Assembly (NCBI RefSeq): GCF_003918875.1
Contig: NW_025767357.1
Span: 186,001 to 250,000 of the forward strand
DNA: 64,000 nucleotides
Source: Haliotis rubra
Lineage: Eukaryota
Direction: 5' to 3'
The translations under genes were made by a program, and so were the position numbers. Under the pieces are notes generated by a model, which searched no databases, was not told the DNA's origin, and was given only the letters and a program-made list of their open reading frames with translations. Shown here piece by piece: positions 1 to 64,000 of the stretch. Position 1 is the stretch's first letter. Every line of letters starts with the position of its first letter.

Positions 1-169
1 GTTAATGGTAATGTACTGATACTATGAAAAATATGGGTGTTGCGATACATTCTATGAAAAATATGGGTGTTGCGATACATTTTTCCATGTGTATAGATGT
101 AACAGATTTCAAGTAAACTCATGACTCATGTAATAATGTATTAATGTGCATATAATACATTGATTTCAG

Positions 170-3100
170 AGCGGCATCCCCTGTGAGAAGCTCAACCTCC
201 CCCACCGTTCCGACTCCCTCAACTGGGTCTACAGAACCTTTCAGTACCAACCTGACCCTGGTTACTATGGTTACGATGAGGTTCGGGTTTACGCCCAGGA
301 CCAGGCAGGGGCATACTCTGACGTCATCACGATCAAACCAACTGTGATGGAGAGGCCATGCAAGAATGGAGGAACATGCAGAAGTAAGCCATGCCATGTC
401 TTTGTCCGCCAGCGATTCGGAACTTAAGTAACTTGTAGCCCAATGGTTAAAGCATTGACTCGTGACACCAACGACCTTGGTTCAATCCTAGACTGTGTTG
501 CTGAAAAGGGATTTGAAACTGGAGCTCATTCACTATTTTTTCATTTCAATATTTTTTTTCATGATAATCATCTTGACGTTTCTGATTTTAAAACACGTTT
601 TGTACTTGGTTTGATTACCAACATGACAAATGTATGACAGATATACATTCAGAAAAAAGTAACAAATAAGCACAAATTTAAAATGGATCGACGTCAATAA
701 CTCCCTACAGCGGCGGAGAAGCCTAGTGGTTAAGGGGTTCTCTCGTCACGCCAGAGACCCGGAATCGCTTTCCCCGGCCCATTTCTGGTGTCCCCCGCGG
801 TGGTATTGCTGGGATATTGTTAAAAGCGGTGTAAAACCAAACTCACTCACTCACCCCATCCAACTAGCGCTATGGATCACATTATGAATATCTCTGCAAT
901 GTCTACAACGTGAATCGTTCATTCACTTCATACATCCTCACATAATTCCAGGCAAAGATGAAAGCCTGTACAACTGCACCAACTACCGCCGCGCTGAAGG
1001 TTTTGACCTTTACTACGAGTGTGCGTGCGCACCTGGCTGGACCGGCATGCACTGCGAGGATGACGTCAACGAGTGTGGCAGTTCCCCATGTTCCTGGCCG
1101 TACGTCTGCTACAACGATGTCAACAGATACTACTGCGCATGTGCAAAAGAAAATCCGAACTGTGATGGGTGGCAGGCATGGATGGTCCCGCTGGTGGTGT
1201 TGGCAGTGATATTGTTAAGCATCTTATCCGAGCTGGCTTGGTATCTGTGCATGCTCAAACGAAGGTAGGTATCTCGCATGTGCGCATGGGTACGTCAGTC
1301 AAATATCAGGTTGAATATGAAAAGATCCACACTCCAATTTATACATAACGATTGACTCTGTTTCAAATTGTTGCAAATACATATTTTATCCGTGGTTACG
1401 AGCTCAGGAGAAGTGGAAAAAGAAAAATGTTATATTGAACCTGTGAAATTCTTTTTTTATTATTTGTTGATAGCAGTTCCCCTATACTTATTCAGTTTTC
1501 TTTGCAAACACCTGAACTTCGACTTTACAGAGGGACTTGAATAACAAATGGTAGTTATGCGGTGTTCAAATTTCAGCATTAGAGATCCATATTAAAGGGG
1601 AAGTAACTCTTTCAGACGAACGTTTCGGACTACGTTTGTTTTCACCCAATCGCAAGAGATATTTTACATAAAGTGGACACACAGTAATAAAAACATGTCT
1701 CAAGTACACCTCATTTCTGTTCCAACTTGGTGGTTGTCAGTTGGCCTCCTGTTTTCTTTCCATTCATTATACTTTTTCTCACCATACAGATAATTATGTA
1801 TTTTTGACTTTGTATGTGTTACTGTAAACGTATCCACCAGCTGTGTCATGAACCAAGTAGCTCTTGTATAATAAGGAGAACATTTGCCGATAAGCAAGGT
1901 ATTGTTGCATGATTATACCGTGGTAAAATGTATGGGCAAGCAAGTGCAAGAACATTTGACTAGGTGATATCCAGGAGGGTATGACATGAAAATGCGGTAC
2001 ATTGCTTGCTTTTCGTAGTTGATCAGATAATGGTCGTTAGTTGGCATGGTAACGGTTTACGTGTTCTTGCATGTATTGAGTTTATTACGCCAATGGAGGT
2101 TTTGATGACCTTTTCTTACATGTAATTAGTTTATTACGCCATTGAAACTTTTGATTATCTTTTCTTGCATGTATTCAGTTTATTGTGTTATTGGAGGTGT
2201 TGTCACCTTTCCTTGCATGGCTTCGAAATATTAAAAGATGCATTAGAATTCCACCTTAACGGAACAACTTTCTAGCAAGGTTTCCGTAAATGATGATGAC
2301 AATGTGTCTGCTGGGCGTGTGTTTGGGACACAGTATCTCCAGCACCTTTGTTGAAATATTTGGTCTTCGGAGAAAATTATATAATATACTTTGCAACCAA
2401 CCTCAAGATCTTCAGTCAAACCTCATCATACTAAGATTGCATTTTGAAACATTGTGAACAGCATGAGTAAGTCTGAATGGTGGAAGGGGTCACATGACAT
2501 ATGTCTGAGGGAACAGTTACGATTCTTAATACAACATGTTATTCCGTCTACATCTATCTTCCCAAACAATTCGACCAGTTATTATTCAATCCTAACAAAA
2601 CTCAAAATAAACACCATCAAATGTAAACGAATTAACATTGACACATTTTAATTTTCAACTTGTATGTATCAGTTTCTTATGTTAACACTGGTTATTGTTT
2701 TTTTTCTTATATGAATGTCTGAAATAATACGCTTTTCTTTCTGTTTGAAAAACCAACGTGACCGTGGACATTTTCATTATGAGCTGTAACACTGCACCGA
2801 CAAGCAAGAGAAGTCCCATTTTAGTGAAGGCGATCACTAACTCGCCCTTCAAGAGTACTTTCATCTTATTTTACAGACGATTTCACCGGTCCTGGACATT
2901 ATGTAAGACGGAAGGATCCAGAACAACTTTTGTCAATGCAGGCTTCAGGGATGTAAGTATAGTCAGATGTACACAGTGATTTAACTGTGGGCTTAACACC
3001 AAGGTATCAACATTCCAGTAAGAATTCATCGGGAGCAAAAACAAAATGGGCGTCGAGTACATGTCCATGCATGGAACTGAGCGTGGGCTTCAAGTCACAT

Positions 3101-4611
3101 AGTTGAACTATGCTGCTGTCCAACATGGACATGATAAGAGAGAGTCAGCAGCCATTGTTGTGGATAGGCAATTAACTGTCTGGCAGTAGTAATTATTTCT
3201 ACAATTTCTGTTTATATAGACTTCCCATTCCCCTGATGTAAAGTAAGTGGAATATATAATTGTACAACCCCGGATGTCGAGAGTTGATGCAGCATTGTTA
3301 CTGCCTGGATAATACGCGCCACCCTGATCTCATGCATAGACTCTTATCCACTGCCTTGACTATTCATGGCTCGATTGTTATTCAGCCAGCTCCTAATATG
3401 ACACAAGTTACCTGTTTTATCTGATATCAGTTATAAATAGGGAAGAATATTGTTTGTCCCCTTTTTTGTCATAAAAGAAGCCATTATTTCTTCCAGGACT
3501 TTAGTGAAGGTGGGAAAAGCCAAAAGGTAAGTGCCAATGTCACATCAACGTTCACAGCATAATTTGAATTTGAATTGTAATTGTAAGTCAGGACACCGTA
3601 ATTTATAGTCCTTACCTCAAAACGCAACTTTCCAACAGTACACAAGTTTAGTTTAACTTTTAGATATTTCAAATATATAAATGAACGTCGCCATTTCTGC
3701 AGGGAGCGATGTTACTTAGACATTGCGTTGTACCTATGAACTGTTTCAAATCGAAATGTTCCACAGTCCCGTTACCCTTGGGTAATTTTCAAACTGACTT
3801 TATAATATATATCGTCACAACGCAACTTTCCAACAGGACACAAGTTGGAAACTTATGATATTTCAAAACATCTAAGTCGATGTCGCCATTTGAGGAAGGA
3901 GCGATGGAAGCATAGACCTGGAATTGTAGATATGTGCTCTTCGGATGTATTATCACGTAATTAATTTCTAATCGAACTGTTCACAGTCCCGTGAGCAGTC
4001 TGGAGCGTCCTGCGTGCTCATTTCCAGTCGCCGACAAGATGATCCAACAACCCCGATGAGGTCTGACCGATCGCCCCGATCTGTGCCCGATCTTCACGAA
4101 CATCAAGCCGTAAGTAGTTACAGTGCGTTTTTTTAAACATACGAATTTAATTATTTTAGAATTTTACAACTTGAGCGTTACTTTACACAGTTCGGTACAA
4201 AAGTGAGTCCATGTCTTACAGCTTATGAGACAATGGTTTGGAACGTATTTGGTATGGAAAGACCAGTTACAACAAGGAGGATGAACACAGAATTGAAACA
4301 CCCAATTTCTAGACCTATAGACTATACGGACATATGGTTTTCAGTATACCCTCGACTGTTCTTTTCTCCAGGCGAAAAACCTGAACGGTGGTCCACGTCT
4401 CGGGGAGGCAAACGTCCGCTTTGCCCACTTTCGACATCAGTCGACTCGTCCAGGCTTCACCACGGACCGGCCACTTACACCGGTGGAAGATTACGAAGAA
4501 AGACCAGGCAGTTCATCTTCGCTTATCAGGGGCAAATCACCGGTCAGAAGAAAGTCACGTCGAATCGCCCCTGGGCCCGATCGAGAACCAGAGCCAGACT
4601 GTGATCAATGA
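170..4611 (+). CDS. 3' exons of a large uncharacterised type-I membrane protein (cadherin-like + 2 EGF-like + TM + cytoplasmic tail); paralog A, 5' part lies outside the window
   Basis: Phase-compatible GT-AG exons: 170-383 (SGIPCEKLNLPHRSDSLNWVYRTFQYQPDPGYYGYDEVRVYAQD...PCKNGGTCR), 952-1264 (EGF end, DVNEC EGF, hydrophobic TM, KR), 2877-2952 (..FVNAGFRD), 3987-4109, 4372-4611 (TGA). The first two exons have the same lengths (214, 313 nt) as exons 50638-50425 and 47421-47109 of the minus-strand paralog. Confidence 0.8.
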
Positions 4612-5163
4612 AGAACTCTATAATTCTTTACTCTGTAGATACTGTCTCCCTGAACATGCTACAATGAATTTTTTAACGTACTTCCTTTGTCTATCATAAG
4701 TGTCGTGCAAATGGTTGATTAAAAATAGAGGTTAATTAACAAAATGTTGATAAAATCGGTAAAATTAAAATTATATGAGATCAAATATTCTGATTAGAGG
4801 GCTTTAATTGATAGAAACTGCCGATAGGATGTCATCTATAAATGATATATGAATGTTGGCCGTGTGTTTCCATTGATTAAATCTCACATATTAATCTGCT
4901 TTTGCAACAATGTTCAAATTAGCGTCAAAATACAAGCACGTGTGGAGCGGAGAATGGGAACTTGAACATGGATTAGTTAATGTTTAACATGTTAAAAATT
5001 ATACGCACAACTGTACGTTTTGTAAACCTGCTAACACTGTTTCTCAAAAATAAACATTCTTCGGCAAGTTGTTTTCGTCAGTATATTACATGTCGACCAT
5101 GGTGGAAAACATCCCAACACCCCCAAAACATGCATATCCCCCCTCGTACAGACATACGTACGT

Positions 5164-5221
5164 ACACACACACACACACACACACTCACTCACTCACTCA
5201 CTCACTCACTCACACACACAC
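5164..5221. repeat. (CA)n/(CACT)n microsatellite
   Basis: Read directly from the sequence. Confidence 0.95.
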
Positions 5222-7001
5222 GCAGGACATGGCGGTGGTGATACGGCTGAATATTTTACGTAATTGTGACGATAAACCGCTATGCAATAGACATGTTTGA
5301 TGGTGGCAACAATGATACAAACAAGACACGGCTTTCAGATGATGTCGTGTTTGACTCGGATGTAACAAGTGTCACATGTTGTCAAACTCGAGTTTGAGAG
5401 TGTGAACATTCCAAAAAACTCACAATAACAACAAATTAAATACCAAGATGTGTTCTTAAGTAACTTTTATTATCTTCATGCAAAAGTAACTATAAAGACT
5501 AGGGAATATACAAATTAAATAAGGAATACATCTGATGGAATGATAATGACCATGAATTGCGACAAGTGTCAGTAAGGCGAGATGATGTTCGGTGTGGGTT
5601 CAGAGCTTGTTTTGGAATAGTATACCTTAATGTAGACCTTTGATAGAGTACGTTTAATAGTTGTAATCAATGGTAATACGATGACTCTCAAGCAACGCTT
5701 GTGATTATTTTTATATGGTGCACAATCATCATAAGATTCTTCTACCAATATGATCTTAGTATCATTTTAAAATGCGATATTATGTTTAAATATTGTACCA
5801 ACGATGTTCGCACCTGCGTACAGAGTCAATGTTATATGGCTATTGCATAAAGAATGAACGATGAAACGGGTATCCTGGAAACATACTTTGAACCAATTTT
5901 ATAAGAAACACGCGTATAACGAACTAACGGATGTAACGAACTGCATTTTCTGCCCCAGCCATTTATACTTTGATATTACAACCTGAATTTAATGGTCCCT
6001 TTTTGTTCGTTGTAGTTTACTGTATAAAGGATTGCACTGAGCGCCAAAATGTAACATTTTCCCGAAAACATGCTTTTGAGATATTACATTTTACTTTTGA
6101 AATAACTCCACACTGACGAAATGTCCACGCGCAAAAACACTTGTCATGGGGGTGGTCAGGCTCGCTGATTTGGTTGACACATGTCGTATCCCAATTGTGT
6201 AGATCGATGCTCATGCTATTGATCACTGGATTCTCTGGTCCATACTCGATTATTTACAGACCGCTGCTATATAGCTGGAATATTGCTGAGTGCGGCATAA
6301 AACTAAACTCACTCACTCACTTGCAAAAACAACCATCTTCAGCTGTGCTGACAAGAGCTTGGACAAGCAGTCCGTGAGGTGAGCAGAGGTGAGCAACTAG
6401 CATGTTAGAACTACTATTGTTTAGAACAATACAGTGAGATCTCTAGACATATTTATGCCGCTGAAGGAATGTGACGGTGTATTCTAAGTCGCCCGACGTT
6501 GTCACAGATACCCATCGTATACCAGGATATATCTTGATAACGTTCTTGCAAAACAATGTGCAAATCTGTATCAAACTCACTCTTCGTATACCGTATATGT
6601 ATTATGTATGTATTCTACTTACATATACGTATTTTATAAGCGTAAGAGGGTAACGTGCAAAGTTGTATCCCTTGGGCACTGATGAAAACTACGATTGTGG
6701 GTTCGAATCCCGGTGATTCTAGGTTAGTCACCAGCACATTTGTGCTCGGGTTTGTTTCTCCCCTATTAAGCTTGGGAGCACTGTTTAAAAAGTGGCGTTA
6801 ACCCAATTCACTCATTCGGTTAATTTAATAACTAGTTTACAGCGATGCACATGTCTATCCTTCTATTTCAAGCATGTGTTTACCATTCACCTGTCATGTA
6901 TCCCATCCTCGGCATGCTAGGGGCGTTTACGTCATCATTGTGTAATACATTGAAATGAACGTCCATAAAATACTGTTTACATGTCGGGGTATGTGTTCAG
7001 A

Positions 7002-10000
7002 TTATGATGGGCTGTAGCATAGATTAATATAATCACTTTCATCAAAATGTCTTAAATTGTCTCGCAGTACAAAGTCGGCGAACCGTTTCAAAGGGCACAT
7101 TCCATCATGGATATGCCCATGACAAAAGGCAACCTCACGAGTGACGTCTTTACCATCATGAAGCACCCGGATGTAATGTTCAGATGTATCCTTCCGAGAA
7201 TATAGTTCCAGCACAAATCTGGATGCGTAACGCGGCCATGTTCCTCCGCCAGCGCCAAAAACAACAGATAGTGGTACCAAGGTCGCGTCATGACCAGATA
7301 AGAGATGAAATTTGGTATTGGTGACACCGTTTGCAGCATCTTGCATTTGTTCCACAATTTCAGTTAGAAGCGGATGTACAGCTAAACTTGCATATTTCTG
7401 ATACCTTTCATCTGTAATGAGATACTTGGTATAATTTGTGACATGTCCCCAAAGTTCCGATACCATTCTTGGTTTAATGCACAGACCCTGTTTGTTACAA
7501 GGCAAAGGGAGGGAGTTACATGTGTGGGAGAGAAATACATCCATCATTGCCCACATCCTTGGAAGGCGGCTCACTGGCATGTCATACATATTCGCCAAGG
7601 CGTTCACTAAAGTGTCATATCCTGTACTGTTCCTCACAGCGGAGGTAGCCAGCGCGTCCGCTTGCTTCTTAAGACTCCTCAGCACTGGACACGTGCACGG
7701 AGCTGCGAGTGTTTGTTCGGAACAGAAGAACAGATTTGAAACTCGCTTCACATGCATATCTGTCAGATTGAATCGTGGCAGAAAGGCGTAAAGGAACGCA
7801 ATGGCGCTCTGGTATGTTCGAGAATATTCCGTGCTACGAGGTAACACTTGCTCTGCACGAAAGTTGTGTCCAAAAAGGCGCCATTTTTGTACGTAACGTT
7901 CATGCATCAAGTACCCAAGATTCAGCATTTGTTTCGCGCCGACCGCACTGAGTTGTGAGGTGTCACAAACCTTCCGGCCAGGGTAGAGGGCCCAGCTCAT
8001 GAAGCCACTGTCCTCCCGTTGATGACCCTCCCAGCCCCGCATCGTTGTGACGTAGGCGGCGAGTTGGGCGTCTTTCATCACCTCCTGGGGGTCAAACTGA
8101 CAGCTAAGACGTGGGCTAGTATGACGGTTGAAGGTGTACATTGGAGATCGGTCGCCGTGTCGAGTGATCACATGGACAGAAACAAGGTTATATCCGTGTG
8201 GAGCTATTCCTGCAAAAATAAATTTTGATATAATAATCATACAATTCAGTGGTATTCAGTGGTTTCTATGGCTATTTCGGTCTTTCCATTGCTAGTCTCC
8301 GTCGCAGTTAAACATGGACATGGACAGTACTGTGTACTGGTCCTTGTTGTATCCCATAATGCCAAACGTCAGGCAGGGAAGTAAGTTCTTTCAACGTCTT
8401 TTGATGTCTCAGCCGGGGATCAAGCACCGACCTTCCGCTTTTAGTGCATGGACTTTATCTACCGTATACCAGGTGGTCATAAGTTATATTTGATAGTACA
8501 GAGCGATGATACGTTCAGGAATCGAGTTGGTCATTCTGCTTAACGAACACTTTATGTTTAACACTCTCATACCCGTGAAGATACGGGTGACTAACGGGAT
8601 CGAGTATCGCTGACCTGGTATCCCAATTACTGAGATCGATGTTCATGATGTTCGTCACTGGATTGTCTGGTCCAGAGTCGACTATTTACAGACCGCCACC
8701 ATATAGCTGGAATATTGGCGAGAGCGGCTTTAAACAACAAACAAACAGACAGACAAACACACAAACCCGATGCTTCATGGGTGCAGCTGAGTAAAGTGTA
8801 TGCAATATTTAACTCTGGATTTGACTGAACCAGTTATCATGTATCTGAACTTTATGTAAAAACGACAAACTTGCCTTCCTGTGATGCCGCCAAGATACCG
8901 TCACGGTTACAGTAGTCCGATATAGGGGGCTCCTCTGACCTGACAGGTGTGTCACGTGATGAAGCGCCAGCGTCATGTGACATGGAATTACGTTTAACAA
9001 TAGAGATCTTGTCGACCATTTGCGGGACAACGAGGTCTTTTTGTTTTGATTTTACATGTTTGGCTTCTCGAACGATACCAACATGTACGGGCATTACTGT
9101 GGCACCCAATTTATCATTATGGTCCGCCAACTGGTACGGTGGGTTAACTCGGAGTTCCTGCAGCTTCATGATGGTCTTAGAACCGATATTGATAGGCTCT
9201 CTCATATCCGCCTCCTCGGCCAGAAACGAGTCTGAAAAGATTTACAGTAAATGCATCAGTTTCCAATTGAGGATTTCTGGATGATTCAGTGAAGGTTTTG
9301 CCACATTCATTAACCTTCGACTGACAACTGAACTGGGTCCCGATCCACAAAACCTTCGTAACGTTAAGAAATGTCGTAACTCTATAGTTTACCATAGGTT
9401 TACGAATGTCGAAGCTCTACGAACGTTTTGTGGATCGGCACCCAGGATCTTCACATGGTAAGATAAAGCTCTGGGCCCCGATCCACGAAGCGTTCGCAGC
9501 ACTACGGCATTCGTACACCTATGACAAACTATATTGTTACGAAGGGTCGTAACGTTACGAACTCTTTGTGGATCGGGGTCCAGATTAACATTTGCAAACA
9601 TAGTTAAAATTGTAGAGCAGTTCCGTTTTTCCCTGATATGGAAATAGTTTTTTTACCATACGGATATCCCATGGTCTTCGAAATATGGGTGTATTGAAAG
9701 GCTGAAGTGAGGTGCAATTCTTAGTGTAAAAGTGTGGTGACGTCAGAATGTAACAATGATATTGTTGATGCTAGATTGGTAGAGGTGTTTAAACTAAATT
9801 TATATCAACGATTATTGTACACATATAGCTTGATGTTACACATAAAACGTTAATGTTAATATCCCGATGATAATAGTTTGATTTATGGAATAACCCACAA
9901 GTTACGGGTCTATGTTGTAGGCCCCGAACCTTCACCTGTAGGTTTGTTCACACTCGCCCCCAGGTAGTATATATTCTAAGACAAATACAGGTTTCCGATC

Positions 10001-13000
10001 TAAAACATTTTTTAGCTGTTGTTGGAATTAAGTCATTTAAAATGATCATGGACAATGAATTACAACATTTTTCATTTGCGACAATGTGTTGAAATGACAT
10101 TGGCCGCATGTCCTGAAGTAGTAAATCAATAAGAAGCAATTGAGAAAATGTAAATCAAAGTAAACAAAGTAAAGTAACATGTAAAACAGTTAAAGCAATT
10201 ATAACAGCGCCCTTTTGGAAAATAGTATGTAACATTGATTAATATGGTAGAACGATGCTGAACCTAATTATATATATATACATGTATGTATGTACAGAGG
10301 TACAGATAAGCTGCCTATCTGCGTAAATTACGCAAATATTTATGTGAAAACTCAATTCCTCAATTTTATTGCGTACAAGTACGCTTAAAGTTTTGTAAAT
10401 ACTCAATAAATGTGATTTTACATGCGTACACACAAAAATGTCAAATCGTAGCTTGCACCGGTGGATAGATAAATTAACTGAAGTATATTGAGAGGTTCTA
10501 TTTCAGGACATGAACTTGACAACTTGTAGTCTTTCTTATCATTTCCCATATTACAGATCGAATGTAAATCACAAACACTAACATTTATATTTTATTATAT
10601 TTTGAATTATTGGGAAATGGCAAAATACTCAATTGAGTTTGAGTGAGGTGAGTACAATATATTTCGTTACTCCAAGGAAAATTAGGATACCCAATTGAGA
10701 TGAAGACAAGCGAGTACATAACTCAATGATCCAAAAAGTTATCTCTGTGTGTGTGTGTGTGCGTGCGTGCGTGTGTGCGTGCGTGCGTGCGTGTGTGTGT
10801 GTGTGTTAGTTTAAAGAAAATGTCTTTTTTAGTAAATAGATTCAAAGAGACTATTTTGATGCACTTGTGATATGTGAAGCAGCACCTGATATTTCCCCGC
10901 CGACGACCACGACAACATAATGCCCTAGTCTACACCATAGGACGAAGCATGTCGACGTAACCCTGTCGGGCAATCACAATTTGATTTGAGAAGATCAATG
11001 ATTAACTTAGCACTTAACTTGGTTACATCTGTTTTGTATGGTGTCTTCGATTAGCTCAATAGAGCAAAAATACATTTTCGACCTCGGCACAACACGTTAT
11101 AAAACATCCACGTGGGAATGGTAAATATTTTATACATGACGTCAATTTCAAGTGTAATAACCTTCTGAGGTCACGGGAGATCTTAGATACACACTATTAA
11201 TCATCCACTAATTAAGGGCAACTCTATATTTAGAATGCATTCCGTGACCTCTGAATGTGTTTCTCACTCAGACTACATCAATTTAATCCTACTGCTTGGA
11301 AATAGAAATATGGGCACTGACTTTAACGACGGATTTGGCGTTACTAACTGCAGAGTTAGTAGTTTAAAATTGAATGAGATGACTGAAACTTTGACATTTT
11401 GGTATTAGCAAGAGTTAGTACAAATAGGTCTAGATGTTCGTGACCTGATGCAGTAGAATGGAAGACGAGATTGGCATCTTTGGATAAGGAATAATCTTAC
11501 TCACGCCATTGTGTTATTTGACGTGACTGGCGGCGTAGCTGCGTTGATTACGCGTTTCGGGACCCCGACCCGCAATCAGATGGAGGTCATCAGTAGTGCA
11601 GATGGGTTACTAATATTTATAATGGTCTACTCCCATTTGTGAGAACTCCCAGTTGTGAGACTCCCCAGTTGTGAGACAGTGGAGAAGGTAATTAGGAAAG
11701 AAAACACACCTAATCCCCTATCTGATAGAATGGATTAACCCCAGCTAATTAGGGATTAGCTATTTAACTGAATCTTGCGGAGGTAACTTAATGTAACTCT
11801 AAAAGATAAAGTAATTAACCTACTCAGATAAATGGCTTTAAAAAATAAACATTTTGTGTAGGTAACTTCGTGATCATTTGAAAGAGAAATTAATTTACCT
11901 ACTCAGATTTACGTGTTTGAAATATCTAGCAATAACTGTTGTAACTATAATTAATCCAAATGTATTTATTAACCTTTGACTGCTCTTTCCGATCACCATT
12001 ATGGCAGGCCTTCAACAAGTAGAATATATCACCAGTTCACGATAATCTTTTCAGTATTTCAGTATCTATTGAAAACAATAAATGCTCTTCAACGAACAAT
12101 GTCTTCTGTGTTGATTAACTCATTAATGAACTATGCCTCCTGCGGGTACTCTTCAGCAACAGGGCTGTTCCCACTTTCATCGTAGGGATGGGGAAGCACC
12201 ACCTGTGTGCACTGAACCATTAATTAATGTGTCTCACAACTGGGAGTTCTCACAAATGGGAGGACACCTTTATAATGTACTGCATATGGGCGAATGTACT
12301 ATGACGATAGTCCCTTTAAAGTCAAATGCTGAGAATATATCATTTCCAAATATGGTTTACCCTATGATATTGATTGATTTATAATGTCCTACATCTTATC
12401 CACACCAGTGTCTATGCTATAGTACTTCCCACCAACGTCAGCTCATGACGTTTATAACCATGGATAAATGTGAAACCATTTGGGAAAGAAAACGAAACGT
12501 TTCTTCGTAAAACTTCATTATGTTTTTATTGGAGTAGGGTATAATTCTTTGAGTGAAAACTCACTCGATCAAGGTGTCCATAAAAACAAATAGCATAAGG
12601 ATACGAACAAACTCCAAATTATCACTTCTAGGGTAATGATTATATATTTTATATTAGTGAAAGTGCTTCAGTGGACTATTTGTCCTGAGACATAGTCCAG
12701 TTTTATGATGGAAGGTCTGTAATATTAAAACTAGATCCGATGACTGATATTATGAACACTGATCCATTCCGTCAGGGTGCAAGCGGAACCTGTTCAGCAT
12801 ATGCATTAAGTTACCAGTACACATGTAGAATGCCGAGCTACTCTTCTAACCTATAACACACATGGAGTCTAAACGGGAGAATATGTGGTCAAGTAAATAA
12901 CCACATTAACCTTTACTGTGGTACAGCAAACTTCTGAAACGTTTTGATATATGTATTTTGATGATGAAATCAAAAGGCTATTGCTACCAAATGATAAAGA

Positions 13001-13993
13001 TTATTTGTAAAAGAAACCAAATTGTTAATTGTGGTCTAGTGAAATTAATATTTGGTCATGTGGATTCAACCCCTGATTTTGAAGTTTACTGGAGTTTAGA
13101 AAACAATTCAACCCCTGGAAACACTTATAAAACAAACATTTATGTGTGGACGTAGTTATCTCGTTTGTTGGTAGCATTTTGGCGTCAGTTAATTTATAGT
13201 ATAGAAGTTCAATGACAGCCACTTATGTGTTTAACATTTTAACCTGACTTTACCTTTTCAGAATGGAGCATCATTTAGCGACAATCACTTATGGGTTTAA
13301 AGAAAGATTTCTAAAATTTGCAGCATGTAGGGAATAAATTGGTGACTATACTATGCTTTGGCACTGTAGAGGTTTAATAGCAAATCACTTACGAGTTTAA
13401 AGAAAGAGATATACACGTTTTCTGTTTAAGAATCACATGTAGGACATGCACTTAGCGTAACGCCAATCACGTACTAGTATAAATAGAGATATGTGCTCTA
13501 ACACTCCTTTTAGAATCATATGGCCAAAATATAAGGTATAAACTATCAACAACAAATTATGTATTGGAAAGCTTTAGAAGCACATGCCAGTCACCTACTT
13601 AAGAGAAATCTGTATTAATTCAGTAAACCTTCACATTGCCAGCTTGAATTGTGAATTGACTAAATTTACTTAAATTCAGTGTGCGTTGATGACACCACTA
13701 GCCTAATACACATGCAACACACCCGTAAACTGTTAATATCAAAGATGTCTATAGTTAATTGTTGATGCCTTAAACAATTATATTAAACAAGGCTTCATAC
13801 AACAATGTTTCGTCATATGCTCCTCGGTGCAGTAACCGTAACAAATTAATTGCATCATAATTATCTACATTAACCTTTTGCAGTGATACAGCTGTACACA
13901 ATACTCACATGCAAACAAGAGTGTTGTAATCCACAGTAGGAGACCAACAAACACAAGGCGACGTCGCAGGTAAAAGACACACAGCATGCTCAT
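7002..13993 (-). CDS. PXYLP1: 2-phosphoxylose phosphatase 1 (histidine acid phosphatase, type II membrane protein), 549 aa
   Basis: Exons 13993-13909 (MSMLCVFYLRRRLVFVGLLLWITTLLFA anchor), 9231-8875, 8209-7002; total 1650 nt, in frame. RHGDR and GHD catalytic motifs. YCN..EGIAPHGYNLVSVHVITRHGDR matches the PXYLP1/ACPL2 pattern as I recall it. The intron 2 donor is AG|GCAAGT. Confidence 0.9.
9333..9583. mobile_element. Two ~113-bp palindromic MITEs in inverted orientation
   Basis: 9333-9445 and 9471-9583 are each bounded by CTGGGYCCCGATCCAC / GTGGATCGG..CCAG. Confidence 0.7.
10746..10806. repeat. (TG)n/(TGCG)n microsatellite
   Basis: Read directly from the sequence. Confidence 0.95.
11619..12273. 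mobile_element. Non-autonomous TIR element, ~650 bp
   Basis: CTCCCATTTGTGAGAACTCCCAGTTGTGAGAC at ~11630 has an exact inverted copy at ~12231-12262; outer ends and TSD are not resolved. Confidence 0.65.
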
Positions 13994-16639
13994 ATTACAC
14001 AGGTGTGTATCCCCCGTATTGTCCAGAGGTGCGAGTCAATACAATATTGATACAGGTATAGGCTTCCTGAAGAGTGAGCTTTGTTGGAATCTGGGTGTCT
14101 TCACTTTGAGTATCCGCTTACGATCATTCAAATGTTCACGACTTCTGTGTTGGGACAAAACTACAACATATTTGATGACGTATTGGCACCATGAGGTATC
14201 GGTGATCTGTGCTTATCTCACCACAGAAATGTTAGACTGTTCTTTCTTAAGACTAAAGAAAACAAACTTTTTCTCCTTTTCAAATTGTACACACTTGTCG
14301 TGCAACAAGTGTTAAAAGCGAGTGCTTATTGATGGTTCATCTTTCTTGATTTAGATCGTACGTTGTTGTTCTTTTGGAACTGGCGAAGATATGACTGTTG
14401 ACGTAATCAGACACACAGTTCTTATGTTGACTATATTTATAACCAAGCGTTTCTTCGTCCGTGAAGCATCCGCGTAATAAAGATAGAACGTAAATATTTA
14501 CAGTTCCCGATTGAAGTTCTTTAAGCACTGTCAAATGTCGTTGATGGACGTGAAGCCGAGAATGTATTTCCAGTCATGCCTGCACCACGGGTAGAAACCT
14601 TCTACCTTGCCTACAAATATGATTACGTGTATAAGCCAGATATCCATAATTAATTGTTTTCTTCATTAACTGGCCTCAACGACATGGCTGCCCACTGTCG
14701 GCGATGATGATACGCCGCCTTTGGCTGGTATCATGCTAATTAAACTCATGATAAGACGATTACCTCCCCTGGGATTCACCGTGACGTCGTAGAGTCGTGC
14801 ACGGTGTTGAAGACGTCGCGAAGCAGCGGGGTTTCCATGCGAGTATGGCACAAGGATATTGTTTCTGTCCCTGCATATTTATGACCCTGCTTACTCTGTG
14901 ATCATAACGGCACGATAATGCTCAGTAAGGGCGACAGGCTGCTGATAAGGGTCGCCCTTGATCAGCACATGCCGATACTGATCTGGTCCTCTGCTTGCAG
15001 TTGCGTGAACTGTCCACATAAAATATTCATAATCTAGGGCACTGTCAGTATAAACCAAATTAGATACACCTCAAAGGTAAGAATAACGAGTCCGCATAGG
15101 TAATCACTCTCCGGGGTGTACGTCTTGCAAGGTTGTGTTAGCTTCTAGAGGTCGACAGAAGCTCATTCGGACCAAATGCGTAAGTGTATAAGTAGGTCGA
15201 TTATAACGAGCTTGCGACACGAATGGTCATTCTGCCTAGGGTGTAAAACTTTGTGATCATGGTCTCGGAGTCATGATGTCTCGATCATAATCATACAGTT
15301 CCATTATCATATTCTCTCTCATGATTCCTCTCGATATCAGCATGCAAACGGTTCAGCAAGATGGTCCATCGGTGACATTTGTCATTATAGTTGGTGGACG
15401 TTCATTTTGTCACGGATTACTGAAGTTATATAAAGGCAGGAAGATCCATGTTAAACCTTGCCTACAGCAAATAATGATTCTCGAATGAGGCGACTATCGG
15501 GTGGCCAGACACCTAATTTGATCGATGCATGTCATAGCGTGCCAGTTTCGTAGGCACATGCTCAGGTTATCAATCATTGGATTGTTTTGACGTACAGACC
15601 GCCTTCATATAGTTGAAATATTGTTGTTTAACAACAACAACAAAATTACAATTATCTGGAACCGATTCTGGAATTCTGTTCAAAGTGGTCTCAAATCGGA
15701 CTCACAACACGAAAGACCAGGGTTCCCAAATGAAACTATTCTTTGAAATAAACGAGTCACCCGTAGCCCATATGACCAACGTTTTAAATGTACTTTAATC
15801 ATTTGGCCTCCAAATATACATTTGTTACACAGATCATGAAATATAAGCCCATTAGGGATACTATAAACATATATGATAAATGCATGTAAATATGGCCATC
15901 GCTCTCATACATTTATAACATGTTAAATAATTGTTTCTGTCAAATGTTTGTTCATTGATATGATACAAGTTTATATGCCCTTGACATCGTTTATGACCAG
16001 CTTCAAATTAATCCTTCTATTGTGTTCTCCTAAAGGCTCGGTAATGGATAGATGAATAATTACCATACTACTGAAATTAGCATTCATATCAATGGTTGCG
16101 TAATATAACCTCATCATATTGTCAGCAATGGCTCTTTAGCGTTCAGCAGCTACGTCAGTGACGTAATGAGGTAATTAGTAACATATGGCAGATGTTCAAC
16201 TTTATCACTGGTGTTTCAAGTTTCTCATATATTTGTAAACCCAGACTGCATCAACGCACTCCATTGAAATTATAGCAGGTTTTGACTTAACAAAGTTTTA
16301 TAGAGAGTAGAGTAATATAAGTATTTGATTTGCTTATATCCATTGGGGTTCTATTTAAATAATCTAATGACTTTACAGTTGCATCATGAGCAAATATGAT
16401 TGATCTAATGAAATTATTCATATGCATCTTTACATTAACATACAAATATTCAAGCTCCGACATCCGAGTCCCCCAGAATATTAAATAGCCAATTTCAAAA
16501 TATAATTATTGTTGCCAATTTAAACTAAAGCGGGCAATTCGTTTTCTTATTTTGTGTTTGTGTGTTCACTTTCTGTTGGAATTGAATAAGTCCTCAGTAA
16601 GATGTAGGCTGTATAACAGGTTATGTACTTGGTAAATGC

Positions 16640-17631
16640 TGTGAGCTAACTGGTATGAGCATGAATTTAAAGAAAACTAAGATTATTGTGTTTAGAAATG
16701 GTGGTCCCTTGCGCTCATATGAAAATTGGTTTTATAATGGTAATGTTATTGACACTGTTTCATTTTGCAAGTACCTTGGGATTATGTTCACTCCTAAATT
16801 ATCCTGGAGTAAAGCTACACCTTGTCTTGCATCACAAGCTAATAAGGCAATATTCTCTGTTAAAAAATTCCAAAGGAAACTCGGCAGCATTAATTGTACA
16901 GATTTATTTAGATTTTTTATTGTATGATATCACCCATCCTATGTTATGGTTCTGAAATATGGGGCACATCCTAGTGAAATACTTTTGAATCTGTCCATAT
17001 TAAATTATGTAAATATGTTTTGAAACTTGAAAAATCCACCTGTAACAATATGGTCTTGGGTAGATGAGGAAGGGTGCCTTTACAGTTTATTTATACAACC
17101 AATGCTGTGAAATACTGGTGTAGACTTCTAAACTTTCCTGACTATAGATTACCAAAACAATGTTATTTTATGTTATTATCTTTAGACAGGATGGGACGAA
17201 AAAATATTCTTTTTCAATTTGGTTTAGGATTTGTTTGGACAAGCTAGCAAATTGGTGATCACAAAATATTTATTGAATCATTTAAACATAGATTACATGA
17301 TGATTTATTCCAATCTTGGCAATCATCTTTGGATATCAGCCATAAATGTGTTTACTATAAGCAATTCGGATCTTTATTAAATGTAGAGAGCTACTTGATA
17401 AATAATGATATCCCTCAATATTTAAAAATTATATGTGCCCGATTTCGGTGTTGTAATTTTAAACTAGCAGTTGAAACTAGTAGATACATTATTGTTGTAT
17501 ATAATGAAAGGCATTGCCTGTTTTGCAAATTAAATGGTATCTTCGTTGTTGAAGATGAATGGCATCTGTTCTGTTCTGTTGTGTTCAATAGGTTATGTGA
17601 TGTCCACAATGTATATGTGTGCAAACGTTAG
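16640..17631 (+). mobile_element. Decayed, 5'-truncated non-LTR retrotransposon (LINE) ORF2 C-terminal fragment
   Basis: NLKKTKIIVF..KYLGIMFTPKLSW (RT C-terminal motifs), later LCYGSEIWG and CLFC..VEDEWHLFC zinc-knuckle-like end; multiple stops and frameshifts. Confidence 0.85.
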
Positions 17632-20600
17632 TCCTTACTTTCACCTCAACATCATGATATATCTGTAATTTTCATTCTATGATTTTCTCGAGTTCCTGCA
17701 GAATAACAGCTTTCTGACATTTAGAAGCCTGAACATCGTTTGGGTTTTGGAAAGAAGGAGTTTTCCTTAGAAGTGAATTTGTTAGATGCACAAAAGTAAT
17801 GTTTCAATCTGTTTCTCCAGCCAGATCACAATTAGTTGGGTGCAATTGTGTTTCCCCAATTCACCTACAAACTTCACGTCAAAATAGTTATGCGAATGTA
17901 TTTAGCCCTACCGACTAAGCCCATATTTTATTATTCATGTTTTTATCTACTTTTCAAGTTCATGTCGCATATAGACTGACATTCCAGTATATTCTTGCAT
18001 CACTCATCACAGAAAATGACTCATTCACCAAACATGAATTAATGTTTTGCTTACTGTAGCGTACGGACAGGGTCCTAGGCAATGTTTGGTTATTCCAAAC
18101 TGGGAGTTAGTGATTAGGTGTCTCACTCTGAGAATTTGGGTTTGATTCCCTGGTGCGACTGAACCCCAATAATAAATTATGTACTGTACTGAGGAAGTAT
18201 AACACCAATTATAGCATAAACTGTCACATCACTTTCAGAAATGTTTTGTGTATTGATCACTTTAAAACTGTTACACAACGTCGCCATTTCTCATGTGACT
18301 TGTGCTTGATTTCATTGCACTTTGATTAGATTCCCCAAGACTCTGCTTGAATTCATGTTTGATCTAATGATGATCACAACAGTAGATCTGCTTGAAAAGT
18401 GTGTGCCTCTTATTGACGCTCGAAAGGGACGAGACAAGGGAGAAAGGTTTCCATGAACATGTTTATGTTAAAAACACGTTGAGACTTTGGGATGCTGATA
18501 ACCTGACATGTATTATTTAGTTAAACCATGCTAAGCCTATGTGCATGTTCCTCTTAGGATTTACAAAAATAAATCTGTGTAACAATTTAGGACATTTTCA
18601 CTGAGGATGAATGTAGTTATGAACAATTCAAATTGACACATATATTGGAGCAAAGTGCAACGCATTTTCATAGAACGTAATACATTTCAAGATGACTAGA
18701 ATAATTAAAAGTTTAATTTGAATCTGAAGGGTATCATGTTCACATGATAATACCCTATCATATTCACGAATGTACATGATTCTGTTCATGTAAGAACAAA
18801 CTGTAGCGATCCCCCCTGGAAAATGTCAGCTTCTATCACTGTCCGATAATTAAAACGCACTTTGATGACTAAAAATGTTGAAATCCCAAACGTATTCGAA
18901 ATTGTCTGGACTGAAAACGTCAAAGCACATTGATACAATATTCCGATAATCAAGACCACTTTATGTCTGCACTTGTTTAGGTTGGGCAATCTTATCAAAT
19001 ACGAATGAATATGTGATTGATTGCACAAAGCTAACAACACAGTGATCGACATATTTCTTCACGCAAAAGGTACGTTTTGATATATATAACGATTGTTACT
19101 CCTGTGCACCTGTTTGAAAAGTACGAGCCTCTTACAGATACCCGAGAGGGATAACTGAGTATTGACTCTATTAACTACATTCCACAGTTTCCACTTTTTA
19201 TGTTCAAAACACGTTGAGAGCCTGGCATGTGTCATAACGCGTTAAATCATACTAAGCCTGTCTCCGTTTGGAATTTTCAAAAAATTGAAAGCACCTGATT
19301 TACACTTTAACACATTTTCACAGAGAATAAAAGTAGTTTTGTCTTATCTTCAGGCCCATTAACAATTCAGATAGCTTGGACTAAAGTACAATGTTTGTAT
19401 GTAATGCAATGCAATGTAATGTAATGTAATGTAATATATTTCCAACAATTCAGTGTGACAGGAAATATTTGAACAGAGTACAATGTCTGTATATAATGCT
19501 GTGTAATATAATACATTTCCAGTGACCGGAATATTACATGGTTTGAATTAGAGCTGAAGGTTGTTATATTTAAATGATCGATTCTGTTGATGCATGCACA
19601 TGCAGAAGGCAATAACATGTGTACACACTAGGAAGGGGGATTGTTATCAGCCGTTCAACATTTTAGTTGCCTAGCAACAAGCATGTATCATCATTATTTC
19701 ATATTGATTCATACATACATGCTCAACCGTGATTTCGTATTATTGTGGAAAATCGTTATTAGTCAACATTGTGACAATTTTGATTGTAAAACTTTTAATA
19801 TTAATGTCATTGCGGATAAAAATGACAAAAGGATATTTTCCAATTAAGTATGTTAATACATTTGACATAGGAATACAATCGATAACAGAGACCTGTCTAG
19901 TAAACAGTGACCACGAAATGAGTGAACGAGTTTTACGCCGCTTTTAGCAATATTCAAGCAATTTCACGTCTACGGCGTAACGAGCGAACGCTTTAACCAG
20001 TAGGATACCCTACCACCCCACAGTAACCACGGACGAAACAGTGACCTCTGATGGAAAACAAGACTGGAGATGTTTCATATTATAGCAGCTAATCAATACC
20101 CTCGCTGTGATTAGGTTTCAATGTTTAATGTGGTGTTCCAGCCCAAGAGGCCGTGTTCAATCGGGAAAGTCATTTGCATGAACTTTGAGATACATAACCG
20201 GAATTATTGCCAGGCTCCGGACCATAAAACGAACCTCCCACGATGTAATGATTAAGCTAAGACTACAACAGACAGAATGATTGACATGATAACGCTGATT
20301 AAAAGAACACTTTAATGCAGTAGCATTCCCTTAGGGTGGTAGTTTGATCAGGGAGACTTCTTTGACATAGTCTACAGGATAATTTGTAGCATCACTGAGT
20401 TTTTTAAACCTACCAGACGCAAGGAGGCGACCAACGGGATCGGGTAGTCAGGCTTGCTGACTTGGTTGACACATGCCATCGTATCCCAATTGCCTAGATC
20501 GATGCTCATGATGTTGATCGCTCGGATATGTGGTCCAGATTCGATTAATTACAGGCTGCCGCCTTATGGCTGGAATATTGCTGAGTGCGGCGTTAAGCAA

Positions 20601-21198
20601 CCAAACAAACAAACAAACATCTCCAACTAAGAGCAACATCTTCCACCCGAGATGCATCCACATTCCGTGCCTTTACTGGGAACATTCATTACTCATTGTG
20701 TTTTAAAACGTTGCGCTAATTACATTCACTTGAGCAGTGACAACCATTGTGATCTTCTGTCCATGAAGGGGCGTCGGGGTAGCGTAGTGGTTAAAGCGTT
20801 GGCTCGTCACGCCGAAGATTCGATTCCCCACATGGGCACAATGTGTGAAGCCCATTTCTGGTGTCCCCCGCCGTGATATTGCTGGAAGATGGCTAAAAGC
20901 GGCGTAAAACCAAACTCAGTCAGTCAGTCAGTCAGGTCTGTCCATGAAACACTGTTTCTGAAGGATTGTAAGCGTTTGTTCAGTTATATACACACACTTT
21001 GACTTCCGTATACATGTGCACAATGGGGATGTTCATATATCAAGTGAGATTTGATTGTGATTAGGTCTAGCGTTCAGAAACAACGCCAGAGTATTGCAAA
21101 TGTATAGCTCCACAATAGCAATACTCAAAACCTATTCATTACTTACCTTGTTTTCGGTAGTATATTAAACAGCTTTAGTATTAGTGCCATTACGACAT

Positions 21199-21311
21199 CA
21201 GGTCCTAGATTTTCGAAGCTCTCTTAGTGCTAAGATAGTCCTGAGTGCCATACATTAACATTAACTTACGACTATCTTAGCGGTAAGAGAGCTTCAAAAA
21301 TCTAGGCCCTG
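21199..21311. mobile_element. ~112-bp palindromic MITE
   Basis: CAGGTCCTAGATTTTCGAAGCTCTCTTAG...TAAGAGAGCTTCAAAAATCTAGGCCCTG. Confidence 0.7.
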
Positions 21312-22677
21312 GAATGTCTTTAAATGTTTCATTACACAGATCATCTGAACATGGAGTTTATTCTATTTTACATATTACATACATTACTCATGGAAGGAGA
21401 AGGGACTGTATACTTACCTCCGAGTTTTGTGATCAGGTTATGCAAAGGAGTTCGAAGATCTATTGTTTTCAGGACTAACAACGGCAAATATTCAAGCAAA
21501 ATCTTGAAGAACTTATTTGTCGGTGAATGAATTTTCACAAGGTAAGTTAATAGTGTGTGTATTTCTCTCCCGAACTTTGACAAAGCAGCGGCAACTACTG
21601 ATTCGATGAATAGTCAACATGTTACAATAACTGTCTATGTGATAAACCATCTGTATATATGCATGGATATCAAACATTGTCAAACACACCTCTGAGTGAA
21701 TAGGATTGTTTAATTTGGTGTTTACCAATTCCCTGACTTAGAGGTAGTGGTGTTCCATGGTGTGTCAGAGGGATTATATCTATCATAAATACTACATAGA
21801 CCTGGAACATTATCATAAAAGAATTAGCAAACATTCTTACACATAAAGAATCTTACCTTTGTGTCTCAATGGGTCTTTTGACATCAATAATATCAAAACG
21901 AGTTAACAAAAATAGTTTTTATTCGCCATCCATTATTTGTAAACAGTGATAAGCAATGTCTACATTGTAACATCTTAAGCTGACCGGCATCAGTGGCAAA
22001 GATGTCATTTGATTGTGTCTTTGATATCAAATATGTCAAAACGTCATGGTAACCGATAATGCCACAATGTTCTGCAAGGCATTGCAATGACCTTTCCGAG
22101 TAGGCACATCTCCACTCTCCAGTCTTGGATAACAAAATATTACATACCAGTTAATATCGTTATGACAATATCGAATATAGTAACTCTCCTTGTCCGTCAA
22201 AGAAATTGAAAATAACGAAATAGCGGATTTTCCTAACCATATCCCAGGTGACTGCAAATCAACACCTCTGTAAACCGTACAACTAAGGACACGTGGAGTT
22301 TGTTATATATGGGGACTTTTAAAATCGAACAAGCATTTTCATGAATCAATCTTAAAATCAAGTTTCACAATAACGATTTACCAATCACAAGTTTCATAAA
22401 AGCGCCATGTCTGCAATCTTTACCGCAATGTTAAATTCAACTTAAATGAGTGAGTGAGTGAGTGAGTTTAGTTTTACGCAATATTCCAGCTGTATCACGG
22501 CGGGAGACACCAGAAATGGGGTTCACACATTGTACCCATGTGGGGAATCGAACCCGGGGGCGGACGCTTTAACTATGAGGCTACCCCATGGCCCCTCAAA
22601 TTTAACGACCAATGGCGCTGGTTGTAACACCGTATCATGTGCCATTTGATTCCAACAATATAGTTAAGGTATCATTG

Positions 22678-25600
22678 TTACGATACTTTAGACGGCTCTG
22701 AGTTTACTTTGTTTGGATCCATTTCACGAACAAACTTGCGATACCTCCACCTTCTCTCAAGTAGACCTGCATAAAATATGACAGAACATAAACTTAGAAC
22801 AGTTGCCATGACAAAACTCCACCTGAAGCATCCCTGTCCGTAGCAGTTCGTTTGTCCTTTGATAGGTATGGCGTTATCATAGATGGCACCGAACACTTTC
22901 TGAAGCAGCACTCCTCCGGCAGCATTCCCAATCATCATTGCACCCCAGTTCCTACCAAAATACTTAATTCCAAAGAATTCACTGGTCATGGTAGGTGTGA
23001 GACACCACGTCGCACCGTTAGGGATCCCTACTCCCAGAACCGCTATAAACAGAATAGGAAGACTATTGGCACTGTAAATACAGATGGCCAGAACCACAGT
23101 CTGGACAGCGGTCGCTGTTAAGATGACCAGTGCTCGTGGAACTTTATGCACAATCAGATCAGATCCGAACCCGAAGCTGATTTTGGCTATGGTTCCAGCG
23201 ACAAAATTCAGAGTTGTTAATACTGTGCTGTACCCTTCCATATGGAAGGATTTTAGGTAAGTTGTAATGTTTGTTTGAAACATCAGTTGAAGACATGCGC
23301 ACATCCAGAAGGACCAGGTCAGGAAATGAAAGTCGAAGTTGAACAGGAGCTTTCTTCCTGTTATATCTTGAGATATTTCCGGGTTGACTTTCTGAGGTTT
23401 CAGTTCATCAGGAATCTCCTCGCTGGATACCAGGGACTTTTTCTCCTCATCTTCAGGCAGGATGCGTGTGATGAGAAAGAAGATACCTAAAACATTAGCA
23501 GCAACGAAGAGCAACGCGTTGAGGAGGTAAAACCCAGACAGGTTTTGTTTATCCTCGTCATTGTGATCGTGGCCGTTGACGAAGAGCGTGCCGTAGATGA
23601 GCGCCACCAGGGCAGGTCCGCCGCTGAAGGAGGCGTCCAGGACACCGATGATTTTGCCTCGGTGTTTGGGACGGAAGTTGTTCACGTTGGCCATCATGGA
23701 CACCATGTAGGTAAAGATGGCTCCCAGACCTATCGGTGGACAGAAAACAAAGTTGTCATATTATTGGGTTTTTTTGTTGCTGTTTATCTATGCAATTGGG
23801 ATACGATGAGTTTACTTTGTTTGGATCCATTTCACGAACAAACTTGCGATACCTCCACCTTCTCTCAAGTAGACCTGCATAAAATATGACAGAACATAAA
23901 CTTAGAACAGTTGCCATGACAAAACTCCACCTGAAGCATCCCTGTCCGTAGCAGTTCGTTTGTCCTTTGATAGGTACTGTAGGTACAGATGGCTCCCAGA
24001 CCTATCGGTGGACAGAAAACAAAGTTGTCATATTATTGGTTTTTTTTGTTGCTGTTTATCTATGCAATTGGGATACGATGTCAACTAAATCAGCGAGTCT
24101 GACCACTCGATCCCGTTAGTCGCCTCTCTCGACCAGCATTGATTGCTGATCTTCACGGTTTGTCATATTAATGAATGAATCAGACAATATTCAGCTGAAC
24201 CATTTTTGTTTGTTTTTCTGTGTGTTGTTTTACGCCGCAAAATTCCAGCTGTTAATTATCGGTCCGAGTGATAGGCATTACCACCATCGAAACATGAAAT
24301 TAGGATACGATGACATGCAGTCAACCAAGTTCCGTTCACCGACCTCTTCCATAGGCAGCTGGGGTCGATGTCCTCACACGGTATCACAACGGGTGTCAGC
24401 TATATCAAACCTGCCTTTTAATGTACATCTCATCCACGACGAACAAGGGGCTCTCGCGACCTATCTCAAGCTGACTCCACACAGGATCAGAGGTATGTAA
24501 CAGTTATGTAAACTATGCACATGTATGCGTTTTGGTCAGCATATTACTATATGACAGCAGTTTGAAAACATGCCTTTATCGGGCAGTCCAGTGAATGATG
24601 TGATGAACAGCGATCCACATTAGACAGGTTACGGAGATACGTGATCTACCAAGTCCCATAGTACATCGATGCTCTTGATGTTATCAACTGGATTGTCTCA
24701 TCCAGATTGGATTATTCATCGAGCACCGTCATATAGCTGNNNNNNNNNNNNNNNNNNNNNNNNNNNNNNNNNNNNNNNNNNNNNNNNNNNNNNNNNNNNN
24801 NNNNNNNNNNNNNNNNNNNNNNNNNNNNNNNNNNNNNNNNNNNNNNNNNNNNNNNNNNNNNNNNNNNNNNNNNNNNNNNNNNNNNNNNNNNNNNNNNNNN
24901 NNNNNNNNNNNNNNNNNNNNNNNNNNNNNNNNNNNNNNNNNNNNNNNNNNNNNNNNNNNNNNNNNNNNNNNNNNNNNNNNNNNNNNNNNNNNNNNNNNNN
25001 NNNNNNNNNNNNNNNNNNNNNNNNNNNNNNNNNNNNNNNNNNNNNNNNNNNNNNNNNNNNNNNNNNNNNNNNNNNNNNNNNNNNNNNNNNNNNNNNNNNN
25101 NNNNNNNNNNNNNNNNNNNNNNNNNNNNNNNNNNNNNNNNNNNNNNNNNNNNNNNNNNNNNNNNNNNNNNNNNNNNNNNNNNNNNNNNNNNNNNNNNNNN
25201 NNNNNNNNNNNNNNNNNNNNNNNNNNNNNNNNNNNNNNNNNNNNNNNNNNNNNNNNNNNNNNNNNNNNNNNNNNNNNNNNNNNNNNNNNNNNNNNNNNNN
25301 NNNNNNNNNNNNNNNNNNNNNNNNNNNNNNNNNNNNNNNNNNNNNNNNNNNNNNNNNNNNNNNNNNNNNNNNNNNNNNNNNNNNNNNNNNNNNNNNNNNN
25401 NNNNNNNNNNNNNNNNNNNNNNNNNNNNNNNNNNNNNNNNNNNNNNNNNNNNNNNNNNNNNNNNNNNNNNNNNNNNNNNNNNNNNNNNNNNNNNNNNNNN
25501 NNNNNNNNNNNNNNNNNNNNNNNNNNNNNNNNNNNNNNNNNNNNNNNNNNNNNNNNNNNNNNNNGCTGCTGCTACTACTGCTACTGTTGCTACTGCTACT

Positions 25601-28600
25601 ACTGCTGTTGCTATTACTACTACTACTGCTGCTACTGCTACTGCTGCTGCTACTACTACTACTACTGCTACTGTTACGGATGCTGCTACTGCTACCACTG
25701 CTGCTGCTACTACTGCAGCTGCTACTGCTACTACTGCTACTGCTACTGCTACTGCTACGGCTGCTGATACAGCTACCAGTGAAAATCCTGGTTAGAACTG
25801 ATTATCAGCAACCCATACTTGTCGTAAGAGGCGACAAACGGGATCGGGTGGTCAGGCTAGCTGGCTTGGTTTTACACATCATGGTATCCCAAATGCGTAG
25901 ACTGATGCACATGATGTCAATCAGTGGATTGTTTGGTCCTGACTCGATTACTTACAGACGACCGGCCACAACAAATACAAGTAGATACTTCTCCACTAGC
26001 AGTAGTATATACTGTAGACTTACCGAACAACAGAAAATAGATGTACTGCAGGTACGCCTTCCCTGCATAGAACGTCTTCTGCAGTGTGGTGCTGTACAAC
26101 AAGAAGCCACCCAAGGAGGAGATCATGAGGGACGCGAACGCCGTCCGCCGGGCTCCAAGTTTCTCAAACATGATGCCAGCCGGGAAACCCAGGGAGGTTC
26201 CGATATTTCCCATCGAGGCGAGAAGCTCGACTGTAAAATAAGGTCAGCATGCATTACCACTGTGCACTACTAGACGGAAAGGGATTTCTTTACAGCCAAG
26301 GGCGGTGGGGTAGCCTTCGCTAGTCACGCCGAAGACCCGGGTTCGATTCCCTACATGTGTTGTATGTGTGGAGCCCATTTCTGGTGTCCCCCGCCGTGAT
26401 ATTGGTGACACATTGCTAAAAGCGGCGTAAAACCATACTCACTCACTCACTCTATTCATTCATTGAAATTGATATGAAAATGGCAAATTGGGATTATTTT
26501 TCGTCACTGAGACTATGAATTCAAAAGTTTGTGAGAGACTTCCTAAGCAATTGTTGATGTAATTGTTAAGGTGTGAGTGAGTGAGTTTAATTTAACGCCG
26601 CGTTTCGCAATATTCCAGCAATATCACGGCGGGATTGTTTGGGATTGCCTTTCTTGAGTTACCTTTGATTGCCAAGACGTGCTTTGCGGTACCCTATGAT
26701 TGTCTGAGATTGCTTTGGATTGAACCTTGATTAATAGGCCAGTAGAAAATCCCTGTTTTTTTAGTTAACCTAGACATCTGCGATAACAAGCCAATTTGTT
26801 GACAAAAATGATTATCATGATCCTGTGTGTCTGTAATAATAACCCAATCAAAATCAACCTTGGGGAAATATGTTAAATTTCTCATTAAAAATTGTTACTT
26901 GAGCTCCGTGTGTATGTTTGACCTGTATGTAGTTGTTAGGCAACTAGTACCGTTTCCAGTCACAACAAAGATGTCAGCCCCAAGGTGCTACCTCACCACT
27001 CAAGGGCATTTAATGCCAATGTGATTTACAAAGGAAATGTCTTCAACTGAAAGCTGCATTAATTATAAACTGTGTGGACACATTTATTATATTACTGTTG
27101 GAGCCGTTTGAACATAAAACTTGCTTGTTATCGCAAATGTCCGGGTTCTTCGACAATTCTACTGGCCTATAACAATTGTTAGCCTGTGCGTGTGATGGAT
27201 GCCACCAGTGTGACAGGAAACAAGCTCATCACGAGCACTGTCATCAGAATTTGTGACCCATTAACACATGATCAGGACATAGTCGGAATCGTAAAATCGA
27301 CGCTGGTTGTGACGCTTGTATTTGGACGGCATTGGAGCCCTTTGATGTTAGTTGATGCACAAAGTTATAACTAGAATTTAGAAAATCGTCTTGATGATAT
27401 TCCAGTTCCCAGTTTGAAAGTACTGGAATGAATTGGAAGGCCGGTTGTAGAATGTTGACTACTCGTAAATGGAGATTCGAATCCACAACCATAGGTTTCT
27501 GGTGTGCCAGTCCGCCGGACAATGGTGACGCTGATCCTCTTCCTACATAATTATAGCCTTTCATATTTGTCTTAGTCTTAAGAATACCTTATTAAGCAAA
27601 ACAGTATATAGGTCCTGAGTTTGAAAATTGTTCCCTTTTCACATCATTGTAGATAAGGATAGAGCAAAGGTGAAATATGAAGACACCGTCTTTATCACAA
27701 TAGAGGCTCGGTTTCTGTGTAGATTCGTAAAGGTAGCACAGAAATATCGTACGTACAAAACCCGGTTAGAATTAATATTGGTCTTCTGTAACCCATGCCT
27801 GACGGAAGAGGCGACTAACGGGATCGGTTGGTCATGCTTGCTGACTTGGTTGACACATGTCATTGTATCCCATTTGCATAGAGCGATGTTCTTGCTGTTG
27901 ATCACTGGCTTGTCTGGTCCAGACTCCATTACTCCATTACTTACCACCGCCAAATAGGTGAAATATTGCTGAGTGTGGCGTTAAAGAAAAACAAACATAC
28001 AAACGTCGCCTCAATAGCAGTTATTCCGAAGAGAATGCTGATTTTGAGAAAATTATCAACTAAAGATGGTAACATTATATGTCTGGGATACAAAGGCCTA
28101 AACGTGATAACGAATTGGATAGAATTTGGCTGGGGTCTTGCACTGATTAACGAATTGGATAAAATTTAGCTGAAGTCTTGCACTGATTAACGAATGGGAT
28201 AGAATTTGGCTGAGGTCTTGCACTGATTAACGAATTGGATAGAATTTGGCTGAGGTCTTGCACTGATTAACGAATTGGATAGAATTTGGCTGAGGTCTTG
28301 CACTGATTAACGAATTGGATAGAATTTGGCTGAGGTCTTGCACTGATTAACGAATTGGACAGAATTTGGCTGAGGTCTTTCACTGATTAACGAATTGGAT
28401 AGAATTTGGCTAAGGTCTTGCACTGATTAACAAATTGGACAGAATTTGGCTGAGGTCTTGCACTGATTAACGAATTGGACAGTTTTTCTTACTGCATGTT
28501 ATAACCTGACTAAGTGGACAAAAGTTGACAGTTTGTGCTAGAAAATATTCTCTCCGCGTAGTAATTATGTTTCGACGAATGTTTCAATGCCAAAAGCCCC

Positions 28601-31592
28601 GAACAAAGTCGGTAAGCTCAAAACCAAATTCTCCTGACTAGCAGTAGAAAAATTGTTTTTTATCTTCGATAGATCGTGTCCTTGTCGATTACGTTAAATT
28701 ACACTCATTGAAATGGTTTCCACTACGCTCAACGTAATCACGCAATTGCAGAATACAATGACAAGTAATTACATGTATATAATACATACTTTCGTGGTGT
28801 GTGAGGCCAGGAGAATACAGTACAACCAGAAATTATTGAGAATTTAAAGACTGTAATTTTTTTATTTCACTCATTACTCCCTTATCAAATGTGAATATTA
28901 GCAGAACATAACTCCAGATTCAAAGACAGGTGAACAGTTAGTATTTTGTCAAGTCACCATGGGCAGCAATGCAGGCTTCAATGCGGCGGGGCATACTACT
29001 GATCAAAGAAGTCGTGGTCCATGCTGTCCCAATATCGGACCACCTCTTCTTTCATTTCAGCAATATTTGTCAGATTTTTCTTATTGAGACTTTCATTCAT
29101 AAGTCCCAAAACATTTTCTATTGGATTTAGGTCAGGGCTATAGCTTGGCCAATCTAATAATGTCATATTTTGGGTCCGAAACTAGGCCTGAACGATGTTT
29201 TGGGTCGTTGTCCTGCTGGAAAATCAAAAAATTTCCATAGAAAACGTGAGCAGATGGAAGTAAATGTCCCTCGAGAATATCTGTGTACCGCTCACTGTTC
29301 ATATTCCCTTCAAATACACAGAGGGGCGTTGCCCCTAACACAGATATGCCACCCCACAGGTTAAATTTCGGACTGTAATTTGGGCGCTGATACAAAGTTT
29401 TAAGGTTTTTCAGTTTGTTTGATACAGAATTTCAGTGTATTAGGAAACAGCCACACAGAACTTTCATCTGAGAAAATCACATTGTCCCAGTTAAAATTTC
29501 TATGCTGTAAGCACCAGTTCAACCTTCGCTCCTTTTGTTCAGGTTTCATGATCGGTGATGGAATTCCTCGACTTTTCTGCCAACCCATTGCATGCAGCTC
29601 AGTTCTAATTATCTCCTTACAGACAACCACAGTTCCTCTATCAAACATATCCAGCCTTAAGTTTTCTAAACTCCTTCGTTTGTTTTTAGAAACAAGAATA
29701 CCAAGCCGCCTCCTGTCACCGACAGTCAATTTACTGGGCCTACCTGCGCCTCCCTGGTGCTCAATGCCATATCCATTTGCAATATTTTTCAAAACACGAT
29801 AAACAGTGGACAAAGGGATGTCTGTTCTACTTGAAATCACTTAAGCTGATCTGATGTCCTTGTTATAATACTCTAAAATCAACTTCCTCTTCTCTAAATC
29901 ATCCATACTGAGGATCACTGAAAATGTCGTCTGCTAGCAAGTAAACAGAGGGGATAACTCTTCACAAACTAATGAAAAAGGATTAACGGAGTTGTCTCTC
30001 TTGAATGAAACCAAGCACTTGATAGCTGGTCAAGGTTGTATATACTAGAAATCCAATAAACATATTCCTAAAATTCTCAATAATTTCTGGTCATACTATA
30101 CATCATTCTGTGGTAATTACACTTCCTGTTTTCACTGGATGTATTCATGATGGCAATGTTTTAAGTAAAAACACGTTGTATTATTTTAAGCATATCAGAC
30201 ATCTAAATCAAACCTATCAGACAAAGCAATTTATCCTAGCGGCACATGTGGTTAATGGTTGTGTGAGCACACAAATGCTAATTTCAAAAACAGTTAATAG
30301 AATACCAAAAAGAATTAAATCAATAACAGGCATTATGGCAAAACCTGAAACAATGTACAACAATGAGGTTACGTCATCCATGAATACGAACATCGAGGGC
30401 TGGGAATGTTATCTACAGTATCTGATATCGTGAACATGTATGATAATTACATATTTATAAAAACATATTTTAAAGCTACTAGGCGTGTTTATAGCATGAG
30501 TATCAGCCTCTGTAGCTATTCCGTGTTTTTAAACCACTGTTCCCTAATAGCTAATATATGTGTAAAATGTACAGATATAATTACAGTATATTTAACTTGA
30601 ATGTTTCGAAAGGTTTGTTTTAGCATAAGATTGTTTAGATGATCTTTTATTATGTTGGACCGTTTTAGATCACCCTATGATGGCGAAGGAATAGCACAAA
30701 TCGGTTTATCATTGGTACTGAGCGGGGGAGTGTGGTTTTACGCCCCTGTTAGCAATATTCCAGCAACATCACGGCGGGAACACCAGAAATGGGCTTCATA
30801 CATGGCGGTGCGTGGTCCTGTGCGTAGAGCTCAGGTCACAATCAGTTGAAGTTAAGCAACGTTGGTCGCGGACAGTCCTCGGATGGGTGACCGTGTTTGG
30901 CAGCTTCAGTTTCTAGGACTTCAGTCCTGCCCCACAACGAATCACATGTGGCGCATGTGGTCTCACCTTAGGCAAGTGAGTTTGTTCAAAATTGCCTCTG
31001 TCCACCCAGCAGTAAAATTAGGTACCTGATATGATACGATGGTAGTCTGAAATTGAACCTTGAGCGCCTGACAGGCGACCGGTTGTATTCTCCACATGGA
31101 GTGTTCTGTACTCGTTGACCAGGGGTAATATGTCAGCGCTTTGAGGATGCAATGTGCATGGATAAACGCGCAATATAAATGGACTATTATTGTTATTATT
31201 ATTGTTCTCATGTCTGGAATCGAACACGTGTATGAAGAGCGAATGCTTTAACCACAAAGGCTGCCCCAAGACAGAACCGGTTACTGTCTACAGCTAAATG
31301 AAGTGAGTCAAATGTACATTGTATCCTACTGTAGGCGATCTTGGACTTTCCTGATGACCGAGCAGGTCCAGGATTACTGTACGAATATAGGAAAAAAGAT
31401 GAATACAATTAGTGAAGAGATTAATATCGCGGTTACATTTTACCTACCTTCTGATTGGGTGTAATTGAAGGTCTTCTTGATGGCATTGGCGTATGCATTG
31501 AAGGCGAACACCGACCCTGCCACGCCCATCCCGATACAGCCCACCACGAGGCCGATAATGCGGAGGACAGTATCCTTGCTTATACGTACCAT
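22678..31592 (-). CDS. Major facilitator superfamily transporter, nodulin-like / MCH1-like, 467 aa
   Basis: Exons 31592-31448, 26230-26024, 23729-22678; total 1404 nt, in frame. Many hydrophobic helices; motifs [52 protein letters not shown]. An extra exon inside the 24740-25564 gap cannot be excluded but is not needed. Confidence 0.88.
23807..24080 (-). repeat. Internally deleted tandem duplicate of the last MFS exon with its acceptor
   Basis: 23807-23976 = 22699-22868; 23978-24080 = 23706-23808 (few mismatches). Confidence 0.9.
24740..25564. other. Assembly gap (N run)
   Basis: 825 consecutive n. Confidence 1.
25565..25765. repeat. (CTA/CTG)n trinucleotide repeat abutting the assembly gap
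   Basis: Read directly from the sequence. Confidence 0.95.
28108..28482. repeat. Minisatellite, 40-bp unit x ~9
   Basis: Unit TAACGAATTGGATAGAATTTGGCTGAGGTCTTGCACTGAT, head to tail with no spacers. Confidence 0.95.
28818..30098 (-). mobile_element. Tc1-family DNA transposon, full length (1281 bp) with an inactivated transposase, inside MFS intron 1
   Basis: 28-bp TIRs CAGTACAACCAGAAATTATTGAGAATTT (28818-28845) and 30071-30098 (3 mismatches), TA on both sides. Transposase 29906-28938 with an [19 protein letters not shown] and [12 protein letters not shown]; early TAA and frameshifts. Confidence 0.93.
30804..31203 (+). mobile_element. 5S-rRNA-containing SINE (SINE3-like) with a CORE-like body and (ATT)n tail, nested in a tRNA-SINE
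   Basis: GAAGTTAAGCAACGTTGG..GGATGGGTGACCG resembles 5S boxes A and C; CTGTCCACCCAGCAGTAAAATTAGGTACC is CORE-like; host SINE halves at ~30725-30803 and ~31204-31268. Confidence 0.7.
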
Positions 31593-34149
31593 TCTGAAAC
31601 AGGTACTGTCAATTCGGTCCTCCTCTATCTCCAACGATGCGTTGATGCTGGTATCAATTTTGATGATTTAAGGTGAAACCAAATTTGAAAACATTATATT
31701 CTTGCACCGATAGAGGCGAAAAATGTTTTACCATGATCCAAAGACGGAACTCTCAGAAATTGATTCTGGAACACGTGAATTGCATAGTATGACTGTAGAT
31801 GGCACAGTGTTACTGAACAACACGTAGTCACTGGAAAACACTCTAAGTCACAGTTGTAGGCAAACTCGTAGGCACAGTTGTAGGCAACTAGTTGACACAG
31901 TGGTAATCAGCCTTAAGGATCAATCCTTTAGCAGTGTACTCCCTAGGATATCAAGATGCAAGTCTATGATGTATCAGATCTTTGCGTTTCAAATTGCCTT
32001 ACGACCGTATCTCTGTACGTAGCTCCCAGCTCCCTCAAGCTGTCACACCGCACTGTCACAGAGAGATGAACAAATCATACCGGTCACGTGTTCAGTCAAC
32101 GTTTTCATACAGGTTAAGTTCTACTCTGATCAGCATTACAGTTAGTTCGGCCATAATCAGCTGTCGCTTGATATCTGATATCTCTGTGTCAGCTGATACG
32201 ACATATGTGTCACCGACATTCTGACACTTCAGTGTAAGCGAACTCTGGACATTATCACTTTGTCACGTTTCTATTCGCGAGTGCAAGGTACAGGCATGTT
32301 ACTCATCATTACACCTGACCTCTACTCTTTGACCCACTGACAGACCCACTCATCAGCTGTTTCATATTACATATATAATGCTGTATAATGATGAGATTGT
32401 ATGTCTCGGGTATACATTAAAGTCGGTAGTACATGGCATCAGCCCGTCACTGTAGCATACACTGTCCTTATGAAGAATCCCGTGGGATAACAACACGGCT
32501 ACAGGAACATACGCTGGTGGTCCGGGGTTGCCAAATGGATTGGTCAGCCTCGGTGACTTTCTATCACTGTTTTTCCATACCCGATTATTTTCCACTGTCA
32601 TTCATCTGGAATATTTCTGAGCAGACAGAACAAACAAACGGGTAGAGGTATTATGAAGATTACACTCTCCCCTCAAGACATGAAATTATTCCTTTTTGAA
32701 TCAATTATAATGGGTAGCATATAATTTGTCTGGCCACCTTATGATTCTTGGAATATGAAACAATATTGTTATTGACAGACAGTTATTACACACAGTTAAC
32801 TCCCTTGTAACGACGATAATGAATGCACAGAGGAGTCCGCTTTGATCACCTAGAAATACAAGCCCAGTGTTCGGAGAGACCATTCCTCACAAGTGATATA
32901 TTTGACAAGAACAGAAAGTCCCTGTCGCCGTGTTCGGCACGCATAGTTACTAGATATCAGCGTCGGCCAGTGTTATATGTGAATTAACGCATCACGTTTG
33001 TCCCCTCACCAGCGTGTGTCTCATCTCGCCTAGTGTACATGACACATCTATCCATAAAGCTGTGTTATTTGAAATAAGGTGGGGATCGATGTGGACCATC
33101 ACCGCATCTGTTGCTCTCGGTATACCGAGCTGTCATATTTACAGGGCATAACTGATCCTAGCGCGAGAGTTCGCTGACATTTCCCGACTGCTCCCTATAT
33201 TTCCTGAAAGTTCCCGACAGTTTCTTATAGTTCCCGATGGTTAGTAATAGTTTCTGACAGTTCTTGATAGTTCCTGACAGTTCCTGACATTTCGTTCCAG
33301 TACCCGATAGTTCCTTGTATCTTCTTTGTAGTTTCCGATCGTCCTTTGTAGGACACGATCGGACCTGATGAGTGAGTGAGTTTAGTTGTACGTCGCTTCT
33401 AGCAATATTCCAGCAGTAATAGACACCAGAAATGGACTTGACACGTTACACCCATGTGGGGAATCGAACCTTGGTCTTCAGGGTGATGAGCGAACGCTTT
33501 AACCACAAGGCTACCCCACCGCTCTCGTACCTGACAGATCCCGACAGTTCACGAGAGTTATTCGTCTTTTCCCGATAGTTTCCAGTAGATCCTTTTAGCC
33601 CAGATATCCTGAGAGTTCCTGAGAGTTCCAGCAGAAACGTATACCTACGAGCTTCCAGAGTGCTTCAGCGTGGGCAAGCAGTGCTGCAATATTTTTCAAC
33701 TCAATTAAAACACAAAATCAGCTTGCTATATTGATCCTCCACATAGCCATGATACGGTACAATGACATGCAACACCTGTCAGCCTAACAGTAAAAACTAG
33801 GGGTGACAGACTGGCAGGAAATGTGTTGCCACATGTAAACATTATGTATATTAATATGAATTGTTGAACTGTGAGAGTTTTATTTCCATGCGATTTAATG
33901 TATATGCTCGGCGTCACTAGTGAAGGGTCAAGCTAATGGGAACACTATGTCGTAAAAGTTGTAAAATCTTCGTTTTTGCTAGAAATATATACAACTGAAT
34001 GTTTTACAAACTTTCTTAACAGTATGGAAAAACACATCAGGCCGTTGAAATGTCATTGTTAAGTTCTTTAAAGTCCGATACATTCTGTTACAAATGGCAC
34101 ATTTTTATTCGAATTGTCAATATGGAAATCCACCTGCAACTTAATGTTA

Positions 34150-34763
34150 CCCTTCAGACGGTGTACTTAGTGTACATGATCGTCTCAATAACCTACTCAC
34201 CCTTCAGACGGTGTACTTAGTGTACATGATTGTCTCAATAACCTACTCACCCTTCAGACGGTATACTTAGTGTACATGATCGTCTCAATAACCTACTCAC
34301 CCTTCAGACGGTGTACTTAGTGTACATGATCGTCTCAATAACCTACTCACCCCCTTCAGACGGTGTACTTAGTGTACATGATCGTCTCAATAACCTACTC
34401 ACCCTTCAGACGGTGTACTTAGTGTACATGATCGTCTCAATAACCTACTCACCCTTCAGACGGTGTACTTAGTGTACATGATCGTCTCAATAACCTACTC
34501 ACCCTTCAGACGGTGTACTTAGTGTACATGATCGTCTCAATAACCTACTCACCCTTCAGACGGTGTGCTTAGTGTACATGATCGTCTCAACCCTTAAGGT
34601 GTACATGATCGTCTCAATAACCTACTCACCCTTCAGACGGTGTACTTAGTGTACATGATCGTCTCAATAACCTACTCACCCTTCAGACGTCCAATTGGTG
34701 TACATGATCGTCTCAATAACCTACTCACCCTTCAGACGGTTAAAGCTTAGTGTACATGATCGT
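34150..34763. repeat. Minisatellite, 50-bp unit x ~12-13
   Basis: Unit CCCTTCAGACGGTGTACTTAGTGTACATGATCGTCTCAATAACCTACTCA; variant units at the right end. Confidence 0.95.
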
Positions 34764-37434
34764 CGGGCGGTCAGGAGGTTAAAGCTTGTATAAGAAGCGG
34801 GGCGGAGTGGTGTAAAGCGTTTGCTCGTCACGCAAAGACCCGGGTTCGAACCCACACATGGGTGCAATGTGCAAAGCCTATTCCTGTTGTGCGCCGCCGT
34901 GATGTTTGGGGAATATTGCTAAAAGCGGCTTAAAACCATACTCACTCAATTGTATAAGAAGCATTTATTTCTGCATACCATATGCAAAACAAGGAAAGCT
35001 AAGGGTGAATCAATTTCAACACTAATTGTGTAAATACAGCTTGCTAGTTCCTGTCAGTGATAATCTTCCCGAAGTGGTTTCACTTATTTTCTATAACGCC
35101 AGTAGTTGGAGAAGTACTGCAGCCCTGCCGTTAAAGGGTTCACCCTTTGCATCGAAGGCTCGGATTCAATTTCAGAAATGGGTATCGCACATGAATATAG
35201 GTGAAGTAACCCAACTCAGCACTCACCCTTCTGCAACATGGACCACAAGAGACAAACACGCCATCTGAACAGTCTTATTCTTTTCATACATCCTGTTGTT
35301 TGAAGGAAGTAAATTTTAAACATGCATATTCTGAAATCAATTATTTAATCCCGGGTGTAGCAAATATGCGTAAAAGCGATATCTAAAATGTGAGCTGTTG
35401 TAACAATTAAGTTGTTTATCATTCCGTTAAAACCCATATGAACAGGTATGTGCAAACATACCCTGGAATCGGAATTTAAGCGTCGAATCAATGACAAGCG
35501 GATGCTGGGTGTAAGGACTGCTGCACCCACTTGAAATCTAAAACTTGACGTCCCTCCACGCTGTGAAGAATAATTTTGTAAGTCAGCGTGAGTTTATGTT
35601 TACGCCGCTTGTGGCAATATTCAAGCAATATCACGGCAGGGGACACCAGAAATGGGCTTCACACATTGTACCCATGTGGGATCGAATCCAGGTCTTCGGC
35701 GAGACGAGCGAACGCTTTAACCACTAGGCTGCCTCACCGCCCTTAAAGAATTGTGTTGTCTGAGACAAAGAAACGTCCATTGTTACATAGCGGATGCAGA
35801 CACATGGCCTAACATTGAAAATAATAATTCGTTTTGTTATGTGAAAAAACACCCAATATACTGTTATGGTAACATTATTCATATTATCAGAAAACAATAT
35901 GTTCTGTGGGAAAATATGTATTCTGTGAACTACGAAGTGCATCTGAAACTGATAAATGTGAATATTGACATACGTTGTGTGCATTAATTATTTCTGCGTG
36001 ACTCACTTTCACAGCAGGCTAGAAGAGCGTCAAACCAGGTAAGAAGATATGCAAGCAAGATGACATAAATTTCATAGATTGTTTAATTGTTTCGTGTTCC
36101 GGGAAGATAACAGTTTGTTAATTTCGATATATTTGCTCGACTGAAAAAAGCAACACTCACGCACCTGGTGTGTTCAGCAATGTGATATGCGTACGGAAAC
36201 GGAAACAGAATATTTTACTCGTTCTGCAAAACGGAAATGAGAACCACGCTGGATGTATGGGTCAATGAAGTAACAACTCGAAATTATTAATTAAATTAAT
36301 TAAATTCTGTTTGCGGCAAAATTTGGTCGGTCACTCTGTAAATGAGGTAGTAAATTTAGTTTTACTGCATTAATGTTCATGTTGTTTAATAAAAGCACCA
36401 CGTACCCGTGTTAAATACGGATGCATGATGTTTTCGTGTAATGCTGTTGAAGGTAAATTGGATTTTGACAGTTCATAACATTGTTTATATATTTCATAAA
36501 AATCATATTTAAGAGTAATTTAATATATTACCCATTGTTGCATTTCTAATACAGAGCAACATGGAGAAAAGTGTGGCTATCCTGATCATAAATGGCGTCA
36601 GAATTTCAGTCAGTGTGGTGTCTCGCAAAATCACGAACCTAGGAATTATGTGGATTTTATAAATATTATTTATTGCTTTTTCCAAAACAATTGGATAGGT
36701 CGTTGAAACATGTATAACAGAATTAAAAACAATTATTTCATTCGAAATATCCGCAATTCAACTTCACCTTCATCCGGATATGAGTTTACATGTTGCTGTA
36801 ATTATCTATCTGTGTATTACGTATCGTAACACATTCATGATCAGTCAGTTGTGATTTGATAAGTCAGACAGATATTCCTTCCGTAAGAGTCGAAATGATC
36901 GAGAAACGTTATAACCTGTATTAAAATGCTTCTCGTCGTACATAGAACCATGCAGGGTCCTGACAGCTAAGGGGCGCAACTCCACACACGTTGCAACATG
37001 TGCCCCCTCCGATATACATGTTTACGTTTATAATACACATTCACAGCGCATACATCCGTTGCTCAGCAATTAAATTACATTTCCATGGTTGCAAAATACA
37101 AGAGAAAACCAAACACATTTCCAGAATTTCCATTTCCTGACACGAACTTGTCCCCGTGCTTCGCATATATCGTTCTCATTATATGTTTAGGTCAGAAACT
37201 AGAGTTACCTCTCCCCTACCATTATGGATTACGGACAGTGCAATGGTCTCCATACAAGATCAAGCTCACGGTTATGCCAACCCGCTCTGTTGTCTGGTCA
37301 AGCGTCTGCAAACTGTCAGCGTCTTTCATAGATTCAAACACGACAGTTAGACGAAATGACAAGTGGATCTGGGAAACACACCCTCAGATCTGACACTGGA
37401 GGAGAAGTCGAAGGCGAGATCCCCAGTCAAATAA

Positions 37435-40400
37435 GATCCCGGACATGCAAACAATAATGCGTCAAATAACCGGACACGCCCGTTGAAAGATGACGTGTTC
37501 AGCTTTATTGATTCTAACATTCGGGGAATACGAGTAAGTTTTACACAATTTTTAATGGATATTTTATGAAGAATGATATGTATATACATGGATACCATTT
37601 ATCATAACTTACGAACCTTTCGACGCATTGAATCATAGCACTATACGAAGTGTAATAAAATCACGAGACTCGAGTAGATAATTTCCCTGCGAAGTTGATC
37701 AACATGATATCAGAACTGGCGTTTGTAGTACATGTCGTAGGGAAGTGTTGCTAGATATTGACGTGTGTCGTTGTGGAATTATGTTACCTTGGAGTAGTGC
37801 TGATATAGGATTCGACCAGCAAATCGCTCAATGACAATCGATGTATGCGACTCTTGGTCTCTTTTAGGGAAAGCAATTTATGGGGAATAAATTAATGCCT
37901 ATATAAGTTCCTGTTTCAGTATTCCATATATGGAGTTGGTGTTGTCGGAGTCATCCTAATCCTCAGGTCTACCAAAGCTGTAAGTTCCACTTCATTCTGT
38001 CAACATGAATTCATTTTAGGTGAGGAGAGCGGAAGGTCGCGGGTTCGATCCCCGACCGCGTCATACCAAAAGACGTTAAAATATGGTACTTGTTGGTCCC
38101 TGCCTGGCGCTCGGCATTAATGGGTACAACAAGGAATGGTCAGCTCGGAGTCAGTATAATGTGTCTGAGTGGGGTATTCCTGCTTCACTGCGGCATGGTA
38201 TCTCAGTGGGCTAGCACTATAAAACCAGCTGAAGTCTGGGCTAGTACAAGCAGCCCAACATACACATACACACGCATGCACGTCGTCATATGAGCGAAAT
38301 ATTCTCAAGCACGACGTAAAACCCAATTTCACCTCACCTCACCTAATTTTAGGTGAAACTGTTTAGGCCCTACTTTGTTTGTTTACTTGACGCCACAATC
38401 AGGTATTTTCAAGCATTGTATTGACTGTGGTCTGTGGACAATTCAGTCTTGACCAGCACTGAAATCTAGGCTATTGAAGATGATATCTATCAAGGTAGCG
38501 AGCCAAACTGTCATTCCACTCTAGTGGTGGTCCGATTAATTGAAATAATCGAAGATTGGTCGCAGTGGCCAAACGACCAAGCAATCGATCACATTTTCTC
38601 ATAATCGAACACAAACGATTTTGGAACCGCTGTAATAGAGTTTGAAATACTTGATGATGGAACATATCTAGGACGTTGTCAGGGCCTGAAAACGTGTTTA
38701 TTTCTAAGAAAACTCACTTCACTTTCTGAAAAGTCATGACTGAATATTTCTTGAAGAATCTGGGAAATTAATGTTACACTGGAACTGAATCATTTTACAC
38801 TGGATGTGAAATCTGCAAATGTAATTTGTGCAGTTTCTAAAAACAACAACAGAGAACCAAATTTTTGTTCTTTATATTTATCTGCAACTACAGCCTGAAT
38901 AGGAAAATCTAAAAAATGACGCTAACCAATTTTTTTTCGATGATTGGTCGTTGGTATTGAACCAATCATCAATTGTGAGATTTCAACCAATTCCCAACAC
39001 TATTCCACTCGCTACGAAATATGCTTCTATCTAATGGAAGCCATGTAAGACTCTTCAGAGGCAATACCAGATTTCAGATTTAAGATTTCATTGTGTTCGA
39101 ATACAGAAAACCTCGTTACTGTTTATTTACTCATTAATGATGTTTGTGGTCAGTAAGTATTTTAGCATAAATACGCAATCACTCACTCATTTTCAGACCC
39201 ATGTATTCCGTAACGTCTCCGACATCCCCAGGATCTATGTCACCCGCAACATCGTCCTACAGGGCCGGGTCGACAACATCGGAACAGACTGTTGTCTCCA
39301 CGTCACACACCGCCCACTCATAGCTCTGCCGTCCTTCCTGAAGTCGCATAGTGTCCACGGTGAGTGACAGGAACAGAGCTGCACTGTAAACACTACTGTT
39401 CAAAACTAAGTTAACCCTTATCGCTATATGACGACGTCTGTAAACTATCAAGTCTGGGCCAGACAATCCAGTGTTCGTTGACATTAGCACGAGTGGTGGT
39501 CCGATTAATTGAAATAATCGAAGATTGGTCGCAGTGACTAAACGACCAAGCAATCGAACATGTTTTCTCATAATCGAATTGAACCAATCTTGGAACACTT
39601 GTTTGCATCATCAATATTTTTCACAAGGTTGCTTTTGTCTGTGTCATTAAATTTACATTTCATAAGCACAACAAGCTTGTTCCAAGTCATGATTGAATTT
39701 ATCTTAAAGAATCCAGCAAACCTGTGTTCCTAACATACTAATAACCCTTTAAATAGGCAAAATTTGCAAATGGATTTCGTTTAATTTGCAAAAAAACAAC
39801 AAATTACTACATGTTTTTTCTTTATCTTTTACAAAGACAACAGGAACATTTGATAAATGACGCTAACCAATTATTTTCGATGATTGATCGGTTGTAATGG
39901 ACCAGTCATCAATTATGAGATTTTAACCAATTCCCAACACTAATTAGCACCACTCTTCGAAATTTGGATAGGATGACAAACATCAACTAAATCAGCGACC
40001 CTGACCTACTGATCAGGATATGGGTTGCTGAACATTGGTGATAGTATACTGCAGTTTGAAACAATGCTCACTAAAGTGCACTGATGTTTCATTAGGGGTA
40101 ATCTAGATTTGGTTGGCTGGTTGGTTGGTTGGTTGGCTGTTTAACGCTGCATTCCGCAATATTCCAGCTAGCTGGTGGCGGTCTATTAATAATCGAGTGT
40201 GGACCAGACAATCCAGTGATTCACATCATGAATATCGTTCTACGCAGTTAGGATACGATGACATGTGTCAACCACGTCTGCGAGCCTGACGACCGATCCC
40301 GTTAGTCGCCTCTTACGACAAGCATGGGTGGCTGAAGACTGCCTTCACGGGTAGGTAATGGAAATATTGGTGCTTTTGTGAGTTGCAGGATTTGGAATAT

Positions 40401-42598
40401 AAGTAGTGTTATCGTCCGTTTAACTTCATTTTAGACCGACGAATTGCTCACAATCACAAAATCTAATTCATGTAATTGCAACACAACCAAATTTTGCACA
40501 GTCACATGAAATCGACAAACGAACACTGTTGATTTGTCTCATTATTGTGGACACCCGAATAAATATGTTGTTTAACAAACGATCATGATTTTGTTGTCAC
40601 TTTTCGCTTCTATTTACGAGGGAGGACCACTTGCTGGTAGAACAGCCAGGTGTGCGAGTTGTACGTGTGAAACTGACATTCCACTGCACACGCTTGTTGA
40701 TTACCTGGCTACTCTACCAGCAAGTGGTCCTCCCTCGTAAGAAATAGAGTGAGTGAGTGAGTATGATTTTACGCCGCTTTTAGCAATATTCCAGCAATAT
40801 CACGGCGGGGGACACCAGAAATAAATATGTTGTTTAACAAACATTATTTTGTTGTCACTTTTCTCTATTCTCACGGGGGCGGTAGGGTAGCCTAATGGTT
40901 AAAGCGTCCGCTCGACATGCTGAAGACCTGGGTTCGATTCCCCACATGGGTGCAATGTGTGAAGCCCATTCCTTGTGTCCCCCGCCGTGATATTGCTGGA
41001 ATATTGCTAAAAGCGGCATAAAATCATACTCACTCACTCACTCTATTTCTTACGAGGGAGGACCACTTGCTGGTAGAGTAGCCAGGTAGTCAACAAGCGT
41101 GTGCAGTGGAATTTCAGTTTCACACGTACAACTCGCACACCTGGCTGTTCTACCAGCAAGTGGTCCTCCCTCGTAAATAGAAGCGAAATGTGACGACAAA
41201 ATCATGATCGCTTGTTAAACAACTTTTTAATTCGGGTGTCCATAATTATGAGACAAATCATCTGAGTTGGTCTGTCGATTTCATGTGACTGTGCAAAATT
41301 TGGTTTTTGCCATTATTAGATTTTGTGTCAGTGAGCAATTCATCGGTCTAAAATGAAGTCAAACGGACTATACTCTAAACTGACTCTAAGTGTCGTAAAT
41401 GCATTCCTAGTATGGGAACACTCACTCCCCACATAATTGTATTCAGAGGTGAATTTGTTTTCAGAGGCAAGTTTGCCAATATATATGGCGGGAATCGAAC
41501 CAAGTCCTGTTGGCCGGAAATGGCTTATTGACAAGGTTAAAGGGCAACATATATGGTTCAAGCTGCTGGAGAGGTCATGTGACTCCGATAGACTGGACTG
41601 TTTAGTCTCCATAAGGAAGGTATGACCGTCACTAATAATTTTGTATGTGGATAGTTCATCGAAATTAATGCTTGATGAAACTACCTCGATGGTGTCGTTT
41701 GGACACATTTTATTAATACCCTTTTGAAATATGAGTTACGTGTTGATCTTGTCTAATCGTATAAACCCCAGTTTGCTCTTTGTGTGCCAACCCTGACAGA
41801 AACGCGACAGAGTTAGTTCCCTTGGTCTCAACCAGACGCCACCATTTGCTTTGCAGAAAGACATTTTAAACGTACCTGTCACTATATGGCTGAATTATTG
41901 CCGATGTAAAATGTTAATTCACTCGCCCTGGGCAAATCGCTTTCGCCTGTCATTAACACAGACTACCTAAAACATAACGCGATATAAATAGGGAATCAGA
42001 CGTTTCTGCTCGAGTGTAACTTTATTATTATGAAATTTAGACACCGAATGCTGGAATATCGCTCATTTTACAGACTTGTGGAGAAATGAATTATTCTGTG
42101 ATGTAAACAAGATAACGATGTACATATCTACACTCGTGGTTTGAGTATATTAAAGCTGGCGTGATGTAGCCGAAATATTGAGGACTTGAGTCACTGTCTG
42201 GGTCAGTGTAAGGTTTTACCTTTCCTCTGTTTTGCCTGACCTTGATTCGAGTATTTCAAAGGTCGCTTCAGTGGTTGGAATAATAATGCATGTGACTTAA
42301 AACACGAAACAAAACAGTTTGTTGTTGTGTTGCCAGCGCTTCCTGTTCAAAACTGTCGTAAATGAAGAGCTGATACGTCTCGGACTGTGTCGTCTGCGTG
42401 AGTATCCAACTCCTCCCGTTGCGCCAGTCTACAATCACGTGATCAACAAAATGGTCGCCATAGAAGCCAAGCTGGACCGGAAACTATCCCCCCACTAGAG
42501 TCGGAACTGCAGCCAGGACAGTTAAGAATGTCCTTGTGTACATCGTGACATTTCCGAAGACGCTGCTGACATATTTGTCGAAATTTAGACGACAATAA
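37435..42598 (+). CDS. C3orf33: C3orf33 homolog (SNase/TNase-like OB-fold protein with an N-terminal hydrophobic helix); apparent frameshifts at both ends
   Basis: Exons ~37435-37533 (DDVFSFIDSNIRGIR), 37920-37979 (YSIYGVGVVGVILILRSTKA), 39197-39359 (THVFRNVSDIPRIYVTRNIVLQGRV..HRPLIALP), 41465-41619 (LPIYMAGIE..GRKWL..IWFKLL..LDCLVSIRK), 42337-42498 (VNEELIRLGL..EAKLDRK then TAG). Phases join, and the sequence follows the C3orf33 pattern (SDIP..RNVKLRGR, LAGVE..GKAWL, NEEILRRGL) as I recall it. The start codon is unresolved; a likely original C-terminus runs in the +1 frame to 42598. Confidence 0.8.
38024..38345 (+). mobile_element. 5'-truncated V-domain-like tRNA SINE
   Basis: B box GGTTCGATCC, GTCATACCAAAAGACGTTAAAATATGGTAC..CCTGCCTGGCGCTCGGCATTAA, (TCACC)n tail; 11-bp TSD ATTTTAGGTGA (38013-38023, 38346-38356). 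A tail fragment also occurs at ~50203-50252. Confidence 0.8.
38522..39002. mobile_element. hAT-type MITE, copy 1
   Basis: Termini TAGTGGTGG...CCCAACACTA; 8-bp TSD TTCCACTC (38514-38521, 39003-39010). Confidence 0.9.
39491..39942. mobile_element. hAT-type MITE, copy 2 of the same family, inserted in a SINE
   Basis: Same termini and subterminal sequence as 38522-39002; 8-bp TSD ATTAGCAC (39483-39490, 39943-39950). Confidence 0.9.
40617..40737. mobile_element. 121-bp mariner-like MITE
   Basis: TA|CGAGGGAGGACCACTTGCTGGTAGA...TCTACCAGCAAGTGGTCCTCCCTCG|TA. Confidence 0.75.
40876..41043 (+). mobile_element. tRNA-derived SINE family 1 (~165 bp), representative copy
   Basis: A box TAGCCTAATGG, B box GGTTCGATTCC, tail GCTAAAAGCGGCRTAAAA..(ACTC)n. 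Other copies (approx.): 711-853+, 19919-20020-, 20768-20933+, 22447-22594-, 26300-26451+, 26574-26633-, 33369-33525-, 34799-34949+ (TSD TTGTATAAGAAGC), 35582-35742-, 45715-45813-, 46164-47031+ (split), 49884-50025+, 54550-54692-, 60808-60967-. Confidence 0.92.
41053..41173. mobile_element. 121-bp mariner-like MITE, inverted duplicate of 40617-40737
   Basis: Same TIRs, TA flanks and length; its flanking sequence is also duplicated. Confidence 0.75.
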
Positions 42599-43651
42599 AA
42601 CTGACTTTTCACAAATATTGGATCTCAGTTTGTGTAAACGATGGCTGGTCGTTGATGTTATACTGTTGAGGATAACTTTTGTTCTTGATCAGTTTTCGTT
42701 TTATCTTCTCGGTGCTTTTCCCATCTCTGGTGTATTTACATATACGCAGAACAGACTGACATTTTGTTGCAGTGATGTTGAATTTGTTTACGCTTTTCAT
42801 GATTCGACCGTGGATGTCGTCACTGTCATGATTTTATCTTTTTTTCAGAACGCAGTGGAATAAAGTGATGTTTTGTTCAAATACTTATGTTTCATAATGA
42901 TTAGATATGCTGAAGGATATGCTGAATGTATCACGCTCACGTACTCAACCAAACTTTATTCGATGCTGATATAGCAATAGGCCACATTGTTGTTACAGGA
43001 AATACACAATACAATTCTGCTGACCTGATGAAGTATTCTGATATGTCGTAATTGAACCTGTAGACAGGACTTGTATAGCTAGTTCTCCCTGAACACCAGT
43101 TCAGTCTTCATACAAATAATCATATCCTCAAGTGAATGTAGTAAATCTCAGGCTTTATAATGGAAGCACACATTTTTGGTGTGTTATAAGAGTTTCCGAT
43201 ATGTGAGTGTGGTTTGTGATCGTTCATAAATTCGAAGTGTGTGCGTTGTATAAGTAATATGTAGACATGGTTGTCAAATATGGAGTAATTATCACATTTC
43301 TATTGTAAATCTACCCTTACTGTCCAAAGGGCTTAGTGCGAAGACTAATTTAACTCAAATTCTATGGTCCAGACTAACAGAAGCCGAAACCGATTCTTCT
43401 GTGCAACATGATCATAAGGATGATGAAAAAGAATTCTTGAAAGGCATTTAGAAGTTAGTGTAGAAATACAAGACGGATCAGAAACGTTGAATAAAAGTAT
43501 ATAAATCAAGAAGTTGTTATCCATAACATTTGCCTTGCATGATGAAAAAGAACATGCACATTTTGAAGCAGAATTATATTTATTTAAAAGAACAGATTCA
43601 TTACACGTGTTAGTTTTATCATTTCACAGTTGTGCACAACTGCACAAATAC

Positions 43652-44002
43652 TAAGGCTGCGCAATATAACCGGTTTACCGGTATTTACCGGTTCAGACAT
43701 GAAAACGATACGTATTGCGATACGCTGATCGAAAACCGGTATTTTGTTCGGATATGTCCTTGTTTCATTTGTGCCAAATATTATTCACATTTTTATTTTA
43801 TCATGATTAAAAGTTGTTATTAAAGCTTAATCAAGCCTAGTGATTTTGTTGTGTTTTTGCTCTATAAATCAAGAAGTAACTCGACTATAAGTAGTTTTTG
43901 TTTAAAAATACTTCATGCAATATATTGCAATACGTATCGCAATACATGCTTTCGCATCGCAATATATCGCAATATGAAAATTCTCTGCAATACCCACCCC
44001 TA
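43652..44002. mobile_element. hAT-type MITE (second family)
   Basis: Termini TAAGGCTG...CACCCCTA; 8-bp TSD ACAAATAC (43644-43651, 44003-44010); subterminal GCAATA/ACCGGT repeats. Confidence 0.85.
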
Positions 44003-44321
44003 ACAAATACACGCTTGAACTACATGTGCACTAAAGGCAATGTATGTACGTGATCTGTGATTTCATACATCCCCCTTCAATGACATCCCGTCAGCTGTTG
44101 CTGTCATGTAACTCCTTACACAGATACTAATTAACTTTCAAGGAGACACTTTTACAGCTTGTTCGTTATGAACTTTCAAGACCCATCTGCATTGTGCAGT
44201 AATAAGATAAAAGAACAAATTCAAGTTCACACATTTAACACACTCTATCCCGATATACATTAAATGTCCAGATCGTAAATCTGGTTCTATGGCTGGTTTT
44301 AGTTCCGTTAGTGTCTCAAGA

Positions 44322-47300
44322 TTAGATAGGAGTAAGTGGTTTGGGTCTACACTCTCTCACTCCTTGGTTTCCCGACTGACCATGGAGATCTTGGGGGGTC
44401 AGACCGAGTGATTGCAAACCCACGACGTCTGTTGTGGTGTCTGTCGGTCTGGAAAGAAATCATCTATTAAAACAACACGTGTATGATATCATGTTATGTG
44501 TTTGGCCTCCGCCTCTTGGCAAACACGTGGGGTATTCGTTGATTTTCATACTTCAATAGATACATCGTGTGATGATCCACTAAAATAGGATCATAAGGGG
44601 CATCTGCTATATTCTCCCTCATTAACTGACTCATATATGCATGGTAGTGTATTTATTGTGTATTACATGCACCTTGATATTGGAATCTGCATGTGCAATA
44701 CAACGCACTACAACTCACCTTGGACATCGAGCACATGCTCTTTTATAATGACGTACATTGTCCTCAAGGCGGGGGCGCTAGAACTGTATGTCATTAATTA
44801 AGGTCGGGGGCACTAAAAATAAATGTCATTGGCCTTAAGGTCGGGGCTACTAGAACTTAATGTCATCAATTAAGGGCGGGGGCACTAAAACTTAATTTCA
44901 TTGGCCTTATGATCGGAGGCGGTGGAATTAAATGTGTCATTGGCCCGGGGAAGAGGGGTCACTAGGGCTAAATGTCATTGGCCTTATGGGTGTGTGTGTG
45001 GGGGTTACTACGGCTAAATGGCATAGGCTTTGGTATTGTATTCATAACATTAAGTTGAGAAGAATGATTATGTTATCTCATTGTTCAAGATGTCGTTTGT
45101 GTACACGTCTATCATTACGTTTATTACAATTAATACCTTACGCCAGTAAAAGCTTCATTGTCAAATGCGGCTCCAGCCCTTCCTGGTTCTTGGTTGTTTC
45201 TTGAGTGTTTGCAGCACGGTGGTTGCATACCCCTGGAAGATAATGACCAAGAGCGTTTGTTGGGAAGTTTCTCGGAAGGCAGTTCACAACGGATTATAAT
45301 AAGAGGGGATACACCGAATGTTTGCTGAATACGTTAAACAGACAAAGGGGGACAGAATTTCGGTGCACTTTGGACATATATTGAAACAATTAAATCGTTC
45401 GAAGATTTAAAGAAAATCGTTGAAATGGCTTACTCTATGACAATGATATGAACAGTGTCAGAGCAGAGGACATGAAGGAAATGTATCATGGACACAGGTC
45501 CTCCTTGTCTGATGTGTGGTGTTTCAACCCCTTGACCGAGCCACACAAAATACGTTAAACTATTTCTATTTTCTACTGGTGCTCATGTAGGGATTTAAAC
45601 AAGGGCAGGTCGGTTTGCCGTTGGCCCATCAGCAGCGGCAGACACACGTGTATATGAGTAAATACTCTTGTGAACACCACTGAACTTCAATTGACCTCAC
45701 CTCAACAAAACTGAGAGAGTGAGGTAGGTTTTACGTCGCTTTAAGCAATATTCCAGCAATATCACGGCGGGAGACACCAGAAATACTGTACCGATGTGGG
45801 GAATCGAACCCGAGCAGAGGCTACATAGCATGAAACTAACTTTGCTACACAGCAAATGCACCCTGGTTACATAAAGGAAGAGAGTGTGGTGGGTGTACAA
45901 TATAGGGAAATACATGCGATACAAGATGACTGAGAAGAATGGTGAAGAGGTGAGACAGGAGGGGGTGAAAGATGGATGCCCACACGTGTCCCAAGCTTAA
46001 ATTTATAACAGGGTTAACTTCTGCGTTTTGTTTTGGAAATCATTTCGTTATTGTCAGAATATTGCATCTCGGTCAGCGTTTATTGTACGGATAATATTCG
46101 TATTTCATTTAATATTTTTGTCAACACTAGTTGTTTATGGTGCTATACGAGTTCTTTGTTTAAAGGGGCGGTGGGTAGCCTAATGGTTAAAGCGTCCGCT
46201 CGTCACGGACGATTCCCACACACAGGGCGTGTCACGCTTAGAAACAGCGTTAGAAAGACATATAGGTATATAGACCCTACCCTAGTACTATATAAAAGGA
46301 AAGGGATGTAACGACGGAACCACCCCCTCCTCAATCTAAGTTAGTTTTCACCACGTAAACTATTTTTAAGGCCCCGTCGAGGCCTACGGATCAAAAGCGA
46401 GATGATTTCCCTACAAAATGAGCTATAAATGGCCACAATCGGATCATTATTGCAAAATTTATACGCCACGACTCACCGAAAACAGCTACCTCCGCAATTC
46501 CAAGCCAAAATCATGGATCACCCAAGACAGCGAAAACTCACCTTTTAAATTCGTTTATTAATTCCAGCCACGTTGACAGCACCTATGTAGGGCTAGATTC
46601 GATCGGCAGCGGCATTCCACGGTTCTAAAAACTTATTGCAACATCTACAAATCATTTCCTCGAATGTAATCAGGCATTTTCTCCAAAACCATTGGCAATC
46701 ATACTCACTTGTCGGCCATTTATAGCTCATTTTGTAGGGAAATCATCTCGCTTTTGATCCGTAGGCCTCGACGGGGCCTTAAAAATAGTTTACGTGGTGA
46801 AAACTAACTTAGATTGAGGAGGGGGTGGTTCCGTCGTTACATCCCTTTCCTTTTATATAGTACTAGGGTAGGGTCTATATACCTATATGTCTTTCTAACG
46901 CTGTTTCTAAGCGTGACACGCCCCTGTGTTCCCACATAGGTACAAAGTGTGAAACTCATTTGTGCTGTTTCCCGCCTTGATATTGCTGGAATAATGTTAA
47001 AAGCGGCATAAAATCATACTCACTCACTCACTTATTTAAGCTACTAATATTTAATATGATGAAAAATGGTGAGAATATAACATCTGCCTGCATCTTCGAT
47101 GTACCTACCCTCGTTTGAGCATGCACAGATACAAAGCCAGCACGGATAAGATGATTATCAATATTCCCGCCAACACCACCAGCCCGATCATCCATGCCTG
47201 CCACCCATCACAGTTCGGATTTTCTTTTGCACATGCGCAGTTATATCTGTTGACGTCGTCGTAGCAGATGTACGGCGGGGAGCATGGGGAACTGCCGCAC

Positions 47301-50300
47301 TCGCTGACGTCATCCTCACAGTGCATGCCGGTCCAGCCAGGTGCGCACGCACACTCATAGTAGAGGTCAAAACCTTCAGCACGGCGGTAGTTGGTGCAGT
47401 TGTACAGGTGTTCATCTTTGCCTGGAATTACATATTTAGAATAGCTAACATCAGCAAAACACTGCAGTTGTATTTTCAAAATTCAAACCCGCGAAGATCC
47501 ACATCAGAATTAGTCTTCAGCAACCCATGCTTGTCGTAAGAGGCGACTAACGGGATCGGGTGGTCAGGATCACCGACTTGATTGACACATGTCATTGTAT
47601 CCCAATTGCTCAATACGTTAAACAAATAGATCAATGCTCATTCGGTTGATTACTGGATTGTCTGGTCCAGACTCGATTATTTACATACCGCCGCCATATA
47701 GTTGGATTACTGCTGAGCGCGGCGTTAAACAGCAACCAACTAACCAATTTAATGTTCTACTTGCATTTGGTGTTTAAGGTCCATACAAGTATCAGCAGGA
47801 CTTTCCCTAACCTTTTCACTGTTAACCTCTATGTAGACCATTTTATGCATACACACAACAGCTTTTGTGAGACGAACTATCTCTACCATGTCTCCCTCAG
47901 GAATGGAATATATGTTTAATGTTGCATTCGGCATAAAATATGAACTTCATAAGGTCTACTTTTAAACAACTTAATGACTTGCATGACAACGACATTACAA
48001 TATATATCGAAACGTCGCCTTTCACAGAAGAAAGAAGTTGTATATCGATAAAAAAATATCATCATTCTTCATCACCTCACTTCTAAAATGCCCCTCAAAG
48101 AAAACTTCAACAGGTTTGGTTGGAATTATTAGCGATCAAGCATTTATTTATGGTTTAATGCTTTAACAGAACGTCCTTGGTGTATGCTGTGAATGTTGTA
48201 TAGTAATGTACATGTTTGCTTTTTTGTTGTTGCAATGTGGCAGAAATATTACTGATGTGACGTTTAATTTCACTCTGTACGGACGTGCTTATGATCACCC
48301 TGACCTCACTCACTCTAAAACTTCCCATTCAGATAGATCGTAAATAGTAAAATTTCACAATACATACAATATGATAATCCAAAACAAGTAGGCCAGCTTA
48401 AGGTTGTTCTAAATATACTTACTTTTACATGTCCCGCCATTCTTGCAAGGTGTCTCTTTAACAACTGGATTAGCCGTACTGACGTCATCAGAATCCTCGC
48501 AGCGAATGCCGGTCCAGCCAGGTGCGCACGCACAGTCGTAGTAAAGTTGAATACCTTCTGAATCAGCACTGTTGTAGTTGGTACATTTGTACACCCTTTC
48601 ATCCTTACCTGGAATTTAGAATTTGTGTTTCAGCGAATGCCTTAACGATGGGTGTAGAATATCTTCTCGTCAATGCGATTTATATGTCATTTTCAAAGGA
48701 ATGCCATATTACATAGATAGCATTAACATATCAAAAACATTGACATTTCATAACAAAACGAAATCATGTTATGATATGAATCATCTAGGCAATTTATTAA
48801 AGCATTCATTAAAGTAAACCTATCAATACTTACTTATACATGTTCCACCGTTCTTACAAGGTGTCTCCATAACACCTGGCTTAATCGTACTGACGTCATC
48901 CTCTTCCTCGCAATGCATGCCGGTCCAGCCAGGTGCGCACGCACACTCATAGTAGAGGTCAAAACCTTCAGCACGGCGGTAGTTGGTGCAGTTGTACAAG
49001 CTTTCATCTTTGCCTGGAATATAAATATCGAATATAAAGTGAATTAGTTTGGTAGAAGAAAGATCCTTATGGGACCTTGTTTGGTTGTTGTTCAATGCCG
49101 CACTCAGCATTATTCCAGCTATATGACTGAGGATTGTATATCATCGAGTCTCGACCAGACAACACAGTGATGGACATTCTTGATCATCTATTTGTGTACA
49201 GCTTGTTCAGCTTGACCTGAGCTACTGTACATATGCATGACCCGGGAGGTCAAATGGCAGAAACGACAGATCGGGTTATCTTCATTAAATAGGGGTGAAG
49301 AGAATGTTATTACTGTTGCGTTTGTGCGAAGCATGCATACATAGATTCCTTACAGAACTTGTCCCGGAAAACAACACTTCAATTATCACTTTTTCTATTT
49401 CATGTTCAACTGCAATATTTCTGTCCCAGTAGTGGATTCCCAAATTTTCAACATGGGCACATCAGTCAGTCCACTCGGTTACACCATTCATCTGACAAAG
49501 GTGCACCCCTTCAAAATAATAGACCCAACCGGTCACGCAATTCATTAGTATTCACTTGATCAGGTCAAGCTGAACAAAGTGTAATTGTGATACGATGACA
49601 TGATCATACATGAGCAAAGTCTGACCATCCGATCTCGTTGGTCGCCCCTTACAAGCATGGGCAGCTGAAAACCAATTCTAACCCGGCTCTTCATGGTCAT
49701 TATTGTTGAGTCAATATGGCATCCCGACATGGCGTCTCGTAGTTTGCTAAGATTTCCCATTTGTCTGGAACTGGAACCAACAAATGACTTTGTCTTCCCC
49801 CCTATGAGTAATTTGTTACAGCTGATAATCGCGACTTGTTATAATCTGGTCTTGACATTTTGCATTTAAGAATTTGTTATAGTGGCGGTGGGGGAGCCTA
49901 GTAATTAAAGCGTTTGCTCGTCACGCCGAAGACCCAGGTTCGCCCATTTCTGGTGTCCTCTGCCGTGATATTGCTGGAATATTGCTTAAAGCGGGGTAAG
50001 CTAAACTCACTCACTCACTCACTCATTGCTATGGGACTTACGTATCTTCGACGCGACGCTAAATTCAATTCACTCAGTGCAAGTTACCCTACAGATACAT
50101 CTACCACACAATGGCATATAACCATGCGAAAGAGGATATATACTTATAGAAACAAATAAGCGAACGCATGACAGTACAAGACTAGAGTTCCTGTATTTAT
50201 TTCGCATGCACGTCGTCATATGAGCGAAATAATCTTATTTCACCTCACCTCATCTATATTTATTTCGAGAATTTCACTCACAGTGCAATACATACCTTGT

Positions 50301-51087
50301 GAAGAAACCTGGAAAAGAATAAAGGAACACTTGTACTTTCATGTGTTCCCTTATTTGTTTGCATGAGTATAGTTATAGAAGGCATGCGCAACACAGGGTA
50401 TGAAGTAAAGGTATCAATACTTACTTCTACATTTCCCACCATTTCTGCATGGTGTCTCCATAATCCCTGGTTTAATGGTGATAACATCAGAGTACACCCC
50501 TGTCTGGTCCTGGACATAAACCCGGATCTCTTCATCACCATGGTAACCAGGGTCAGGTTGGTACTGGAAGGTCGTGTACACCCAGCTGAGGGAGTCGGCA
50601 GGATGGGGCAGTTGCAACTTGGCACAGGGGATGCCGCTCTGAAATTATATGGTTCTACATGGCTACGTATATCCGCAAATGTTTGGATTATTGTATGCAT
50701 TGTTTTCAGGATATATTGAATTCCGATCTGCATTGTTTCACCAACTGGGTTTTCGTAAGTCACAAAGCAATGGGCAGGTTACGAATCCATCTTGCATAGA
50801 ATCACGTAAAAACGAGAGGGTTTTATTCACCTACAGCTACACTTTATGCAGATATATGAATATGATAATTTTAAAGATTGTTTTGAGAGTTTTATTGTAC
50901 GCCATCCTCATACATAAGCATGTCTTTGACCCAGGTTGATGTCAACAGGAGATTTAGTACCAACATATGCACGGAGGTTCAATGTATGACGAAAGTCGAT
51001 AAACTATTACGGTGAAACATCCATTAGGAATAAGAATAATGTATTAGGAGAAAGATCATCATGAACTTATTTGAAATTCGGGTAAGA

Positions 51088-51150
<63 letters not shown>

Positions 51151-54100
51151 TCTCTCTCTCTCTCTCTAGCAATTACCAAGGGTTTCATCAAACAGACTGC
51201 CGAAATAATGTGACTCTGCACTTACCGTATTGTACGAACAGGGGACTCTGGTGTTCATGTCATCAACGGTGAGGTTACCGCTAGTCGGCTGAGTGAAGTA
51301 TATGGTCAAGTTGTCGCCGATGTCAAAGTCGTATGCCCCAAACTCCCATCTATATGTTGTTATGTTACTGTCATTTAAAGTAACATGCTCAGGGTAAATC
51401 TGAAAAATACAAAACTTATTGTAATAGAATTATATGAAAGGCATTAACATGGCATTAAACCACTAGGGAAAGTTATGTCCATTGTTCTTGGAAGTGTTTT
51501 ATTACCATAACTGAATAACTGCCCTAGGGCAATTGTTTCTATTTACAAACAATAAACTTGTACTAACTTTGATAATCTTCATCATGCCTAATACATTACA
51601 CGCATATTAAATAAGTATGCCCTCGTGGTGTAAGCCGTTTAATAACCCTCACAACGGACTAAAGCCCGAGTTTATTTAAATAACTACTTTGTAAGGGTGA
51701 TTAACCTATACATAACCGTGCATGCAACGCTGCAGGATGCTACAAGAGAACTGTTTCAATAACATATCACTTGGAGGAATACCTCAATTGGAAGTGTTGG
51801 ATCTGCATTAAGGACGTTGCCTTCATCACTGAAGACAAAGACGCTCGGTGGGTCGTTCACAGGATTGATGCTGATGCTGATGGTGGCGGCAGATTCAGCC
51901 GGGGTGATCCCAGGTACATCAACTTCGTATAATACCACTGGGATGTCTAAATTGCCATAGAAGTTAGCAGCAGGGGTAAAGGTCAATCTGAAATTTCATT
52001 GAAAAATGAACAGAAAGTGCAAAATATTTGGAATTGGTCTTTTCAGAAGACTACTTCTTAAGTGAGATTTTATAAATATCATCACAGTTCAGTGTGAATG
52101 TTAAGCCTCATACGAAACGGATTTTATAACTGGACGATTGTGGCGAAACAGATGATCGGATCCTGGTGGCTCAGGGACGTACGTTTTTCATGCCAAACAG
52201 ACGCACTGAGTTGTAACAGTTAACTGTTCCTTTCATCTGACCGTGAGCAGGTCTAGAAATTTCAGCTGTCCATTTCAATTTCAAAGCATTAAAGGCATGT
52301 TGAGTAAACATGACAAACAACAAACGATACCAAACAAGTCTAGATATTCAAAGGACATGTTCTATTGTAGAGAGCTTGCGTAACTTGCTCAGGTAACTAT
52401 CATGACGGTAATATACCATTAAAGAAAAGTAGGGGATATTGGATTTACAAGATTGATAAAATGAAAATTAATGATGAAGCCAAGGAGGAAACAGATGATG
52501 AAGAGAAATTAAGAGAAAATGTGACATTTCATTCCATTCCTTTGGAAATGTTTCATCTGTATGGATATATGTTACTTTGCTAGTGGTATGCTCGAAAAAT
52601 GGAATATCCCCTACCTTTTTGAATGGTATATGTGCGGTGTTCCCGCTTATGGAACCGATTTTAAGGGTCAATGCTGGACCTCGACCTGTTTATGAGTTTG
52701 GCTTATCTGCAGTCAAATGCAGTCATTACAATCAGCTATACATTTTATCTTAGTTATATGACTCCCGTCCTCGGTAAGCCAACACAGCATTGCAATACTC
52801 AATGCAGTATATGAAGCACGGTGACAATTCAGTTAGTTTGACTGTGGCATTATTATGGACTTATCATCAGAAAAACGGTCAACATACAATCCATCCTCTG
52901 ATAGAGTCAGTTCCAGATCTCCCACAACGAAGTCGTCGAGCATCCTGTACTTGACCACGTCTCCATTAGCGTCTGTGGATGTCATCTGGTATACCAAAGT
53001 GCCTGTCACAGATTAATGCATACTTCAGAAACATGAATAACATATTCGACACGTGTATGTATTAACAATGTATGTATTTCAATTAAAAATGCACGGAACG
53101 ATAAAGACAGCTAATGAATATGTATGTAGTCTTCTTGCACCATCCAAGAGACACATACCATGGTCTTCCTGCATGACAAGAGACACCGTCTAAGAGACAC
53201 ATACCATGGTCTGCCTGCCTGACAAGAGACACCATCTAAGAGACACATACCCTGGTCATCCTGCTTGACAAGAGACACCATCTAAGAGACACATACCCTG
53301 GTCTTCCTGCTTGACAAGAGACACAAACTAAGAGACACATACATTGGTCTTTCTGTATGACAAGAGATACCACCTCAGAGACGCATACCCTGTCTTCCGG
53401 CATGACAAGACATACCATCTCAGAGACGCATACCCTGTCTTCCGGCATGACAAGACATACCATCTCAGAGACACATACCCTGGTCTTCCTGCATGGCAAG
53501 AAACACAAGCTACGAGACACATACCCTGGTCTTCCTGCATGACAAGAGACGTCCTGCTGGTAAGCTGGGGAGGTGAGTTAGGTATCTGTGTCAGAGCTGA
53601 AGTCAGCAGGAACTGGGTCGGGTGTCTGAAGTACGTGTCTGACGCAGATCCCGGACTGCTGCTGTCTGCCAAGAATCTGGTGTTACATACCTAGTAAAAA
53701 TAAACCAAGCGTGTCACGCACACCTTTACAGACAAGTTGGTGGTGAGTGATATACCTGCTTGATACTGTAGAAAATGCTTCAGTTATGTTGGAAATCCAT
53801 GGTCTCCGACGAGACGGGGAAAACCGCATAAGTTACCCAACGGCTCTTCACAGAGCAATTGGAATAGTCCACGTGTTACATTGTATAACTCGCTTGATAA
53901 AACTCGTACAGCAAAGATCCATAAATTATTAGAAAACGCCCATATGGCGAAACAATGACTATATATTTGCCCTGTAACAAATAAGAAAACGACGTATGTG
54001 ATATGATAAATGTAAATGAAACAATAATCATGATCCCTTATTTATCTATGCGATTGTGAAGATATTGAAACACTCACTTTGACCATGACCCGAGAGGTCC

Positions 54101-57100
54101 CCGGGTCTCTGACCTCCGTGCCTGTTTCATGTTGACAGGTCTTGTTGCTCTGTTGCCACTGTTTGGCATCTGTATCATACAAACATCATTAAGCAGAGGC
54201 GATCTCCACTGATGTAATGCACGTTGCAATTGTGAGTTATTGCTTGATTGTCTAGTGAGTGAGTTGAGTTTTACGCCGCACTCAGCAATATTCCAGCTAT
54301 ATGGCGGCGGTCTGTAAATAATTGAGTCTGGACCACACAATCCAGTGATCAACAGCATGAGCATCGATCTGCGCAATTGGGAACCAATGACATGTGTCAA
54401 CCAAGTCAGCGAGCCTGACCACCCGATCCCGTTAGTCGCCTCTTACGACAGCATAGTGGCCTTTTGTGGCAAGCATGGGTTGCTGAAGACCTATTCTACC
54501 CCAGATCTTCACGGGTCCTGATTGTCTAGTAGAGCGTCTAGATAGCTTCAGTGAGGGAGTGTTTTTTTTGTCGATTTTAACAATACCCAATCAATATTCT
54601 GGCGGGGGACACCATAAATTGGGGTGACACATTTTACCCCTTTTTGAAGTGACGAGCGAACGATTTAACCACCATTCTCCCCCATCGCCCCTTCCAGATT
54701 AAATAATAGTAGCAATGACAAGACTTGACTTTCTGGATGATCAACTTCTTCATTTTGACAATGGCGACGTTTCGGTATAGATTCTTATACCGTTTTCAAG
54801 CATATGGGGGAATGATGGAGTACACCAGTTTATATACAAGATAAGATAAAGAGATAACAACGCTAGGAAAACAAAGCATTTAGACAAGGCTTCTAGAATG
54901 CCACAGAATAAATAATAGTAAATATTATAATATCAAGTACATGCAATCCGGGTGATCACTATATCCCCATGGATTTTACACGAAATTTCATCATCAACAT
55001 CAGTTCATATCAAAATACAGTTGACAGTGTCAGTCTGAAGTCTTCACCCAAAACACCACTGTGACGTGCTTCAGGGTCTCGTTGTTTCATATAATCATTT
55101 AAAACTAAATCATTCAACATCAACTTTATTTGACATTATTTGAATTTGGGTTATGGATAACAGTCTAGTACCCTGATCACTCGGAGACATCGTCTTGTAT
55201 CAATAATCAATTCATCAAAAAGGAAAATGGCTACTTATAGTATAGTTCCCCGTCAACATGGGTTGAACCAACTAAACCATTCCGTAATCGTAAAACTAGG
55301 AGTGGAAAACCATATCCACAAATTTTACAAATACGTTATAAAATCAGAATCCATTGTAATCTTTGAAATACCATGAGTATGTGCCTATGAATCAGTATTA
55401 AAAAGTGATGACACATGGTGTATCCCGAGGTCACAAACACATGCAGAGGCAAGTCACTTGCAGTGAAATGTATGCCCGGTGCATTAGGAAACAAGGGCAA
55501 AAGCTGTGGACTGGTTTCCTATGAAAGGAAGTACATATACAGAACATTACCTGTGTTCCAGTGAAGCAGCATCAACGTTGTGTTGGTCACCGTGGGATCA
55601 TAGGTGAAGGTCACTTTCACCGGTCCTGGCATGGGAAGATTACCAATGCTGGTGAGAGAGAACGAGAGGTCGGTTTCCTGGTAGTTGAGCCTCTTTCTGA
55701 GGATTCTGTCCGTGAAGGCATCTTCTGTGGTTGACGTAGATGGGTCAGTGATGTATGGGACGAACTCCACCGAGGCGTCAGACTTGTATTCCGTCTCTAG
55801 ATCCAGCTTTGTGAGCTCAGTGACTACGATGCTCTGACCAGTTTGTAGGCCTGTATCAGATATGACATACAACAAATGAAGTAAATCAGATTTGCTGTGT
55901 TCGTTATTGTTTTGACATGTACTGTCGAAATGAAACCGCTAATGCATGTACTTACCATCTGGTGTTGACACAGTTACTCCTGAAACATCCCTCTTTCTTC
56001 TAGCACCACCACCAACATCTACAGTAACGGCAGAACCATCTGACGACGTCGCCATCGAGGACTTGTCCGTCTCCACTATGGTAGAGCCCAGCAATATGGT
56101 GGTACACAACTGGGCCTCATTACACATCTTCATGAAGATGAACATCTCTGTGCCTGGAGCCATGGTGAAGGCTGACCTGTCCGTGGTGGTGTTGGATGCG
56201 TTGTAATTTGTCTTCAGCTGGCTCAGTGTGTAGACAACATTGCCGTTTAGTTTGAGGTATCCATCAGCTACTGTGATCGTCCCCGACTCGTTGTAGCCGA
56301 CCCAGGTGCAGGGGAAGATGTCACTGATGCTGGTCTCGGAATTCCCCACACAGAAATCTATATCAAGAATATGTGAACATGAACACTTACAATTCTCAAA
56401 CAAATCAGAGTTTTCGCCACATATCCATATTGGCAAAATTCGGAATGCGATAATAAACCCCAGTTCAACTAATAATAATAGACAAAGGAACCATGTCTTG
56501 GTATCAGCACAACTTTCAAACGGTATACTTGGGCAATTATCATCTGAGTCATTATCTTCTATTACATAAGCAATAATAATATGATAATATGAAATCTGGC
56601 CACAATCAATCCACCTGTGCACACATGTGATATAGTAAGTCTCCGCAAAATAATTCTACGAAATTCGTACACGACTTTGACTGACATTCAAGCAGTTTGT
56701 GAGTAAATAAGAAAGCAAAGAACTTCACAGATACAACTGGTTAACTGCTTACAGCAACGTTTCGATACAGATTCTGACACCGTTACCAAGCTGGAGTATT
56801 ATAGGGACGTGGTCAAGGTTATTGAGTCTCCACCAGTGGTAATAACTATTCAACCAGTCAGTGAGTGTGTTGAGTTTTACGCCGCACTCAGCAATATTCC
56901 AGCTACTTGAAGGCGGTCTGTAAATAATCGAGTCTGGACCAGACAATGCAGTGATCAACAGCATGAGCATCGATCTACTTATTTCGGAACCGAGGACATG
57001 TGTCAACCAAGTCAGCGAGCCTGACCAACCGATCCTGTTAGTCGCCTCTTACGACAAGCATGGGTTGCTGAAGATCAATGAGTGAGTGAGTGAGTTTAGT

Positions 57101-60100
57101 TTAACGCCGCACTCAGCAATATCCCAGCTATATGGCGGCGGTCTGTAAATCATCGAGTCTGGACCAGACAATCCAGTGATCAATAGCATAAGCATCGATC
57201 TGCGTGATTGGGAACCGATTACACCCGATCCCGTTAGTCGCCTCTTACGACAAGCATAGTCGCCTTTAATTGCAAGCACATGGGTTGCTGAAGACCTATT
57301 CTACCCCGGATCTTCAGGGGTAGCTGAAGATCAATTCTAACCCGGATCTTCAAGGGCGATTCAAACAAGCAAGAACACGTGACGGTGGAGATTTCGGATA
57401 ATGCTGAGAAACAGGATACATTTGTTTCTTGACGCTATTAATAGTTTGCGTATTCCCTAAAATGTACGCTCTAATGATGGTTACGTGTGCGCGCTGCTTG
57501 TATCGGCAATTGTTGGAAATACTTACTTGGGGCAGACACGTGTGTTGTTTTGTTGATGAAATCTGAGGTTCATGTGTTGACATTAAGGGTTAAATAACAA
57601 AGTTACCTGCAGTTACCACACATCAACATTATATGCACTGATCGGTAATTACCGTATCTCCGGATGCTCTCATCATCAGATACCGTCCAGGAAGCACCTA
57701 CAATATTCTGGTCCTTGGTTGCAATGGAATTTGGTGGCGTCACTGTCTCCCCTAGTGGATCAGCTCCCTGTATCGTCGTGATGACGTCATCAACCAAAGG
57801 AGACTTAAGCAGCACCGTCACACCTTAGGATAATTAGATGATGTAGACTTTTAGATACTTGTAGATATTTATATGTAACATTTGGAATTGTACTTTCTCA
57901 GTGAAGTACAGAATATAGTACTTTTGTTACGTTGAGTTCCATCCCAGATTCTAACCCACACTCTCAAAGTGAGGCACAAAATCGCCAGTACAAAACGTGA
58001 GCTGTCTTGCCCACTCCACTGGCTTCCACACTTTATTCATTTCACTTTAAATAAAACGTTTCAATGATCTTCTTGTCCTGAAGCAATGGAGTCACACATA
58101 ATACCCACTGTGCAATTAATTAAACCATAAGACTATGTTATTATTTTTCCTATAACGTCATTTGACAATTCTGACGCTCAACGATATTCAGCGAAACGTT
58201 TGAGATTCGCAAACGTAGGTCTCTATAGACAAGGATCAGGGCCGTGTTCAAGCAAAACGCTTCATATTTTGAAGACCACCGAAGAGATACGAGAGAGTTT
58301 CTGGTCAGTAGAATAAAATACCACATGTATGCGTGGCAAAACCTCTTCGACACCCATAAGAACTCTCTGCTAAAAGCAGAGTCGATTGTTATTGACGACT
58401 ATATATTGACCATGTGTTTATATATAAAGGTGAGTGCCCCACCAGTCGCAACCCTTACAAATACCTGCCAACCTAGCCAAGTGTTCACCTGAACAAAAAC
58501 GGGAATATATGGTACAAGTCAAAATAAGGAACTGAATCGGTCATCTTTTTTGGCAGTGTCACATTTGGAAATATCCTCCACATCTCACACGTTTCCCGGA
58601 ACTTATGAAAACAGTTGGCACGGAATCAGATATGAGTAAAATGACTAAAACCGTATACATTTTCTGAATATAAAGGAAAAAAATATGACAGTATTTTAAT
58701 ACATGCACAGCTCTGAAAAGAGTAATAATCAATTGTTTGATGTATTGAGGTACGCACCTCTGGGATCAGCGTATGTTGTGACCAGCCCACCCCCGTTGGT
58801 ACATCTGACGGTCACGTAGTACGTCGTGTTGTGTTCCAGGAGGCCTCCAAGATCGGAGTTAGTTGAGGTTGGGTATTCTCCTGCTGAGACAAATGTCTGC
58901 AACTCTTCTCCACCTGGCGTCTTGCCTATTGCCCAGTCGTAGTTCTGGAGATGTTAAATGTTCACGTCAAAACAATATCAACAATGTATGTTTTTGAGTG
59001 AACGCAACTGAACTTTAATGACTACACATTCAATACGTTCTTCTGGACCTGGTGTTCAAAGACTACTGGGCTGTCTGAGAATGCTATACAGTAGTTGGTT
59101 AAATGTTCGATTCCTCACACGGATAGTCAGACGCCGATTTCTGGTCCTACCGTCTAGATGTGGATGGAATATTGCTACCCCAATATATAAACTTCAGGTA
59201 TCACGAATGTCCATTGAACTAATTATACATGAACATGGTGATATTGAACACATGAGGACTGGATAAACGAGGCTTCATTGTGCATACACTTGCATGAAAC
59301 GTCCTACCTTGCTGACTATCACACAAAAAATAACAAACGTGATTGACACAACAACTTTTGATGGAAGGACTTTCCATCATGTTTCTGTTGAATTTACCAG
59401 TTTATATAAAAGAGATATTCTCAAATACCTCAACAAAGTCTTACCACAATTTCACTCTCGTTATCGTTGCACTTCCATATAGCCTTAATAGTGTCGTTGG
59501 ATCCCTGGTACGTCACAGGGGTGAAGTTGCCCTGAGTGACGTCGATGTAGAGCATGAGGTCAGGGTCGAACAGTGGTGGTGACGTGTCGATGTTGAAGCC
59601 GTCAGATGACGATACCGCCTCTGTACCAGACCCAAGGACAGCTTTCACTGGAATCATCAGATTTACCAAGTGGTTCATACATACGGAGCGGAGTGTACGA
59701 AGATAAAAGCATGGAGGTTTCTATGTTGCTTTGATATGCATACAGATCAGATAACAAATGCTGTGCTTCTGTCTTACGTTTTAACATTTCTGTTCCGTTC
59801 TCGATAAGGCGTACACCTACCTGTCTAAAACTGTTCAACTTACCTGTGAGGTAGTATAATACAGGGACTACTTCTCCCTCCACGACTGTTGATTCTGTGA
59901 GGTTGAGGTCGTTGAGGGTGATCTTGACCTGGTCTGTTGATGAGCTGTCACATGATGCGTCACATGTGTAGACGTCACAGGGAGTCAGACAGGGGATACA
60001 TGGTGTATGTACCTAGCAACACGTAGAACACGTCACAGTAAGCTGACGTAACGTCACAGGGAGTCAGACAGGGGATACATGGTGTATGTACCCACCAACA

Positions 60101-63100
60101 CACAAAAGACGTCACAGTAAGCTGATATAACGTCACAGGGAGTCAGACAGGGGATACATGGCGTATGTACATAGCAACACGTAGAACACGTCACAGTAAG
60201 CTGACGTTACCCTCATTACCCGACCAAAGACCACATCACGCAGACAGACATAACCGAAATACTGTTCCGTTCTCGCATAACACACGCAGTAAGCCCGTAG
60301 GAGTCACTTTTTCACATAAAAACATTCTATAGCTAATTAGTTAGACATGGATACACATTCTCACCTGCTGGTATGGCACTACATCGGACAACCCAGATGC
60401 AGACCCGATTCCAGCCTCATACCGAACAATGGCGTTGTTACCTCCTTGGAAAGGGTTGCCATAGCGACACAGATTCTCCTTTACAGCTGGCATCACCAGG
60501 TCACGGAATGAAGCCGTAGCACTCCAAACCTGTAGATGTCCTTCCGAATCTCGTTCAGTGTCAGGAATATAGTTCTTGTGATTCCAGACTCCCAGGAAGA
60601 GTTTGGTGTCGGGAGAGAGACGTGGTATCCCACATTGTTCCGTCAGGACATCTCCGTCCATTTAGATGAACATGCACCAGGTTATCTGAAGCAGGTATGT
60701 AAAATCAAGAACAAGTATGTCTTGTTGATTACTATGCAGGAAGGTTTTGCATGCTTCGAGCTTTTGCTTTCAAACGTATTGTAATATGGTTAAAGGGCAT
60801 TTGGTATGAGTGAGTTTAGTTTTACGCCGATTTTAGCAATATTCCAGCAATATCACGGCGGGGGACACCAGAAATGGACATAACACATTGTGCCCATGTG
60901 GGGAATCGAACCCGGGTCTTCGGCGTGACGAGCCAACGCTTTAACCACTAGGCTACCCCAACGCCCCAGACTTTTAGATACTTGTAGATATTTTTATGTT
61001 ACATTTCGTATGAGGAGTATATGACTCTGCATAATCATATAGTGTATGCATTCACTTGCAATATTAAACTCGTCACTTAATATTTATCTGTACCATGTAA
61101 CATTGTTCCTACTGATTGTCTATGCTTGGACATGGAAGATATTGGATCATATATGGTGGCATGGACCTGTGCTCTGCACATTCTGGGCATATGTGCCTTT
61201 TGACCCACTGTACATTGTAAGTATTATGACTGACAGATCCAATTTCATATGAAACTGGTATTGCGTGTAGCCCAATAAGAAAAAGGTTCTCTCGTTTTGG
61301 CAAATACCCAAATACGACTCTCTAGCCATACTCTCCCAGATATCAACTCGGTACCTCAGTACAAGTCCATCCGTTCGAACTGTTAGCAAATTACCAAGTA
61401 CATGTAACCAGATGCCTTCTGAAAGGTACTTGAGTTCACCCTTTCACGTGAAGACCCACCTCTTCAAATCACGTTTATAATATATTTCTGTACCTCTGAT
61501 TAAAACAGCCCACCTTCAATGTTCATGGGTGTGGCGCAGAGAGCATTAACTTGGGCGTAAAATGAATGGAATGGACGTATATCGACATCATCATCATCAT
61601 CATCATTGTTACTATTATGAGCATCACTACCTCTGACCCCCTGGCCTCATCCCTGTGTGTAGTGAACCTGATCCAGTACTGATGGTAATCTCCAGAAGGG
61701 TCTTGTTCCAGATTTCGCACAACTGACATCGGTTTATTCAAGTTGTCGCCATACCCACACCAGGCCACCAGTTTGGCTTCTTGTCCTGTAAAACATATAG
61801 AGTGTCATACCGCGCTCTTGGTGTTAACATTTGTCTGCTGTGTGTTGTGTAACCGCGCTCAGCAGTATTCCAGCTACATGGCGGCGGTCTGTAAATAATC
61901 GAGTTTTGACAAAACAGTTCACTGATCAACATCATGACCATCCCATAGGCGGATCCAGAGGGGGGGGTGCAGGGGTGCGCACCACCCCTTTTGTGCTGAA
62001 AGTTTGTTTATACACTATTGAAACTCGGGTGTAAATGAAGTGTGCACCCCTCCTTTTCTTAATAGTGTGCACCCCCCCCCCCCCCTTTCTCAAAAGCTGT
62101 ATCCGCCCCTGCATCCGTCAACCAGATTCAACCAGATCTACAACCCTGAAATCCCACCGGTTGCCACCAGCACGGACTCCTGAAGATCGTGTTCTAACAC
62201 GGCTCTTCTAGCGTCGAATAAACGCTTTTGTATTCTTATTAGAGACCGACATTTTAGTATCAGAATCCCATTAATGCGATGTCAGAAAACACCATTCTTC
62301 CTTCCATGACCCTGACCTGGTCATACGTTCACAAAAAGCTGCAAGCATTGACTATAAACCAACCAGCTCGTTCACGTACCCGAAAACAATTGCAACCCAC
62401 AGGACTTTCTGGGAGTAAGTTTCATTTTGTCCGCTTCAATCTTGTCAGTGATTGAACCAGTTTCCTGTAATTTCTTTTATCCTCATCCGTGAGCTTCGTC
62501 ACCTGATAGCCTGGGTCATCCTCGTCAACAGATCTCTTGCTGATGGTACTGACTGACCTCGTGGAACAGTTGCAGGCACAGGACTGGGATACCAAACAGA
62601 GATTCAAATCTTCAACTGAACATAGGACGAATCTGAAAACTCACAGCTGTCTAAAATGTTTATTCTATAGTCAAGTAAAATCTGAAATTACTTTTTACGA
62701 GTGTGTGTGTGTGTGTTTCTGCCTGCCTGCCTGTTTGTTCGTGATGGTATTGACACGTGTCAGTGTTACAATGCAAGCCCTCTGAGATATCATGCAGTTT
62801 TTTTATGAATAGCCAGCCCAGAGATCATATACAGCCTCTGACTCGATCCTACAGTAGTGTTATTTCCGACGTTATGCCGATCAAACGAAGGGTAACAAAA
62901 CGCTCTGTTTTAACGGTTTTTTTATTCAAACCATCAACCTCTGGCTCTCCTGACAGACACTTCACCTGACGACATAAGCGGCCTTACAATATCCAAGATG
63001 ACTTCTATTCTGAACGTATGCAAGTCCATGATTACTACATTATCACTTACATCAGGAACAGGATCCACCCTGCAACAGGCACACGCTGGGTCAGGCCAGA

Positions 63101-64000
63101 CAGGTCTTGGTGTGTAGTCGTAGTCCAGGATGTAGTCATCAGGGCCGTCCCAGAACAGGACACTGGTGACCGCTTGACCATCACCTGCTGCAGCTCGGAT
63201 AGTGAGCTGAAACACAGAAAACGTCATGTTTTCGTACACATTTTCTATTAATGGGGAGATTTTATAGATGTCGTCTTCATTTGGAGGACACATCGTCATA
63301 AAGAAGTTGCCGTCCATGAAGTGCTCAAAAAACACAACACAACTCATCATTAATCAACAAGATTTACTTGTATCATTTAACATCAATCATTTCAACAGAT
63401 GTCACTCGTTGGGATGTTGAAGGATTCATTTGGATGATTTTGCGCTTGTTCACTCCAAATACTAGTGCGTGATCCATGAACACGAGGCAAAATGGACACT
63501 GTGTTGAATGACTGCTGGACATGTAAAATGAATGATGCAGGACAAAAAGGGCCATGGATTTTGCAAACATTATTGTTAATTAATTTCCCTTCTGAAATTA
63601 TGCAGACATGTACAACGTCACGGAGTCTGATCACTTAATCTCTTTGATTCCCTCTAACGACCAGTATACATATAGGTTCTTGACGACCAAACCAATCATT
63701 ATAGCCATTTTTGACTCAGATCATAGACTGGAAAAGGTAACGTGAACTATGTGACAATTTGTATCACAATACCTTATACTCTCCGCCATTGAGAAGGTCA
63801 GCATCTCTGAAGTAGGTTCCAGAAGACATTGAGTCAGTCTTGGTATCTCTGGCCAGTTTGATGTCCACTTTGCGGGACTCGGTATGCACGTTGGCTGATC
63901 TGTAGGTCAAGGTCAAGCTGCGGTTGTTGCTGTCATGGTTACGGTCAGACTCCAGGTACATCCACTCCGAGTCATCAAATCTAATTTGTCTGATAGGACA
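44322..64000 (-). CDS. Very large uncharacterised type-I membrane protein (FN3-like repeats, GPS/ZU5-like module, cadherin-like repeats, 4 EGF-like, TM, tail); paralog B, 5' part lies outside the window; two disabling lesions (possible pseudogene)
   Basis: 23 GT-AG exons: >64000-63773, 63206-63051, 62583-62380 (1 nt short), 61785-61631, 60685-60365 (TAA at 60664-60662), 60012-59844, 59647-59445, 58944-58758, 57823-57653, 56357-55956, 55850-55551, 54169-54078, 53690-53525, 53002-52888, 51987-51783, 51399-51226, 50638-50425, 49013-48834, 48608-48423, 47421-47109, 45232-45142, 44777-44719, 44448-44322. Motifs: SSDGFNIDTSPP, YDWAIGKTPGGEE..YYVTVRCTNGGGL (FN3-like); TFTPAANFYG..VNDPP, YDFDIGD (cadherin-like); CACAPGWTGMHCE (EGF). 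Confidence 0.85.
44762..45027 (-). repeat. Degenerate 35-37-bp tandem repeat x ~7 spanning an acceptor junction
   Basis: Unit ~AATGACATTWAGTTYTAG|YGCCCCCGMCCTTAAGG. Confidence 0.75.
46221..46928. mobile_element. Non-autonomous foldback DNA transposon with ~213-bp TIRs and an 8-bp TSD, inserted in a SINE
   Basis: 46221-46434 is essentially the exact reverse complement of 46714-46928; termini CACAGGG; TSD TTCCCACA at 46213-46220 and 46929-46936. Confidence 0.92.
51088..51167. repeat. (GT)n(CT)n compound microsatellite
   Basis: Read directly from the sequence. Confidence 0.95.
53147..53550 (-). repeat. 45-46-bp tandem repeat x9 spanning an exon/intron donor junction
   Basis: Unit TCTCTTGTCATGCAGGAAGACCAGG|GTATGTGTCTC...; GT at 53524, 53478, 53433, 53388, 53342, 53296, 53250, 53204, 53158. 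Confidence 0.92.
54257..54518 (-). mobile_element. SINE-like family 2 (~260 bp, non-tRNA structured head), full-length representative
   Basis: 12-bp TSD TGATTGTCTAGT (54245-54256, 54519-54530); shares its 3' tail with family 1. Other copies (approx.): 6147-6320+, 8572-8765+, 15440-15640+, 20420-20620+, 24060-24160-, 24650-24739+, 25775-25970+, 27760-28003+, 39420-40030- (split), 40110-40352-, 47487-47747+, 49078-49190-, 49580-49695-, 61840-62200- (split). Confidence 0.9.
54760..54806 (-). ncRNA. Candidate minimal type-I hammerhead ribozyme (U3-A8 variant) of Penelope-like element type
   Basis: Minus strand reads GC-UUGAAAA-C-GGUAUA-agaauc-UAUACC-GAAAC-GUC-GC; stem I is weak. Related copies at 56752-56793(-), ~47980-48020(+), ~43470-43495(+). 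Confidence 0.45.
56857..57356 (-). mobile_element. Family-2 SINE nested inside another family-2 SINE
   Basis: Inner copy 57080-57322 is flanked by a 13-bp TSD GCTGAAGATCAAT (57067-57079, 57323-57335) that interrupts the head of the outer copy. Confidence 0.85.
59972..60209 (-). repeat. 79-bp tandem repeat x3 spanning an intron/exon acceptor junction
   Basis: Unit ..GTGTTGCTAG|GTACATACACCATGTATCCCCTGTCTGACTCCCTGTGACGT. Confidence 0.92.
61944..62111. mobile_element. Short MITE (CAKRGGCGGAT termini) inserted in a SINE
   Basis: CATAGGCGGATCCAG...CTGTATCCGCCCCTG; 5-bp direct repeat CATCC at 61939-61943 and 62112-62116. Confidence 0.75.

What the first reader, a model, noticed from the sequence alone, without database searches (positions are those of the whole stretch)
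170..64000. Convergent pair of giant uncharacterised receptors with conserved ectodomain exons but divergent TM and tail
Seen: paralogs A (+, ends 4611) and B (-, ends 44322) face each other across three unrelated genes. They share exon lengths (214 and 313 nt). The first ~105 nt of the EGF exon of A differ from B exon 49013-48834 at 5 positions, all synonymous. The tail exons differ in length and keep only islands: FVNAGF/FDNEAF, PDLHEHQ/PQDLHGQ, RPLTPV/KPLTPI. B's architecture (FN3-like repeats, RRKR, GPS/ZU5-like module, cadherin-like repeats, EGFs, TM) is not one I can assign to a named receptor family. Inference: an undescribed, diversifying family of adhesion or recognition receptors with different signalling outputs.
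Basis: partly seen in the sequence, partly recalled or inferred. Interest (0 to 1): 0.7.

Follow-up and report, generated by a model that had tools for sequence, protein, structure and literature searches.

The report
Two giant abalone surface-protein paralogues
The window holds the tail ends of two old, still-exchanging copies of a 7,500-residue abalone membrane protein from an unstudied family that appears to join a yolk-protein-like lipid-binding head to a long rod and a membrane anchor; the copies evolve under ordinary constraint, not rapid diversification.

Summary
A (+) and B (-) are real, colinear paralogues. Each has about 125 exons over more than 100 kb and encodes about 7,400-7,500 aa. 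They lie tail to tail across a histidine-phosphatase gene and an MCH1-like transporter gene. The assembly gap sits in an intron of that transporter and touches neither A nor B.

The shared exon lengths (214 and 313 nt) and the five synonymous differences hold.

The interpretation needs correcting:
- The TM exon is among the more similar exons.
- B's last tail exon was read in the wrong frame. The H. cracherodii B-type orthologue supports a 64-aa tail ending at 44347.
- Divergence is a mosaic. Synonymous divergence per exon runs from 0.03 to saturation, which fits an old split plus exon-limited gene conversion.
- dN/dS is 0.25 overall, and no exon exceeds 1.

A-type and B-type each have orthologues in H. 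rufescens and H. cracherodii. The pair belongs to a five-copy cluster.

The family is annotated only as 'uncharacterized'. In molluscs it seems to combine a vitellogenin/apoB-like head, an M23 domain, an FN3-like rod, a conserved furin site, a GAIN-like module, two cadherin domains, EGFs and one TM helix.

This scan had already noted the same family on another contig (s1-353945). Function is untested.

The parts
170..383 (+). Gene A, 214-nt exon: end of the second cadherin-like domain plus the first half of an EGF.
   Evidence: AG/GT sites and alignment to B 50638-50425. Matches P0077 residues 7189-7266 at 82%.
952..1264 (+). Gene A, 313-nt exon: second half of an EGF, a Ca-type EGF and the TM helix. 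It carries an A-specific Glu codon at 1230-1232.
   Evidence: Pfam EGF hits.
2877..2952 (+). Gene A tail exon 1, with FVNAGF at 2929-2946.
   Evidence: Splice sites and phase. Matches the P0077 tail.
3987..4109 (+). Gene A tail exon 2 (...MRSDRSPRSVPDLHEHQA).
4372..4611 (+). Gene A tail exon 3 (TPVEDYEERPGSSSSL ... EPEPDCDQ, then the stop at 4609-4611). B has no counterpart.
   Evidence: Homologous exons occur in C713 (three places) and C99, but not in B.
7002..8240 (-). Intronless histidine acid phosphatase gene (His_Phos_2), unrelated to A and B.
   Evidence: Pfam E 2e-26. A broken duplicate lies on C713.
22681..31592 (-). MCH1-like MFS transporter gene. Exons at 31592-31449, 26231-26004 and 23760-22681. 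Its intron 2 holds the assembly gap (24740-25564).
   Evidence: tblastn of P0097 and P0098. Pfam MFS_1.
44347..44448 (-). Gene B last exon in the orthologue-supported frame (TDRHHN...SERV, then stop TAG at 44349-44347).
45142..45232 (-). Gene B tail exon 1 (GMQPPCCKHSRNNQEPGRAGAAFDNEAFTG).
   Evidence: Phase-consistent splice sites. 54% identical to the P0096 tail, E 5e-6.
47109..47421 (-). Gene B 313-nt EGF/EGF/TM exon.
48423..49013 (-). Gene B: two extra in-phase EGF cassette exons (49013-48834, 180 nt; 48608-48423, 186 nt). Each joins the 5' part of the EGF/TM exon type to the 3' part of the 214-nt exon type.
   Evidence: Both exon types are present in the H. rufescens B-type protein P0076.
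50425..53003 (-). Gene B: four exons (53003-52887, 51986-51780, 51399-51226, 50638-50425) encoding two cadherin-like domains.
   Evidence: tblastn. In the Mytilus homologue the equivalent residues 301-555 match cadherin-23, PCDH15 and CELSR1 EC pairs at Z 10-11. Weak Pfam Cadherin_4 and Big_9 hits.
53138..53550 (.). 46-bp minisatellite, 9 copies. It starts in the 3' end and donor of the exon above it.
   Evidence: TRF.
53525..55857 (-). Gene B: three exons (55857-55540, 54179-54075, about 53690-53525) for a GAIN-like beta-sandwich. It ends in the strand DTYFRHPTQFLL (HPTQF at 53624-53610). The RRRR site found here in all other copies is missing.
   Evidence: One structural match to the CD97 GAIN domain: Z 9.7, 144 residues, rmsd 3.1.
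55940..56358 (-). Gene B: FN3-like exon ending in the conserved furin-type site RRKR (56001-55990).
   Evidence: The site is conserved in all molluscan homologues examined.
57654..64000 (-). Gene B: at least 10 further ectodomain exons (HSP ranges 64039-63770, 63209-63024, 62559-62383, 61786-61625, 60688-60359, 60012-59845, 59654-59502, 58947-58750, 57824-57654). The gene runs on to about window coordinate 154751.
   Evidence: tblastn of P0077, P0076 and P0096. Pfam finds nothing in them.

Best explanation
WHAT IS THERE
The window holds the 3' ends of two anciently duplicated genes, A-type and B-type. They belong to an unnamed family of about 7,500-residue type I membrane proteins.

The two genes lie tail to tail. 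They are part of a five-copy cluster in abalone that grows by segmental duplication. Exon-sized gene conversion keeps the copies partly alike.

ARCHITECTURE (inferred from homologues)
- a signal peptide;
- a vitellogenin/apoB/MTP-like lipid-binding head;
- a helical stalk with an M23 (LytM) domain whose metal-binding motifs are kept;
- cysteine-rich repeats;
- a long FN3-like rod;
- a conserved furin site (RRKR);
- a GAIN-like sandwich whose last strand follows a second basic site;
- two cadherin-like domains;
- Notch-type EGFs;
- one TM helix;
- a disordered tail.

HOW IT PROBABLY WORKS (inferred, not shown)
The protein is made as a membrane-anchored precursor and cut by furin-type proteases near the membrane. 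The giant lipid- or particle-binding ectodomain is then either held non-covalently on the stub or shed.

The A-type tail has an FxNxx[F/Y] motif plus distal TPVE...EPEPDY motifs. The B-type tail keeps only the first motif and ends early. The two types would therefore differ in trafficking or adaptor binding, not in ligand-binding fold.
For: SHOWN
- Colinearity, and alignment restricted to exons.
- Reciprocal orthology. A is 82.5% identical to the A-type P0091 and 76.2% to the B-type P0096. B is 82.0% identical to P0096 and 76.3% to P0091. Thirty-six exons show a clean type pattern.
- Synonymous divergence is heterogeneous: chi-square 882 on 104 df. 47 exons have pS below 0.25 (pooled dS 0.17); 36 have pS of 0.45 or more (pooled dS 1.3).
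- Several exons are more alike between A and B than to any orthologue.
- dN/dS is 0.25 overall.
- Seven family copies exist in the genome, five of them close.
- C713 carries a duplicate of A plus a broken copy of its neighbour gene.
- The B-type short tail is shared with H. cracherodii.
- The RRKR site is conserved across molluscs.

FOLD-LEVEL, ON HOMOLOGUES
- The nine best PDB matches of the N-terminal model are all lipid-transfer proteins: lipovitellin, MTP, vitellogenin and apoB100 (E 1e-9 to 4e-6).
- EnvC/LytM is also matched.
- Pfam M23 scores 29 bits, and the HxxxD and HxH motifs are kept.
- The Atlas look-alikes are vitellogenin and MTP.
- Cadherin EC pair at Z 10-11, and CD97 GAIN at Z 9.7.
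- The TM helix is modelled and the tail is disordered.
Against: - No experiment and no clear RNA evidence for B. In four RNA-like runs only an A-type transcript contig (from A or its C713 duplicate) covered the EGF/TM exon.
- The N-terminal model is poor (mean pLDDT 57, TM-scores about 0.2). Pfam Vitellogenin_N does not hit the Haliotis fragment P0088.
- The GAIN-like call rests on one match in a multi-domain model. No Pfam GPS, GAIN, ZU5 or SEA hit was found.
- Structures were predicted for homologues (Mytilus, H. rufescens), not for A or B.
- B's last-exon frame is supported only at E 0.004.
- H. rubra B alone has lost the second basic site, which could mean decay.
- The tail motifs are conserved only in gastropods.
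Confidence: 0.7

Rival explanations
1. One reading: a fast-diversifying family of recognition or adhesion receptors. Positive selection drives the copies apart, and the divergent TM helices and tails give different signalling outputs (a paired-receptor logic).
For: - The family is multi-copy and clustered.
- The tails differ in length.
- A's TM helix has an unusual Glu, as in receptors that pair with adaptors.
- Orthologues are only about 82% identical between abalone species.
Against: - dN/dS is 0.25 overall, 0.16 in the old exons and 0.30 in the converted exons. No exon exceeds 1 once frames are fixed; earlier values above 1 were wrong-frame artefacts.
- The neighbouring transporter is as diverged between species (85%).
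- Both types are kept as orthologues across species.
- B's TM helix equals the family consensus.
- No kinase, ITAM-like or other signalling domain was found.
Confidence: 0.12
2. Gene B of H. rubra is a decaying or non-functional copy. The real finding would then be one working gene (A-type) beside a relic.
For: - No B transcript contig was seen in four RNA-like runs, while an A-type one was.
- B alone lost the conserved RRRR site.
- Its tail is short, and its tail exons have no other copy in the genome.
- No long RefSeq model of B surfaced.
Against: - About 93% of the 7,417-residue orthologue maps onto B in order. The only stops found lie at ends of matches that run into introns.
- dN/dS stays low in B-specific exons.
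- B is as close to its orthologue (82.0%) as A is to its own (82.5%).
- The short tail is a conserved B-type trait, not a fresh truncation.
Confidence: 0.12
3. The products are not receptors but secreted or matrix polyproteins, for example a lipoprotein, clotting, mucus or shell-associated material. The TM helix serves only for sorting, before furin releases the whole ectodomain.
For: - Several conserved basic cleavage sites occur: RRRxRR, SGRxKR, RRKR and RRRR in the family consensus.
- Lipid-transfer-family relatives are secreted and furin-cut (established knowledge of apolipophorins and vitellogenins).
- The tails are poorly conserved outside gastropods.
Against: - The TM helix and the juxtamembrane KRGR(L/F)xW are kept in most copies and phyla examined.
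- The gastropod tail motifs are conserved from Patella to Haliotis.
- A GAIN-like module next to the membrane suggests a held, not freed, ectodomain.
Confidence: 0.2
4. Assembly artefact: A and B are uncollapsed haplotypes, or the scaffold join at the gap mis-orients B.
For: - A gap lies between the two genes.
- A second contig (C713) carries a 92% copy of A's end.
Against: - Overall dS between A and B is 0.46, and introns are unalignable.
- The two genes have distinct orthologues in two other species.
- The transporter gene spans the gap in the right order and strand.
- Its H. rufescens orthologue sits on the same scaffold as the H. rufescens giant genes.
- C713 has a broken neighbour gene and no transporter, so it is a duplicate, not an allele.
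Confidence: 0.03

Closest known systems
Large lipid transfer proteins (vitellogenin, apolipoprotein B, MTP, apolipophorin II/I)
   Same: The N-terminal roughly 700 residues of the molluscan members are predicted to fold as a beta-barrel plus helical horseshoe. Their best structural matches are lipovitellin, MTP, honeybee vitellogenin and apoB100. Dibasic furin-type sites resemble the processing of apolipophorin and vitellogenin.
   Different: All known members are secreted or ER-luminal and have 900-4,500 residues. This family adds about 6,500 residues (M23, Cys-rich repeats, FN3-like rod, GAIN-like module, cadherin-like domains, EGFs) and a TM anchor. Pfam Vitellogenin_N is not detected in the Haliotis fragment tested. 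The deuterostome homologues scanned or listed show no such head: the crinoid protein starts with a PAN domain.
Adhesion GPCRs and other GAIN-domain proteins (CD97/ADGRE5, latrophilin, polycystin-1)
   Same: A very long adhesive ectodomain, a GAIN-like beta-sandwich next to the membrane (Z 9.7 to CD97), a Trp...Trp...Cys...Cys pattern, and a last strand (HPTQFLL) that recalls HL|TxFAVL.
   Different: One TM helix, not seven or eleven. There is no CxC-HL(T/S) GPS motif and no Pfam GPS or GAIN hit. Cleavage would be by furin at basic sites, not by autoproteolysis.
Notch, Crumbs and HEG1 type EGF-TM proteins (amphioxus members are auto-named CRB1 and HEG1)
   Same: Notch-type EGFs directly before a single TM helix (E down to 5e-23 against Notch1 EGF structures). 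A furin cut in the juxtamembrane region as at Notch S1.
   Different: No LNR, ankyrin, PDZ-binding or KRIT1-binding tail features. The EGFs are a very small part of the protein.
Giant cadherins and usherin-type FN3 rods (FAT, CELSR, cadherin-23, PCDH15, USH2A)
   Same: Size, single-pass topology, EC-fold domains (Z 10-11) and a long FN3-type rod.
   Different: Only two EC-like domains, best matched at sequence level by 'bacterial' cadherin-like Pfam models. No catenin-binding or PDZ-binding tail.
EnvC/LytM (M23 peptidase domain on a coiled coil)
   Same: Long helices followed by an M23 domain (Foldseek E 2e-5 to 1e-4 against EnvC; Pfam 29 bits).
   Different: EnvC is a bacterial, catalytically dead activator. 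Here the HxxxD and HxH motifs are kept, and the domain sits inside an animal surface protein.

Membership tests
Large lipid transfer protein superfamily | N-terminal beta-barrel plus alpha-helical horseshoe (lipovitellin-type fold) | tested here: met
   Model of P0088 (H. rufescens paralogue, N-terminal 1,187 aa). PDB ranks 1-9 are all lipid-transfer proteins (E 9.7e-10 to 3.8e-6). The helical part has pLDDT 80-90, but the barrel is below 50. It was tested on a homologue, not on A or B.
Large lipid transfer protein superfamily | Sequence match to Pfam Vitellogenin_N (PF01347) | tested here: inconclusive
   No hit at E 0.05 or better in P0088. Precomputed PF01347 is listed for the Patella and Mercenaria homologues. 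The Atlas look-alikes are vitellogenin and MTP at 0.86, which is a lead only.
Large lipid transfer protein superfamily | Lipid-binding cavity and actual lipid binding | not testable with these tools
   Needs biochemistry.
GAIN-domain proteins / adhesion GPCRs | GAIN fold next to the first TM helix | tested here: inconclusive
   One match: 8ikj_R (CD97), Z 9.7, rmsd 3.1, 144 residues, model residues 70-300 of the Mytilus homologue.
GAIN-domain proteins / adhesion GPCRs | GPS motif CxC-x-HL(T/S) and a Pfam GPS match | tested here: not met
   A reads RHQTQF, B reads RHPTQF and Mytilus reads SEETQF. There is no CxC and no Pfam hit even at E 10.
GAIN-domain proteins / adhesion GPCRs | Seven (or eleven) TM helices | tested here: not met
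   A single hydrophobic helix followed by KRG.
   No Pfam ZU5 hit. No ZU5 chain appears among the structural matches shown. A weak match cannot be excluded.
Cadherin superfamily | Tandem EC-fold domains | tested here: met
   Model residues 301-555 match cadherin-23, PCDH15, CELSR1 and protocadherin EC pairs at Z 10-11. Profile hit to PCDH15, E 1e-3.
Cadherin superfamily | Long EC array and a cadherin-type cytoplasmic tail | tested here: not met
   Only two EC-like domains. The tails carry no Pfam domain and are predicted disordered.
Peptidase M23 | Pfam match above the cut-off, with the HxxxD and HxH metal motifs | tested here: met
   P0088 scores 29.0 bits against a cut-off of 28.7. A has EYEHEGID and NEHIHFS; B has KSHIHLA. 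Activity is untested.
Paired activating/inhibitory receptors | Near-identical ectodomains with opposite signalling tails (ITIM against a charged TM residue plus adaptor) | tested here: not met
   The ectodomains are a mosaic of 39-100% identity. No ITIM or ITAM was found. Only A has a TM Glu, and its close duplicate C713a does not.

The most novel reading that the evidence does not exclude
Molluscs carry a so far unrecognised class of surface protein: a lipid-transfer (vitellogenin/apoB-like) head with a possibly active M23 peptidoglycan-type peptidase. The head is held some hundred nanometres from the cell on an FN3-like rod and coupled to the membrane through a furin-cut, GAIN-like module. 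Invertebrate deuterostomes have relatives of its rod-and-anchor half only. It would work as a tethered sensor or capture device for lipoprotein particles or microbes. The A-type and B-type tails would route the captured cargo differently.
Probability: 0.15. Interest if true: 0.8.

Novelty: new variant of a known kind. Interest (0 to 1): 0.5.

Why it matters
If the architecture holds, this would be, as far as I could find, the first lipid-transfer-family protein anchored in a membrane. It would also be one of the largest single-pass proteins known, and it is present in several phyla yet unnamed. That gives a concrete candidate for how molluscs capture lipoproteins or microbes at the cell surface.

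The locus is also a clean natural example of exon-limited gene conversion between 100-kb paralogues. Introns have diverged beyond alignment, while individual exons are kept 95-100% alike.

For annotation, the H. rubra RefSeq model found here for gene A (P0087, 4,990 aa) covers only its middle part, and no long model of gene B turned up. The B-type tail also needs the frame given here.

Tried and rejected
- Pfam on 20 single exons of the window gave almost nothing: EGF only, plus weak Cadherin_4 and Big_9.
- My first dN/dS pass used the best tblastx frame. It gave values above 1 for about 17 segments. These turned out to be wrong frames or non-exonic matches with no hit in reference proteins, so I redid the analysis with frames fixed by orthologue alignment.
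- The H. rufescens B-type model P0076 has an odd tail (VISCQY...) that matches nothing in B or in any paralogue. It is probably a model that ran on past the exon's end into the intron, and I did not use it.
- Haplotig reading of C713: rejected.
- RNA evidence: the four likely RNA runs gave mostly repeat-derived contigs. No splice joints for B's EGF or tail exons were seen.
- Foldseek on the whole 887-residue C-terminal model returned only generic tandem-Ig and cadherin arrays.
- The profile search against PDB sequences found EGF and cadherin only.
- Five literature searches found no paper on the family, and none of the six LOC numbers I searched appears in any paper held.
A's first roughly 350 codons and the full C713 and C99 genes were therefore not read.
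- I did not send a joined spliced model of A or B to any search or fold tool. Searches were done exon by exon, by reference, or with database proteins as proxies. The joined tail translations were made only inside a script, to check phase and stop codons.

Full report
**Where the window lies.** The window is G000:C2467:186001-250000 of an abalone genome. RefSeq proteins that map to this same 2,893,661-bp contig name the species as Haliotis rubra. I fetched 100 kb on each side.

**The gap, tested first.** The N run at 24740-25564 lies between genes A and B and touches neither.
- It falls in intron 2 of an MCH1-like MFS transporter gene on the minus strand.
- Exon 1 is at 31592-31449 and exon 2 at 26231-26004, both right of the gap. 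Exon 3 is at 23760-22681, left of the gap.
- All three are in the right order and on the same strand.
- The H. rufescens orthologue P0098 aligns through residues 49-124 and 108-465 with nothing missing.
- P0098 lies on the same 6.64-Mb H. rufescens scaffold as the giant genes P0076 and P0077.

The join, and with it the convergent arrangement of A and B, is therefore supported. The true length of the gap remains unknown.

**Checking the observation.**
- A (+) and B (-) are colinear over more than 100 kb in about 125 matching exon segments. Nucleotide alignment covers only 26 kb of about 105 kb, essentially the exons, at 70-99% identity.
- The two shared exon lengths hold exactly: 214 nt (A 170-383, B 50638-50425) and 313 nt (A 952-1264, B 47421-47109), with AG and GT sites.
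- The first 105 nt of A's 313-nt exon differ from B's extra exon starting at 49013 at five positions, all synonymous.
- B has two extra in-phase EGF exons (180 and 186 nt). Each joins the front of the EGF/TM exon type to the back of the 214-nt exon type. The H. rufescens B-type protein P0076 contains both kinds. Another note on this window (s1-329580) covers these exons.
- A ends at 4611 as stated.

- *B's last exon.* The consensus donor GGC|GTAAGG (exon end 45142) and acceptor CAG|ACC (exon start 44448) are both phase 0. They give the reading TDRHHNRRRGFAITRSDPPRSPWSVGKPRSERV and a TAG stop at 44349-44347.
- *Support for that frame.* It aligns with the tail of P0096, the 7,417-aa H. cracherodii B-type protein (TNQHQQRLSNLGHAKTRFDPTSAPRSVG...; E 0.004 in a 4.5-kb search). 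B's first tail exon aligns with P0096 at E 5e-6.
- *The spurious islands.* PQDLHGQ and KPLTPI lie in a different frame that needs a weaker donor. At DNA level B's last exon is homologous to A's second tail exon (RSDRSPRS against RSDPPRS), with an indel.
- *The real difference.* B-type proteins stop inside the second tail exon and lack A's third one. A's third tail exon has homologues on C713 (three places) and C99. B's tail exons occur nowhere else in the genome.
- *The TM helix.* It is not generally divergent. The EGF/TM exon is 91.8% identical. B's helix equals the family consensus, and it is A that carries unique changes: Val-Pro at the start and a Glu at 1230-1232.
- *The intervening genes.* I identified two, a His_Phos_2 gene at 7002-8240 and the transporter, plus a Tc1-type remnant.

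**What the genes are.**
- A search of 1.8 billion representative proteins with one B exon found 62 relatives, all unnamed.
- Full-length members of 7,400-7,950 aa exist in H. rufescens, H. cracherodii, Patella and Gigantopelta. Members of about 4,700-7,200 aa exist in bivalves. Members of 2,100-5,400 aa exist in a ribbon worm, amphioxus, an acorn worm, a crinoid and a sea star.
- Every source calls them 'uncharacterized' or 'hypothetical', apart from automatic labels: CRB1, HEG1, or 'domain-containing' names (Vitellogenin, Cadherin, Fibronectin type-III).
- Five literature searches found no paper on them, and none of the six LOC numbers I searched appears in any paper held.
- The H. rubra genome has seven copies. 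A, B, two on C713 and one on C99 are 92-97% identical to B in the most conserved exon. Copies on C247 and C2590 are 57-62% identical to it there.

**Orthology and mode of evolution.**
- Chained alignments give A 82.5% to the A-type P0091 and 76.2% to the B-type P0096. B is 82.0% to P0096 and 76.3% to P0091.
- In 36 exons, A is closer to A-type proteins and B to the B-type protein by more than 5 points. The split therefore predates the separation of H. rubra from the H. rufescens/H. cracherodii lineage. That excludes uncollapsed haplotypes.
- With frames fixed by orthologue alignment, 110 exon segments (6,418 codons) give dS 0.46, dN 0.115 and dN/dS 0.25.
- 47 segments have pS below 0.25 (pooled dS 0.17, ratio 0.30). 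36 have pS of 0.45 or more (pooled dS 1.3, ratio 0.16). No segment has a ratio above 1.
- The spread of synonymous divergence is far beyond sampling error: chi-square 882 on 104 df, with weak clustering along the gene (lag-1 autocorrelation 0.18; 112 of 5,000 permutations reach it).
- Several low-dS exons are more alike between A and B (95-98%) than to any orthologue (85-94%).
- Their intron flanks are slightly but not uniformly more alike than chance. Flanks of high-dS exons are at chance level.
- I read this as an old duplication followed by repeated gene conversion, continuing after speciation. The conversion is confined to exons because only exons still offer homology.
- Protein constraint alone cannot make synonymous sites 97-99% identical in some exons and saturated in others.
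- The neighbouring transporter is about 85% identical to its H. rufescens orthologue, so the giant genes are not unusually fast.
- My first pass gave ratios above 1, but those segments were wrong-frame or non-exonic matches.

**The cluster grows by segmental duplication.** C713:137018-142987 aligns with window 49-5892, through introns and 3' flank, at 87-94%. It is followed by a copy of the phosphatase gene that carries a frameshift and two stops. There is no transporter copy. C713 is therefore a duplicate, not an allele.

**Architecture.** I sent no joined spliced model to any tool. Domain work used single exons by reference, or database proteins as proxies.

*N-terminal part.* The model is of P0088, the N-terminal 1,187 aa of an H. 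rufescens paralogue, built with a 12-row alignment (mean pLDDT 57; helical region 80-90).
- Its nine best PDB matches are lipovitellin, MTP, honeybee vitellogenin and apoB100 (E 1e-9 to 4e-6).
- EnvC, a coiled coil plus LytM domain, follows.
- Pfam finds M23 at 1048-1152 (29 bits). The HxxxD and HxH motifs are kept in A, and HxH in B.
- Atlas look-alikes and the precomputed Pfam hits of the Patella and Mercenaria homologues agree with a vitellogenin-type head.

*C-terminal part.* The model is of P0005, a Mytilus fragment that begins at the exon I searched with (mean pLDDT 67; residues 1-667 mostly above 70).
- Residues 301-555 match pairs of cadherin EC domains at Z 10-11.
- Residues 70-300 match the GAIN domain of CD97 at Z 9.7 (144 residues, rmsd 3.1). 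This is a single hit in a multi-domain model, with no Pfam GPS, GAIN, ZU5 or SEA support. I call the module GAIN-like, not GAIN.
- The EGFs match Notch EGFs at E down to 5e-23.
- A TM helix is modelled and the tail is disordered.

*Cleavage sites.*
- The site R(R/K)KR just before this module is conserved in all molluscan members examined. In B it lies at 56001-55990.
- A second site, RRRR before DTYFxHxTQFLL, is present in A, in the C713 copy, in the A-type and B-type proteins of the other two abalones, in Patella (RRRR) and in a sea star (RKRR).
- That second site is missing in H. rubra B, which reads SSSPG---SAS there.

**Tails.**
- After the helix, all gastropod members share KRGR(L/F)xW.
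- An FxNxx[Y/F] motif follows in A (FVNAGF), B (FDNEAF), the A-type and C247-type proteins and Patella. It is degenerate in the H. cracherodii B-type and C2590-type proteins (CDNEGF, FVNSAC).
- A-type, C247-type and Patella proteins end in EP(E/R)PDY.
- Bivalve and deuterostome tails are unrelated.
- The FxNxxY resemblance to the LDL-receptor internalisation signal is my own recollection and is untested.

**Expression.**
- The run search listed no run on record as RNA. Four small runs of one study look like transcriptomes by size.
- Laid on 44300-50299, they gave mostly repeat-derived contigs.
- One 849-nt contig on the EGF/TM exon carries A-type letters at 16 of the 17 listed positions. It fits A or its C713 duplicate, not B.
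- So an A-type gene is probably transcribed. B's transcription is neither shown nor excluded.

**Verdict.**
- The sequence observation is good, and the pair is real.
- It is not a fast-diversifying receptor pair. It is two conserved types of an unnamed giant surface-protein family, under purifying selection and partly homogenised by gene conversion.
- The family itself, already met by this scan on another contig (s1-353945), is the interesting part. Its apparent lipid-transfer head on a membrane-anchored 7,500-residue protein is, as far as I could find, undescribed.
- Its function is inferred only.

Noticed in passing
window 53138-53550 (and gene A at about -4603 to -2741, outside the window): A 46-bp minisatellite (9 copies in B, roughly four times longer in A). 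Its first unit is the 3' end and GT donor of a coding exon, so each unit carries a donor-like CAAG|GTATGT site.
   Followed up: partly
G000:C713:137018-145290: A recent segmental duplicate of gene A's 3' end, its flank and the neighbouring histidine phosphatase gene. DNA identity is 87-94% including introns. The phosphatase copy is broken (frameshift, one TAA, one TGA).
   Followed up: partly
window 1230-1232: Gene A alone among the seven genomic copies has a Glu codon (GAG) in the middle of the TM helix and Val-Pro at its start. Its close duplicate on C713 has Val at the Glu position.
   Followed up: partly
window about 53640-53660: H. rubra gene B lacks the RRRR site (a 3-codon deletion plus substitutions). 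The site is kept in every other abalone copy examined, in Patella (RRRR) and in a sea star (RKRR).
   Followed up: partly
window 23807-23980: A local duplication of the last 58 codons of the MCH1-like transporter gene, just upstream of its last exon. It is 97% identical at protein level.
   Followed up: no
window 29400-29840 (-): A Tc1/mariner-type transposase HTH remnant (Pfam HTH_Tnp_Tc3_2, E 7e-9) inside intron 1 of the transporter gene.
   Followed up: no
window 7002-8240 (-): An intronless 412-codon histidine acid phosphatase ORF (His_Phos_2, full-length domain). A 44% identical relative lies on C413.
   Followed up: partly
family consensus, alignment A2 (outside the window): The molluscan proteins hold about nine repeats of an unassigned cysteine-rich module of some 200 aa, two SAP-like motifs, a glycine-rich beta region and a PAN-like domain. 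All lie between the M23 domain and the FN3-like rod.
   Followed up: no
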